From Actinomycetes bacterium (GTDB lineage Bacteria; Actinomycetota; Acidimicrobiia; Acidimicrobiales; Bog-793), in assembly GCA_021798275.1 (NCBI GenBank), contig JAJZMK010000093.1:599-64598 (forward strand): DNA of 64,000 bases, given 5' to 3'. Under the pieces are notes generated by a model, which had not been told where the DNA came from, did no database searches, and saw only the letters and a program-made list of their open reading frames with translations. Of this stretch, positions 1 through 64,000 are shown one piece after another. The position numbers and the translations under genes were made by a program. Position 1 is the stretch's first letter. The number at the start of each line of letters is the position of its first letter.

Positions 1-351
1 GTCATTGAGTCTTCGGACTCCTTCCTCTCGGCCCAGGAGATCTTTATAATTCTGAGAGGCAAAGGGGAAAATATCGGCCTTACCACCATATATAGCCAGT
101 TGAGAGCGCTTGTTGAGCAAGGGGAATTAGATTCTATTAGATCAGAGGCAGGCGAGACTCTGTACAGGAAGTGTAGCGCCGCCCATCACCATCATTTAAT
201 ATGTAAAGTATGCGGTACCACGATAGAGATCGAGCCTCCGGGTTTTGAGGAATGGGCGGAAAAAGTATCCAAAGAGAACGGTTTTCATAATATAACCCAT
301 GTAATTGAGGTCGTAGGTATCTGTAGTAAGTGCTTTTCAAAAGATAACTGA
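1..351 (+). CDS. Fur-family transcriptional regulator (Zur-like), 5'-truncated by the window edge
   Basis: Frame is open from base 1 (VIESSDSFLSAQEI..IGLTTIYSQL). Contains HHHHLICKVCG and a C-terminal CSKC, typical Fur/Zur metal motifs. Confidence 0.9.
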   Translation, partial: VIESSDSFLSAQEIFIILRGKGENIGLTTIYSQLRALVEQGELDSIRSEAGETLYRKCSAAHHHHLICKVCGTTIEIEPPGFEEWAEKVSKENGFHNITHVIEVVGICSKCFSKDN

Positions 352-631
352 CCGAAAAGTTACCGTGGTTTGTAGATAAAATACTCCCAGACATAGCTTG
401 GTATTGCCGATAGAATCTATCGCTTCTCGGTTGCTATCGACAAAATGTGATTTCGAACAAAACGCTGTTTCTAGGCTTATATGACTATAGGTTGTTAGGG
501 TATTTTTATAAAAAAGTTGCCTCTATAGTCTTTATAAGTTAGGAAAAGATGAGTTCTTTTGTAATCAGGACCTATTCGGTAATTTGGTAATATACTCTAA
601 ATAAACAACTCAATAGATTTTTGGAGAAACT

Positions 632-1507
632 GTGCAAAAGTATAAGAGAAAATTTTCAAAGGTAATGATTTTTGCCGCTTCAGGTCTTTTTATGTCCTCC
701 GGCGCTTTGTATGTCACGCAAGCAGGTGCAGCGACTCCTGCCCCAAAGCATATTGCGGGCAAGTCTTACGTGAGCGAAGCGAAGAAATCCGTCAAAAAGG
801 GAACTACGGAGAAGAAGAAATCAAAATCTTCCAATACACAAAGTATAAGCGAGCTTGCTAAAATTATCAGTCTTACACACAAAAAAGTTAATACTGAAAA
901 GTCGGTAGTGGTAAAAATTGGTGCCAGCTTTGCAATCAATAAAGGTGCAATACTTGAACACAGCGACGGGAATATAGCAACATCCGGCGGTGAATTGCAG
1001 GACTACATAATTGTAAATAAAAAGAAGGGTAATCTGACCCAAATTTTAAGTAACAAAGTTGCTTACTGTAAAGGAAATACACTTGGTTTGGAATATGGTT
1101 GCGGCCTGACTCCCGCCCAGGCCAATAAAGCCAACAACAGGTGGGTAGCGATTCCCGATACCAAGAAGAACAGTTCGCTATACGTGAGCGCAGCCGGAGA
1201 TATGACTATCGGTGCCGCTTTCAAAAGCCTGTTTCCCTCTTCTCTGACCTCTTATCACTTGGGGAAAAATTTAGTTATCAACAAAGTAAATTCTTATGCC
1301 ATTGTGGGTACCGTACCCGGAAGTGTCAGCTCGACTCTTCCGAAGGGTATCAGCGAAGATTTTTATGTGGCTGCCGACGGAACCTATCTCCCGGAGAGAG
1401 TACAGCTGACGACCAAAGGAGTCGGAGAACTGGTCGATTTCTCCGCGTGGGATCACGCTAAAGTACCTGCTGCACCCAAGCAGTCGGTGAACATCAGCAA
1501 ATTGTGA
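632..1507 (+). CDS. Secreted Lys-rich hypothetical protein, possibly LppX/LprG-like fold
   Basis: Basic N-terminus, hydrophobic stretch and AGA signal-peptide-like site. The C-terminal FYVAADGTYLPERV..VDFSAWD pattern resembles LppX/LprAFG-like proteins, but this is weak. Confidence 0.6.
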   Translation: MQKYKRKFSKVMIFAASGLFMSSGALYVTQAGAATPAPKHIAGKSYVSEAKKSVKKGTTEKKKSKSSNTQSISELAKIISLTHKKVNTEKSVVVKIGASFAINKGAILEHSDGNIATSGGELQDYIIVNKKKGNLTQILSNKVAYCKGNTLGLEYGCGLTPAQANKANNRWVAIPDTKKNSSLYVSAAGDMTIGAAFKSLFPSSLTSYHLGKNLVINKVNSYAIVGTVPGSVSSTLPKGISEDFYVAADGTYLPERVQLTTKGVGELVDFSAWDHAKVPAAPKQSVNISKL

Positions 1508-1580
1508 TTGGCAATCAAATAACTTTTCGCTCCGGTCATTGACACCATCGATTCGCCGGAGCGAAACGTTACCTATGAAT

Positions 1581-3524
1581 CTAAGTTATCTTGTCTGTTA
1601 GCAATCTGAGTGATTCGGCTACCGACCAGGCTTGAAAAGGACAGCCGGTGGCCATATGAGCCGGATCTCCTTCGAAGGTCTCTGAAACAGATCCCAACCC
1701 GTATTCAAATATATGGCTTTTCAGTCCGTCCAGAAAGAAATCATCTACTGCACCTAATTTCTTTACAGCGTCTGCATAACCTCCCATCAGATACGGCCAG
1801 ACGGTTCCTTGGTGATATGCCATATCCCGTTGATAGGAGTTGCCCCTATGTCGTCCCAGGTAACGGCTGTCTGACGGTGAAAGAGATCTGAGTCCTTTGG
1901 ATGTAATAAGTGGTGCGACGCTTTGCATAATATGAAACGGGTCTTGTGCGGTGTTGTCGGCGTCAAATAAACCCAAAGCTAAAGCCAACAACTGGTTAGG
2001 CCTACAGCTTGTATCGTTTACAAGTTTTTCCGGCGTTTTGAGTTCTGTCTCGTCGGTATATGAATCCAAGACGTCGTAAAGTCCGGTTCCCGAGGGATTT
2101 GGAAAACGCTTCATAAAACTTCCCAGAGACTGTTGATAAAGGGTTTCATACGGCGGGTTTTTTATCCCGCAAATTCTACTGATTTTAGTGATGATCTCAA
2201 GACCGCTTACCCACAGTGCATTTATTTCTACCGGCTTTCCGGCACGCATGGTAACTGCCGTATTGTTGATCCTGGCATCCATCCATGTAAGAGCCATATT
2301 ATTTGCCCCGCAATTGATCAGACCGTCTTTTTGATCAAGGCCTATGTTGTATTTCGTGCCTCTTATGTAATTGTCCGTTATGCTCATCAAAGCCGGTAGC
2401 GTTTGTGATAGCAGGTCCTTGTCGTTTGTCTTTAGGTAGTGAGCAAAGACAGCCTGGATAAACCACAGAGGGGCATCGGCGCTGTTGTAGAGAGTATCTT
2501 CTGCTATGGCGGTATTTGGTAAAAGTCCATCCTTGATCTCTTGTGACATACGTAAAAGGAGAAGTCGTCCTTCATCAAATCTTTTGGTGGCCAGAAAAAG
2601 TCCCCGGTAACTTATTAAAGTGTCACGCGACCAAGTTCCAAACCAAGGATATCCCGCTATGACGTTTGGCCCGGCAATAATGAATTGATCGGCAGCTCCA
2701 CATAAAAGTGCGGCCGCTCCTTCTTCGATGCCGGCTTGCTTTTGGAGTGACACCCGCCTTTGACGAGCTTTAGCGACTAAATCGTCATCAGATTGGTTGT
2801 TTTTGGTGCCTGCCCAGGCTCTTATATAAGAAGTTTGACCGGGATCTAATTTTATATTAAAAGTACCGCAACAAAAGAGATCTTCTGTCGGCGGTAGCCC
2901 GCGGTCTGCCTCCTGTCTGTAATAAACCCCGTTATACCAGCAAAGTCCCTCTTGTTTGTAACCGGGACCTTTTAGTCTAAAGGAATCCTCAAAGACAAAA
3001 CCGTCCTCATAAGTCTCTACTTTTGGGCTAATCGGGCCGAATCTTTCTTGATCGGCGTTTCGCCAAGTACAAAGCGGTTTTATTTCGAGTTCTAAAGAGT
3101 CCGGAGAATGGGCAAGAAAATATGACACTTGAACAGCAGATTTTTGATAATCCATGGCGACTTCAACGACTATAGAGACCTCTCCGATAGTAAAAGTCCA
3201 TGCCGGGACCCCTTCTTGTATATGGAATTTTTCTAAGTGAAGATAACCTTTGGGGCTTATCGTCCCGTCTTGCCACTCATGGGTGGCCAGTTGAAAAGAG
3301 TTACCATTGATCTTAACCGTTAAATCCAAGCTTGCCAGAGCCAGGTTGCGCAAACTGGCGCGGTCGTTGGCGGTTATGAGTAAGCCATGGTATCTGCGTG
3401 TCCGTAAGCCCGCTACGGTCCCGAAGGAAAACCCCCCCAATCCGTCAGCGCACAGCCATTCCCGGAGAGAAGATTCTTCCAAATTTCCACAAATTTGTCT
3501 TCCAAACACTATTTCGCTTGTCAT
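1581..3524 (-). CDS. Glycogen debranching enzyme / amylo-alpha-1,6-glucosidase (GH133-type)
   Basis: Motifs EWLCADGLGG, TRRYHGLL, AGYPWFGTWSRD, TWMD, YHQGTVWP and GCPFQAWS; AGGAG ribosome-binding site. Confidence 0.9.
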   Translation of the reverse strand: MTSEIVFGRQICGNLEESSLREWLCADGLGGFSFGTVAGLRTRRYHGLLITANDRASLRNLALASLDLTVKINGNSFQLATHEWQDGTISPKGYLHLEKFHIQEGVPAWTFTIGEVSIVVEVAMDYQKSAVQVSYFLAHSPDSLELEIKPLCTWRNADQERFGPISPKVETYEDGFVFEDSFRLKGPGYKQEGLCWYNGVYYRQEADRGLPPTEDLFCCGTFNIKLDPGQTSYIRAWAGTKNNQSDDDLVAKARQRRVSLQKQAGIEEGAAALLCGAADQFIIAGPNVIAGYPWFGTWSRDTLISYRGLFLATKRFDEGRLLLLRMSQEIKDGLLPNTAIAEDTLYNSADAPLWFIQAVFAHYLKTNDKDLLSQTLPALMSITDNYIRGTKYNIGLDQKDGLINCGANNMALTWMDARINNTAVTMRAGKPVEINALWVSGLEIITKISRICGIKNPPYETLYQQSLGSFMKRFPNPSGTGLYDVLDSYTDETELKTPEKLVNDTSCRPNQLLALALGLFDADNTAQDPFHIMQSVAPLITSKGLRSLSPSDSRYLGRHRGNSYQRDMAYHQGTVWPYLMGGYADAVKKLGAVDDFFLDGLKSHIFEYGLGSVSETFEGDPAHMATGCPFQAWSVAESLRLLTDKIT

Positions 3525-3551
3525 GGTCGCTCCTTTTTGTAAGAATGGGGC

Positions 3552-6188
3552 ATGGCCAAAGATACACCTTTAAAAAGTGATAAGCAGGATAAGAATTTGT
3601 TTTCTTCCGCCGAGCATGAGAGACTTGCAACCGATGGTGCTCTTTGGAAAAAGTGGGGTCCTTACCTCTCGGAGCGAGCTTGGGGAACGGTAAGGGAAGA
3701 CTATAGCGCCGGCGGTGAAGCCTGGGAGTACTTCCCCCATGACCACGCAAGGTCCAGGGTATACAGGTGGAACGAAGACGGACTCGGCGGTATTAGTGAC
3801 GATCACCAGTTCCTCTGTTTCGCTTTTGCTTTTTGGAATAAAAAAGACCCTATCATCAAAGAGAGAATTTTCGGTTTGACCGGAAATGAAGGAAATCACG
3901 GTGAAGACGCCAAAGAATATTGGTGGTATTTAGATTCAACCCCCACGCATTCTTATATGCGCTGGCGTTATTTGTATCCGATTGACGCTTTCCCTTATGC
4001 AGACTTGGTGGACACGAACAAAGCTAAGGGTAAACTGGAACCGGAATATGAACTTGTAGATACCCATGTACTAGACAACGGGCGCTATTTCGACATAACA
4101 GCGACATACGCTAAATCATCACCTACGGATTACCGTATCGAGTTGTCTATCACCAACCGGAGTAAAGAGTCTGCAGACATTGACGTAATGCCGACTCTTT
4201 GGTTCAGAAATACTTGGTCATACGGCCGGGATGAACGAAAACCAATTATTTCACGTATGGGAAACTCTTTGAAAGCAACACACGTTTACCTGGGGGATAT
4301 GTATTTATCGGGCGACGGCTCACCCCTTGTTCTCTTTACGGAAAATGAGACCAATTACACAAGACTGTACGACATGAAAGCCGACGGCCCTTTCAAAGAC
4401 GGATTTAATGATTATTTGCTGCACGATTATGACTTAGACCTAAAAGCCACAGAAGGTACCAAAGCGTGTTTTCTCTATCATTTAACAGTTCCACCCGGTG
4501 AAACCGTCAACGTCAAATTGCGGCTGTCTGACAATGAAAGTAGCGGCGTTGCAGATAACTGGACCGCCGTTTGTGAAAAAGCCAAGGAAAACGCTGACGA
4601 GTTTTATGCCGCCGTTACGCCTTCTAATCTGAGTCCGGATGAAAAGATGGTTTTACGCAGAGCGTTTTCCTCCATGCTCTGGTCTAAACAATATTATCAC
4701 TACGACGTAGCGGAATGGCTTGACGGAGACCCAGGTCAGCCTGCCCCGCCCGAGGAAAGGAAACATGGCCGTAATGCAGATTGGAGGCATTTAAATAATA
4801 AAGATATTTTGGCCATGCCGGACAAGTGGGAGTACCCGTGGTTTGCGGCATGGGATCTAGCTTTCCACTGTGCGACTTTGGCTTACATTGATCCCGAGTT
4901 TGCCAAAGAGCAATTGATCTTGCTGTGTCGTGAATGGTATATGCATCCGAATGGACAGCTTCCTGCTTATGAGTGGGCTTTTTCCGATGTCAATCCGCCA
5001 GTTCAAGCATGGGCGGCTTTACAGGTATTTAAAATAGACGGTTCGAAAGACTATTTATTTTTAGAAAAAGTATTTACCAAATTACTTATTAATTTTACAT
5101 GGTGGGTAAATAAGAAAGACGCGGCCGGCAATAATGTCTTTGAGGGCGGCTTTTTGGGTCTTGATAATATCGGTCCGATAGATAGATCCGCCCAATTGCC
5201 CGTGAAGGGTATTCTGGAGCAGTCGGACGGAACTTCTTGGATGGCCATGTACTGTCTCAATATGCTGGAAATAGCATTAGTGTTAGCATTACACGATAAG
5301 GTATATGAAGATTTGGCAATAAAATTTTTTGAGCACTTTGCCTATATAGGAAGTGCAATGTATTCTCAAAATCTATGGGATGAAAAAGACAGTTTCTATT
5401 ATGATCTACTCTGTCTGGACTCAGGAGAAAAAATTCCTTTGCGTGTCAAATCACTGGTCGGGCTGATACCGATGTGCGCTACCTCGACTTTGAGTGAGAT
5501 AGAGGAAATCCGCCAATCTGAATTTGACTATCATATGAAGTGGTTTTTAGAGCGCAAGCCGGAGTTTACCTGCCATATAGTTCACGACGGCTTGACAGAT
5601 GGTGACGGCAGCAAATTGTTTTCTGTTGTTGAACCGGAAAAGCTGAAAAGTCTTTTAAAGATAATGCTTGACGAAAGTGAATTCCTTTCCCCGTATGGAC
5701 TTAGAAGTGTCTCGAGAATCCATAAGGACGACCCTTTTGTATTACAAATAGGTGATTTAGTCGCCAGTGTCGATTATGAACCGGGCGAATCAATCTCCGG
5801 TCTCTTCGGAGGCAATTCCAATTGGCGCGGGCCCATTTGGTTCCCCATTAATTTTTTACTGATAGAGGCACTTAGGCGCTTTCATGACTACCTGGGAGAC
5901 AGTTTTACCGTAGAGTGTCCTACCGGGTCAGGAACTTCTCTACCGCTCGATCAAGTCGCAGATTTCATATCCGACAGGTTGATATCTATTTTCTGTAAAG
6001 ATAAGGATGGGAAAAGACCTGTCTTTGGAGAGTATGAATTATTTAGGGATAAGACTATGGATGACGTGATTTTCTTCCACGAGTATTTCCACGGAGATGA
6101 CGGGCATGGCTTGGGAGCTTCTCACCAAACAGGTTGGACTGGCTTGGTGGCGAACTTGTTAATGGATAAAGGAAAGCGTAAGCGGTAA
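3552..6188 (+). CDS. MGH1-like glycoside hydrolase (GH63 glucosidase family)
   Basis: Motifs WGPYLSERAWGTVREDYS, MPDKWEYPWFAAWDLAFH, NWRGPIWFP, HEYFHGD and GASHQTGWT. Confidence 0.9.
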   Translation: MAKDTPLKSDKQDKNLFSSAEHERLATDGALWKKWGPYLSERAWGTVREDYSAGGEAWEYFPHDHARSRVYRWNEDGLGGISDDHQFLCFAFAFWNKKDPIIKERIFGLTGNEGNHGEDAKEYWWYLDSTPTHSYMRWRYLYPIDAFPYADLVDTNKAKGKLEPEYELVDTHVLDNGRYFDITATYAKSSPTDYRIELSITNRSKESADIDVMPTLWFRNTWSYGRDERKPIISRMGNSLKATHVYLGDMYLSGDGSPLVLFTENETNYTRLYDMKADGPFKDGFNDYLLHDYDLDLKATEGTKACFLYHLTVPPGETVNVKLRLSDNESSGVADNWTAVCEKAKENADEFYAAVTPSNLSPDEKMVLRRAFSSMLWSKQYYHYDVAEWLDGDPGQPAPPEERKHGRNADWRHLNNKDILAMPDKWEYPWFAAWDLAFHCATLAYIDPEFAKEQLILLCREWYMHPNGQLPAYEWAFSDVNPPVQAWAALQVFKIDGSKDYLFLEKVFTKLLINFTWWVNKKDAAGNNVFEGGFLGLDNIGPIDRSAQLPVKGILEQSDGTSWMAMYCLNMLEIALVLALHDKVYEDLAIKFFEHFAYIGSAMYSQNLWDEKDSFYYDLLCLDSGEKIPLRVKSLVGLIPMCATSTLSEIEEIRQSEFDYHMKWFLERKPEFTCHIVHDGLTDGDGSKLFSVVEPEKLKSLLKIMLDESEFLSPYGLRSVSRIHKDDPFVLQIGDLVASVDYEPGESISGLFGGNSNWRGPIWFPINFLLIEALRRFHDYLGDSFTVECPTGSGTSLPLDQVADFISDRLISIFCKDKDGKRPVFGEYELFRDKTMDDVIFFHEYFHGDDGHGLGASHQTGWTGLVANLLMDKGKRKR

Positions 6189-6441
6189 GCAAATCAGTCT
6201 CGTTGGTAGCTGATGGCAGTATCTTTGGAGTCTATTTTATATAATCATCAAGTTCAAGATTTCGAGATGTGATAGTTGCAAAACACCAGGTATGTAGGTT
6301 TTTGAAACCTCGTAAGCTGTTATGTTGAACAACGTAAATAAAAGCCATAAAGACGAAATCACGGTCAGTTTTTGTTTCCTTGATCCACGATTTTGGGTGA
6401 ATCAGCTACCACAGTTGATGTTGGTGCTGAAAAATAATCAG

Positions 6442-6516
6442 TCGGGAAGGGGGGATTCGAACCCCCGACCTCAGCGTCCCGAACGCTGCGCGCTAACCAA
6501 GCTGCGCTACTTCCCG
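6442..6516 (-). tRNA. tRNA-Pro(CGG), CCA not encoded
   Basis: Reverse complement folds as a cloverleaf: CGGGAAG/CTTCCCG acceptor stem, anticodon arm CAGCG-TTCGGGA-CGCTG, GGTTCGAATCC T-arm. Confidence 0.95.
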
Positions 6517-6552
6517 AAATATGTACAACTTATACTATCTTATCATTTAGGT

Positions 6553-7368
6553 CTATAACTTATTTGAAGCCGTATCCGGTGACTCGAGGACAATTTTTGC
6601 AATGCGTCTTTTATCCATTCTGGTAATTTTAAAAGTCCAACCTTCATATCCTAAGATGTCACCTTCTTCAGGGATCTTGCCCAAGATATCAAGCAGGAAA
6701 CCGGCTAGGGTAACGTATTCACCATCCGGTAAGTCTATTTCTAACTCTGAGCGCACTTCATCTATAGCACAGGAACCGTCTACCAAATACCTGGTATTGT
6801 CGATGCGCACTATTTGAGGTGACTTTCCTCTGTCGAATTCATCATGGAGATCTCCTACCAGTTCACTTACCAGGTCATTGATAGTCAAAACACCGGCCAG
6901 GCCACCGTATTCATCTACTACGACGGCAAAACCTCTTTTTCGTAGTCGCATTTCCGCCAATACTTCAAGTGCAGCTCTTGACTCGGGGACTATATATGGT
7001 TCCCTGAGTCTCTTCGTGACGTCTAGGTCTGTCGAAATAAAGTGGCTGTCTTCTGTTCCGCTTTTATCGGCCGCCATGAACTCTTCCAAATGGAAAAGGT
7101 CTTTGGCAAATAGGGTTCCAAGCAAATGATCGAGCTCGCCTTGATAAACGGGAAAGTGGCTGTGACCTGATTTACGCACGGCACTTGCTACGTCGGAAAA
7201 ATGTACCGGTGCAGCCAAAGCCACTATGTCCACCCGCGGTGTCATGAGTTCTTTTACGCTTGAGTTTCGTAGGGAGTCAAGGCCTCGCGTTATCTTTTCT
7301 TCTTGCTCTGATAAAGGGGTAATGTCTGCATTGTTCTCCCGGGAGCGTTTTCGTTGGGGAAATTTCAT
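6553..7368 (-). CDS. CBS-pair/CorC-HlyC domain protein (hemolysin/CorC family)
   Basis: MTPRVDI, GHSHFPVY, VVVDEYGG..G..T.NDL..ELVG and C-terminal TLAGF motifs. Confidence 0.9.
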   Translation of the reverse strand: MKFPQRKRSRENNADITPLSEQEEKITRGLDSLRNSSVKELMTPRVDIVALAAPVHFSDVASAVRKSGHSHFPVYQGELDHLLGTLFAKDLFHLEEFMAADKSGTEDSHFISTDLDVTKRLREPYIVPESRAALEVLAEMRLRKRGFAVVVDEYGGLAGVLTINDLVSELVGDLHDEFDRGKSPQIVRIDNTRYLVDGSCAIDEVRSELEIDLPDGEYVTLAGFLLDILGKIPEEGDILGYEGWTFKITRMDKRRIAKIVLESPDTASNKL

Positions 7369-7574
7369 ATCCCTCTCCGGCCTCTATACTTCTGATTACA
7401 TAACCTAATTTTTACTTTAGTTATCATCAATTGTCGGATAAAGCCCTTCTCATGTCATTTACCAATATTTTGATACCAAAAATAGAATTTTAGGCTTTCT
7501 TTGGTTGCCGCGACCCATAGTTGTGTTTCGAGATCATTGTCCAAACAGTCACCTTGGGGAGAAATGTCGGTTAT

Positions 7575-8006
7575 TTAGATGCTTTCGTTCTGGGCTACCA
7601 TGGTGTCGAAAGGCTTGAAGGAATCATCCTCAAATCTTTCACCGCTCAAAATACTTTCAACAGCGGCACGTATTCTTATGGAATCAAAGGGCTTGACAAT
7701 CCAGCCGTCAGCCCCAGAGCGTCGAGCGAGATGAACGTCAGCTCTGCGGTCTAAGAGAACAAGGACTCCAACAGGTTGTATCCGCCCGTAAGACTCTTCA
7801 AGTTTGACGTCATGGGCAATGGCAACGCCGCCCATATTGCCTATTTGGGCGTCGGCTATAATTAGATCCGGCGGATCCTCGGCCAGTATTTGGCGAAGCT
7901 GTGTTCCATCCGCCATGGTTCCGATTTCATGATTACCGTCGTCTACAACAGATTCCAGTTCATCCAAAACGACTTGGGTATCGCTGATCAACAATATTTT
8001 AGCCAT
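7575..8006 (-). CDS. Single-domain response regulator (atypical receiver)
   Basis: PDLIIAD phosphoacceptor region and GADGWIVKPF; overlaps the stop of the upstream ArsA gene. Confidence 0.8.
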   Translation of the reverse strand: MAKILLISDTQVVLDELESVVDDGNHEIGTMADGTQLRQILAEDPPDLIIADAQIGNMGGVAIAHDVKLEESYGRIQPVGVLVLLDRRADVHLARRSGADGWIVKPFDSIRIRAAVESILSGERFEDDSFKPFDTMVAQNESI

Positions 8007-9309
8007 GGTTTAAAGGTAGCTGTTCTGTCAAGAGCTTGTCGGCAATTATCTCTAAAGCTTTCAGATCATGAACATCTTCTTCAAGAAGGGGGATTCTCAA
8101 TATGTAATCGACGTTCAACGTAGTCGTCAGCTCATCTACCAGACGTTTTTGTTGTCCGGCTACGGCGGCCAGTTCTTTTATATTACGGACTTGGTTATAC
8201 CAGGCAATGGACTTTATATTCTCATCAAAGCCCATCGGAGATAAAGTTGTACTTTTTAGGAAGTGACTATTTGAAGGCTTGGTCAGATCTTCACCTGCTT
8301 GTCGATTGGAACGGTCGTACTCGTGTTCTGTATCCGATGCTATAGGGTATGTAATATGAGATACCGGGTTGTCTTGTATCTCGAAGGCTGTGTGATTGCC
8401 GGAAATAATTTCTTCATATTTTTCATCAAATGCCGGCAGTAATTTGTTGACTACGAGAGCGTCTATTTCATATGATCGTGATTTGAGAGCTCCGGAAAAA
8501 AATTTTGTGTCATGGATAATTTCTTTTTGAGGGGAGGTGATCAGGACAAAAGCGCTTTGATCGCTTTTAAAAAGATGTGTTATGCCGGTGGCTCTTTCTC
8601 TGAATCCTTCCTCCATGCCGTCAAAAGCCCGGAAAAAGGAAATTGCATCTTCGACAATTTCGGCACCGGCGACTTTGGCTATCGTTTTTAGTAGTAATTG
8701 GGTAGCGACGGAAACAGCCCTTACATATCTGTTGTGATTGGTAATCAATCGGAAAATTTTGTTGTCCAGAAATGAGAATAAGTTCTCCGGGGCATCCAGA
8801 AAATCTATGGCATGGCGCGATGGAGGAGTGTCCACTACGATCAAATCGTAGCCGCCGGAGTCATGTAGTTCAAACAGCTTTTCACTGGCCATATATTCCT
8901 GCGTCCCAGACAGCCTGGAGGTCAAGTTGATGTAAAGGTTGTTCTTTTGAATTTCATTTGCCTGGGATGCATCTTTGGCGTATTTTGTGATCAAGTCATC
9001 AAAAGTCGCCCCTGCGTTCAGCATTACGGCATCCAATTTCCCAGACCAGGGACCATTTACCGTCTTCGGCTTATTATCGATATGTCCGATACCAAGAGCG
9101 TCTGCCAAGCGCCGTGCCGGATCTATGGTTATCACGCAAACCCTTAAGCCCTTGGTGGCACCGGCCACGGCTAAGGCTGCTGAGACCGTAGTCTTGCCGA
9201 TGCCACCAGGGCCTAAGCAAATCAATACGGATTTTCGGAGTAATGCGTCACAGGTAAATAAGTCATCTTGCGTGTGTACGCTTTCCTCAAAATGGGCGCC
9301 TATGTTCAT
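7999..9309 (-). CDS. ArsA/Get3-family ATPase (Rv3680-like)
   Basis: GPGGIGKTT Walker A, TIDPARRLA, GTQEYMA and VVDTPP motifs. Confidence 0.9.
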   Translation of the reverse strand: MNIGAHFEESVHTQDDLFTCDALLRKSVLICLGPGGIGKTTVSAALAVAGATKGLRVCVITIDPARRLADALGIGHIDNKPKTVNGPWSGKLDAVMLNAGATFDDLITKYAKDASQANEIQKNNLYINLTSRLSGTQEYMASEKLFELHDSGGYDLIVVDTPPSRHAIDFLDAPENLFSFLDNKIFRLITNHNRYVRAVSVATQLLLKTIAKVAGAEIVEDAISFFRAFDGMEEGFRERATGITHLFKSDQSAFVLITSPQKEIIHDTKFFSGALKSRSYEIDALVVNKLLPAFDEKYEEIISGNHTAFEIQDNPVSHITYPIASDTEHEYDRSNRQAGEDLTKPSNSHFLKSTTLSPMGFDENIKSIAWYNQVRNIKELAAVAGQQKRLVDELTTTLNVDYILRIPLLEEDVHDLKALEIIADKLLTEQLPLNHG

Positions 9310-9917
9310 CTTGGTTTTACACTATTATAAGTATCGTCGGACAGTCGTTCATATTGAAAAATTATCGATATAAGGTAATCTTATCACCGTAAGTTCTGAG
9401 ATCGCTTTCGTAATGTCCTCAGATTAGATTTACGCCATTTCTATCCCGAACGTCTCTTTTAGAGTCCCTACTATCGGACATGTGCTAAAAGTATCGCGGC
9501 TGTTTTCCGAAAGCATCTTGCTTTAGATTATAGGTTATAAAAAGTTTTTACATAGAGATATTAATAAATTGGATTTAAGGCACTTAGTAAATTGTTGATG
9601 ATCGCCGATAACGGATTGATATATAGATGATATGTAAATTATTTTCAGGAACAAAAACCAGCATCAAATATTGTCGTCGCTCTCATCAATGTATCGGGGT
9701 ATATCTACCGTGATGAGTATAGCTAATATTGGTAGAGTTTATGTTGTTGTTTCTGGCAAAAGCTTTTGTAAGTTATTACAATATATAGCAAGCTGAGAGC
9801 ATAAATAACGATTACCTATATATCAGATCGATAACCAATCAGATGTATGGCAATAGATCTAATTTGGCAGACGAAGATAATATAACAAGATATGTCTTAC
9901 GATATTGCTCAGCTATT

Positions 9918-10880
9918 TCAAGGATTGTCTATCTCGAAGTCATACATTGATGCAATTTGTGCCCCGATTTCTTTGGAAAGTAGAGCAATGAAATCTTGGC
10001 CCAAGTTTTCTTCTGAAATAAGCGGCAAATAAATTTTTGGCAACGCTATTTTTTCATCCAATTTCTTGAGTAACTCATTTTGAGCCTCTATTTTACCCAT
10101 GCGAAACCGGTTAGCTTGGAGAAGCAGTGCCTCGGTTTTTGTATCGATCGCCGGAGCCCCGGCTTCAAGGGAGGCCTCGATGGGGTTGATATCAAGCCCT
10201 TCCAAGTTTGTATACATTTGATTGATGATCATAGGGCCTAGCGCCACGTCCGTCTTTTCTTCGACGGCATAAGCTGCATCTATGACTTCGTTGACCGGTG
10301 TCTCTTCGGGTATGGTCACCAGAATAACTTGGCAACGGCTGTGATCTTTCAGCATTTCGTCGACTTCGTCAGCTTGCTTTTTCAAAGCCCCACCTCTGGC
10401 CGCAAAAGTGAGGCCGGCGGGGCTCGTCAGCAAAGTAACCGCATGCCCGGTTGCCGGGGCATCCAAGATAATGACATCGGCTAAACGGTCACGCTCGAAT
10501 CTCTTCAGTCGCCCAAGTACCAGAATTTCTTGTATGCCGGGAATGGCGTTTGCGATGACATCTATCGTGTTGGTGGAGATAAGTTTCCGGGAGATCTTAC
10601 CCAAACCGTGCTCCAGTAGGTATTCAAGTAGAGCCTCTTCGGGGGTAATAAGTCGCAAACTAAGGTTATTGTCCACTTCTAAAGATGAATTGATGGGTGG
10701 GTCCTCTATCTCAAAGAAGCTAAATATATGAGAGTCCGTTTCCAAAGTGACAAGAAGGGTTTTTAATCCCTGTTCAGATGCTAACTTGGCCAGAGCAAGA
10801 GATGAAACAGTTTTACCGGTTCCCCCTTTTCCGGTAATGATAAATATATGACTTTTTAAAAAAAACTGTCTTATATCCAC
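9918..10880 (-). CDS. ArsA/Get3-family ATPase (Rv3679-like)
   Basis: TGKGGTGKT Walker A, DAPATGH and PEETPVNE motifs. Confidence 0.9.
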   Translation of the reverse strand: MDIRQFFLKSHIFIITGKGGTGKTVSSLALAKLASEQGLKTLLVTLETDSHIFSFFEIEDPPINSSLEVDNNLSLRLITPEEALLEYLLEHGLGKISRKLISTNTIDVIANAIPGIQEILVLGRLKRFERDRLADVIILDAPATGHAVTLLTSPAGLTFAARGGALKKQADEVDEMLKDHSRCQVILVTIPEETPVNEVIDAAYAVEEKTDVALGPMIINQMYTNLEGLDINPIEASLEAGAPAIDTKTEALLLQANRFRMGKIEAQNELLKKLDEKIALPKIYLPLISEENLGQDFIALLSKEIGAQIASMYDFEIDNP

Positions 10881-11083
10881 TTTGCCTGCCGGTTGCGGGT
10901 CGTAAGTACGGATTGAGTTTCATAGCCAAGAAACATGCCCTAAGAGCCTCCCATGGTAGTTTTACCGGCTTTTGTAGTCATTCTATTGTATACAGAAAGA
11001 GGCAATCCGGTTTTAGCCATATCTTGAAGTCGTAAAAACCTATCCTCAAGTGGGGTGGGTCTTGGCAGAAAACGGCTGAGTAG

Positions 11084-11160
11084 TGGTCGGGGTGCCCGGA
11101 TTTGAACCGAGGACCTCATGCTCCCAAAGCACGCGCGCTACCAAACTGCGCCACACCCCG
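11084..11160 (-). tRNA. tRNA-Pro(TGG)
   Basis: Reverse complement reads CGGGGTG..CGTGC-TTTGGGA-GCATG..GGTTCAAATCC..CACCCCG-ACCA. Confidence 0.95.
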
Positions 11161-11280
11161 TTTGTAACAATTTACATCGTAGACAATATTTACGGCAAAT
11201 AGGACATTCTTTGAAGATATTTTTTCTTTAGTTCAAAATTGGCCAAGACGGGCGCGGAATATAGGTAAGCTCAAATAAGT

Positions 11281-12717
11281 ATGCATACATCAAGCACAAC
11301 TTTAGAAGGTTACAAAGTCAAACTTACCGTAGAGGTTGACGAAGAAGATTTGCAAGCGGCAGAAGAGGCGACGATTCGCCATCTTGTTCGTGAAGTCAGG
11401 GTGCCCGGTTTTAGACCCGGCAAAGTTCCGCCGCGCGTTCTGGCTCAGAGACTCGGTAAGAAAACTATTCGACAGGAGACTCTGAGAGATCTCGTACCAA
11501 AGACGTACGACGAAGCCGTTGAGATAGAGAATATTGACGTCATCGCCGCTCCGGAAATAGATATCAAAGAAGGGGAAGAGTCAGGCAAGCTGGTTTACGA
11601 AGCCACTGTCGACATCAGACCCATAGTCGACATCGATGGTTATAACGATATCAAGGTAGAAGTGGAATCTCCGGTAGCTACCGACGATGATATCGAGCAC
11701 CAGATAGATCACATGCGCGAGCAAATGGCCACTTTGACAGAAGTGAAGAGGAAAAGCAAACTCGGAGACGTTATCACTTTGGATATGAAAGCAACCAGAG
11801 ACGGCGTCGAGGTAGATGACCTGACTGTCGAAGACTTTGTCTATGAACTGGGCAAAGGCGGCCTTGTTGAAGATGCCGACAAACTCCTTACCGGTGTAAA
11901 AGTCGGCGACGACGTGGAATACGATGCCGAAGAAGCCCCCGGTGGCAAAGCGCATATGTCTTTTCATATCAAATTGATACGCGAAAAAGTACTTCCCGCC
12001 GTAGACGATGATTTTGCCAAGGATGTATCGGAGTTTGACTCCATTGCCGATCTCAGAGCCGATCTGGCTACCCAAATCGGGCAGTCAAAACTTTTTGCCG
12101 CCAAACAGTCGTTGCGCGAAAATACAATTGCCGAATTGGTCAAACTTTTGCCGATTGAGGCACCGGAGTCCATGGTCCAAGATGCCACCGGTCGTATTTT
12201 GCAGGGTTTGATATCGAGGGTCAACCAAATGGGGGTCAAGATGAATAAGTATCTCCAAATTGTGGGCCAAAGCGAAGAAGACCTTGTGAACGAAGCTCGG
12301 GAGAGAGCCGTCAGGGAAGTTCTTGCCGATCTGGCGCTGCTTGCGGTAGCGGAAAAAGAGAACATAAAGGTAGATGAGCTCGAGCTGGACAATGAACTCG
12401 TCAAATTAGCCGAGCAGATGAAAATTCAGGTCTCAACCGCACGTGAAGCTCTTGAAGCTCAGGGCAAACTGGATGATTTCAGAAGGGAAAAGCGGATCGA
12501 AAAAGCTCTTGAATATCTCCTCAGTCAAGTGGAAATAGTTGATCCAGAGGGGCACCGACTTGATATCTCATTGTTCGAAGAAGACGAGAGTGACCAAGAA
12601 AGCGAAACTTTTGAAATAAATGCCTCCAAAGAAGAAGCTAAAACTTCAACTGACGGTAATCTAGATATAGATGCTTTGGAAAGTGTTGATACAGACTCAA
12701 CGAGTGGGGGTATGTAG
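11281..12717 (+). CDS. tig: Trigger factor
   Basis: VPGFRPGKVP signature; lies directly upstream of clpP-clpX. Confidence 0.95.
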   Translation: MHTSSTTLEGYKVKLTVEVDEEDLQAAEEATIRHLVREVRVPGFRPGKVPPRVLAQRLGKKTIRQETLRDLVPKTYDEAVEIENIDVIAAPEIDIKEGEESGKLVYEATVDIRPIVDIDGYNDIKVEVESPVATDDDIEHQIDHMREQMATLTEVKRKSKLGDVITLDMKATRDGVEVDDLTVEDFVYELGKGGLVEDADKLLTGVKVGDDVEYDAEEAPGGKAHMSFHIKLIREKVLPAVDDDFAKDVSEFDSIADLRADLATQIGQSKLFAAKQSLRENTIAELVKLLPIEAPESMVQDATGRILQGLISRVNQMGVKMNKYLQIVGQSEEDLVNEARERAVREVLADLALLAVAEKENIKVDELELDNELVKLAEQMKIQVSTAREALEAQGKLDDFRREKRIEKALEYLLSQVEIVDPEGHRLDISLFEEDESDQESETFEINASKEEAKTSTDGNLDIDALESVDTDSTSGGM

Positions 12718-12720
12718 TAA

Positions 12721-13350
12721 ATGAAAGCAACCGGATATCTAGTCCCGGTAGTGGTGGAGAAAGATGCCAGGGGTGAGAGGTCATATGACTTATACTCGCG
12801 CCTTTTGAAAGAGCGGATCATTTTCATCGGTACTCCTATAGACGACACAGTAGCCAATCTGGTCTGTGCGCAGATGCTTTTTCTCGAATCGGAAGATCAG
12901 GAAAAAGATATTAATATCTACATCAATTCCCCCGGTGGAGACATAACGGCTCTATTTGCCATCTATGACACCATGAAGTATGTACGCCCCGATAAATCAA
13001 CTTTTTGCTTTGGCCAAGCTGCTTCAGCCGCCGCCGTATTACTCGGAGCTGGGACCAAAGGCAAGCGTTACGCTTTACCGCATGCCAGAATTCTACTTCA
13101 CCAGCCATACGGAGGGGCAGCCGGACAGGCTACCGATATCGAATTGCAAGCAAAAGAAATTTTACGAATGAGGGATCTGTTGAACGAGATGTTGGCCGAA
13201 GATACCGGTCAGCCCGTCGAGAGTATTCAAAAGGATACAGACAGAGACTTTATAATGAGCGCAAAAGAAGCTTGTGACTATGGTTTGATCGATGAAGTGA
13301 TAACCAACAGAGATAATGTAGGTACGATCGCTGTCGCACAAGCGGTCTGA
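12721..13350 (+). CDS. clpP: ATP-dependent Clp protease proteolytic subunit
   Basis: [27 protein letters not shown] and HQP motifs. Confidence 0.97.
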
Positions 13351-13365
13351 TTATTGGAGGGGCCT

Positions 13366-14643
13366 GTGGCTAAATTCGGTGACGGAGGAGAGCTCGTTAA
13401 ATGTAGTTTTTGCGGCAAGTCGCAAAAACAGGTAAAAAAGCTGATAGCCGGTCCAGGCGTATATATATGCGATGAGTGCATCGAGCTATGTAACGACATT
13501 ATAGAAGAAGAACTTTCGGACTCAACCGAGGTCAATTTTGAAGACCTGCCAAAGCCCCGCGAGATAAATGAATTCTTGAACGACTATGTGATAGGGCAGG
13601 AAACGGCTAAGAAGATACTTTCCGTCGCTGTATACAACCACTATAAGAGAATGCAGGTTGGTTCCGTACGCGTTGACGGAGATGTAGAGTTGGCCAAATC
13701 CAATATTCTTCTGCTCGGTCCTACCGGTTGTGGTAAAACACTACTGGCTCAGACATTGGCCAGGATGCTTAACGTGCCTTTTGCTATAGCCGATGCCACC
13801 GCACTGACTGAGGCTGGTTACGTAGGCGAAGACGTGGAGAATATCCTACTCAAGCTGATACAAGCCGCAGATTACGACGTCAAAAAAGCAGAGACGGGTA
13901 TTATCTACATCGATGAGATCGACAAGATAGCAAAGAAGAGCGAGAACCCCTCTATTACCAGAGATGTCTCCGGGGAAGGGGTCCAGCAGGCTTTGCTCAA
14001 AATTTTGGAGGGTACAGTAGCTTCCGTTCCTCCACAAGGTGGGAGAAAACATCCCCACCAGGAGTTTATACAGATTGACACCACAAACATTTTATTTATC
14101 TGCGGTGGGGCATTTGCCGGTCTCGACAAAATCATAGAAGGCAGAATAGGAAAATCAGGTATAGGTTTCCGGGCCGATGTCAAGAAGGCCAAGCGTTACG
14201 ATGACAACAGAGTTTACCTGGAAGTACTGCCTGAGGATCTGTTGAAATTCGGCCTGATACCGGAATTCGTCGGAAGACTTCCAGTTATCGGGGCAGTTGC
14301 CAACTTGGATAGGGAGGCTCTGGTCAGAATCCTCATAGAGCCTAAAAATGCCCTGACGAAGCAGTTTAAGAAAGTTTTCCAATTGGACAATGTGGATCTG
14401 GAAATTACAGAAGATGCCCTGGAGGCGATAGCCGACCAAGCGCTACTTAGAGGTACCGGCGCCAGGGGCCTAAGGGCGATCATCGAAGAAGTTCTGCTCG
14501 ATGTGATGTATGATATACCAAGTAGAAGCGACGTCGGTAAGTGCGTGGTTGACCAGCGGGTAGTTTTGGAGCACGTTGCCCCGACATTGATACCAAGAAG
14601 CCCGGGGAGCAAGACGGACCAGCCGAGACGTGCAGCATCCTAA
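13366..14643 (+). CDS. clpX: ATP-dependent Clp protease ATP-binding subunit
   Basis: CSFCGK..CDEC zinc finger, GPTGCGKT and IGF loop. Start set at GTG 13366, after GGAGG. Confidence 0.97.
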
Positions 14644-16069
14644 TAACGATAACCACGTTCCCTCCGCCGGTAGAAGTTCAAAACAACAACACCATAAATT
14701 GTTGTCGGTGGGTGATGCCCTATCCTACCTGGATTCTCACGTCAATCTGGAGGCTATAGAAAAGGGCAGAGCAGGCAGAGCGGGAGAACCAACGCTGTCT
14801 CGCATCAATGCAATTTTGGATGCCATGGCTCGCCCCGATGACGGTTACCCTATTTTGCAGGTTACGGGAACAAACGGTAAGGGTTCTACGACGAGAATTG
14901 CTTCGGCAATTCTGATGGGGTTGGGTCTTTGTACCGGTACTTACATGAGTCCCCATTTGGAATTGATCAACGAGCGTATAGCCGTAAATAACCAGTCGAT
15001 CACTGATGATGATTTGGCCAATATTTTAAGTTCTCTCAGCTATCTTGAGGCGTTTCTTCTCTCTTCTGGCAAACTGGAAATTCCTCCCACCTGGTTTGAA
15101 CTGATGACGGCTGCTGCTTTTATTTTCTTCGGCGACATGGCAGTTGACGCCGCTGTTGTGGAAGTCGGCATGGGGGGTCGTTATGATGCCACAAATGCCG
15201 GCGACGCTCTTGTATCTGTTTTGACCAATGTAGAATTGGATCACGTGGAGATACTTGGGCCCACCAAGAAACATATAGCTTTAGAAAAAGTAGGTATCGT
15301 CAAACCAGGTTCTATTTTTGTCCAGGGAGAGCGAGACCCCGTTTTGTCTGAATTGCTGGAGACGACAGCTTTCGAACAGGGGGCAAGCGAGGTTCTGATC
15401 AGAGGACGCGATTTTGACTGCACTTCGGCCGAGGTGGCACACGGCGGGAGGTTGCTAGATATCTATACCAAGTTTTCCTCCTATGAGAGTCTGTTTTTAC
15501 CATTGCACGGTCGCCACCAAGGTGACAATGCCGCAATTGCCATAACAGCCGTAGAGCAGTTGATCGGACAAGCCATAGATCAGGAAGTACTGCAAGAGGC
15601 TTTACAAGAGGCAGAAGTTCCCGGACGTTTGGAAGTATTGGGACGTAGTCCCCTCGTTCTGCTCGACGGAGCACATAATGAGGCCGGGATGTCGATACTG
15701 GCGGAAGCTCTCGAAGAAGATTTCCCTCTTTTTGAAAACATAATTGTTATCATGGGTCTTTTATCAGGTAGAGAGCCAAAAAAGATGCTGCAAGCGTTAA
15801 ATTTACATAAATTGGCTCTTAGAAATAACGCCGCCGCCGACAATTCTCAACCGACAAACATCACCGTTGTAGCTTGCACTCCTCCTTCGCTCAGGGCTTT
15901 GCCGGGTTATCTTGTCAAAGAGGCAGCAGAAGAGCTAGGTTTACCTTCGTTCGACTCAGGTGACGTGGCCTCTGCTCTGGAATGGGCGAAGCAGGCAGGA
16001 GGTCAAAATGACATTATTTTGATAACCGGATCATTATATGTCGTAGGAAGTGCACGGCAGCTGTTTTAA
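14630..16069 (+). CDS. folC: Folylpolyglutamate synthase / dihydrofolate synthase
   Basis: [30 protein letters not shown] and TGSLY motifs. Start is uncertain and may be GTG near 14708. Confidence 0.92.
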
Positions 16070-16091
16070 TCAGCTAATCTAGTCATTTGAT

Positions 16092-16517
16092 ATGAGCAGA
16101 ACACTTATTATTTGTAAACCCGATGCCGTTGAGCGAGGTTTATTGGGGGAAATCATCGGCCGTTTTGAAAAAAAAGGCTTGAGACTTGTCGCCGGGGAAT
16201 TGAGACACATCGATTATGAGGTGGCAAAAGAGCACTATATTGAACATGAAGGTCGCTCATTTTACCCAGAACTTATGGAATTTATTACAAGATCACCTTC
16301 TTTCGTAATGGTTTTGGAATCACACGTTCCCGGTGCTTGGCTTACCGCCAGGGCAATGATCGGAGAGACCAACCCGGCAGAAGCAAGACCGGGGACCATC
16401 AGGGGGGATTTTGGAGTTCATGCTTCCGAAAACCTTGTTCATGGTTCAGATAGTCCCGAAGCAGCCGCCAGAGAGATAGCTCTCTTTTTTCCTAATCTTG
16501 CTCCGGAAGAAACATAA
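16092..16517 (+). CDS. ndk: Nucleoside diphosphate kinase
   Basis: RTLIICKPDAV, PGTIRGDF and NLVHGSDS motifs. Confidence 0.97.
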   Translation: MSRTLIICKPDAVERGLLGEIIGRFEKKGLRLVAGELRHIDYEVAKEHYIEHEGRSFYPELMEFITRSPSFVMVLESHVPGAWLTARAMIGETNPAEARPGTIRGDFGVHASENLVHGSDSPEAAAREIALFFPNLAPEET

Positions 16518-16561
16518 AGGCAGAAGCTGAGATTTCGCCCGCTTAGCGGGTCTATTTGTCG

Positions 16562-16610
16562 ATACCCCTATAAGGAGATGGTTTACCCTATTTCGCCATA
16601 GGGGTATTTT
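16562..16610 (+). terminator. Probable intrinsic terminator after ndk
   Basis: ATACCCCTAT (16562-16571) pairs with ATAGGGGTAT (16598-16607), with an inner GAGATGG/CTATTTC stem, followed by Ts. Confidence 0.6.
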
Positions 16611-16732
16611 GATGTTTAAGATTCTCTTCCTGCGATCAAAACATCACCTATATTCGGTGACAAATGACATTTATTAGGGTATTTGGTCCCGAAATATTTT
16701 TTTGGAAATATTTAGAGTTCCTACAACGTTCA

Positions 16733-16768
16733 TTTACTTAACATACCTACTAGGGTATATTAAGTAAA
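16733..16768 (+). promoter_or_regulatory. CsoR/RicR-type operator within a sigma-A-like promoter
   Basis: TACC-TACTA-GGGTA matches the RicR motif TACC-N5-RGGTA. It is flanked by TTTACTTAA/TTAAGTAAA and lies between TTTACT and TATATT with a 17-bp spacer. Confidence 0.55.
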
Positions 16769-16816
16769 GATTGTTAGCAACACTTACTTGTCAATCATTA
16801 TGAGGAGGAGAAAAAA

Positions 16817-17086
16817 GTGGCGACAGAAGTAAACTCCAAGTCACATCGTGTACTTGTATATACGACACCAACTTGTCCTTGGTGTAATAAAGCAAAATCA
16901 TTTTTACGCGAGAGAAAAATTTCCTATAAAGAAATAGACGTTTCAAGAGATAGGAAAGCAGCAGAGGATCTTGTCAGACGATCAGGTCAAATGGGTGTAC
17001 CGGTCATCGAGATAGACAACCAAATAGTCATAGGTTTTGATCAAAGGCGTGTAGAAAAATTGCTTGGATTAAAGCCGGTGGCATAG
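16817..17086 (+). CDS. Glutaredoxin-like protein (YruB/NrdH-like)
   Basis: YTTPTCPWC active site, SGQMGVPVI and IGFD; GAGGAG ribosome-binding site. Confidence 0.9.
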   Translation: MATEVNSKSHRVLVYTTPTCPWCNKAKSFLRERKISYKEIDVSRDRKAAEDLVRRSGQMGVPVIEIDNQIVIGFDQRRVEKLLGLKPVA

Positions 17087-17158
17087 AACGTGCTCTACTG
17101 GTAGGAAAGAAATCATCGACAGATAAAGACAGATACAAAGAGATAGGAAAGGATTGAA

Positions 17159-17428
17159 ATGAGTTCTCTCATCAGGCCTCTCGGTCAAAGAGTTTTGCTG
17201 AAAGTTTTAGAAGAAGAAAGTGTAACTTCAAGCGGTCTTGTCATCCCTGATACCGCTAAGGAAAAACCGCAGCAGGGAGAAGTTGTCGCGGTAGGTGACG
17301 ATAAAGAAATGATCAAAGTGAGCATAGGTGACAAGGTGCTGTTCCCAAAGTATTCCGGCACCGAAGTTCGTCTTGAAGGTACGGACTATCTGATCATCGA
17401 TGCAAGCGAGATATTAGGGATTTTCTGA
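17159..17428 (+). CDS. groES: Co-chaperonin GroES, second copy without an adjacent groEL
   Basis: [33 protein letters not shown] and KYSGTEV motifs. Confidence 0.92.
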
Positions 17429-17737
17429 TTGCTTCATGTGCAAAGAAAGCTCATAGGAATAAAGCCAGAGCAAAGAGTTACCTGAGCAAAACTATAGAAT
17501 CATTGCTAACGCTACGGTTAAATCAGAATTTCATCTTATGTATAAGCATACATTCTATCGGATATATACTATAAAGGTAAATTCATATTTTCGTATTTTG
17601 ATTATATAAATTTGACCTGCGGTAGCTTATCTATGTTACTGGTGAGAAAAACTAAGCAGCTATCTTTTGGGGATGTCTGCGCAACGAGGCAACGTTTCTC
17701 TACGAACGTGGCATCAAAATTGCATACGAAGAGTTTA

Positions 17738-19213
17738 CTATGGACCTGTATAATAGAGGGAAAAGCCGTCGGTATTTGGCAGTGACGGCGTGGATAATTC
17801 GGAATTGTTCTGTACAATTTCACAACCCTCGCTTGCTGTTAAATACCATGAAGTAAGACTTGTAGTCAAATTCGTAAACGTAACGCTTCCGTAGTTGGCG
17901 AACGGAACGTACGTGCCTGAAGACATGGATGTGTAGTCCTCCACTATCCATTCGGCAGTATATCCTCCGCTGTAATAAAGACCGGTTGTTGTTCCCTGAT
18001 AGACGAATTCGGAACCTCCGATCGGCTCTACTCCCCAGCCTTCACCGGTAACCATTATCCCTTCCAGACCGGTTGTAATATCTTGTAATACTGTTACCCA
18101 AGAGCCACTGCTGTCTTGAAAGACACTTGCCGATATAGTATCGCCGGGCGATACGGGGAAATTGATAAAAGTATTATCCGTATTTGGATTGGACGGAAAT
18201 TCTTCCCACCATCCGCTATCTTGCTGAACACCATTTACGCAATTATCTGCTATGCCGGTTTGCAGCAGTGTCCCCGATGTCCCTCCATTGGGCCATGTCA
18301 GCCCACCTATCCCAACCCAAGTGAATTCGCCGGCGTTGTAGGTATCACTGCAGTTTAGAGTCGGAACCGTCCATTGCCCGCTTGTTGCCGTTATCAGGGT
18401 GGCGGCAGAAGGTACTACGTATCCGGACCAGTTGGAAGAAATTTGAAATTGCGGGGGAGCTTCTTGGGTAAGTTCTTGGTTGGCCACAATCGATTGGCCG
18501 TTTGAAGCGGTTGCGGTAAAAGTTATCACCCACTGTTGCTGTGATGTAGATTGTCCAAGTGTTAATGAATAGTTGCCGTTACAACTGACGGTGGCCGGAT
18601 TGTTTCCTGTCCATAGTGCTGGCGTGGAAGAAAGCGTACACGAAGAGGCATTCTCTGAGGTGTAGGTAAGACTGACGTTACCGCCGGCATAAGAAATATT
18701 GTTTGTGCTGATGGATAAATTTGCCGTAGCCTGTGGCGGAGCGCTTGTGGTTGTCGGAGTCATTATTGTAGATGTTATAGTGCCAGATGTGGTAGTAGTC
18801 GACACCGTGTCGGTTGTCGTCGGTGTCACTTGTTGTGGGGAAGGAAAGTTTGTACAGTCCTCACGACGTAACCTGATACTGTATAGACGCCTTCCTTTTA
18901 CGGGTACAAGTTTTATTATTCTCTTTTTACCCACGTCCACTATTTCTTTATGCCACCTATGTTCTTTTTTTAGGACATGCTTACCATTTTTATCAACCAG
19001 AACCAGGTGCCAAAGAAATACCATATGTGTCCCGCGGTGAATAACGGTAATTGTTCTACATGTAGTCGTCGCCTGTGCACCTGTGGTGCTAGCGAGAATG
19101 GAAAACAGTGAACCAGTGACCATGATAGCGATAATAAGAAAGTTGACAAATATCTTATGACAAGTGGTCAATATCTTGTCGATTTGCGGTATTTTTGATT
19201 TCGAGAAAAACAT
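17738..19213 (-). CDS. Membrane-anchored or secreted G1-family glutamic peptidase with Thr-rich linker
   Basis: N-terminal hydrophobic helix; C-terminal SSNWSGY, WVGIGG, LLQTG (catalytic Gln) and AEWIVED (catalytic Glu). Confidence 0.85.
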   Translation of the reverse strand: MFFSKSKIPQIDKILTTCHKIFVNFLIIAIMVTGSLFSILASTTGAQATTTCRTITVIHRGTHMVFLWHLVLVDKNGKHVLKKEHRWHKEIVDVGKKRIIKLVPVKGRRLYSIRLRREDCTNFPSPQQVTPTTTDTVSTTTTSGTITSTIMTPTTTSAPPQATANLSISTNNISYAGGNVSLTYTSENASSCTLSSTPALWTGNNPATVSCNGNYSLTLGQSTSQQQWVITFTATASNGQSIVANQELTQEAPPQFQISSNWSGYVVPSAATLITATSGQWTVPTLNCSDTYNAGEFTWVGIGGLTWPNGGTSGTLLQTGIADNCVNGVQQDSGWWEEFPSNPNTDNTFINFPVSPGDTISASVFQDSSGSWVTVLQDITTGLEGIMVTGEGWGVEPIGGSEFVYQGTTTGLYYSGGYTAEWIVEDYTSMSSGTYVPFANYGSVTFTNLTTSLTSWYLTASEGCEIVQNNSELSTPSLPNTDGFSLYYTGP

Positions 19214-19914
19214 ATATTAAGACTCTACTTGTCGGTTGTAACACCATAAGATGTAGCGAGGTTGGCTGTTTGTGATACTTTGCGGTAACGACACTCTGAC
19301 CTGCCAGGATACCGCTGGAATTGCTATTTCCAACTTTTACTTTCTCCCTTTCATGACAAGTAGGTCCGTTTTGGCCGTTGTAAATGGTCGTAGTCGAGAT
19401 AAAAATAGCTATTTTGCCATTCGGCGTTGGAAGGTAAAAGTGTACAGCTTATGATTCAAGACGGTAAGTCAAAATCTACCGGGTTGTCAAAATTGATAAT
19501 ACCCAAAGATTGACCAACTCAGACGATAATCAGTACCGCAAGCCTGTAAACTCTGGGTAAAAATTGTGGGCGAATTCAGGTAGATAGATAGCAGACTTCA
19601 GGCAGTATGCAATGCTGCAAGCTGCATAAATTAGATTGGATCCGACATCCTATTTTTTGTGATTAATTCCACTTTGTAGCCTTGATCGACCGGCTGGCAA
19701 CCAGCCGTATTACCACAAAAAACGAAAGATTGAATCCTGTATCATCATTGCCAGATCCATCTCTATTCAACAACGCTACCTCAATCTTCTTGGGGCGTTA
19801 CCGTGACTATGCGACCATGTATGTAGGCAGGTAAGAGTAAAACAGTAAATACCTAGTTAGATTAAAATATGGGTTGAAGTTATCCGGGCTTGGAACTAAA
19901 GGAGGAAGTAGAAA

Positions 19915-19962
19915 TTACCTGAATAAAATTATCAGGCTATCCTGATAATTTTATTCAGGTAA
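19915..19962. repeat. Perfect 22-bp inverted repeat with 4-nt loop, upstream of the MFS gene
   Basis: TTACCTGAATAAAATTATCAGG-CTAT-CCTGATAATTTTATTCAGGTAA. Confidence 0.9.
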
Positions 19963-20000
19963 GCCTGATAAAGTGGTTATCTTATGCTGGAGGATAACCG

Positions 20001-21296
20001 ATGATAAGAGATGGCAGCGGACAGCGGATCAGAAAACACTTTGCTTTTAGTTCTTGGCAGATCCAAGCACTTCTTGCCGGGGCTGGAATTTTTATAGGTA
20101 GCTTTGATATGGGGGCAATTTCTGATGCCATGAGCCCGGTCAAACAGCTGTGGCATGTCAGTACGGCAATAGTTGCAACTTTGGGAACCGCCACTTTGGT
20201 GGGGATGATGTTTGGATCGCTGACTACCGGAATGCTCTCAGACCGCATAGGAAGACGGCTGTTGATAGTCGTAGATGTTGGAATGTTTATCGTAGGGGCG
20301 ATTTTGTCTGCGCTCGCCATTGATTTCACAATGCTCGCCATAGGTCGTCTGATCACAGGGTTCGCTATAGGAGCTGATTTTGCCGTTGTATTCCCGTATG
20401 TAGCTGAAATAGTGCCGCATGATAAGCGCGGGCGATCAATGGCGTGGATTATGTGGGCAGCTAACTTCGGCGTCCTTAGTTCCTATGGTCTCGGCGTTGC
20501 TTTCCTCTCTCTATCGCAGGAAGGTTGGCGCATCGTATTTGTTGTTGGAGGGGTCTTGGCAATCCCGATTTTGGTTATGCGGCCTTTTATAGGAGAATCA
20601 AACCATTGGCAGGAGCAGCGTTTGCCTAACCTCTCTTCCATAGCTCACTCTCTGTTTAGACGGGAGAACCGTAAGCAACTTATAGCCAATACGTTTGCCA
20701 CATTTTTCTATCAAGCAGGAGACCAAGGGTTGACCCTGGTTTTACCTTTGTTATTGAGTAGTGTACTAGGAGCCAGTGCCGCCACAGGTGCGGCTGGGGC
20801 AACCGCTGTCAAGGCTGTTACCATCCCTGCGGCGCTACTGACTGTGTTTTTGATAGAGCGTATAGGTAGAAAGCGTTTACAGATAATCGGCTTTTTGGGT
20901 CGCTCTATTGCTTTTAGTCTGTTGGGAATTTTGCTACTACTGTCAGCTCACATATCGGCTTTTTGGGTGGGAATATTGCTTGGGCTCGGGTATTTTTTCG
21001 GAGCAGGTGGACCCGACAAAACCACGGTTATTATACCGGCTGAGAGTTTTGAAGCCTCTACCGCTGGTAGTGGCCAAGGTGTGAGTCAGGCAGGAGGACG
21101 GCTTGGAGGAATTGTCGGAGTGACTTGTTACGGCGTACTGGATTCTGTGTTCGGACCGGGTGCCGGTATGCTCTTTTTTGGAATTGCAGCTTCGCTCGGG
21201 ACTTTTGTCAGTTTGATCTTTGTCTCTGAGACTGGTTGGCAAAATGGTGAAAAGAGTTATGACCGACATGTGGCTGAAAATGTTCAAACGAAATAA
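20001..21296 (+). CDS. MFS transporter (sugar-porter/aromatic acid-like)
   Basis: GMLSDRIGRR motif A, GRLITG, ERIGRK and about 12 hydrophobic segments; GGAGG ribosome-binding site. Confidence 0.9.
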   Translation: MIRDGSGQRIRKHFAFSSWQIQALLAGAGIFIGSFDMGAISDAMSPVKQLWHVSTAIVATLGTATLVGMMFGSLTTGMLSDRIGRRLLIVVDVGMFIVGAILSALAIDFTMLAIGRLITGFAIGADFAVVFPYVAEIVPHDKRGRSMAWIMWAANFGVLSSYGLGVAFLSLSQEGWRIVFVVGGVLAIPILVMRPFIGESNHWQEQRLPNLSSIAHSLFRRENRKQLIANTFATFFYQAGDQGLTLVLPLLLSSVLGASAATGAAGATAVKAVTIPAALLTVFLIERIGRKRLQIIGFLGRSIAFSLLGILLLLSAHISAFWVGILLGLGYFFGAGGPDKTTVIIPAESFEASTAGSGQGVSQAGGRLGGIVGVTCYGVLDSVFGPGAGMLFFGIAASLGTFVSLIFVSETGWQNGEKSYDRHVAENVQTK

Positions 21297-21474
21297 CTTG
21301 AATGCAGATCCTATAATAAATTTGTGACATTTCGAAGCCTGACTGTATTATTGATAGAGCGTTTGATCCAATGATCTAGCGACAGGGATTTAGGGTATCA
21401 CTGTCTTTTGTCTTGATATCGGTCTTTTCTGCTGTGACAGAAACTAAAAATTTTCTCAGATCTTACTATATGAG

Positions 21475-21528
21475 TTGCCAAGGACTGAAAAAAGACATAT
21501 ACTAGCACTCGACAGTATAGAGTGCCAA
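21475..21528 (+). promoter_or_regulatory. Sigma-A promoter overlapping a CIRCE (HrcA operator)
   Basis: TTGCCA-N17-TATACT; CTAGCACTC-N9-GAGTGCCAA at 21502-21528, upstream of groES-groEL. Confidence 0.9.
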
Positions 21529-21614
21529 AAGCCGTAGTGTCGTAGATCGACCAATGGAAAGCGGCAAATGGCAAAGGCCATAGAGAAAAAGAGAAAACAG
21601 GAGGCTAACATAAA

Positions 21615-23548
<1,934 letters not shown>

Positions 23549-23604
23549 GGTATCCTACAACACCACGCACTATTTAGGTCTCTCTAAAAGGACTGATATG
23601 ATAT

Positions 23605-23650
23605 AAAAGCTTAGGTGGTACCGGTATATATCGGCACCACCTAAGCTTTT
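23605..23650. terminator. Bidirectional intrinsic terminator between groEL and nadE
   Basis: AAAAGCTTAGGTGGT..ACCACCTAAGCTTTT hairpin with A and T tails, between convergent genes. Confidence 0.8.
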
Positions 23651-23783
23651 AACAATTTATTTATTTTTCCCATCAAACAGAGTATTTATTGATTATCTTT
23701 TGTCTATAAATATATTTTAGTTATTAGCTGGCTTAGCGGCAGCAAAATTCCAATACTCTGATACGTGGAAAATTATCTTAGTT

Positions 23784-25715
23784 TTAGCCGTCAATTTGGG
23801 ATTGATGATTCCAAACAGTAGCACTTGATATGTCGGGAGGCATTCTCCAGTCTCCCCGAGGACTCAAACTTACACTTCCCACTTTGGGGCCGTTTGGGAG
23901 ATTTTCCCTTTTGAATTGACTGTTTGTAAAACGTGTTATAAATACGTTGAACCAATTCTGGATTTCCGTTGTCGTATATTCTCCGACGAATGCTTTTTCG
24001 GCAAAGTAAGTTATTTTTTCCGGCCTATCTCCCCATCTGATTAGGTAGTACATAAAAAAATCATGTAACTCATAGGGACCTATTATGGTTTCTGTTTTTT
24101 GTGAGATCTGACTTTTCCCGGTAGTTGTGAGTTCTGGGGTGATTGGTGTGTCAAGTACGGATCGAAGAACAGAACTGGCACTTGAGTATTTCGGTTGTTC
24201 CGACAGATAAGTAACCAGATATCTCACCAATGTCTTTGGAATAGAGCAGTTGACGTTATAGTGACTTTGCTGATCAGCATTATAGGTGCACCAGCCGAGA
24301 GCAATTTCGCTCAAATCGCCAGTTCCTATAACGATCGCTTGGTTCATATTGGCATAATTGAAGAGTAAATTTGTTCGAACCCTGGCTTGGACATTTTCAT
24401 AAGTGACATCTTGTAAAGCCACATCATGGTTTAATGCCTCTAGTTCTGTCATCACTAATTTATCTATCTCGATCACTTTGTTTTTGGCTCCCAGCAGCAA
24501 AGCCAATTGGACGGCATTTTCCTGAGTATGGCTACTGCTGGCTGGACCCGGCATGGTTAGGGTATGAATCATGTCGGCGGGTGAGTACGATAAGACAGAA
24601 CAGGCTTCACATGCGATCAACAAAGCCAAGGTAGAATCAAGCCCTCCGCTCAGACCGAGTACGATCCGTCTGTATCCTATAGAGCGCATTCTGGTGGCTA
24701 AGCCTTGTACCTGAATATCGATCGCAGACTGCAGCCGTTCGTTTCGCTTTTCCTGAGTCTCTGTAGGCAAAAATGGATTTTTTGAGAGAGTATGCAATAA
24801 ATTGCTTTGCCTACGCTTTATTTTAGTACTAATGGGCAACAGATAGTCTTTAGTATTGTCGATATGATGTTTGCGGCGGTCAAAGGATAAGTGTTCTATA
24901 TCGATATCGGCAAGCAATAAATTTTTATTTTCAAAAGGCCGTTTTTCTGCCAATAGATAGCCATTGGCGGCTATCAACTGATGGCCTCCCATCACTATCT
25001 CCGCCGTTGATTCACTGGCATCGGAGCTGGCATAGAGATATCCTGCTATTAGTTTGGCTGACTGTAAGCGGACAAGTTCACGTCTGTAGTCAGCTTTGCC
25101 AATTTGTTCAGGGGATGCGGATGGGTTGATAATGATATGTGCCCCGAGTTCGGCTAAATTTCCACTCGGTGGTTGTGGTATCCAGAGATCTTCACATATC
25201 TCTATGGCGCATATAGCCCCTCCAAGGTCAAAGAGAAGTTCGGTTCCGAACGGAACGATATCGCCGTTCAGAGATATTGTGGTCATAGGTTGGTGGAAAG
25301 TTTGGTACCACCTATTTTCATAAAATTCATTGTAAGTAGGTAAGTTAGACTTCGGTACTATACCCTTGATTTTACCGTCACATAGAAATGCGGCACAGTC
25401 ATAAAGGTTGTTTCCCACCCGCAAAGGTAAGCCTACTACCATAGCCGTCGGTAGGCTATCTGTGGATTTAGCTAACTCGAAAAGGGCTTTCTCGGCTTGT
25501 TCAAGTAGAGATGTCTGCTGTACGAGGTCACCTATAGTGTATCCGGTTAGAGACATTTCAGGGAAAGCAACTATACTTACCTCCATGACAGACGCCTGTC
25601 TGTATAAGTCCAGTATTTGATTTAAATTGCTATTTATGTCAAACAAACTCACTTTTGGGCATGCCGTTGCAACTCTGACAAATGAGTCCTTGGGTGAGTA
25701 GTTGTATGTTCCCAT
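23784..25715 (-). CDS. nadE: Glutamine-dependent NAD(+) synthetase
   Basis: Nitrilase domain (FPEM, PKS, EICEDLW) plus synthetase motifs GLSGGLDS, ENVQAR and GTGDLSE. Confidence 0.93.
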   Translation of the reverse strand: MGTYNYSPKDSFVRVATACPKVSLFDINSNLNQILDLYRQASVMEVSIVAFPEMSLTGYTIGDLVQQTSLLEQAEKALFELAKSTDSLPTAMVVGLPLRVGNNLYDCAAFLCDGKIKGIVPKSNLPTYNEFYENRWYQTFHQPMTTISLNGDIVPFGTELLFDLGGAICAIEICEDLWIPQPPSGNLAELGAHIIINPSASPEQIGKADYRRELVRLQSAKLIAGYLYASSDASESTAEIVMGGHQLIAANGYLLAEKRPFENKNLLLADIDIEHLSFDRRKHHIDNTKDYLLPISTKIKRRQSNLLHTLSKNPFLPTETQEKRNERLQSAIDIQVQGLATRMRSIGYRRIVLGLSGGLDSTLALLIACEACSVLSYSPADMIHTLTMPGPASSSHTQENAVQLALLLGAKNKVIEIDKLVMTELEALNHDVALQDVTYENVQARVRTNLLFNYANMNQAIVIGTGDLSEIALGWCTYNADQQSHYNVNCSIPKTLVRYLVTYLSEQPKYSSASSVLRSVLDTPITPELTTTGKSQISQKTETIIGPYELHDFFMYYLIRWGDRPEKITYFAEKAFVGEYTTTEIQNWFNVFITRFTNSQFKRENLPNGPKVGSVSLSPRGDWRMPPDISSATVWNHQSQIDG

Positions 25716-25981
25716 AGCTTAAATCTTAGTGTAATAATTGTGCGCGAAGCTACGATATGACTTTGATAAGTCGACTATAAGAAACGTAGGTTGTAAAAGC
25801 ATTTATAACAAGGTGCTATGTCTGCTTGAATTCACCTTGATGGCTATCAGTAAGTAGTAAGAAATTCTAGTGACCGACTCAGGAGAGTGGTAGTGTATCT
25901 TAAATAGTGATCTGGAAGTTGCGATTATGTATATCTAGATCGGCAATTTTGCTTCTCTAAAAGACATGCTTTGGCCAAGCT

Positions 25982-26566
25982 TCAATCAGTCTTGCTAGAT
26001 AGGAGAATAAGTGGAAGGCCTGTGCATAATACGATAGCAAATCCCACCTCCCCGATAGCTTGTCCGATAAACAGTAAATCTACAACTTTCAAAATTGACA
26101 ATAGGCCTACAAACATTCCACATGTGGTCAGAAAAAAAGCGACAAATGCCTTAGGTCTATGAATTTTTCCGGTGATCCATATGGAGAACACAAACTCTGC
26201 TGCGTATAAAGCGATACCAAGGTAATCGTGAGCCCTGGAGTAGGCAAAACTGTACTCCCTGGGGAAAGTGCTAAGTAGTATGAGCAAATAAAGTTCGCCG
26301 AGAAAGAATAAAATATAGGTAAGGAATTTGGATTTTGGTAATATAATGAGAATGAAGTGTCCCGCTATCCATAAGGACAGTGCGCAAAGGCTAAAACCCA
26401 GGCTGTAAAGGGCTACAGTGGATGGGTGGTTGCCGAAGTTACTCACACCTCCGTTTGTTTCTGCTACGTTAGGTAGAATTAATGTACAGACGGCCATGGT
26501 GGCAAGTATTGAGATTTGACTTAGGTAAATAAATATCTTTACGTTCCAAATGTTAGGCCTAGGCAT
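25982..26566 (-). CDS. Hypothetical multi-pass membrane protein (DUF998-like, tentative)
   Basis: About six hydrophobic segments, GVSNFG near the N-terminus and a HDYLG motif. Confidence 0.65.
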   Translation of the reverse strand: MPRPNIWNVKIFIYLSQISILATMAVCTLILPNVAETNGGVSNFGNHPSTVALYSLGFSLCALSLWIAGHFILIILPKSKFLTYILFFLGELYLLILLSTFPREYSFAYSRAHDYLGIALYAAEFVFSIWITGKIHRPKAFVAFFLTTCGMFVGLLSILKVVDLLFIGQAIGEVGFAIVLCTGLPLILLSSKTD

Positions 26567-26860
26567 ATCTTTTCTTACCTTAGCAAAAGTTTCCGGTTTT
26601 ACTTATCAGATATTCCAGCCCAAGAGCTATGGAACACTCGTTGATGCGGATTTTATGGTTATGGCTCATATCAAAATAGCCATGGTATTCGTACTCGGTA
26701 TTTGGCAGGACCGCCAAGTACCGTTTAATTTCGACATTTCGTTTATGCTGTCCGAGATGCGAAGTTTCCTTGTCGTGCTTTGTCCTTCTGCTGCGAATCG
26801 GAGAATCTTCCGATTCACGCTATGGGTTGCTTTTTGGCATCGATTCGGATGCATCGTGAT

Positions 26861-26934
26861 TGGAGCGGGTGACGAGAATCGAACTCGCGTTCTCAGCTTG
26901 GGAAGCTGATGTTCTGCCTCTGAACTACACCCGC
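26861..26934 (-). tRNA. tRNA-Gly(CCC)
   Basis: Reverse complement reads GCGGGTG..TCAGC-TTCCCAA-GCTGA..AGTTCGATTCT..CACCCGC-TCCA. Confidence 0.95.
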
Positions 26935-27028
26935 ATTTTTGTTTTAAAGGGATAATAGACACTATAGATTATTTTTAAGCCGATAACACGAACATATCGG
27001 GCGGAAAAGATTTATTGTATAGAGATCT

Positions 27029-27592
27029 ATGATTTGTTCTGATAAATCCATTAGGGAGCTTGTGTCCGCCGGGGAAATTGTAATTGATCCCTTCGATGAC
27101 GCATGTGTACAGCCCTCTTCTGTCGACTTGCATATTGACAGATATTTCCGCTTGTTCAGGAATCACAGTTTAGAAGTTATAGATGTGAAAGAAGAACAAA
27201 GCGACCTTACCGAATTGGTTGAGATAGAGGAAGGACACGTTCTGGTTCTGCACCCGGGTGAGTTTGTACTGGGATCGACACTGGAAATGGTTACATTACC
27301 TGCCAACATAGTCGGCAGACTGGAAGGTAAATCCAGCTTGGGTAGACTAGGACTTTTGATTCACTCCACGGCAGGCTTTGTAGATCCGGGTTTTAATGGT
27401 CATATCACGTTGGAGTTATCGAATGTGGCTAACTTGCCGATCAAACTGTACCCGGGTATGAAAATAGGACAGATTAGCTTCCTCTACATGACTACTGCGG
27501 CTGATAAACCTTACGGTAGTTCTGGCCTTGGCTCCAAATATCAATCCCAAAGAGGTCCGACGCCGAGTCGCTATTTTGAAAATTTTAAATAA
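27029..27592 (+). CDS. dcd: dCTP deaminase
   Basis: [31 protein letters not shown] and KYQ motifs. Confidence 0.95.
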
Positions 27593-27672
27593 GCGGTATT
27601 TTTATAGTTGCGGCTTTGTCGTTGTCAACTTGGTGTTTATAACATCACGAAATAAGAGATTCACCGATGGTG

Positions 27673-29637
27673 TCATAACGTTTCTAGGTTTGACTCTTGC
27701 TTTCCTGAGGTATCTTCCTGAGTGGCAAATTGCGTCATGTACAGCTCGGCATACAGGCCTCCCAATTTGATTAGTTCCTCGTGGGTGCCAGTTTCGATCA
27801 CTCTTCCCTGATTGACGACCACTATCTTATCGGCCTGTTTGATAGTGGAAAGCCTATGGGCGATTACTATCGAAGTCCTATTTTTTAGTGCTATTGCCAG
27901 AGCTTTTTGTACCGCCAATTCGGATTCTGAATCAAGATGTGCCGTGGCTTCATCCAAAACCACAACGTCGGGAGCTTTAAGTAACAATCTGGCTAGAGCT
28001 ATGCGTTGTTTTTCTCCACCTGAAAGCCTGTATCCTCTGTCGCCGACAACCGTATCAAGACCGTTCGGCAAACTTTTGACCAGTTGAATAATCTGGGCTG
28101 CCTCTAGGGCATCCAGCATTTCTTGTTCACTGGCATCGTCTTTTGCATAGGCAAGATTTTCTCTGATGGTTTCATGATACAGATGGGCATCTTGGGTAAC
28201 TACTCCCACTCTTTGTCTTACGGAGGATAAAGTAGCGTCTTTGAGATTTATGCCCGCTATTTTGACACTTCCCGTATCTGGATCATAAAGCCTGGGTATC
28301 AAGTGAGATATAGTGGTTTTCCCGGCTCCAGACGGCCCAACAAGAGCAATTAACTGTCCAGGCTCAGCGCTAAAGGATATGTCAAAAAGAACTTGGTTAT
28401 TTAGGGTTTGATCGAGGGTTGCTACAGATTCAAGTGAAGCTAGGGAAACCTCGTCAGCGCGCGGGTAGTGAAAACTTACTCCTTCAAATTCCACTTTAGC
28501 TGGACCGGGTAAAATGTCAATTGCCCCCGGCTTGTCTTTGACCATAGGCTCTAAGTCTAAGACTTCAAATACTCTGTCAAAGGAGACAAGGGCCGTCATG
28601 AGGTCGATTTGGACATTTGACAGTGACGTTAGGGGGGCATAGAGCCTGGTTAGGTAAGTGGCTAAAGCAACGACTGTACCTATCTGCAATGTCCTCTCCG
28701 CAGCCATGACTCCTCCCCAGCCATAGACGACAGCCGTGGCTATAGAGGCTATTGAAAGTAGGGCAACCAGAAATCCGGCGGTATACATAGCCTGCATAAC
28801 CCCGATATCGCGGACTCTGCCTGCCCTCTCATTGAATACCTTGGCTTCTTTCAGAGGATTTCCGAAAAGCATCATCAAGAGGGCTCCCGAAACGTTGAAA
28901 CGCTCTGTCATGGTATTGGTCATCACTGCGTTGAGATTGTAAGACTCCCTGGTGATTACCTGAATTTTCCTTCCTATCCACTTAGCCGGGATAACAAAGA
29001 GGGGGAGAAGTGCCAGCGCTATAAGTGTAATTTCCCAAGATAAAGTGAACATGGCCGCCAAAATAATGATGACCGTAACGAAGTTCCCTATCACGGATGA
29101 AAAGAGGTTGGTGAAAGCAGATTGGGCGTCTAAAATATCGTTATTCAACCTAGACACCAGAGCGCCGGTCTGAGTTCTGGTAAAAAATGCCAGAGGCATG
29201 CGCTGGACGTGTGAAAATACCTGGCTGCGCATATCATAGATGAGACCTTCACCGACTTTGGCAGAAACATAGCGCTGCCAGAGCGTCAATATGGCGCTGA
29301 CTACGGCCAGCACACCGGCAGCAAGTGCCCATCCTATGATAACTCTGGAGTCATGTTTTGCGATTCCGTCATCAATAATCGCCCGGTAGATAAGAGGGCT
29401 TGCAGCGCTTGCCACCGCACCTAGTATGATCAAAACTAGATATATGGAAAGAATTTTTTTGTAGGGGCGGCCAAATTTCAGAATTCTTTTGACTATGCCT
29501 TTTGGTACTTGACTTTTCGTGACGGAACCGTCCCTGCGAAATGAACGCATAGCCTGCCATGCTCCCAGCTGGCCCATTCCTCCGCCCACGGATCCCATGC
29601 CACCAAGGGCTCCCATATTACCTATTCCTCGTGCCAT
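27673..29637 (-). CDS. ABC exporter, fused permease/ATP-binding protein
   Basis: N-terminal transmembrane domain, GPSGAGKT, LSGGEKQR, LDEATAHLD and IAHRL. Confidence 0.93.
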   Translation of the reverse strand: MARGIGNMGALGGMGSVGGGMGQLGAWQAMRSFRRDGSVTKSQVPKGIVKRILKFGRPYKKILSIYLVLIILGAVASAASPLIYRAIIDDGIAKHDSRVIIGWALAAGVLAVVSAILTLWQRYVSAKVGEGLIYDMRSQVFSHVQRMPLAFFTRTQTGALVSRLNNDILDAQSAFTNLFSSVIGNFVTVIIILAAMFTLSWEITLIALALLPLFVIPAKWIGRKIQVITRESYNLNAVMTNTMTERFNVSGALLMMLFGNPLKEAKVFNERAGRVRDIGVMQAMYTAGFLVALLSIASIATAVVYGWGGVMAAERTLQIGTVVALATYLTRLYAPLTSLSNVQIDLMTALVSFDRVFEVLDLEPMVKDKPGAIDILPGPAKVEFEGVSFHYPRADEVSLASLESVATLDQTLNNQVLFDISFSAEPGQLIALVGPSGAGKTTISHLIPRLYDPDTGSVKIAGINLKDATLSSVRQRVGVVTQDAHLYHETIRENLAYAKDDASEQEMLDALEAAQIIQLVKSLPNGLDTVVGDRGYRLSGGEKQRIALARLLLKAPDVVVLDEATAHLDSESELAVQKALAIALKNRTSIVIAHRLSTIKQADKIVVVNQGRVIETGTHEELIKLGGLYAELYMTQFATQEDTSGKQESNLETL

Positions 29638-29854
29638 AAACCATTTCCTGTAATTTGGTGATGAATGTGAGATGTCAGTTCTAATTTAGTGTCTTTTACT
29701 GCTTAGCGAAGCTAATGATCTATGGATAATCATTAATATCTATTCTCGAAAGAAGATTGCTGACATAACAAGTATACAGTCAACAGACATTTGGATTGGA
29801 CGGCAATTTTCAGTTGGTATAGGCTATCTAGATAGATAAGAATTACGCTACGAT

Positions 29855-30757
29855 TTGCTGGTGGTCGAAAAACCTTATGAAAGGATCTATGAGCAATATG
29901 TGCCGCGTCAGCAGAATTCTTTTTCTGTAACCCCTGTTGTATGGGCAGAAAAAGCGGATTACCTTTATTCTAATCTGACAGGTGATTTGCTCATATCATC
30001 TGTAGATGCAATGCATCAAAAACTCTACACCGATCTTTCCGGGGATTTGAGGGGGAACGGGCAGCAGCTTTCACAGAGAGAAACAGATCTCTCTACCGGC
30101 CATAATTATGCCGTTACTGTACCCATCGCTATTACCGCCGAAGACGTTTTCATCTTTGTGACTAAAAGAACTTCAACTCTTGAAGTGGATCCCGGGCATA
30201 TATCTTTCCCCGGCGGAAGACTAGAGCCAGGGGAGAATTTCCGTGAGGCTGCTTTTAGAGAATCAAAAGAAGAGATCGGCCTCCATGCGGCAGACATCAA
30301 AAAAGACGTTTTCATAGGTTTTTTTGAGCGTCCACTATCTGAGCTTCAGAGGGGTTACCAAAATACAAACCCCGACAAGGACCAAAAGAGTTTTGATATC
30401 TCTAGCGATGTGTCGGGTAATGGACATGGGGCAAGTGAAAGAGAAAATATGGGCTTTACGGCTCCTTCCTCTGATGGGCGACAGAAAATAGCCGCTTTTG
30501 TGGTTTTTATAGATCCCAAAACTAACCTTGTGGCCAACAAAGATGAAGTGGAAGACATATTCAAACTTCCGCTTCGTTCATTATTGTTGCCCGGAGCGGC
30601 TTGGAACGAAATTTGGACAGATTCCGACGGATATGAGCGGGAAATTAATTTTTTTGATAATCAGGAAGTCATGGGGAAGAACCTTATTTGGGGTCTGACA
30701 GCGCGTATCATCGCAACTATTATGGCCGAAGTCTACAATCAGCAACTAAATAAGTAA
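29855..30757 (+). CDS. NUDIX hydrolase, CoA pyrophosphatase-like
   Basis: ISFPGG followed by the Nudix box EPGE..AAFRESKEEIGL, and IWGLTA. Start is uncertain. Confidence 0.8.
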   Translation: MLVVEKPYERIYEQYVPRQQNSFSVTPVVWAEKADYLYSNLTGDLLISSVDAMHQKLYTDLSGDLRGNGQQLSQRETDLSTGHNYAVTVPIAITAEDVFIFVTKRTSTLEVDPGHISFPGGRLEPGENFREAAFRESKEEIGLHAADIKKDVFIGFFERPLSELQRGYQNTNPDKDQKSFDISSDVSGNGHGASERENMGFTAPSSDGRQKIAAFVVFIDPKTNLVANKDEVEDIFKLPLRSLLLPGAAWNEIWTDSDGYEREINFFDNQEVMGKNLIWGLTARIIATIMAEVYNQQLNK

Positions 30758-30955
30758 CGAGTGGCAAACGTCATTTTGGCACTTTATTTTGATTTTTCTC
30801 CGGTCGTATGAGCCATAACGGCGAATATGGGAAAATGAGACTTGGATCCAGTACTTTTTTAGTTTTTATAATAGTGTTATGTGATAAATCACACCTATAA
30901 ATTTTTGAAAAGTGGCAATTTGTGCATTACTATTATGAGCGCTTGTTGGCAGTAA

Positions 30956-32698
30956 ATGTCTTACGAAAAGCATGCAAAGCGGGTTATTCTTTTGTGGAAT
31001 CACGGACAAAGTTCTAAGAGTTTAAAACCTTCCAAAGTATATGTGATAGCAATTGTACTGTTTTTTTGTCTGATGCAATTGTGGTCACTGGCCACTCCTC
31101 TTTTTGCCGGTCCGGATGAGCCGGTACAGATTATTAAGTCTTACGCCGTAGACCACGGACAGCTATTGGGGCAGTTGGATACTCAACCCGGTCAGCAAGA
31201 GTTCTCCATGGTTCATGTACCGGGATTTTATTCTGTCGACAGGGCAATACCTAAATGTTACGATCATCATAGTAATATTCCGGCTTCCTGTGCCCCTCCA
31301 CCTACCACGTCTTGTCATCATTTGCCGGGTAGCACGGCTCCACCATGTGGCGTAGCTTTTATCTATAATGCCAGGTATCCGCCTTTATACTATTTGGTGA
31401 TCGGTACCGTCGGTTTTATTTCACCCAGCCAAACGGTCATCTACTTAATGCGGGCTCTTTCGGCTTTGATAGCTTCAGCTTTGTTGGCTTTGGCCGTCAT
31501 GAGCTCATTATGCTATTGCTCACGACCCATTATCGCCACCGGCCTTGTAATTGCCATAACCCCGATGGTGATTTATTTGGGGGCGGTAGTAAACCCAGCC
31601 TCTTTGGAAATAGCGGCGGGGCTTGCCACTTGGACAACCGGTATTATCCTGGCAACGGACAATCAGGATATCTACCGGCGAAAACTGATTATATTCCTGA
31701 CAATATCTGCTTCGGTAATGGTGCTATCGCGTCCTATCTCGCCATTTTGGCTGTCTTTGATCGCTGTTTTCATAGTTATTCTTGCCGGGAAGGACAGACT
31801 TTCATCGCTCGTCGGCCGCCGCGATTTCCAAGTAATGATGGCTGTGGTGTTCTTTTTCTCTCTTGTGGCAACTATATGGATTCTAAAAGAGCATGCAACC
31901 GATGTTTTGTCTACTTCCAAAGTGCCTGCAAGTGTACCTATGATCAATATTCTGGAGCAGTCCTTTAGGCATAACATTTATTATATTCCCACCATGGTTG
32001 GTGTCTTTGGGACTTTTGATACTTATTCTCCGGCATTTACATACGTATTGTATTATGCAATGATCGTCCTCATCTTTTTGCTTTCATTTATCGCCGGGAG
32101 TAAAAAAGAGAAATTCTTATTGGTTGCCCTGGCCGTTTTGATAATACTGCTTCCCGTCGCTATCTCCTCTTCTCAGGCTCATCTTTACGGTTACACTTGG
32201 AACGGGAAAGATACCCTACCTTTTGCGGTGGGATTACCGATTTTGGCTGCTGCTGTGATTGTAAAGAAGATTTTTGCCGCAGATACACGGCCGGTTATGG
32301 TCGCAAATGAAGCCGTTGTGGTGTCGTCTGGTCTGTCATCTGCTTTATCGGCGCCAGACAAAGACAGGATAGATCATGAAACTTCCGGTGAGGGGAAAAG
32401 AAAAAGTATTACCCTAAGAAAACCCTTTGTAATCATTTTTGCCAATTTGCAAAAACTGTGGTTTTCCTTTCTCCTGATGGCTGCCCTGGGGCAATTTCTG
32501 TCTTTTTATGAAGCAATTCGTCGTTATAGTGTCGGGATAGCCGGCCCTGATTTTGCATTTCTATGGAAGGCCCCTTGGAACGCCCCTCTCGGTAATGCCA
32601 CTTTGGTGGGGCTTGATTTTATTTTGATGTGTATTTTTGTCATCCTCGGAAAGAAAGTTATTTCAGGCCAGATCATCGGCCAAGATAGTGTGAAGTAA
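30956..32698 (+). CDS. DUF2142-family membrane protein (GT-C glycosyltransferase-like)
   Basis: TPLFAGPDEP, YPPLYY, multiple TM helices and an extracellular Cys-containing loop. Confidence 0.75.
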   Translation: MSYEKHAKRVILLWNHGQSSKSLKPSKVYVIAIVLFFCLMQLWSLATPLFAGPDEPVQIIKSYAVDHGQLLGQLDTQPGQQEFSMVHVPGFYSVDRAIPKCYDHHSNIPASCAPPPTTSCHHLPGSTAPPCGVAFIYNARYPPLYYLVIGTVGFISPSQTVIYLMRALSALIASALLALAVMSSLCYCSRPIIATGLVIAITPMVIYLGAVVNPASLEIAAGLATWTTGIILATDNQDIYRRKLIIFLTISASVMVLSRPISPFWLSLIAVFIVILAGKDRLSSLVGRRDFQVMMAVVFFFSLVATIWILKEHATDVLSTSKVPASVPMINILEQSFRHNIYYIPTMVGVFGTFDTYSPAFTYVLYYAMIVLIFLLSFIAGSKKEKFLLVALAVLIILLPVAISSSQAHLYGYTWNGKDTLPFAVGLPILAAAVIVKKIFAADTRPVMVANEAVVVSSGLSSALSAPDKDRIDHETSGEGKRKSITLRKPFVIIFANLQKLWFSFLLMAALGQFLSFYEAIRRYSVGIAGPDFAFLWKAPWNAPLGNATLVGLDFILMCIFVILGKKVISGQIIGQDSVK

Positions 32699-32909
32699 AA
32701 ATATATTTTGGCTAAAGATATTTTTTCTGCTTTAAGACAAAAAGAGGCCTCCATTATGCAAGTCTTATAGGTGCCTTTAATAAATTTGTTTTCAGGTAGA
32801 CATTTATGAGATTAAAACAAATTTGCTTTGCAAAAACATCTTCGTTTTATGCAAAGCTTTTGTCCGGGAACGGTTTTGGCCTGGTTTATGCTGTGGTGCG
32901 GAGGAGCAG

Positions 32910-34034
32910 ATGATAGAAGTCGATATAGGGGTAGGTAAGCAAGCCAGAGTCGGTTATAATCTGCGGGATATAACCATCCTCCCTTCCAGAAGGACGCGAG
33001 ACATATCTGATGTGGATATATCATGGCAGTTGGAAGGATACAATTTTAATTTTCCTATAATAACGTCCCCTATGGATAGCTTGATGAGTCCGGATACCGC
33101 AGTTTGTTTTGGTAGCTTCGGTGGCCTTGGTGTTTTGGATTTGGAAGGTCTTTGGGTCAGGCATAAAAACTTAGCGGATATTTTTGAGCAAATATCTGTG
33201 ATGACACCGGATCAAGCAAGCGAGAAAATTAAACAATTATATTTAGAGCCGGTCAAAGAAGAATTGATCGTCGAAGCCATAGAAACAATAGCAGCCGCCA
33301 ATCAGGTGGCCTGCGGGGCGGTAAGCCCAAAGAATGTTGCCTCAATGACTAAAATTGCCGTAGATGCCGGTCTGGATATCTTATTTATTCACGGCCTCGT
33401 GGTCTCCGCCGAGCATTTATCATCATCAGCCAACCCACTAGATCTGTCAAGTTTCGTCAGGAAGTTGGATATTCCTGTCATCTTGGGGGGATGTGCTTCG
33501 TATCAAAGCGCCCTTCACCTGATGAGAACCGGGGCTTCGGCAGTATCGGTCGGTGTGGGACCAGGGTCTACCTCCCGGAGCGGTGATTACCTGGGCATTG
33601 ACATACCGCAAGCTACGGCTATAGCCGACGTCGTGGGGGCAAGGACAAGACATTTGGAGGAGACTGGCTTTTATGTGCAAGTCATAGCCGAAGGAGGCAT
33701 GAGAACAGGCGGTGACATTGCCAAAGCCATAGCTTGCGGTGCCGATGCCGTGATGTCGGGATCGCTTTTTTCAAGGGCCAAAGAGTCTCCTTGTAAGAAT
33801 TTCTATTTCGGAAGTTCTTTGCAACACGATGACATACCGCGAGGCGTTTTATCGGAGGTAAAAAACGATCTGAGCCTGCGGGAAATTATTTTTGGTCCGG
33901 TTGCAAGAAATGACGGCCGTTCCAATCTAACCGGCGTTCTCAAAAGGAGCATGGCGATGTGCGGTGCTCAGAATGTTAGAGAGCTACAAAAAGCGGAACT
34001 CGTTGTCAATATGAGCAAGCCGCCGACTTATTGA
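32910..34034 (+). CDS. GuaB3-family IMP dehydrogenase-related protein
   Basis: [33 protein letters not shown] and [19 protein letters not shown] 32910 follows GGAGGAG. Confidence 0.85.
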
Positions 34035-34047
34035 AGGTGAATCTGAT

Positions 34048-36666
34048 ATGGATCAAGAGAGCCCAGACCACACATTAGATCGACAAGACGTTGCCGGTCA
34101 ACTCGCCGCAAAGCAAAACGAAACTGACAGTGAGAATATCAAGACGCCAACCCAAAAGCCCGTGTCTAAGATAAAAGCTGCTTTTTCCTATCGGAAAAAA
34201 GATATTTTGGCTCTGTTCGTGATTCTGCTGGCCGCTCTTTTGTATTTGTCACCTTCCCTTAAAGATGGCTATAGTTTCGGACCTACTGACCTGGGAAGAA
34301 CCTTATCGGTATTGACGAATTTGCCGGCCTCATCGGGGACGTCGGTTCATAACGTTGTCAACGGGGATATCATCACCCAAGGTGTTGCCTGGAATACTTT
34401 GGACTGGAAACTGGTCCACTCGGGACATGTTCCGCTTTGGAACGATGAGTCGGGGACCGGATTGCCGCAATTGTTGAATTTTGAGTCGGCTCCTTTCGCT
34501 TTGCCGACATTGGTGGGCTATCTTTTCCCTCTTGATATTTCATTCTTGATTACGGTTCTGGTCAAACTACTGATTGCCGGCACGGGTGTTTACTTTTTGC
34601 TCCGCTTCCTAAAAACATCTCCGGCGGCTTCAACTTTTAGTGCCGTCAGTTTTATGCTATCCGGGGCTTTTACAGGATGGCTGGGCTGGTCTATAAGCGG
34701 CCCGCTTGCATTTGTCGGCTGGATTGTTCTTGCCGGGCTCATGTGTTACAGACAAAAAGAGCGTTATCGAGTCAAAGGGATCGCTCTTTTGGCTTTGGTA
34801 ACCGCTTTCTGCATTTATGGCGGTTTCCCCGAAGATTATGTCCTCATGGCGATTACCTTGATCGCTCTCTTTGTATTCGGCGGAATTGCTTTCTTGATTA
34901 AATACCGGAACATCGACATCAAAGGGGTATTTTTGATAGTCGGCGGACTTCTGGGTGGTTTCCTGCTCTCTGCTCCGCTGTTGTTGCCGGGTATCGGGGT
35001 GCTCAAATCTTCGGTGCGAAATGTTCAAGGGGCTGACATAGGACTTCCGTTGAAAGACGTAGCGCTGTTTTTTGCACAAGGTTATGACGGCTTTCCGACC
35101 ACCACGCACACTTTGATACACAGCAGCTATTTTGGCTCTTTGGATTATTTTGAGACGGCTTCCTACGTAGGAGTGTTGGCGATCGTCTTTGCTGTCTTGG
35201 CTGTATTTACTCTCTATAAAAGGCCTGCGGTAGTCGGGCTGATTGCATCGGGCATTGTAACTTTTTTGGTGGTCTTTGAGTTGGGAGCCTCGGCTCCCGT
35301 TCAGCACTTGATTTCTGATATGGGTCTCGGCGGTGTGGCTCTACAAAGAGCACTTTCACTCATTGACTTTATAATTGCCGTCTTGGCCGGGCTTGGACTG
35401 GACTTTTTCATCAAGAACACTCATAAAAAGCCGGTCCAAATTAAGTTCCTGGTGTCTCTTGGCGCGGTGGGCCTTATTTTGATCGCTCTGTGGGATAAAT
35501 CAAATGTCGGCCAAGCCGTTATAACTGGTACGCCTTTTAGTATTACTTCTTCCGAAGCTTCGGCAATCAGGCAGGCCTCTTTGCTATGGCCGACGTTCAT
35601 GCTGGTCATTTTGCTTCTCGGTGATATCTGGCTTTATATGGGTCATATGGATAACAAAGTAAAGGTAACAAAGCGGATAGCGGCCTTTTTGGCGTTCCTT
35701 ATAGTTGCCCAAGGCGGGTTTTTAATTTTTGCCGGAGTCGGCATCAATTCTTACGCCCCTACACCTTATCCGAAGACAGAGGCAATCAGCGATCTTGAGA
35801 GGTTGGTAGGCAACTCTCTTGTCGGTTTGGACGGGACAAATGAGAGCTGCGGTTCACATCCTACTCCCCCCTGTGGTCTTCGCCAATGGGAAGGTATAGG
35901 GCTTTATCCCAATATGAATCTTGGCTATGGTCTTGATGAATTGGCTATGCATGACCCGACTATCCCCAAAGCTTATTTTGACGCTTTCCCGGTGGCAAAC
36001 AATGACCAAAACGGCGGAGGCACCAACCTTTTTGCTCCCTCGATAGATTCGTCTGCTTTGGCCAGACTCTATGGTGTCCTCTATATCATCGTACAGCCAC
36101 CAAACCCTATCCCAAAAGGTATGAAATATGTCGCTTCTCTGCGACATAACGGCGTTACGCTAAAAGTTGCCGAAGTCGTAAATTCCGGACGTTTTGAGTT
36201 CGTCTATGGACAGCCCCCCGGTCAGTTACTGGATGTGGTCGGGGCAAAGCCGGCATCAGGTGGCGATCATTTGGCCAGGCCTTATAGGGTAAATGAGAAA
36301 AGAACAATATTCTATAGCGGTTCACATCCAAGCGACACCGTTTATAATTTATCGCTTACAGCTGCCAAAGCAGGTATCCTGTATGCGAAGATAACGGACA
36401 TATCGGGTTGGCATGCGACGGTGAATGGGCACAGTGTGGCCATTGATAAATCCCCAGGCGACTTGATGGAGATCAGATTGCCTAAGGGTAAAGATAATGT
36501 CACTTTCACTTATGCCCCGTCTTTATTAAATGCCGGTTACTGGCTGGCTTTAGTTGCGATAGTGATCTTAGCTGGACTATACATTCTGGAACAATCGGTC
36601 TATAGGCGTCAGAGTAAAGCCAAAAAAGTAAAAGCAGACTTGACCGGTGACGAGGTCAGGGCATAG
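34048..36666 (+). CDS. YfhO-family membrane glycosyltransferase-like protein
   Basis: GHVPLWN..SGTGLP, many TM helices, GWHATVNG and a C-terminal V.F.Y.P pattern followed by a TM helix. Confidence 0.75.
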   Translation: MDQESPDHTLDRQDVAGQLAAKQNETDSENIKTPTQKPVSKIKAAFSYRKKDILALFVILLAALLYLSPSLKDGYSFGPTDLGRTLSVLTNLPASSGTSVHNVVNGDIITQGVAWNTLDWKLVHSGHVPLWNDESGTGLPQLLNFESAPFALPTLVGYLFPLDISFLITVLVKLLIAGTGVYFLLRFLKTSPAASTFSAVSFMLSGAFTGWLGWSISGPLAFVGWIVLAGLMCYRQKERYRVKGIALLALVTAFCIYGGFPEDYVLMAITLIALFVFGGIAFLIKYRNIDIKGVFLIVGGLLGGFLLSAPLLLPGIGVLKSSVRNVQGADIGLPLKDVALFFAQGYDGFPTTTHTLIHSSYFGSLDYFETASYVGVLAIVFAVLAVFTLYKRPAVVGLIASGIVTFLVVFELGASAPVQHLISDMGLGGVALQRALSLIDFIIAVLAGLGLDFFIKNTHKKPVQIKFLVSLGAVGLILIALWDKSNVGQAVITGTPFSITSSEASAIRQASLLWPTFMLVILLLGDIWLYMGHMDNKVKVTKRIAAFLAFLIVAQGGFLIFAGVGINSYAPTPYPKTEAISDLERLVGNSLVGLDGTNESCGSHPTPPCGLRQWEGIGLYPNMNLGYGLDELAMHDPTIPKAYFDAFPVANNDQNGGGTNLFAPSIDSSALARLYGVLYIIVQPPNPIPKGMKYVASLRHNGVTLKVAEVVNSGRFEFVYGQPPGQLLDVVGAKPASGGDHLARPYRVNEKRTIFYSGSHPSDTVYNLSLTAAKAGILYAKITDISGWHATVNGHSVAIDKSPGDLMEIRLPKGKDNVTFTYAPSLLNAGYWLALVAIVILAGLYILEQSVYRRQSKAKKVKADLTGDEVRA

Positions 36667-36678
36667 GTGCGAAATAAA

Positions 36679-36975
36679 CTATCTGACCCGTTCCATCCTT
36701 CGTTCTTCTTCCGACGTTCCACCCCAGATACCTCTGATAGTGGGATCTGACAAGGCTTCTTGACGACACTGCTCTCTTACGGGGCACTTGGCACAGATAG
36801 ATTTGCCCTTTCTGGTAGGTTCTCCACATGCGGGAAAAAACAATTCTGTTCCCATTCCCTTGCAGGCCGCCTCATCCATCCATGAATAATCTTTCTTGAT
36901 ATATGGTCCGCTGCGCAAAGAGAGGTCTGAAATTATACGTTGACCGTGGACAATACGAATAGCATGAGATGCCAT
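36679..36975 (-). CDS. WhiB-family Fe-S transcriptional regulator
   Basis: W..EAAC..LFF..ICAKCPVREQC..GIWGG; AGGAGG ribosome-binding site. Confidence 0.92.
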   Translation of the reverse strand: MASHAIRIVHGQRIISDLSLRSGPYIKKDYSWMDEAACKGMGTELFFPACGEPTRKGKSICAKCPVREQCRQEALSDPTIRGIWGGTSEEERRMERVR

Positions 36976-37138
36976 TAGTCATAACCTCCTTAGTGTTACT
37001 ATAAAAATCTCATATTTCAAAAGTAATTTTTAGGGTATAAGGTCATATTTAAAAGACTATGCTGTAAATAATTGCATAAAAATAAAGGTAAATTTTGATT
37101 ACAAACCCGATAGATTACATGTAAAGGCCGGAATATAA

Positions 37139-37831
37139 ATGAGCAAACTTATACTATGGGACATAGATGGGACTTTACTTTCCATCGGCTATCTTGGCGC
37201 CGAAGTATTTGACAGGGCTTTTGTGGCAGCATTGGGGATCAAGCCTCCATCCAGAGTGAAGATGAGCGGCAAAACAGACCCCCAAATAGTAAGTGAATAC
37301 CTTGATATGCTGGGTTTTGACAAATCTGATTATCCAAAGACAATAGAAGCCGTTTTGGCCAGTCTTCAGCATGAATTAGCAATGGCAAGCGATGAAATCA
37401 AAGAAGCTGCTTCTCTGAAAGTAAACGCAAGAGAAATATTAGAATATTTTGCGGGAGAAGAAGAGATAATTCAGACTGTTTTAACGGGAAATATTATACA
37501 AAATGCAAAATTAAAGCTGGAGCTTTTTTCCTTACTTTCTTATTTCGACTTTGATTGCGGGGCTTTTGGTTCCGATGACATAGATAGGACTAAACTGGTG
37601 ACAGTTGCCGCAGAAAGAGTATATGCCAAACACAACATACGGCCGGAAGCAAAAAATACCTGGATTATAGGTGATTCTCCAAATGACTTTGCCTGTGCCA
37701 GAGCCTCCGGAATACGTTGCATCCTGGTGGCTACAGGCCGATTTGACTATGATGAACTTTCTCTTCTTGGAGCGGACTTGGTCTGTCATGACTTGTCCGA
37801 TCAAGAGATATCGGACTTTGTGACAGCTTAA
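37139..37831 (+). CDS. HAD-superfamily hydrolase
   Basis: LWDIDGTL, LTGN and IIGDSPND motifs. Confidence 0.9.
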   Translation: MSKLILWDIDGTLLSIGYLGAEVFDRAFVAALGIKPPSRVKMSGKTDPQIVSEYLDMLGFDKSDYPKTIEAVLASLQHELAMASDEIKEAASLKVNAREILEYFAGEEEIIQTVLTGNIIQNAKLKLELFSLLSYFDFDCGAFGSDDIDRTKLVTVAAERVYAKHNIRPEAKNTWIIGDSPNDFACARASGIRCILVATGRFDYDELSLLGADLVCHDLSDQEISDFVTA

Positions 37832-37989
37832 CCTATTCTATAATTGTAAGATTTAGCAAAGTGCTCGCGAAACATCGCTGTCAGGAAGACCTTGCTTAGC
37901 ACTAGTAAACTTTTATATGTAAATATTTTATCAAAATGTATAAAGTTTTAACATCTTATATGCTATATAATAACTTTATTACTGAACGT

Positions 37990-39636
37990 CTATGCTCCTA
38001 TGATAGTGTACTTTATATGATCAGCATCACTGTCTTTATGGATAGTTTTGCCTGTTATACCTAATAAATTGGACCTGTTACTTATTTTATTTTCGGCTTC
38101 GGATAAGCAATCCTTACCGATTTGCAGTAAGTAATCAATTACATCCTTGGCGTAATACTTTTTTCCAAACCTGGAAACCAGATCTTTTAAAAAGGAGAGA
38201 TCTTGACCTATCGTAACCACCGGTGGTTCACTATAGCCGTCTTTTCGGGATTGGCCGAGACCTATGGTGGCCATCAATCCATTGCATAGACAAACTTTGT
38301 TTTTAACCTCTTTTGGATCACCACCTTTTTGTATATAGTCCTCAATAGGCTCTGCCGGACAGCGATAGCGGATTTTCCCTTTTCTGTCGAGAAAAGGAGT
38401 CCGTAAGTAACCTACATCACAAATTCTGTCTCTTCGTTTGTAAATGCCTATGTCACTCAAGGTATTTTTTAGTCTGGCTATTTTAATAGGAAAGCCGGTC
38501 GGAGAGGCTTCAGGGTCGGCATGGATTGCCATGGCATCGGAAAGGTAGCTCTCGATAATGTCTTCTTTGATCTGGGGAAGGATTTCCGATTCCTGACTGA
38601 GAGCAAATGCAGATCCTACCTGAATTCCCGCTGCACCTTGGGAAATGGCCTCTTGTAAACTCTGGTGATTTGCCTTAGCGCCTGCCAGCCAGAAAGGAAG
38701 TTTGAGTTCCAGAAGTTGTGCTAAGTCGACCTCATCTCTTTGGCCGTAAATAGGCTGTCCCGATTCATCCAAATTCATTTTCCCGCGAGGTCTCGCACTG
38801 TGACCGCCGGCTGTGTGGCTTTCGATAATAAATCCATCCGGGCGTGTAGCCGGGTTCCGGAATAGAAAATTGGCCAGTGAACTTGAAGAGATAATCGCTA
38901 GAAAAACAGGCTTGGCCAATTGCGGAGTGTCGTGAAAAGAGAGTTGGGGATCGAGATATACCCTGGCTTCGTGACTTTCTTTTTGAGCCCTGCTCCCCGG
39001 GGATGCTGTTTCTCCGGAGGACGCGTCGGTGTGCATTTCCCCGGTTTTTTGATCATGCTCGCCACCGGCAATCTGCACCGTGATTTTACCGACTTTACCT
39101 TTGGAGAAATCTTCGATGAGTTGAGGTATCTCACTTGGAATACCGGCTCCCATCAATATGTAGTCGACTTTTGCCAACATGGCTCCATAGACGGCGGCGG
39201 GAGTGGTCATCTGTAGTTTTTCCATGTAATTGATGCCTATAAGACCGTCGTGACCCTCTTTGGCCAGAGTTACTTCGACGAAATTGGCCAAAACCGTTAA
39301 TTCGCTGCGCAAAGGGTCACAGTCCAGACTGGGACGCGGGACAAGTCGATATGGTGACGAGGTCTGATGTTCTCCGTTGTTTAGGTATCTTTTGAGAACG
39401 CGTTTAACTACATCTTTATAGGGGAATGCCTCCATGGCTCTCCGCAGCGTACCGTCTTGGTCTCCGTTTTGGAGACGCCTGGCCAGCAACGAATCAATGC
39501 CTACGCCGGAGACGACACCCAACTGACCATATTTTGATACTGCCCGGGCTAATTTCCACCCCGACACGCCTATTCCCATCCCGCCTTGAATTATGCGAGG
39601 AAGTTTAATTCTTGAATCCATATCCGTATGTAGCAT
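37990..39636 (-). CDS. Nitronate monooxygenase-family flavoprotein
   Basis: IIQGGMG, MGAGIP, AGGH, GIQVGSAF and a Cys-containing C-terminus (CDVGYL, CPAEP, CLCNGL). Confidence 0.85.
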   Translation of the reverse strand: MLHTDMDSRIKLPRIIQGGMGIGVSGWKLARAVSKYGQLGVVSGVGIDSLLARRLQNGDQDGTLRRAMEAFPYKDVVKRVLKRYLNNGEHQTSSPYRLVPRPSLDCDPLRSELTVLANFVEVTLAKEGHDGLIGINYMEKLQMTTPAAVYGAMLAKVDYILMGAGIPSEIPQLIEDFSKGKVGKITVQIAGGEHDQKTGEMHTDASSGETASPGSRAQKESHEARVYLDPQLSFHDTPQLAKPVFLAIISSSSLANFLFRNPATRPDGFIIESHTAGGHSARPRGKMNLDESGQPIYGQRDEVDLAQLLELKLPFWLAGAKANHQSLQEAISQGAAGIQVGSAFALSQESEILPQIKEDIIESYLSDAMAIHADPEASPTGFPIKIARLKNTLSDIGIYKRRDRICDVGYLRTPFLDRKGKIRYRCPAEPIEDYIQKGGDPKEVKNKVCLCNGLMATIGLGQSRKDGYSEPPVVTIGQDLSFLKDLVSRFGKKYYAKDVIDYLLQIGKDCLSEAENKISNRSNLLGITGKTIHKDSDADHIKYTIIGA

Positions 39637-40138
39637 TACTAAGGTCCTTATCCCTCGGTCACGTTATTTTGACAGCGAACGCGATTTCCCGTATGAGACA
39701 GCCGGCAGTTTTGCCAGACCAGGGTTGTCGTGTCGTAGCATCGTTATCATTATAATAAGTTTTTTACTGTACATATAGTCATTAACTTAATGTTAAAAGA
39801 TAATATTTTGACCGGCGCCCACCCCCCCCATTTGCTAGGAGCCGTATTTTACCTGTCTCATCTCAAGACGTGACCGAGCAACGGGCTTTGTTTTGGCTGT
39901 TGAAAGTATATTTTGCTAATCGCCAGTTGTTATATGGCTCTACTCGCTCTCTTCTGAAGATATAGAGCTGTATTTTAAGCCTTTATAAATGTTTACAAGG
40001 TTTCTCGGAGCATTTCTTGCGCTTATCTGGTGGCAGATTAAAATCGCTTCGGCATTGGCGATGAAACGTACAACCTGTTTATTACATATAAGCACCATTA
40101 TATTGTATGGATAATGCTTATTTATAAACGAGTCCGTT

Positions 40139-40153
40139 TGATAGGATTAATCG
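40139..40153 (+). promoter_or_regulatory. Extended -10 promoter, probable leaderless pcrA mRNA
   Basis: TG-A-TAGGAT ends 6 nt before the GTG start; no Shine-Dalgarno sequence. Confidence 0.5.
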
Positions 40154-42505
40154 GTGACCGCTGATCGAACGAGTGCTTTATTGGAAGATTTGAATGAGGA
40201 GCAATCCGAAGCAGTCCTGTACCAATCGGGCCCCCTCGTAGTGGTAGCCGGAGCCGGATCAGGGAAGACGAGGGTTCTGACAAGACGTATCGCATACCTC
40301 ATTGCCCAGGGAGTTTTGCCTGAGCAGATCTTGGCCATAACTTTTACGAATAAAGCCGCACAAGAGATGAAGTCCCGTATCTATGAGTTGATCGGAGAGA
40401 CGGCTTCGGGGATGTGGATCTCCACCTTTCACTCCGCCTGCGTCAGAATCCTCAGAAGACATGCTGGACGGATTGGTTTTACACCTTCTTTTAGTATTTA
40501 TGACGATAGCGAGTCGCGAAGACTGATAGAGCTGGTAATCGCTCACCTTAATATGGATCACAAAAGGTATTCAGCACGGGCTATTTCACATATCATCAGT
40601 GCTTCTAAAAATGACATGTATTCTCCGGCATCTTATTTGGGAAAAGCCTCTAACGAGTTCGAAAAAAGTGTGGCTGCAATTTTTTTTGAGTATCAGAAGA
40701 GGTTACGGGATGCCAATGCCTTCGATTTCGATGATCTGTTATTAAAAACAGTTGAATTGCTAAAGAGCAACGAAGATCTGGCTTTAGCATATCAAGAGAG
40801 GTTTTATCATCTGCTTGTTGACGAGTATCAAGACACCAACAGAGCGCAGAACGAACTGGTAGCTCTGTTAGGTGCAAAAAGCCAAAATGTATGCGTTGTA
40901 GGTGACAGTGACCAGAGCATATATGCTTTTAGGGGGGCTAATTTCAGAAATTTATTGAACTTTCAATCGATGTTTTCAAACGCCAAAGTAATTGTCCTAA
41001 ATCAAAATTATCGTTCCACTCAAAACATCTTGGACGCTGCTAATGCCGTTATTGAACATAATGAGTCCAGAGTAAAAAAACGTCTCTGGTCGGCACTCGG
41101 GCCGGGAGAGAAAATCAAAATTTTCAGAGCCGGAGACGAACGTTATGAAGCCGCATTCGTGGCCAACGAAATTGTTAGTCTTGCTGCGGGAAAAATCACT
41201 TCTTATGCTGATATTGCCGTGTTCTATAGGACAAACGCACAAAGCAGAGCCATCGAGGAAGCGTTGGTCGACCGCAATATTGCCTACAAGGTCATAGGAG
41301 GGATAAGATTTTTTGACCGTAAGGAAATAAAAGACATTCTGGCCTACATGCGACTTATCGACAATATACGTGACGAGATATCTATAAGACGCGTCATCAA
41401 CGTACCAAAACGTAAAATCGGGGCAAAAGCCTTGGAAGCTATCGAGCGCTATGGGGAGGAGAATTCTCTGACTTTTTACGAAGTACTGCTCGATATAGAC
41501 AATTGTCCGCTTCCGTCTGCGGCCAGGTCCGGGGTAAAGAAATTCCTCGGACAACTGGAGTTGTTGCGCGACCTCAGAGACCTTCCACCGAAAAAGATTA
41601 TGGAAGATTTACTCGACGTCACTTCGTATAGGGAAGATCTTTTGGAAGAGGCAGATGAGGCCGGACCGTTGGCAAATCAGGCTATGAACCGCCTTGAGAT
41701 TATAGACGAACTGATGTCGGTTGCCATGGAGCATGAGGATCTGGAGTCTTTTCTCTCATCTACGGCTTTGCTGAGCCCCTCGGACGATTTGAAGAGTGGC
41801 AACGAAGCCGTTACCTTGATGACTATCCATGGGGCCAAAGGTCTTGAGTTTGATGCCGTATTTCTAACAGGTATGGAAGAAAGCCTATTTCCTCATGACA
41901 GGGCGATGTCTGATCCCGAAGAACTGGAAGAAGAACGCAGGTTGTGTTATGTGGGGATCACACGAGCCAGAAAATATCTTTATTTAACACATACTTATAC
42001 AAGGACAATTTTCGGCAGAACGCTGGACAGCCTGCCAAGCCGTTTTTTGCGCGAACTTCCAAAAGATCTGGTGGTGGACATGTCTATACATGCCGTCCGG
42101 GCCTCGGATACTTTCAGAGATGCGGCTCTGTTTACAGATGAACCCGAGGGCGTTATTTTTGGGATGGGGAATGCATCGGCTATGGCCGGATCACGATATT
42201 CCTATAGCGATATAGCAAGCAGGTCGTATGCGGAGAAAACTTTTACCGGATCAAATAGGAATCACACAAAAGCCGACGTTAGAAGAGACCATACCCCCGG
42301 CGAGATGAACCCATTTAAGGTGCGGGACGTAGATGAAATCAACCTCTTCCGAGTCGGAGATAAGATTAGCCATGCCAGATACGGTCAAGGTGTCGTCAAA
42401 AGCATCACTGGCAGTGATGGAGATAAAGTTGCAGTAATCTCTTTTCTGGACCACAAGGAAAGGAAATTTCTCCTGGCGGCGGCACCCATAAAGCTTCTGC
42501 AGTAA
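40154..42505 (+). CDS. pcrA: ATP-dependent DNA helicase PcrA/UvrD
   Basis: AGAGSGKT, VDEYQDTN, GDSDQSIY.FRGA, EERRLCYVGITRA and a C-terminal Tudor-like domain. Confidence 0.95.
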   Translation: MTADRTSALLEDLNEEQSEAVLYQSGPLVVVAGAGSGKTRVLTRRIAYLIAQGVLPEQILAITFTNKAAQEMKSRIYELIGETASGMWISTFHSACVRILRRHAGRIGFTPSFSIYDDSESRRLIELVIAHLNMDHKRYSARAISHIISASKNDMYSPASYLGKASNEFEKSVAAIFFEYQKRLRDANAFDFDDLLLKTVELLKSNEDLALAYQERFYHLLVDEYQDTNRAQNELVALLGAKSQNVCVVGDSDQSIYAFRGANFRNLLNFQSMFSNAKVIVLNQNYRSTQNILDAANAVIEHNESRVKKRLWSALGPGEKIKIFRAGDERYEAAFVANEIVSLAAGKITSYADIAVFYRTNAQSRAIEEALVDRNIAYKVIGGIRFFDRKEIKDILAYMRLIDNIRDEISIRRVINVPKRKIGAKALEAIERYGEENSLTFYEVLLDIDNCPLPSAARSGVKKFLGQLELLRDLRDLPPKKIMEDLLDVTSYREDLLEEADEAGPLANQAMNRLEIIDELMSVAMEHEDLESFLSSTALLSPSDDLKSGNEAVTLMTIHGAKGLEFDAVFLTGMEESLFPHDRAMSDPEELEEERRLCYVGITRARKYLYLTHTYTRTIFGRTLDSLPSRFLRELPKDLVVDMSIHAVRASDTFRDAALFTDEPEGVIFGMGNASAMAGSRYSYSDIASRSYAEKTFTGSNRNHTKADVRRDHTPGEMNPFKVRDVDEINLFRVGDKISHARYGQGVVKSITGSDGDKVAVISFLDHKERKFLLAAAPIKLLQ

Positions 42506-42567
42506 TAGAGTCGTATCCCGTAAAGAATTCTGTCTGAACCAAGAGCTTCTATTTGGTGACTTTTATG

Positions 42568-42882
42568 TCAGAATAATTTCTGATCTCCGCCATCAAAACT
42601 TGAAAGAATGGTTCTGTCCAGGTTCGATACTTCCACGACTTTATGTCTGGATGTAAAACCTTTTTTGATGACTACGTCGCCTTTTGAGACATGTAGTTTT
42701 TCTGCCAAGAGAGCGATGAGTTCCGCATTGGCCTTTCCGTTTCTAGGAGGAGACTTGATAAAAGCTTTCATCGTGACGGCACTGGGTGAATCGTCTAATA
42801 ACGACAGGGAAGATTTTTTGGCCCCGGGGTGTACATTAACTGTTATAAGAAGTTTTGATGAGCTATTGTATTGATATGACAT
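42568..42882 (-). CDS. DUF167 (YggU-like) protein
   Basis: V.VHPGAKK, PP.NGKAN.ELI..LA..L.V and G.TSRHK motifs. Start is uncertain (42882 or 42915). Confidence 0.85.
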   Translation of the reverse strand: MSYQYNSSSKLLITVNVHPGAKKSSLSLLDDSPSAVTMKAFIKSPPRNGKANAELIALLAEKLHVSKGDVVIKKGFTSRHKVVEVSNLDRTILSSFDGGDQKLF

Positions 42883-43577
42883 CCTGTGAAGCAACCTCTG
42901 TTCTCGATAAGACACAAGTACGGGAGATAAATCTATCTCATGTAGGTGTTGAAGGTCTTATTTTGGAGACTATTAAGCCCTTTTGGCTTCTTGACCATCC
43001 TTTTTATCGCCGTTGGCAGGATGGCCAACTAACACTTGAGGAGCTTGCTTGGTATGCTTCCCAGTATCGTTTATTTGAGCGCTATCTGCCGAGTTTCTTG
43101 ATCCGTCTTACGGCAGCGTTGCCAGACGGAGACGCCAGGGACTTGGTTTTGGCCAATTTGGCCGATGAAGAAGGCGATCCTATCGCTCATATCGATTTAT
43201 TTGAGAGGTTTGCCAATGCGGTGAACGCACCGGTGGCTCCGGCCGGACAAGCTGCGGCCAATCTCATCAGAGCACATGAGGAGCTCTTAGCTGAGAGCCC
43301 GACGGCTGCCCTGGCTGGGTTTCTGGCCTATGAGATACAGACGGCTGAGATAGCAAAGACCAAAGCAGACGGTCTGAAGAACTTTTACGGAATAAGTAAC
43401 TTCGGGGCATCGTTTTGGACTCACCATAGCGAACTGGAAAAAGACCATGCCGAATGGACAACCGACGCCCTTGCGTTGATGGCCGAAGACAAATCCGTTC
43501 TGGCCTATTCCGCAGAGAAGACAGCCCGGGCCTGGTGGGAATTTCTGGATGAGCAAGACTCACACTTTGTCCGATAG
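42876..43577 (+). CDS. CADD/PqqC/TenA-like heme-oxygenase-fold di-metal enzyme
   Basis: LLDHPFY..W..G.L, NLADEE..HIDL, AYE.Q, K..GL and H...E..H. Start is uncertain. Confidence 0.85.
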   Translation: MTSCEATSVLDKTQVREINLSHVGVEGLILETIKPFWLLDHPFYRRWQDGQLTLEELAWYASQYRLFERYLPSFLIRLTAALPDGDARDLVLANLADEEGDPIAHIDLFERFANAVNAPVAPAGQAAANLIRAHEELLAESPTAALAGFLAYEIQTAEIAKTKADGLKNFYGISNFGASFWTHHSELEKDHAEWTTDALALMAEDKSVLAYSAEKTARAWWEFLDEQDSHFVR

Positions 43578-43729
43578 GTAAAATATTTTTTAGACTACCA
43601 GGCAATAGAATTTTTGCCTGTATGCAATCGGTACTTGGACTTAAAAATAGGCGGGAGTAAAGAGATGTATTCTGCCTGGTCTATTATATTTATCTATATC
43701 AATAAAATATTTTCATTTTGGTTTTATAG

Positions 43730-44698
43730 ATGACCGGAGAGTCAATGTCATATGCCATTCAAGTAGAACACGTATATAAAACGTTCAAAGGCGGCGTCAA
43801 GGCTCTCAATGACGTGAGCCTGGAAGTCAAAGAGCAAAGCGTATTTGGTCTTTTGGGCCCGAATGGGGCTGGAAAAACCACTTTGGTCAGGGTTTTGACA
43901 ACGATTTTGCGACCAGACAGCGGCTCAGCAAAGATTCTGGGTTACGACGTCGCTGAACACGGCGATACGGTCAGACGCCTGTTCGGACTGGCCGGACAAT
44001 ACGCGGCCGTAGACGAGAACTTGACGGGTATGGAGAACCTCATCATGATCGCCCGTCTCAACCACCTCTCCAGGCAAGATGCCAAGAAAAGAAGCGGTGA
44101 ATTGCTGGAGCGGTTTGAATTGACCGATGCGGCGACGCGAGTACTGAAGACATATTCCGGTGGAATGAGGAGGCGGCTGGATTTGGCTGCGGCACTCGTG
44201 ACGACACCCCCCGTGCTTTTTCTAGACGAACCGACTACCGGACTTGACCCCAAATCACGGGCCTCTCTGTGGCAAATTATAGAAGAGCTGGTGAGAGACG
44301 GAGCAACCGTACTCCTTACGACCCAATATTTGGAAGAAGCGGACCGTCTGGCAAGTGAAATAGCCGTCGTTGATCACGGTAGGGTTATAAAGCGCGGGTC
44401 TCCGTCCGAACTTAAAGCATCTCTTGCTTCAACGGTATTGGAAATAGGGTTTACCTCCGCTGAGGATGCCGCGTCGGCAGCTAAGTTATTGATGTCCGTG
44501 CAAGGCAGAAACTTAAATATCTTAGAGGGGACAGTTGAAATTCAAGTAGACGAAGGCCCAAAGACGGCGGTAACCGTTCTGAGAGAGCTGGATAATGCCG
44601 GCCTTGAGCCTCAAACTTTCGTTTTGAGAGAGCCAAGCCTAGACGATGTGTTTCTTGCCCTTACCGGCCACCCCGGTGAGGGACCGACAGAAGACTGA
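43730..44698 (+). CDS. DrrA-like ABC-2 transporter ATP-binding protein
   Basis: GPNGAGKT, YSGGMRRR, LDEPTTGLDP, LTTQYLEEAD and PSLDDVFL. Confidence 0.93.
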   Translation: MTGESMSYAIQVEHVYKTFKGGVKALNDVSLEVKEQSVFGLLGPNGAGKTTLVRVLTTILRPDSGSAKILGYDVAEHGDTVRRLFGLAGQYAAVDENLTGMENLIMIARLNHLSRQDAKKRSGELLERFELTDAATRVLKTYSGGMRRRLDLAAALVTTPPVLFLDEPTTGLDPKSRASLWQIIEELVRDGATVLLTTQYLEEADRLASEIAVVDHGRVIKRGSPSELKASLASTVLEIGFTSAEDAASAAKLLMSVQGRNLNILEGTVEIQVDEGPKTAVTVLRELDNAGLEPQTFVLREPSLDDVFLALTGHPGEGPTED

Positions 44699-44722
44699 TA
44701 TAAAACGGACCCGACAGTTTAG

Positions 44723-45589
44723 ATGTCCGCTCTCAATGCGGATAAAGGTGGATATTTATTAATGACTGATGTTAATTCCGGACACATAACTCACATCAAC
44801 CCCAACTTAGACGTTTCTTTTATGGAAAATCTATATTGGGTGGTAAGCGACACGATAGCTCTGGCAAAGCGCAGTCTTTTGAAGGTTGTGCGCATCCCAG
44901 AATCTCTGTTCTTTTCAACAATCCAACCGATCATGTTCGTACTGCTGTTTCGCTATGTGTTTGGCGGTGCTATCCACGTGCCTGGGGTGAGTTATGTGAA
45001 TTATCTGATCCCCGGCATTTTCGTCCAAACCGTGGCTTTCGGGGCCGTGAATACCTCCATAGGGTTATCTGAAGACTTACAAAAAGGGATCATCGAACGC
45101 TTTAGGGCACTTCCCATGGCCCGTTCCGCCGTTTTGGTTGGCAGAACGATAGCCGATTTGGTCAGAAATTTTTTTGTCATGATCATTATTACCGTGGTCG
45201 GTTTTTTGGTCGGTTTTTCCATTAAGACCGGGGTGGTGGATTTTCTGGTCGGAGTGGGGATAATCTTACTGTTTTCCTATTCTCTGTCTTGGGGCTTTGC
45301 CGTTATCGGACTTTTTGCCCCCAACAGCGAGACGGCACAGGTTATGTCCTTCCCGCTACTTTTCCCCCTTACATTTGCCTCTTCGGCTTTCGTCCCCGTA
45401 GCGTCCATGCCAGGCTGGCTACAAGGTTATGCAAATCATCAACCGGTATCTGTAGTGGTAGACGCCGCTAGGGCATTGATGGTCGGGGGACCGGTTGCAT
45501 GGCCTCTTGAACAATCATTGATGTGGATCGCAGGAATTATAGTTGTACTGGCGCCGCTTGCTGTTCATCGCTACAGGAAAGTTGTTTGA
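44723..45589 (+). CDS. ABC-2 type (DrrB-like) permease
   Basis: QPIMFVLLF.YVFGG, PGIFVQ and SSAFVP...MPGWLQ. Confidence 0.92.
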   Translation: MSALNADKGGYLLMTDVNSGHITHINPNLDVSFMENLYWVVSDTIALAKRSLLKVVRIPESLFFSTIQPIMFVLLFRYVFGGAIHVPGVSYVNYLIPGIFVQTVAFGAVNTSIGLSEDLQKGIIERFRALPMARSAVLVGRTIADLVRNFFVMIIITVVGFLVGFSIKTGVVDFLVGVGIILLFSYSLSWGFAVIGLFAPNSETAQVMSFPLLFPLTFASSAFVPVASMPGWLQGYANHQPVSVVVDAARALMVGGPVAWPLEQSLMWIAGIIVVLAPLAVHRYRKVV

Positions 45590-45657
45590 CTAAAACGATA
45601 TTTGGTTGTCCGGGGTAAGCAGGTATTTTTTGCAAATCAGACCGCTTATTTACGGAG

Positions 45658-46212
45658 CTATTTGTCGGGTTGGATTTCTGTGGGGTGAAAGAGGATTTTT
45701 TTATAGTATCTCAGTTCCTCCACACTCTCGAGAATGTCATCCAGAGCCCGATGGGTGGAAGTTTTTTTTGGGGCTTGATAATATACCTTGGGAAACCACC
45801 TTTTAGCCAATTCCTTGATCGTGGAAACGTCAATCGAGCGGTAGTGGAAAAAATCTTCTAACCCCGGAAGATATTTACTGAGAAAACGCCTGTCAACCCC
45901 TATGGAGTTACCGCATAAGGGTATCCGAGCATCTCCTTGGACGTGGGTTTTCAAAAAAGCCATGGTTTGCTCAGCAGCTTCTTCCAGAGTCAGGGTGGAT
46001 TTTCTGATCTCGTCCAATAGACCGCTTTCAGAATGCATTTTATAGACCACTTCGTCCATTTCTTTCAGCTGGTCTTCCGTAGTCGATATTACTAAGTCCG
46101 GTCCTTCATAGATGATATCTAAGTTATCATCCGTTACCAGAGTAGCTATTTCCACAATGACATGGCGGCCAAGGTCAAGCCCCGTCATCTCTAAATCCAT
46201 CCAGGCGAGCAT
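45658..46212 (-). CDS. orn: Oligoribonuclease
   Basis: WMDLEMTGL, GNSI..DR.FL and HRALDDI.ES. A TAGCAT -10-like hexamer lies 6 nt before the ATG. Confidence 0.95.
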   Translation of the reverse strand: MLAWMDLEMTGLDLGRHVIVEIATLVTDDNLDIIYEGPDLVISTTEDQLKEMDEVVYKMHSESGLLDEIRKSTLTLEEAAEQTMAFLKTHVQGDARIPLCGNSIGVDRRFLSKYLPGLEDFFHYRSIDVSTIKELAKRWFPKVYYQAPKKTSTHRALDDILESVEELRYYKKILFHPTEIQPDK

Positions 46213-46366
46213 TTCATGATGCTACCCATAAATTTAGCTTTATATTTCATTTATCGGAACTTATTATAAATTTGAAACATGAAATCGGGCTTGCTCTCCT
46301 GCAGACCATCTATTCCGATGTTCGGAACACTCTCCAGAGCGAACCGGAGAAGTATAGAGTGTAGGG

Positions 46367-46813
46367 ATGGATATCAAAATCAAGAGGTTGGATCCGGAAC
46401 TCAGCTTACCTGCAACTGCCAAATACGGCGATGCGGGCCTGGATCTTTTTTCCAGAGTGGATGCGGAATTACCTCCTGGTAACAACCGGAAGTTAGTGCC
46501 AACCGGTATTGCCGTGGCCATCCCATTTGGTTACGCAGGACTAATTTTGCCGAGGAGTGGAACCGCGCTAAAACACGGGATTACATGTCTAAATTCCCCC
46601 GGTTTGATAGATGCCGGCTACAGGGGAGAGATTCAATGCATCTTGATCAATACCGACCCCTTCAACACGTTTTTTGTCAGGAGGGGAGATAGAATAGCAC
46701 AACTGGTTGTTGTGGAAGTCCCAGCGGTGAGGTTGACAGAAGTCGACGAATTAGATGTAACAGAACGCGGGGAGCACGGTTTTGGCCATAGCGGTATGCA
46801 AAGTCTCGTTTAG
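46367..46813 (+). CDS. dut: dUTP diphosphatase
   Basis: AGLDL, PRSG, GLIDAGYRGE and RGEHGFGHSG. TAGAGT lies 6 nt before the ATG. Confidence 0.96.
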   Translation: MDIKIKRLDPELSLPATAKYGDAGLDLFSRVDAELPPGNNRKLVPTGIAVAIPFGYAGLILPRSGTALKHGITCLNSPGLIDAGYRGEIQCILINTDPFNTFFVRRGDRIAQLVVVEVPAVRLTEVDELDVTERGEHGFGHSGMQSLV

Positions 46814-46922
46814 TTGCCAAGAATAAAGACAGTGCCTGTAATTCTTATTTATGTCCGTTAGCTTGTGGCGTAAATTATGCCGAAAGCGTATCTATACTAC
46901 GGATAACCATCCCTACGGATAA

Positions 46923-47321
46923 TCAGTGGCCGAGTATTTTTTCCGGTGTTATATGTAAAACCACTCTTTCGTCGCCGGGCTGATGCCAGGGGTAGTGGTC
47001 CTGGCCTATATATTTCTTGGCCATTTGATCGATGAAAGAAAAGTCCGGGTCGTCGGTGATAGAGGTCACTTTACCCCTTATTTCCGCATATCGATAAGGG
47101 TCTGAGGGGTCTAGAATCGAAACGGCGACATTGGCATTTTTGAGAATATTTTTATATTTTTGCCTGGTCTTTGTTTGACTGATCAGGATGTCTTTCCCAT
47201 CCCAGCCAAACCACACCGGAGAACTATGTAACTCTCCTTCGGGTCCGACGGTTGCTAAATGTGCAAATCCTTTTGATTCTAAAATATCTTTTACTTTATC
47301 CAAAGCACCGTTTGATGACAT
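46923..47321 (-). CDS. PPOX-class F420-dependent oxidoreductase
   Basis: AHLAT..G..HSSPVWF, K.KN, DP..PYRY.EIRG and KY.G..YP motifs. Confidence 0.88.
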   Translation of the reverse strand: MSSNGALDKVKDILESKGFAHLATVGPEGELHSSPVWFGWDGKDILISQTKTRQKYKNILKNANVAVSILDPSDPYRYAEIRGKVTSITDDPDFSFIDQMAKKYIGQDHYPWHQPGDERVVLHITPEKILGH

Positions 47322-47454
47322 TTCCTAGACTCCCATTGTCCATATAATTTTTGATACTTACTATTTTATAGGAAGTTTTATTTTTAAAGCCTTTTTCTCC
47401 AAACTTGTTTGATATGGCACTCGATGATTTGATAAGGTATTAATAAATATATTT

Positions 47455-47530
47455 GCGGACGTGGCTCAGCTGGTAGAGCATCACCTTGCCAAGGTGAGGG
47501 TCGCGGGTTCGAATCCCGTCGTCCGCTCCA
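47455..47530 (+). tRNA. tRNA-Gly(GCC)
   Basis: GCGGACG..CACCT-TGCCAAGGTG..GGTTCGAATCC..CGTCCGC-TCCA. Confidence 0.96.
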
Positions 47531-47757
47531 AGTTTTCCTCCAAGTGTTTTTCAAAACCGGCTTTTCTGTAAAAATAGTTAACTGAATCTTGAATCAGCCG
47601 TTCGTTTCAGCGAGTAAGCCATAGCGTCTGGATGAGTCTTTGTAAAATATCGATTGTGAGTCGGTAAACCTATGGCAACTATGACAACACAGCAACTTGA
47701 GCAAAAGCTCAAAAACCATTTTTTATGCCCTGTGGTGAGAGTAAAAAGCAAGATTTA

Positions 47758-49323
47758 TCAAGATTTAGCTTCGATCTCAGTATCAGAGGTTTCACGGTTC
47801 TTAAAAAGTACAGCCTCTATCTCTTGTAGAAACCCTATAACTTCTTTAGCTGAGTCTTGAAACGCTTTTTCTGCTTTGACCTGTTCTTTAGTGCACCAGT
47901 CAAGTACTTTTCTCAGAAGTGATTTTTTCTTTTCTCTCTTTTTATTACCTGTGCAACTCAAGGTATCGGCAACATCTGATGCAAACTCATCGGGGTAATA
48001 ACTTTCAAAGTCAGCTTCTTTCCAAGTGCGAAATTGATTCGGTGACCACGAAGAAAATTTTTTATGTAAATTATCTACTATCTTTTTTCCATCATCATCA
48101 CCGTCGACAATCACCCAAGCTCTATTTAGATAAAGATTTTGTTCCAGATGAGCAAATAAAAAAAGTCTATTAAAATCATTGAAGGTTGCTTCGACATTTT
48201 TATTTCCTCTGGCTGAAACTATTTGTATACGAGATAATTTGGGGGCGAACCATGGAACTAAGTATTTTTGAATGATACTCTGAGCCGATGATTCTTCTAA
48301 GATTAGCCAACCTTCGCAGGTGTCAAAATCATAAAGCTCATAGCCAAGTTGACGCAAAACTTGGATGCGGGTAGGAGTTGACTTATCAACTTCTTTGATC
48401 GACGATGTCGGTATGCTAAGGCCTTTGTATTCTTGGGCGACATGCAATAATTTACTCCTGCTATGGGCACCTAAATATTTGACTACGATATTGGAGTGAG
48501 TGGAAATAACAAATTGATTAGACTCCGCCTTTTCCCATATAAACTCTAATATTGCCTTTAAAGCCTCGGGGTGAAGGTCATTTTCCGGTTCTTCGATTAA
48601 AAAGAGGTTACCATCTGCCATGCACAAATCAGTGATGAGACCAAGCAAGTCGGCTACCCCTTCCCCCATCTCTTCAAGAGGGATATAAGAATCCCCAACT
48701 GATATGCCAGCTTGCTGTCCATTTTGTGATGCGTGTGTAGTGACGGTAAAGCCAAGTACATTTTGACAAAGTTCGTCGTATTCTTTCCATCGTGGGTTCG
48801 TTGGGTTAGAGAGACGAGCTACTTTAGAAACCAAATTAGAAAGATTATCGCTTATCTCATTTTGATTTTTAATATTTACTATCTGATTAAAATTGGTAAC
48901 CTTGCGCTTTGATAAGTAAGTATATAGAAAATTATCTGGTTCGAAGGAATGAAAAAGTTGGTTATTAGGTTGACCCATAGTATATTTGTGCGATCCTTTT
49001 TGTATGGTAAGTAGTGAATTCCTATCTTTGGCTAAAGAGATAACGAGTGGATCACTACCTGGAGAAGCTATGTATGAGTACTTCTTGTCAATGTTTTTTA
49101 AGTGATAGTTAATAGATAATTGATTTTCATCAAATCTAAGATATTTGTTGATAAGGCTATCAAGGAGTACTAGATCTGTCTGTAAAAGATGCAATGCTTT
49201 AATAACAGCCGACTTTCCGCTGTTATTATTGCCGATCAAGAGATTGATCTGATCAAGCTCTATTCCTCCGGTGTCTGTAAAACACTTAAAGTTGCCTATG
49301 CGTAGATTTGTAAGTTTCATCAA
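47758..49323 (-). CDS. ABC-type ATPase fused to a TOPRIM-like domain (OLD-like ATP-dependent nuclease)
   Basis: LRIGNFKCF, GNNNSGKS (Walker A), MGEG signature, LIEEPENDLHP and STHS. The C-terminal LILEE..VIVDGD..DFESY motifs are TOPRIM-like. Confidence 0.75.
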   Translation of the reverse strand: MMKLTNLRIGNFKCFTDTGGIELDQINLLIGNNNSGKSAVIKALHLLQTDLVLLDSLINKYLRFDENQLSINYHLKNIDKKYSYIASPGSDPLVISLAKDRNSLLTIQKGSHKYTMGQPNNQLFHSFEPDNFLYTYLSKRKVTNFNQIVNIKNQNEISDNLSNLVSKVARLSNPTNPRWKEYDELCQNVLGFTVTTHASQNGQQAGISVGDSYIPLEEMGEGVADLLGLITDLCMADGNLFLIEEPENDLHPEALKAILEFIWEKAESNQFVISTHSNIVVKYLGAHSRSKLLHVAQEYKGLSIPTSSIKEVDKSTPTRIQVLRQLGYELYDFDTCEGWLILEESSAQSIIQKYLVPWFAPKLSRIQIVSARGNKNVEATFNDFNRLFLFAHLEQNLYLNRAWVIVDGDDDGKKIVDNLHKKFSSWSPNQFRTWKEADFESYYPDEFASDVADTLSCTGNKKREKKKSLLRKVLDWCTKEQVKAEKAFQDSAKEVIGFLQEIEAVLFKNRETSDTEIEAKS

Positions 49324-49525
49324 TTATTATTTTATCCATAAAAAAACTTAAGAAAATAATTTGACGTATTTATTATCAAAATGCTTGTTAAAGTAAACTA
49401 TACTATTATAGTATACAGTGTAATAAGTTTACTTGCGATAGCCAAATAACTTAAATCATTTGATCAGTATATAAAAGGTTTTAAAAATTGAATGCTATGT
49501 AATTCATTATAATTGGTTTTAAGGT

Positions 49526-52500
49526 TTAGGTATAACTCAAAGTATGTATATTTATTTTAGACCCCAGGGACTCTTTGGCTAGCAAAAGCAAGTGCTGATG
49601 ATGGGTAAAGAGTAAAACCTGACTATATTCAGAGAGGCGACTTAGACAACGCAGAGCTGCCGATGAGCGGGTATCGTCAAAATTAATTAATATATCATCG
49701 AAGATTACCGGCATTTTTCCTATATGTTGAACACTTTCTTCGATAGCGGCGATTCTTAAAGCGAGATATAGCTGGTCCCGTGTCCCATCGGACATTTCCT
49801 CCAGCCATTTTTGCTCATTTTCTTTCGAATATGCACATAGAAGCTTTCTATTCTTTTCACCTTCTTCAGCCGATATTTTTTGGTATCTACCATCGGTAAT
49901 TTCTTTGAAATAACCAGAGGCTTTTTGTAAGAGGGGATTTTGGTGTTTGGCACCGTAGCGGCTGATGGCTTCTTCCGCTATATAATTAGCCAGTATCAAA
50001 CGGGCATACTGCTCCCCGTTCTCTATAATCTCTGCCAGGCAATTTTCTGCCAGAGCTGCTTTTCCTGCGGCAGCTTCGGAGCCATCCATCTCATCTATTT
50101 TTAATTGAATCGCTATTTTATCTTCTTGGACTATTGCTAAATCTTTTTCTAATTCTTTGCTTTCGGTATCAATTTGTTTAAGTTCTGTATCAATTTTTTC
50201 TATCTCGGTATCAGATATATTTTGAAATGCTTCCGATAAAGACCTTCCTCCCGTCTGGTCAATTAGTTCATTTTCTATTCTGTTAATTTCTTGCTCAAGC
50301 GAATAATATGTTAATGAGTTAGTAACTAAAGATGAGATAGCATCACTATATTCAATTCCATTTTCTTTAAGCAATTCTTTTAATTCCGCTTCACAACCGA
50401 CAAGCTGTGAAGTCAAAGATTCCATGCCGTCGCGCTCGGTTGTGAGACTTTCGCATATGCTTAGATACTTGTCGTAAGTAGCCCTCTCTTCCTTTAATAG
50501 CTTACCAAGAGTACGCGCGGCATCGATATGTGTAGTTTCTGATAGATTCAAGAAACCGTTTGCCGCTGAGCGCAATTGTTGCTCAAAGATATCAGAGCGG
50601 TGGTCGATACCTGCAATCCTGTCTGTCAGCGCGTTGATGGACTGTACCAAGCTATCAATCTGGTCTATTTGAGAGAGTAAATTCTTACTTTCATTGGGGG
50701 AGTTGACTTGAAATCCCAACCCTGCAAGAAGCGTATTGAATTCTTCTTTTGCCAGGTCTTTTGTTTTGGACGTTTTTGTTAAGGCATCTTCTAATTTATC
50801 GTATTTTTGTTTTAAAGATATAAGTTCTTTTTTATGGTTATTTCGCTCTTGTTCACTTTTGAGCAAGTTATCAAGCACTTGTTTGGCTTGGGAGATCAGA
50901 GGTGCTATGTCTGATCCCGTGATTGGACTTACACCATTGTCAGAAAGTGCATTTGCCAAGGTATTACGGCAGTTCCTCCTTTTTTTGAAAACAGATCTGA
51001 GTGATGACTTTGTCTCAAGGTATCTCTTGTAGCTTTTTTTAATTTCTGCGAAGTGATTTTTCCAGATTTCTAATTCACTATGGGATTTAGGGATAGAAAG
51101 ATAAGGCCACGCATCTGCCCATTGGGTGAGTTGAAGTGCCAAGTCGTTTTCGCTATTTCGTATCTTAGATGAGATGTAGGTAATTTCATTAGTAGTGTCT
51201 ACCAATTCAGCTTCCAGACGATTCCTCTGCGCTGTCTTGTCAGCCTCTTGCCATAGTCTATCGACTGTTTCGTCAGCAAGAGCAAGATGTGCTTCGTAAG
51301 CTGATGCCAAATCCAAGTCAGTTTTATACGAAAACCCATCGCCAGTTACTTTATTTTTGTACAACCAGGAAGCTTTGACGGTTTCCCATTCCTCATTTCG
51401 CATTTGCCTTACTTTTGCGAGATCGTCGTTGCTCGGAAGGTCTTGCGTCGCAGTAAGAGTTTTAAGCTCAGTTTCTTTATCATGTAGTTTTTCTTTTAAC
51501 GTATCCAGCTGGTTATTTAGTAACTGAATGTTTACTTCTGAGTCTCTTAGTGCGGTAGACATTTCCTGTATTTGTAGATCTTCGGGTAAGCGGCTTTCCA
51601 TCACAATTTTGACTTGATCAGGGTCTAGGTCAATTTGTATAGCTGCCTCACTCAGACTGCTACAGATTGCGTTCAGTTCTGACTCCAGTCTTGCAAGTTC
51701 CTCATCAAGGGCTATATTGGAAGCTTCAATGGCGGCTTCAAGTAAAGGTATATTTTGAGACTCCGGTAAGTCAGACAATAAGTAATTGATGTCTTCAATG
51801 ACGCTTTTAGTTTGCGTCAATTCCTCGTTGGTACTGTCGTACTTACTTTGCGCATTACTCCAAATTTCCTGAACATCTCTGAGGGTATTTTTCGTATCGA
51901 GAATTGGTTTGATTTTGTCGATGTCATCTGTAGAGGTAGATGTCCCGAAGACGCTCTCTAGAATTCTCAACACTTTATGTCTGTTCTCGTCAAGGTCTTT
52001 CTGTAATTGAGCTTCGTCTTCGACGCCTTGGGCGTAGGCCATAATATTGGCTCCCAGAGCATCTATTTCATCGCCGCGATCGAGAAGGTTTTTGTTAGGC
52101 TGGATTCCTTGGAGCTTTTCTTCAAGGTTGCTAATGGTATTCTGCAAAGATGAGATGCTACCTTGCAGCTCGGTCTTTTGTGTTAATTTTGCATCTATTT
52201 TCTCAGCCGATGATTTCGGCAAAATATGACTAACGTCGAGAGAGTTTTTTTGTATTGTGAGCTGTTCTTTTCTTTTTAAGTTGGGTAGTACGGCACGCTG
52301 CATAGTTAAATACTGTCTCCGGCTATCTAATACATTAAGCTGCCTCTTGAGCTCTTCCTCGTCCTGTATCTGTTTTTTGAGGCGTTTTATTAGATCTTCG
52401 TAGCTGGAGGGCTTGAGTGAGAGATCCGCAATTTGTTTTTTGAGGTTGTGATAATCTCTGAGAGATTTATTGATTATTTTAGTAGAAGCCGTTGGGGCAA

Positions 52501-53017
52501 ACAGTTTTCCCGTCTCTTGTTTAAATTGCTTAAGAATGTCATCGATTTCTTTAACGCCGATACCTGCGGCAAATATAGTTTCGTTGAATGCTCCATCACG
52601 CTCTACCAACCTAGTGGTCTCCTCCAATAGCTGTTCCCAGCCCAAGGTGAAGATGGATTCGAATTCTTCCTTCCCAACGCCATTTAGTAAGTAACGTTGC
52701 CAATTATCTTTGTCTACGGGAGTATCTGATGTGCGTTCGACGAGGTCATTCTTGCTTTTTTTGTAGCGGATAACGTCGGAGACGTTACCATCTTGGTCCT
52801 CCAAAACACCTCCGATTTGTAATTTATTCATCGGGTGAAAGAAGTCAAAAGAAGTCCTAGTGTCAATGCCATAAAGCAGAGAGGTTAAAGCTTTTCTGGC
52901 TGTTGTTTTCCCTGCTTCGTTCGGACCGTAAATGACGTGAAGACCTGGGGCTGATAAGTCAATATGAACGTTTGAAAAATTTCCGAATGCTATCAGATCG
53001 AGAGAGTTAATCTTCAT
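49526..53017 (-). CDS. YhaN-like (AAA_27) SMC/Rad50-like ATPase with long coiled coil
   Basis: IYGPNEAGKTT, MSDGTRDQLYLALR, DDILINFDD and FTHH. ATG 53017 overlaps the end of the upstream nuclease gene. Confidence 0.88.
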   Translation of the reverse strand: MKINSLDLIAFGNFSNVHIDLSAPGLHVIYGPNEAGKTTARKALTSLLYGIDTRTSFDFFHPMNKLQIGGVLEDQDGNVSDVIRYKKSKNDLVERTSDTPVDKDNWQRYLLNGVGKEEFESIFTLGWEQLLEETTRLVERDGAFNETIFAAGIGVKEIDDILKQFKQETGKLFAPTASTKIINKSLRDYHNLKKQIADLSLKPSSYEDLIKRLKKQIQDEEELKRQLNVLDSRRQYLTMQRAVLPNLKRKEQLTIQKNSLDVSHILPKSSAEKIDAKLTQKTELQGSISSLQNTISNLEEKLQGIQPNKNLLDRGDEIDALGANIMAYAQGVEDEAQLQKDLDENRHKVLRILESVFGTSTSTDDIDKIKPILDTKNTLRDVQEIWSNAQSKYDSTNEELTQTKSVIEDINYLLSDLPESQNIPLLEAAIEASNIALDEELARLESELNAICSSLSEAAIQIDLDPDQVKIVMESRLPEDLQIQEMSTALRDSEVNIQLLNNQLDTLKEKLHDKETELKTLTATQDLPSNDDLAKVRQMRNEEWETVKASWLYKNKVTGDGFSYKTDLDLASAYEAHLALADETVDRLWQEADKTAQRNRLEAELVDTTNEITYISSKIRNSENDLALQLTQWADAWPYLSIPKSHSELEIWKNHFAEIKKSYKRYLETKSSLRSVFKKRRNCRNTLANALSDNGVSPITGSDIAPLISQAKQVLDNLLKSEQERNNHKKELISLKQKYDKLEDALTKTSKTKDLAKEEFNTLLAGLGFQVNSPNESKNLLSQIDQIDSLVQSINALTDRIAGIDHRSDIFEQQLRSAANGFLNLSETTHIDAARTLGKLLKEERATYDKYLSICESLTTERDGMESLTSQLVGCEAELKELLKENGIEYSDAISSLVTNSLTYYSLEQEINRIENELIDQTGGRSLSEAFQNISDTEIEKIDTELKQIDTESKELEKDLAIVQEDKIAIQLKIDEMDGSEAAAGKAALAENCLAEIIENGEQYARLILANYIAEEAISRYGAKHQNPLLQKASGYFKEITDGRYQKISAEEGEKNRKLLCAYSKENEQKWLEEMSDGTRDQLYLALRIAAIEESVQHIGKMPVIFDDILINFDDTRSSAALRCLSRLSEYSQVLLFTHHQHLLLLAKESLGSKINIHTLSYT

Positions 53018-54287
53018 TGTCAACCCCTTGTATCTTGAGCAGATAAGCAAGCATCGAAACCGCTTCATCTGTCATGTTCGCCAGATGCTGGGTACTTAAA
53101 AAATCATCAAGACCATATTGTTCCGCTGTGTTTATCTTATTCTTGAGTGAGGAAATGACAGAGAGTGGATTGTTGTCACTCAACAAACTCGGTAGGTCAG
53201 TTTTGATTGTTTGCGCGATCTCTTTTAATTCTCCCAAGAGCTCATTATTTGCGAAAGTGCCCAGGCTTTTCTCGTAAAAGGAGGAAACTTTTACTTTTTC
53301 TATCCAGATCGGAGCCTTATGAAAATCAAGAGACATAGCGCGAATCTCATTGGTTAAGTGGGTTATTTTTTCCTGCAGCATACCGGTTAAATTGGTATTT
53401 CCCGTAAACTCAATGCGCACGGCATAAGTTTTACTGCCATCTACACATGTAGACTCCAGTTGTTCATAACATGTAGATATGCAGTCTTCAAGTGATTTCG
53501 CCTCCGATATATCTACGTAGCAATGTTCCCAGCGGACATTGGCTAGTACTAACTCATCTAAGGAAGGCTCTCCGTCTGTAAATGTGACGAGTGATGCCCC
53601 TTTGGGGCCTGTTTCGCGAATATGACGGCCTTGTAGGTTCCCGGGAAAAACTATATAAGGATCGGTATCGATAATTTTCCGCTTATGGACATGACCTAGT
53701 GCCCAGTAATCGTACCCCTTAGATTTTAGGGTATCTAGGCCACAAGGGGCATATCTGTCATGGCCAAGTGTGCCATCAAAGCAAGTATGGAGCATACCTA
53801 TATTGATCAGCCCCAAATCCCCTTTGGGATAATTAGCCGCTATGTTATCTGAGGTATCTCTTGTGGGGTAGCTTTGTCCATATACTGCTACGCCGAGATC
53901 GTCGAAAATGCGAACTTCAGGCTCTTTACTACCAAGTAATGTAGTATTCGGTGGAAATCGGAGTTTTTTGGTAAGTTGGCTTTGCGCGTCATGGTTGCCT
54001 TGGATGATGACGACCCGGATATTATTAGCGTTCAGCTCACTCAATCGATCGATGACGAACAGACCCGTATTATAATCTTTCCAATCACCGTCGTAGAGGT
54101 CGCCGGCTATCAGAAGCAGATCTACTTTCTCCTCAATGGCTGTTGAGACTAGAGATTCAAACGCATTTCGTGTCGCTGTCCTCACTGTTTCGGCAGGGGA
54201 TCCCTCATAGGCAACCAAACCATGCATCGGGCTGTCGATGTGCAGGTCTGCAGCGTGCAATAAAGTAATTTTATCCATAGTCTTCAA
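53007..54287 (-). CDS. YhaO-like Mre11/SbcD metallophosphoesterase DNA exonuclease
   Basis: HAADLH, AGDLYD, GNHD, YWALGHVH and PGNLQGR..RETG.KG motifs. Confidence 0.9.
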   Translation of the reverse strand: MKTMDKITLLHAADLHIDSPMHGLVAYEGSPAETVRTATRNAFESLVSTAIEEKVDLLLIAGDLYDGDWKDYNTGLFVIDRLSELNANNIRVVIIQGNHDAQSQLTKKLRFPPNTTLLGSKEPEVRIFDDLGVAVYGQSYPTRDTSDNIAANYPKGDLGLINIGMLHTCFDGTLGHDRYAPCGLDTLKSKGYDYWALGHVHKRKIIDTDPYIVFPGNLQGRHIRETGPKGASLVTFTDGEPSLDELVLANVRWEHCYVDISEAKSLEDCISTCYEQLESTCVDGSKTYAVRIEFTGNTNLTGMLQEKITHLTNEIRAMSLDFHKAPIWIEKVKVSSFYEKSLGTFANNELLGELKEIAQTIKTDLPSLLSDNNPLSVISSLKNKINTAEQYGLDDFLSTQHLANMTDEAVSMLAYLLKIQGVDNED

Positions 54288-54410
54288 CGATCATACAATA
54301 GGGATCATACAATGAATTATTGCTAAGTCAAGTATTGTGGGCGTCCCTTTGAACCTACTATTTCTTGCTAAAGACAACCTGGGATAAGCAGCGAAACCGT
54401 TATAACACCG

Positions 54411-54860
54411 TCAACTGTTTTCTTGCGCGGTAAGGTCTGTACCGCAATACTTACACTTGGTCGCAGCCAACAAGATGTCGGATGAAAGACACGCCGGGCA
54501 TGTCTTGACTGGGGGAGGGTCTGCAAAGACTTGGGTTCCGCGTTTTGCGGAAATCTTCTTATATGGCATTACTATAAAGAAATAGACCACAGCCATGAAA
54601 ACCAAGAAGTAAATTACCTCTGAGAGAAATGCCCCTATATTCAAAAAGGTACTTTGGTTATTGGCAGACCCAAGTTGCACGCCAAGTCCGATAGAGTGTT
54701 TCCCCTGTATGCGTGATATGATGGGACTGACTATAGAAGAAGTAAAGGCTTTCACCAAGCCGCTGAATGCAAGTGCCACGATAAAACCTACCGCCATCAC
54801 CACTATGTTGCCGTTTAACAGGAATTTTTTAAATCCTTTTAATGTCATTTTTTTCTCCAT
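54411..54860 (-). CDS. mscL: Large-conductance mechanosensitive channel with C-terminal zinc ribbon
   Basis: GFKKFL..GN....AVGF, two TM helices and CPAC..CKYC. Confidence 0.88.
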   Translation of the reverse strand: MEKKMTLKGFKKFLLNGNIVVMAVGFIVALAFSGLVKAFTSSIVSPIISRIQGKHSIGLGVQLGSANNQSTFLNIGAFLSEVIYFLVFMAVVYFFIVMPYKKISAKRGTQVFADPPPVKTCPACLSSDILLAATKCKYCGTDLTAQENS

Positions 54861-55049
54861 TGATGGGTTGAAGTTGCCTTTGTCTTATAACAGATTATAT
54901 ACATTAGATAGATGTATATAAATACCTTTTTTTATTGATTATTTATAGTAAAAATAGGATTTTTTGCCCGGAAATAGAGAAATTGTAGAGATAATTTCTA
55001 TAGGAAAATAATTCATCAGCCGATTGGCAGTGAAAACGGTAGTTGGCTG

Positions 55050-55850
55050 TTAGCTGTTTTTTGAAACAGCAAATATTTTACGGATAAACAAGCTTTTGTG
55101 ATGATCCATCAGATTTTCAATTGGAAATCTGATCAAAGATATCACCATAGCAACCAAAGCTCCTTCAAGGATACCTGCTATGACATCACCCGGATAATGT
55201 GCTCCGACATAAACGCGGGCAAAGCATAAAAATAAAGCCAAAAATACAGATCCAGATAGCACGTAATAACGAAATTTTGGCGATAACACAGTGCTTTTAT
55301 GGGAATATTTTTTACCTACAGGTAAAAATACAGCAGAGTTTTGAATGGCTTCGGACTTTTTGAGTTGCCAGATAGCCAATGCAATTGTGGCCAGAAGAGC
55401 GCCTGCAAGAACTGCATGATCTGAGGGAAAAGAGTAATCGTTTGTCTTTCCTACCAAGACCAAAGCATTTTTAAACGTATCATAAGGCCGTTTTTCTTCT
55501 ACGGAACGCCCTATGAATTGATTAACTAAAAGAGCCAGTAAAGTTCCCAGGCCACCTGCAAAAAGGGCTATGGTTACCTTGGTTATATTATTTAGCCAGG
55601 ACTTTAGGTAAAGAAAAATAAAAATTATTGTTAGTAGGGTAGGCCCAAGCCAGAGAGCATAGGCATGCATAAACCCATGTGCAAAAGAGGTTTGTTTGGC
55701 GAAATTGTTTATATCTAGATAAAGCTGCTTATTCAATTGTTTGGGGGGTGTAACGTTAATAACGCTGTGAAATAGCATAGCGGTAATATCTGGGGTCATA
55801 TCACTAAAAGATTCCTTCCTACTCTGTATACTTTCCGAAAACGGCGTCAA
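55050..55850 (-). CDS. PAP2-family phosphatase (undecaprenyl-diphosphatase-like)
   Basis: RP, SFPSDH and ARVYVGAHYPGD motifs. Start is uncertain. Confidence 0.88.
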   Translation of the reverse strand: MTPFSESIQSRKESFSDMTPDITAMLFHSVINVTPPKQLNKQLYLDINNFAKQTSFAHGFMHAYALWLGPTLLTIIFIFLYLKSWLNNITKVTIALFAGGLGTLLALLVNQFIGRSVEEKRPYDTFKNALVLVGKTNDYSFPSDHAVLAGALLATIALAIWQLKKSEAIQNSAVFLPVGKKYSHKSTVLSPKFRYYVLSGSVFLALFLCFARVYVGAHYPGDVIAGILEGALVAMVISLIRFPIENLMDHHKSLFIRKIFAVSKNS

Positions 55851-55919
55851 GCACTATCGGCCACATCACTACTCTAAAGAGCGACGTCTCGGCCCGGGAA
55901 ATAATTATAGTTACATATA

Positions 55920-56099
55920 ATAATCTTTTTTGTAGCTACCTTTACCGAAGTGATAATCTACCATACATCTATAGACCAGGTTCAGGCAAGAGTATCTTGT
56001 CGGGGATTTGTAGAATATAATAAGGACTACTTTTTGTCACGATGGTGCTATAGGTATGAAAGTAGAAAAGTAAAATGTCAGACTACAAGAGAAGGTTAT
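55920..56099 (+). other. About 180-nt rod-like nested inverted repeat (candidate structured RNA or DNA element)
   Basis: Seven nested stems found by eye; see findings. Confidence 0.5.
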
Positions 56100-56358
56100 A
56101 TTACATTTTGTTGTCAAACTAAAATTTCACCTATTCTTGTTCTTGCCCGAAGTAAACTAAAAAATTAGGGATAATAGATTGAGGAAAATTATCTAATTTT
56201 TGGATATAAAATATTTCCTCTTGTGAAAAACTCCAAGCTTGTAATTTGGTTACAATGGTATTTTGTTCAGGTAGCCGCCTAATATATGTTTTGTAAGCGA
56301 GTAGGCTTGGACTTAGAATATTTGGAAATAACATATATTTATGTACTAAGAGGGACTG

Positions 56359-57390
56359 ATGGGTGATAATTCTTTTGGATTGACAGGCCGCGATATAGCG
56401 GTGGATTTGGGAACGGCTAATACGCTTGTATATGTGAGAGGGAGGGGTATTGTCCTGAACGAACCCTCCGTGGTGGCGATTAATACCAAGGACGGCCATC
56501 CGCTGGCCGTCGGGGCCGAGGCCAAGCGTATGATTGGGCGTACCCCGGCACATATTCAGGCTATCAGGCCCCTAAAAGATGGCGTAATAGCGGATTTTGA
56601 GATTTGTGAAATGATGTTGCGCTATTTTATAAGAAAAGTCCACCCCAGAAGGTTTTCTAAGCCGCTCATGGTTATCTGCGTACCATCCGGGATTACCGGT
56701 GTAGAGAAAAGAGCGGTACAAGAAGCTGCAGAGTACGCTGGTGCCAAGAAAGCGTATATCATCGAAGAGCCCATGGCAGCTGCCATAGGAGCAGGCCTAC
56801 CCATACACGAACCGACCGGTAATATGGTGGTTGATATAGGTGGAGGAACTACGGAAGTAGCCGTAATATCCCTGGGCGGGATCGTGACCAGCCAATCAAT
56901 ACGTATCGGAGGTGACGAACTCGATGCCTCTATCATTAGTTACGTCAAGAAAGAATACAGCTTGGCTTTGGGGGAACGTACGGCCGAAGAAATCAAAATT
57001 TCTTTGGGGTCGGCGTGTGAACTTGAGGAAGAGCTTCACGCTGAGATCAGAGGTAGAGATCTGGTAACGGGTCTGCCCAAAACCGTCGTCACTTCGACCC
57101 GCGATATCAGAAAAGCCATCGAAGAGCCTGTTTCAGCGATCATTGACGCCGTAAAAGTAACTTTGGACAAAACTCCACCGGAGCTTTCGGCTGACATAAT
57201 GACCCAGGGGATTGTACTGACAGGTGGGGGCGCTCTTCTCCACGGTTTGGACGTACGACTCCATGCCGAGACATCAATGCCGATAGTGGTAGCCAAAGAT
57301 CCGCTAAATTGTGTGGCTATGGGATCGGGTATGTGTCTTGAAGAATTTCCCGCTTTGGAAAAGGTACTGACCTCTTCCTCTAATCGCTGA
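56359..57390 (+). CDS. mreB: Rod shape-determining protein MreB
   Basis: [24 protein letters not shown] and LTGGGALL motifs. Confidence 0.97.
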
Positions 57391-57405
57391 TAGGGTAGTT
57401 GTATC

Positions 57406-58245
57406 GTGGCGCCTGCTAACAGGCGGGCTAATCAGCGCATAACTTTAATTATGCTGATATTAGTCTCGCTTACTTTATTGACATTGGACTATCACGGAGA
57501 AGCCAATAGGGCAATTACTCATATCAGAAATGGGTTTCAAAGTGCTATTTCTCCGATTCAAAAAGGGATAGCGGATATTCTTCACCCGGTTGGTAATCTC
57601 TTTGCCGGGGCTTTTAATTACGGATCCCTAGAGCAACAAAACGTAGCCTTAACGAAAGAGTTGACGGGAGCGGAAAGACAACTGTATGAGCAGCGAGGCG
57701 AAGAAAGTCAAATTCGTCAGATCCAGGCTTTGGATAACATCAAATTTGCCTCTAATCTTCCTTCCGTCGATGCCCCGGTAATTTCTCAACCCTCTTCCAA
57801 TTTCCAATATACGATTGAGATAGGCGAAGGTACATCAGAAGGTATCGGTCCCGGGATGCCCGTTGTTGGTCTTCAGGGTTACGTAGGAACCGTGCTTACG
57901 GCATCCTCTTCAACGGCGGTAATACAATTGGAGCAGGACGTCAAGACTAGGGTAGGGGTTCGTTTTGAAGAAAAGTCCTCCGGCTATAGCCTTGGCGTTA
58001 TAGAAGGACAGGGAGCGGGAAGACCCCTTACGGCACTTGTGAACCTGCCCGGACCGAAAAAAGGCAGTATAGTCTATACATCCGGTCTCTATGGAGAGTT
58101 GTATCCGTCGGGGTTGCCTGTTGGGGTGGTCACTAATGTACACCTTGCTCCAGGTGCCCTGCAAGACGATGTCACGGTCACGCCACTGGTCAACGTAAAC
58201 CAGTTGCAGTTTGTCAGAGTAATCTTATGGGAACCGCCGGCATGA
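57406..58245 (+). CDS. mreC: Rod shape-determining protein MreC
   Basis: N-terminal TM helix, coiled coil, G...GMPV and VYTSG....YP.GLPVG; follows mreB. Confidence 0.9.
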   Translation: MAPANRRANQRITLIMLILVSLTLLTLDYHGEANRAITHIRNGFQSAISPIQKGIADILHPVGNLFAGAFNYGSLEQQNVALTKELTGAERQLYEQRGEESQIRQIQALDNIKFASNLPSVDAPVISQPSSNFQYTIEIGEGTSEGIGPGMPVVGLQGYVGTVLTASSSTAVIQLEQDVKTRVGVRFEEKSSGYSLGVIEGQGAGRPLTALVNLPGPKKGSIVYTSGLYGELYPSGLPVGVVTNVHLAPGALQDDVTVTPLVNVNQLQFVRVILWEPPA

Positions 58246-58778
58246 TGAGGTCAAAGAACTACTCCAAGTTGTTTGTGGTGATCTTGGTGGCCGTAGTTTT
58301 TCAACAATCGGTTCTGAACCAGATTGTGGTTATGAATGCTCATCCCGATGTTCTGGTCTTGTTGGCTGTTTGTGCCGGGGTTGTCCTCGGTCCTGCCCAG
58401 GGAGCAATAGTGGCGTTCTGTCTCGGCATCGGGGCCGATCTATTGGTCGATATGCCTTTCGGTCTTTCCTGCCTGGCTTTCTCGATAGCCGCTTTTACAG
58501 CCAGCTATTTTCAAAAAATTCCCATGCATAAATCCGGGGTCGGAAATACAGGGCTGCTTTGTGTATCGGCTGCTTTGATTACCACTCTGCTTTATGCCAT
58601 TATTGCTACATTGGTAGGTCAGCACGGTATGCTGACAATCCAATTACTTAGAGTATTGGTAGTAATAGGCATAGGTGGGATTGTGATGGTTTGGCCTTCT
58701 ATACACATACTGAAATGGGCTATTGGCAATGACAGTCTGAGACACTCTCAAATTCCGCCGGGAGGAAGTGCCGCTTGA
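58242..58778 (+). CDS. mreD: Rod shape-determining protein MreD
   Basis: Hydrophobic protein with PD and G...DL....PFG motifs; ATGA overlap with the mreC stop. Confidence 0.85.
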   Translation: MMRSKNYSKLFVVILVAVVFQQSVLNQIVVMNAHPDVLVLLAVCAGVVLGPAQGAIVAFCLGIGADLLVDMPFGLSCLAFSIAAFTASYFQKIPMHKSGVGNTGLLCVSAALITTLLYAIIATLVGQHGMLTIQLLRVLVVIGIGGIVMVWPSIHILKWAIGNDSLRHSQIPPGGSAA

Positions 58779-60778
58779 GTTGGCAGTGGAATAAGCTCAG
58801 AGGCAGCGGGAAAGCGACTCTTCGCGAATTTAGACAAAAAGAGAAACGTTCCAAAAAAATTGCTGCCGAGAAAGCATCCGCCCATATTTCCTGGCGCATT
58901 AGTGCCATCGGGGTAATATCGCTCGCTCTCGTTGTGGTCTTAGCCCTTCGCCTATGGTCTATACAGGTACTAAACGCCTCTGTGTATAAAAAAATGGCGA
59001 ACCAGACTATCATCAAGAAAGTCCCTATCGATCCACCCAGAGGACTTATCCTGACAAGATCCGGGCAGGTTCTGGCTGGTGATGTTTCAGAAGAAGTTGT
59101 CACCATCAAACCGACCATAGGACCGACTGGTAAAAATTGGGTTGCGTTGGATCCGAATGGGGAAGCTAACGTATCGGCTTTGCTGGGTATCAAAGAATCT
59201 CAGATATACACTGACATGAACAATGTTCAAAATATTCCTTATCAACCTGTACCTATAGCTTATGGGGTGAATCAGCAAGATATATTGCAGATTAACGAGC
59301 ATCCTAACGAGTATGGCGGTATTGCCGTAGAACAGCAGTACTTGCGTACGTATCCTCAAAATTCTCTGGCCTCGCAAGTAATAGGTTATGTCGGTCAAAT
59401 CAATTCGTTAGAGTATCAAAGTGTAGCCAAAACAGGTATTTACAGTGAGAACGATCCCACGTATGGCCAAACAGGTTTGGAGGCCTCGTATGAGAAGTAT
59501 CTTTACGGAAAGCCCGGTTATCAATTAGAGGAAGTGGATCCGGCCGGTAATCCCGTGGCCTATATAGGAGTTACTCCTCCACAGGCCGGAGACTCGGTAG
59601 TCTTGAATATGGATTACGGCCTGGAAAAGACGCTGACTAATGACTTAACGCAACATCTTATAGCTCTTAGGAACGGCCAATTCGGAGGACCTTATCCCGC
59701 TCCCTCCGGAGCCGGTGTGGTTATCAACATCCATAACGGGCATGTCTTGGCCATGGTTTCGGTTCCCGGTTATAACAACAATCTATGGGTGGGGGGAATT
59801 TCCAACGCGGCCTATCAAAATCTCGTCAATGCTTACGGGTATCCTTTAAATAACTACGCCATACAAAGTCCTAACCCACCTGGTTCGGACTTCAAGATCG
59901 CCACGTCGACTGCCGCTTTAGATGATGGCCTCATTACCCCCAGTTATGAATTCTATGACCCCGGTTATTATACGGTCGGTAACTTAACATTACATGACGC
60001 TCCGGGTGATCACCCGGGGTGGATTACGGTGGTACCGGCCTTGGCACTCTCAAGTGACGACTTCTTTTACAATATAGGTGCCATGTTTTGGCAGCAGCAA
60101 TCAAAGTATGGCGTTACTCCAATTCAAAATATGGCGGCCAAGTACGGCTTTGGGGTCCCATCCGGTGTGGATTTACCGCAAGTCGATAACGGGCAGGTAG
60201 ACTCGCCTTCTCTCAGAAAAGTCTTACATAAGTTGGCCCCTGCCGTCTATCCTTCTACGTATTACGAAGGTGACAATATGGAAATGGCTTTCGGGCAGGG
60301 AGAGACTTTGATAACTCCCTTGGAACTGGCGAATGCTTACGCTACTTTTGCTAACGGCGGAACAAGATATGCCCCGGAGATGGCCAACGCCATAATATCT
60401 CCATCCGGCAAGATAGTAACAAAAATCGCACCGAAAGTTATGGCGCACGTTCCTTATGGCTCACAGGCCAATTACCAGGCTATACTGGCCGGTTTTGAAG
60501 GAGCTGTAGACAACCCAATAGGTACGGCATATCAGGATTTTACCAACTTCCCATTGAATAAATGGGAAGTTGCCGGAAAGACAGGTACGGCAACCGTCCG
60601 TCACGGTTTCCCCCCCACGGCTTGGTTTGTGGCATTTTTCGGCCCTATCGGCAATCCCGAATACGCTGCGGCAGTGGAGGTGTCGGCCGGTGGCTATGGG
60701 ACAAGTGGGGCCGCTCCTGTCGTCAGACAAATTATCGATTATCTGATGTCAAATCCTCCTCCAAAAGTTAAATACTAA
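58775..60778 (+). CDS. mrdA: Class B penicillin-binding protein 2
   Basis: PPRGLI, GQTGLE..YE..L.G, PGSDFK (SxxK), SSD and KTGT motifs. Confidence 0.9.
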   Translation: MSWQWNKLRGSGKATLREFRQKEKRSKKIAAEKASAHISWRISAIGVISLALVVVLALRLWSIQVLNASVYKKMANQTIIKKVPIDPPRGLILTRSGQVLAGDVSEEVVTIKPTIGPTGKNWVALDPNGEANVSALLGIKESQIYTDMNNVQNIPYQPVPIAYGVNQQDILQINEHPNEYGGIAVEQQYLRTYPQNSLASQVIGYVGQINSLEYQSVAKTGIYSENDPTYGQTGLEASYEKYLYGKPGYQLEEVDPAGNPVAYIGVTPPQAGDSVVLNMDYGLEKTLTNDLTQHLIALRNGQFGGPYPAPSGAGVVINIHNGHVLAMVSVPGYNNNLWVGGISNAAYQNLVNAYGYPLNNYAIQSPNPPGSDFKIATSTAALDDGLITPSYEFYDPGYYTVGNLTLHDAPGDHPGWITVVPALALSSDDFFYNIGAMFWQQQSKYGVTPIQNMAAKYGFGVPSGVDLPQVDNGQVDSPSLRKVLHKLAPAVYPSTYYEGDNMEMAFGQGETLITPLELANAYATFANGGTRYAPEMANAIISPSGKIVTKIAPKVMAHVPYGSQANYQAILAGFEGAVDNPIGTAYQDFTNFPLNKWEVAGKTGTATVRHGFPPTAWFVAFFGPIGNPEYAAAVEVSAGGYGTSGAAPVVRQIIDYLMSNPPPKVKY

Positions 60779-61291
60779 GCTCTTTGTTGGATCTATGATG
60801 TGTCCCAAAGCCTTCATATCTTGTGCTTATGATAAAAAGCATTTACCGCCTTCTGTTGTTTTCAAAGCAACAAAGTTCGTCGATGAAATGGCTTTCCCAC
60901 TACCCCTAGCAGTCATATTCTAAATTTGCCAAGTTAACAGCAAAGTTTGTCTGTAATTTGATTACTTTAACGGTACTATTAAGAACAAGATGACATTTGT
61001 AACACAAGATTTACCTGAGACAGCACAACAGTTTTTTTCATGCGTCTTGGGAGCTCTTGTGGTAATTGCCGCAGTAAGCTGCTTCTATATAAAAGTCAAT
61101 TACCTCTATTTACAAGGTAGTTTGGGAACAGACTGTGATATAAATCCCAAACACAATCAAGGTTCGCCAAGATCCTTTATTGACAAACCTTTGTATGGAT
61201 TGACCCATAAGTCGTCTTTAGATCCATATTTTTCTATTTCAAACCAGAGCCCTAATAAAAAATCCGAGGGCCTGGGAAAGGGATTTTTCCA

Positions 61292-63259
61292 ATGTCGCAT
61301 TTTTCACCAAATCAAAACGAGGGTGAACCTAAATCAGACAATTACACCAATAAGGCAAATCAGCCTGAATATGATTTTTTGGTTCAACAAAACTCCGATA
61401 ACTCACACCAAGAGGCCATCTCTGTTTTTAAGGATGGTGGCAATGGAGATCCGGTAAGCAATCGGAAACCCGTTGTCGGAGACCGTGGTGTCTCTAAAAG
61501 ACCCTATCAACAAAAGCAATTTGTAAAGCCTCATCCTCAAAAGACTTTATCTGCCGATGATGGGGATCATCGAAATGTCATAGGTATTACAAACAAATCC
61601 TCCGAGGTGGCAGATAAGATCATGTCTCCATCAGAGGCAATCTTATCGGCTACAGATCGTGGATACAATAATTCCGCGCAGCGTCGAATTGCGCTAAAGA
61701 CTGCTGAAAAGCCCGGGAGCGCCGTCTTTGCGGCGACAGAAAGCGAAGAAGTCACTCTAAACAGTGCTGAAGTGTCGGTAAAACGTGAAGTCGGCGAAAC
61801 TTTGCCCAATAAGCGAAATCCCCGCAACAATACAAACCGTCGCCGTGTGGAACGGCAAAAAGATTATAAGTTGACAGAATCTCCCGATTCTCTACCAAAG
61901 CAGACCGTAAGCACAGACCCATCTATTCGTCAAGGCCGCTACAGTAGAAAACCATCATCAAATACAGGTCGCCAACTTGGCAGATATTTGATGTGCGTAC
62001 ATGTGCGGAGCGATGCGACAGAGATCGCCGTTGTCGAAGGACGAAGGCTCGTGGAACATCACGTCGCCAAAGAGAGAGACAACGGTAACCAGATAGACGG
62101 GAATATCTACTATGGCCGGGTTATCAATGTCTTGCCGGGGATGGAAGCCGCTTTTGTCGATATCGGAACCCCCAAAAACGCGGTTTTATATTGGGGAGAT
62201 GTTCAATTGGAAGATGAGGAGAAGGATTCCGATACGGATTCCGTTGTCAAATTCCATACAAAGAGAATAGAACAGTTATTAAAACCAGGCCAGATGATAC
62301 TTTGTCAGGTTACCAAGAATCCTATAGGCTTAAAGGGCGCCCGGCTCACCCAGGAAATATCTTTAGCGGGGCGCTTTGTGGTCTTGATGCCAGGAAGCGA
62401 TTCCGCCGGTATTTCCAAGCGTCTCGATGATCACGAAAGAAAAAGGCTGCGTAAGTTTATCGACGATGTAAAGCCGCAAAATTGTGGCCTAATTGTCAGG
62501 ACTGCTGCGGCCGGTGTTTCCATAGCGGAGCTACAGGCCGATGTGGAGCAATTGAGTTCCAAATGGGCTGAGATTGAATTAAAGATAAAGAGCAGCAAAG
62601 GCCCAGAACTCCTCTATAGCGAACCTCATATGGCCATGAGGGTAATCAGAGAAGAACTTAATGATAATTATCGGGCTGTGATCATTGACGATCACGAGTT
62701 ATATCTGCTGCTGAAGTCGTATGTGGAAGATTTCGACCCGTATCTGGCCGAGAAAATATCATATTATGACGTCGGAGTTGAAAAGCTTCCCATATATGAG
62801 AAGTATTCCATTCACGAACAGCTTCATAAAGCCTTAGATAAGAAAGTTTGGTTAAGCTCCGGTGGATCACTGATCATAGAAAGAACCGAAGCCTTGACTG
62901 TTATTGACGTAAACACGGGCAAAAACGTGGGTAAGTCTTCACTCGGTGAAACCGTGTATCAAAATAACATGGAAGCGGCGCGGGAGATAGCCAGACAATT
63001 GCGTCTTCGTGATATAGGCGGCATAATAGTAATAGATTTTATCGATATGGAAGATAAAGCCCACCGCGATATGGTTGTTTCCATATTGCGCCAAGCTTTA
63101 GCTGAAGATAAAACACCTACTCAGGTCTACCCTATATCCGATTTGGGCTTGGTAGAAATGACGCGCAAACGCATCGGCGAAGGCCTTGTTGAATCTTTGT
63201 CGGATGAATGTCCCCATTGCCATGGGATGGGATATATCTTTGAAAATAGGATAAAGTAG
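61292..63259 (+). CDS. rne: Rne/Rng-family ribonuclease with a long disordered N-terminal extension
   Basis: GNIY.GRV..VLPGMEAAFVDIG, KGARLT, IDVNTG, GGIIVIDFIDM and CPHC.G.G motifs. Confidence 0.92.
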   Translation: MSHFSPNQNEGEPKSDNYTNKANQPEYDFLVQQNSDNSHQEAISVFKDGGNGDPVSNRKPVVGDRGVSKRPYQQKQFVKPHPQKTLSADDGDHRNVIGITNKSSEVADKIMSPSEAILSATDRGYNNSAQRRIALKTAEKPGSAVFAATESEEVTLNSAEVSVKREVGETLPNKRNPRNNTNRRRVERQKDYKLTESPDSLPKQTVSTDPSIRQGRYSRKPSSNTGRQLGRYLMCVHVRSDATEIAVVEGRRLVEHHVAKERDNGNQIDGNIYYGRVINVLPGMEAAFVDIGTPKNAVLYWGDVQLEDEEKDSDTDSVVKFHTKRIEQLLKPGQMILCQVTKNPIGLKGARLTQEISLAGRFVVLMPGSDSAGISKRLDDHERKRLRKFIDDVKPQNCGLIVRTAAAGVSIAELQADVEQLSSKWAEIELKIKSSKGPELLYSEPHMAMRVIREELNDNYRAVIIDDHELYLLLKSYVEDFDPYLAEKISYYDVGVEKLPIYEKYSIHEQLHKALDKKVWLSSGGSLIIERTEALTVIDVNTGKNVGKSSLGETVYQNNMEAAREIARQLRLRDIGGIIVIDFIDMEDKAHRDMVVSILRQALAEDKTPTQVYPISDLGLVEMTRKRIGEGLVESLSDECPHCHGMGYIFENRIK

Positions 63260-63460
63260 GTTTTACTCAGATCCTGATTTGGAAAGCAAAACCCAAAAGC
63301 GAAGCTAAGCTCACAGAAAGACTACGAGCAACTTTTCGAGAAGTAACTTATGACTTTGGTAAGTGATTTGAGAGCTTGGTTAAAAATAATCACCCAAAGA
63401 TATAAACAATTGCGATAACTGCGTTTTGACGGGTAAGTTTATTGCTATGATCAATAACCT

Positions 63461-63778
63461 ATGTACGCAGTCATCGCATCCGGAGGAAAACAAGAAAAGG
63501 TAGAAGTCGGTTCCATAGTGGAATTAGAGCTCCTTTCAGCTAATATCGACGAAGAAGTTACGCTTGCCCCAGTCTTGCTTGTTGACGGTGCGAATATCGT
63601 AGCGTCTCCCAAGTTACTTGAGAAAACCTCTGTAAAGGGCAAAGTGTTGGGCGAAACTAAAGGCAAAAAGATAGTCGGTTTTACTTACCGTCCGAAAGCC
63701 AGAGCCAGAAGGCGCTTTGGTCATCGTCAGCACTACAGCCAAGTCGAGATTACGGAAATAAATCTAGCTGCTAAGTAA
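63461..63778 (+). CDS. rplU: 50S ribosomal protein L21
   Basis: MYAVI..GGKQ.KV and GHRQ motifs. Confidence 0.96.
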   Translation: MYAVIASGGKQEKVEVGSIVELELLSANIDEEVTLAPVLLVDGANIVASPKLLEKTSVKGKVLGETKGKKIVGFTYRPKARARRRFGHRQHYSQVEITEINLAAK

Positions 63779-63851
63779 GATAGAATTCGGTTCATATCTG
63801 CACTCTGGCCGTGACGGTTTTGGTAAATGATTTTGAAAAGGAAGTTGATAA

Positions 63852-64000
63852 ATGTCAAAGACTAAAGGTGGCGGTTCAACCAGGAACGGCAGGGATTCTG
63901 CCGCCCAGCGTTTGGGAGTTAAAAGTTCTGACGGGACTTTGGTACAGTCCGGCTCTATTATAGTACGACAGAGAGGTACCCATTTTCACCCCGGAATAAA
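63852..64000 (+). CDS. rpmA: 50S ribosomal protein L27, 3'-truncated by the window edge
   Basis: [34 protein letters not shown]; follows rplU. Confidence 0.95.

Follow-up and report, generated by a model that had tools for sequence, protein, structure and literature searches.

Do most intergenic spacers of this genome fold as long rods, and which process would have made or kept them? The window is the whole stretch of DNA analysed, 64,000 nucleotides, and the original prediction held that most of its spacers form rods without common sequence, shaped either by a lineage-wide template-switch process or by selection for paired non-coding RNA or single-stranded DNA. The host is a mine-drainage bacterium from a low-GC genus of the Acidimicrobiales. 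The reading preferred here, with a probability of roughly 0.7, is that the rods represent chance pairing in A/T-rich spacers with hand-picked ends, and that the real signal lies in short perfect inverted repeats, likely produced by polymerase template switching. Genes were called by a custom script (1757 genes, 83% coding), and small genes may hide in the "spacers" so defined. Runs of N were excluded from repeat counts; in G049, a count of 335 hairpins was an artefact of such runs, and 19 were real.

Short perfect inverted repeats with arms of 8-28 bp, unrelated to one another in sequence, occur in 191 of 1040 spacers of the host genome (G000). Repeats with arms of at least 12 bp separated by at most 30 nt number 106, against 0.6 expected (939 spacers). 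Of 185 repeats of at least 12 bp, 43 have arms of at least 18 bp; the controls have 9 of 147 (p = 1.4e-5). Terminators are not expected in divergent spacers, where 87 kb yielded 17 repeats of at least 15 bp and an equal length of controls yielded 4. Two observations weigh against template switching. The density of arms of at least 15 bp (4.2 per 100 kb) lies between the low-GC panel values of 5.6 and 2.6. In the congener G001, divergent spacers contain 0 repeats of at least 15 bp (23 kb), and repeats of at least 20 bp are absent from 727 kb; G000 accordingly has the stronger long intergenic tail (p = 0.10 for the difference). Repeats of this kind in the spacers of the window include the following, with the strand given where one was assigned.

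1520..1571: hairpin with 16-bp arms between convergent genes (local z 5.3), with an 11-bp perfect core at 1525-1566
16733..16768: palindromic site lying 5' of a glutaredoxin gene (from alignments and Pfam)
19915..19971: the window's longest perfect repeat, with 22-bp arms (19915-19962), upstream of an MFS gene
23604..23651, + strand: hairpin 3' of groEL (local z 10.6)
32782..32824: perfect 11-bp arms separated by 21 nt, in a spacer between co-oriented genes (local z 3.2)
54895..54921: perfect A/T-rich repeat with 10-bp arms separated by 7 nt, in a spacer between co-oriented genes (from the inverted-repeat scan)

The absence of common sequence was borne out: the ten regions originally cited are single-copy except for one 34-nt A/T-rich match, and, genome-wide, homology to another spacer was found for 52 of 1007. 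REP, ERIC and MITE families are likewise intergenic inverted repeats, but they share a multi-copy sequence that is absent at the cited sites, and a repeat family was rejected. A HIP1-like short palindrome was also rejected, with six-base palindromes at expectation (mean 1.0, highest 1.21).

Ordinary selection on terminators and on the operators that dimeric regulators bind, without any rise in template copying, explains many single sites, but as a complete account it seems unlikely. Local hairpin strength peaks in convergent spacers (mean z 2.46) and is correlated between orthologous places (rho 0.34), with 10 of 18 strong hairpins common to both species. Within the first 90 nt after stop codons, G-T stems outnumber A-C stems by 21 to 10. 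Long palindromes adjoin ArsR, PadR and TetR genes and precede Nramp and catalase-peroxidase genes, and the genome encodes a DtxR-family protein; the labels DtxR/MntR and CsoR for such operators are taken as resemblances. One subset of repeats has the features of terminators, namely a G/C-core hairpin directly after the stop codon at a conserved place, and another, of putative operator sites, has a dyad core that is conserved and precedes regulated or regulator genes. The hairpin at 1520..1571 is likely a two-way terminator, and that at 23604..23651 is the likely groEL terminator, judging by a hairpin at the same place after groEL, with changed sequence, in both G001 and the 11.7-kb sequence L145. 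The core of 16733..16768, which presumably resembles a CsoR-type box, is kept in G001 and L145, with arms of 15 bp here and 7-8 bp there. At 19915..19971, two tandem ATCAGG-N4-CCTGAT boxes lie 23 bp apart, with the linker reverse-copied onto the left flank. One two-box operator is present four times, and at every copy the left flank pairs with that copy's own linker, which differs from copy to copy, over 15, 9, 6 and 4 bases; orthologous hairpins include paired changes (selected examples, not a census). Many spacer repeats can be read as terminators or as operator-like sites, with flanks that pair within a genome yet differ from one genome to the next. Terminators and operators account for many intergenic cases, marked by post-stop position, a G/C-rich core and a conserved place, or by cores next to regulator genes, but selection alone leaves the complementary, sequence-variable flanks unexplained; the arms frequently exceed, in length and perfection, what function would require, and comparable repeats lie within genes.

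Two repeats of the window lie within genes.

49200..49228: perfect repeat in a gene, with 10-bp arms separated by 9 nt (from the inverted-repeat scan)
60544..60572: perfect repeat in a penicillin-binding-protein-like gene, with 12-bp arms separated by 5 nt

The coding test trimmed gene ends and used a null that preserves protein, codon usage and next base; L145 was left out as too short. With arms of at least 10 bp separated by at most 15 nt, 72 repeats were observed in genes of G000 against 23.3 expected, and 28 against 8.1 in G001 (28 against 7.2 in a repeat of the test). Thirteen control sets, including the high-GC family members G004, G006 and G013, gave 0.27-1.55 times expectation, none with p < 0.05 at this arm length; at arms of at least 11 bp, a small excess appeared in two of them (G006, p = 0.037; the GC 40-50% panel, p = 0.014). 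In G000 genes, repeats separated by more than 15 nt and mirror repeats stayed at about expectation, and in G001 a single mirror-repeat cell was raised (12 vs 4.1). Pooled over the genus at arms of at least 9 bp, the ratio was 208/110 for separations of 0-15 nt and 101/95 for 16-30 nt, and separations of 0-2 nt, too tight for an RNA loop, were enriched as well. G-T and A-C stems in genes were equal (275/254 vs 265/247), so the excess is strand-symmetric without G-U bias. Orthologs retained 58% of pairs, compared with 55% expected under independent drift (33 alignable of 38 repeats). The repeats carry no excess amino-acid change, with an identity of 0.78 vs 0.71 in their flanks, which also weighs against template switching. 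At 60544..60572, the G001 ortholog is imperfect, with 7 of 12 pairs and two amino-acid differences within the repeat, and the flanking 20 codons are identical in protein between the two species. The coding excess is thus about threefold, strand-symmetric, limited to arms up to about 15 nt apart, and species-specific. Selection on terminators and operators leaves the threefold excess, its strand symmetry and its species specificity unexplained, and the coding result weakens it as the only cause. The lack of G-U bias on the transcribed strand within genes also speaks against selection on paired RNA, and in such lineages paired changes in hairpins may arise in the absence of selection on RNA.

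Template switching is the likely source of the excess. It fits repeat statistics and ortholog comparisons, with no single event caught between close strains. The excess is present in spacers and genes of both sampled species, and perfect pairing is favoured over wobble pairing. Perfect repeats exceed expectation without mirror repeats, depend on short separation, are strand-symmetric and, in selected examples, have arms that change together, as expected of this process. The originally proposed lineage-wide process is in this respect supported, but at a scale of 20-65 bp with arms no more than about 15 nt apart rather than as decayed rods of 100-300 nt. A nascent strand stalled at a short near-palindrome would fold back or cross the fork, copy itself and return, so that one arm is recopied from the other. 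Terminators and dimer-binding operators could serve as seeds that grow to arms of 15-28 bp in spacers, and in coding sequence the events that outlast selection would be mainly synonymous. A sister lineage at about 92% (run X6) has replaced or unalignable sequence at a number of palindromes, and also elsewhere in spacers.

The mechanism itself has been published (PMC5941160, PMC8604942, PMC13100816, PMC7202029). Quasipalindrome correction under the Ripley model (PMC5941160, PMC8604942, PMC7202029) similarly yields perfect short repeats, concerted arms and short separations, also in coding DNA; the present case differs in its genus-level rise over its own family and its cut-off at about 15 nt. 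Inverted-repeat expansion in yeast promoters, as summarised in the abstract of PMC13100816, likewise involves operator-like palindromes with arms extending beyond a conserved core, and differs in that the present case is bacterial with a putative effect on expression.

A further explanation invokes DNA-level selection for short hairpins or cruciforms bound, irrespective of sequence, by a structure-specific protein. It would also be strand-symmetric, sequence-free and confined to short separations, with a sharp cut-off near 15 nt, but coding repeats are not kept in orthologs and the candidate binding protein is only hypothetical, which makes this improbable.

The long rods fare worse. They were proposed from sites such as these.

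475..540: imperfect 66-nt hairpin, the best of the original examples (z -3.8/-4.3 on chosen ends)
6204..6411: 11-bp closing helix on the 3' side of tRNA-Pro, single copy (long-range z 3.4-3.8)
39654..39877: 11-bp helix around 203 nt (whole-spacer long-range z -0.8)
43580..43713: long-range gapped inverted repeat together with a local hairpin (long-range z 3.7-3.9)

Complementary blocks are present at all ten cited regions, but the rods are not significant in most spacers. On the hand-chosen ends, RNA z for the + strand ranged from +0.05 to -3.8 (mean -2.1; 5 of 10 below -2), and DNA parameters placed 3 of 10 below -2. The hairpin at 475..540 has a local p of 0.135 in its whole spacer (352-664), which is not significant, and helices of the class at 39654..39877 are at chance level genome-wide: perfect helices of at least 10 bp around 121-250 nt number 16, with 13.8 expected. 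End-picking by eye alone was not shown to account for these scores, as its simulation gave a mean z of -0.22 vs -2.1, with the choice of 10 from about 45 pieces outside the model.

Long-range pairing (span above 50 nt) was scored from stacking energies with a simplified treatment of loops, and shuffles and positive controls served to calibrate the score. Across 711 spacers genome-wide, its mean z was 0.09, with 7.3% of spacers above z 2 and 1.7% above z 3, compared with 5.0% and 1.0% of shuffled ones, though simulated decayed inverted duplications reached z 5 to 12 on the same score. Such duplications are detectable up to about 40% arm divergence, and none was detected in the spacers. Among 36 spacer pieces of the window, 4 exceeded a long-range Watson-Crick z of 2 and 2 exceeded 3.5 (6189-6438 and 43578-43744). 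In the first, the interior of 6204..6411 is branched rather than rod-like, and other strains carry a divergent allele across 5801-6495; in the second, the closing decamer of 43580..43713 is itself palindromic and present twice. Six-base stems at long range exceed shuffles by 6-16% in G000 spacers. Whole-spacer z in Vienna averaged -0.85 (153 of 672 folded) and -0.60 in 70 sampled spacers, compared with -1.95 in E. coli (60 spacers) and -1.24 in the low-GC panel (60 spacers); E. coli also has the larger long-range excess. Spacers lacking a local hairpin averaged -0.26, and long-range pairing was uncorrelated across 147 orthologous spacers (rho 0.00). No Rfam family was found at any cited spacer; only tRNAs passed the threshold. 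The original prediction had named scores like those of shuffled sequence or comparable genomes as its refutation, and whole-spacer and long-range scores are of that kind. With unbiased ends, the claim that most spacers are rods fails. Long rods are refuted as a general property, with the two exceptions in the window, and should be dropped; their origin by decayed inverted duplication or by pairing selection is highly improbable, and selection for long paired RNA or single-stranded DNA finds no long-range excess, conservation or Rfam family behind it.

An assembly or amplification artefact is the least credible explanation: the draft has 156 contigs, and those from other runs stop at the midpoints of palindromes that have no spacer, but in contigs of other studies these palindromes recur, with 0-5 differences over kilobases (two other studies span 19915..19971), a second species has the same coding excess, and gene order is common to G000 and G001.

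The property had been thought undescribed on a genome-wide scale, which is wrong in outline, as an excess of perfect short inverted repeats between genes, and in some genera within them, is already in the literature (PMC4060949, PMC5941160). The survey by Huang and Mrazek (PMC4060949) reports a near-universal intergenic excess of inverted repeats and a coding excess in some genera, both as found here; its supplement scores close coding inverted repeats as +4 in Azobacteroides and +2 in Acidimicrobium ferrooxidans. That survey covered complete genomes of its time, and the present analysis also includes strand symmetry and orthologs.

Template switching, as the preferred reading, raises the matter of repair-gene content, where absences are read from draft genomes of 86% and 94% completeness. 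DnaE2 and ImuB were not found in the genus, and their absence and the repeat excess form only a correlation. MutS, NucS and canonical SbcD gave no hit over the cut-off in G000, G001 and G004 (G006 has MutS-domain hits), and RecQ was found in 0 of 8 genomes. Loss of these four was rejected as a sufficient cause because it is common to high-GC relatives without the excess. RNase HI and DinB, not found in G000, are present in G001, so their loss was rejected as a genus-wide cause; Rho and exonuclease VII are both present, and their loss was likewise rejected. Speculatively, loss of the DnaE2/ImuB bypass polymerase system might raise the switching rate, mismatch repair not having been found in the family. 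A doubtful extension of this idea is that loss of DnaE2/ImuB (and Ku) in a family already without mismatch repair left stalled forks to be rescued by short fold-back copying with a built-in measure of about 15 nt, while GC fell from about 70% to 46% and palindromes were perfected. If true, these genomes would be a natural record linking repair-gene loss, GC fall and the rewriting of operators and codons. A scan of metagenomes yielded only 2 loci. A known multi-base mutation process would here set a genus apart from its family by a factor of about three, leave marks in genes and operators, and offer a testable link to bypass-polymerase loss.

Long inverted-repeat rods are not pervasive across the spacers of this genome. 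The original prediction, that most spacers fold as such rods, was drawn from ten intervals with hand-set ends, for which the mean RNA fold z-score against shuffles was -2.1 on the + strand, with five of ten below -2 (negative values meaning more folded). Under DNA energies, z fell below -2 in three of the ten, and the folds of several were branched structures, not rods. With gene-defined ends, the mean was -0.85 and the median about -0.5 (153 of 672 spacers of the source genome, G000, folded). Like-for-like means were -0.60 in G000 (n=70) and -0.61 in its congener G001 (n=50), weaker than the -1.95 of E. coli (n=60), and -1.24 in a low-GC panel (n=60); in G000, spacers lacking a local hairpin averaged -0.26 (n=59).

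Pairing was separated by span using an unbranched-stem score, which, for simulated inverted duplications, recovers 93% of those with 30% arm divergence and 53% of those with 40%. Across 711 spacers, pairs spanning more than 50 nt had a mean z of 0.09, compared with 0.52 in E. coli, and local pairs a mean of 1.20, reaching 2.46 between convergent genes. Long-range z exceeded 2 in 7.3% of native versus 5.0% of shuffled spacers, and in the window it exceeded 2 in 4 of 36 pieces and 3.5 in two. Long-range strength was uncorrelated (rho 0.00) between the members of 147 orthologous spacer pairs, for which local strength correlated (rho 0.34). Chance as a reading of the hand-set intervals is opposed by simulated end-picking, which gave a mean z of only -0.22, and by six-base long-range stems, which lie 6-16% above shuffles. 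The original choice thus favoured better-folding spacers, and two rods may be real; as first written, the rod finding reflects mostly chance together with ordinary terminators and operators.

Short perfect inverted repeats are abundant. With arms of at least 12 and a spacer of at most 30, 106 were found in 939 intergenic spacers versus 0.6 from shuffles, and arms of at least 10 occur in 191 of 1040 spacers. They have almost no sequence in common, and they recur in contigs from other studies and are therefore not assembly errors. For arms of at least 15, densities per 100 kb are 4.2 in G000, 2.9 in G001, 0.8 in E. coli and 1.9-5.6 in panel bins, so the G000 total is high, not extreme. The long tail stands out (arms of at least 18 in 43 of 185 repeats of at least 12, versus 9 of 147 in controls), as do divergent spacers, with 17 repeats of at least 15 in 87 kb versus 4 in 87 kb of controls; G001 has none in 23 kb. 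PMC4060949 describes intergenic inverted repeats as almost always over-represented and coding ones as extreme in some genera. Small families of repeated hairpins lie close to contig ends (G000:C45:48, C111:12714, C48:771, C54:174; C23:9274, C98:173), with one perfect member and imperfect relatives, and are perhaps the ends of mobile elements.

One intergenic class comprises G/C-core hairpins close to stop codons, which keep their place between species while their sequence turns over (e.g. after groEL) and appear to behave as terminators. The other comprises A/T-rich palindromes within promoter regions; in a neighbour-gene survey of 14 loci selected for long repeats, several adjoin ArsR, PadR or TetR genes, or precede Nramp and catalase-peroxidase genes. 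Several TAC...GTA boxes around G/C runs, presumably resembling CsoR sites, lie at window 16562-16607 and 16733-16768, before glutaredoxin and a second groES copy. The longest repeat and the tandem box sites, including one in a third related species (L145), are as follows.

Window 19915-19962: longest window repeat, based on a pair of ATCAGG-N4-CCTGAT boxes that lie 23 bp apart
Window 19915-19971: tandem 16-bp palindromic box site
G000:C11:3059-3097: tandem 16-bp palindromic box site
G001:C36:128024-128062: tandem 16-bp palindromic box site
L145 about 9900-9945: tandem 16-bp palindromic box site

The two-box pair also precedes an Nramp gene in G000, stands at the orthologous place in G001 and precedes an MFS gene in L145. 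We take the box to be DtxR/MntR-like, and G000 encodes a DtxR-family protein; the conserved tandem box, its two units 23 bp apart, before MFS and Nramp genes likely marks a metal-regulator regulon. In all four copies, the left flank repeats the copy's own linker in reverse complement, over 15, 9, 4 and 6 bases, and the linkers differ in sequence. Such private complementarity suggests arm copying, because protein recognition would conserve sequence. Arm expansion of promoter inverted repeats is shown in PMC13100816.

Inside genes, a function-independent test compared trimmed genes with shuffles in which the protein, the codon usage and the next base were preserved. With arms of at least 10 and a spacer of at most 15, perfect repeats numbered 72 versus 23.3 expected in G000 (1.28 Mb) and 28 versus 7-8 in G001 (0.47 Mb of the 727 kb sampled). 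Thirteen control sets (65-250 kb each) gave 0.27-1.55x, two of them with a small excess at arms of at least 11. The excess is even over spacers of 0-15, 0-2 included, and then ends (observed/expected 208/110, versus 101/95 at 16-30); longer-spacer repeats are at expectation, as are mirror repeats in G000. Coding wobble stems show no strand bias. Among the 33 of 38 repeats that were alignable, retention of base pairs in orthologs does not exceed the drift expectation, and there is no drop in amino-acid identity. The coding pattern points to a DNA-level copying process filtered by protein selection. Beneath the rod finding, a known mutational process shows a genus-level rise that is both real and moderate; the lineage-wide process first proposed survives as this coding excess of short repeats, not as long rods. 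For proteobacteria, PMC5941160 explains short perfect repeats by template switching, the recopying of one arm of a near-palindrome from the other, and PMC8604942 demonstrates it for short spacers in yeast genes.

A second DnaE and an ImuB-like match were not found in G000 or G001 and are present in six of six other family genomes; Ku, likewise not found in these two, is present in five of six. Neither MutS nor NucS was found in G000, G001 or the high-GC relative G004; Rho and exonuclease VII are present. Repair-gene loss as the cause of a raised template-switch rate is a lead only, from one lineage and draft genomes. PMC3274465 associates DnaE2 with high GC, and PMC7202029 reports that stalled replication stimulates template switching in E. 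coli. The literature covered, largely excluding subscription journals, yielded no account of this genus and none of a tie to dnaE2.

The window (G000:C60:599-64598) belongs to a draft of 2.09 Mb and 46% GC, whose assignment to Acidimicrobiales is based on the earlier placement and on gene content. The genus of G000 and G001 (46% GC, 2.1 Mb) lies within a family of ~70% GC and 2.6-4.5 Mb, and loci of GroEL relatives in this family have 63-73% GC, G001 (46%) excepted. G001 is syntenic with the window at ~70% nucleotide identity in genes, and L145 matches window 8.4-25.7 kb at 68-81%. Beside tRNA-Pro, window 5801-6495 and 6622-6958 carry more divergent alleles in strains of other runs (19-33 differences), a possible recombined segment. 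A low-GC island after tRNA-Gly (47758-54287), not in the syntenic G001 match, encodes an AAA_15/AAA_21 ATPase and an AAA_27 and metallophosphoesterase pair. In a divergent spacer strongly conserved in G001, an inverted motif pair at G000:C76:47578-47612, which we take to be DnaA-box-like, probably marks the replication origin region. Most runs holding the window's DNA come from mine drainage and tailings. In one tailings sample (run X6, locus L292), a sister lineage of ~91-92% identity co-occurs, ideal material for dating palindrome changes.
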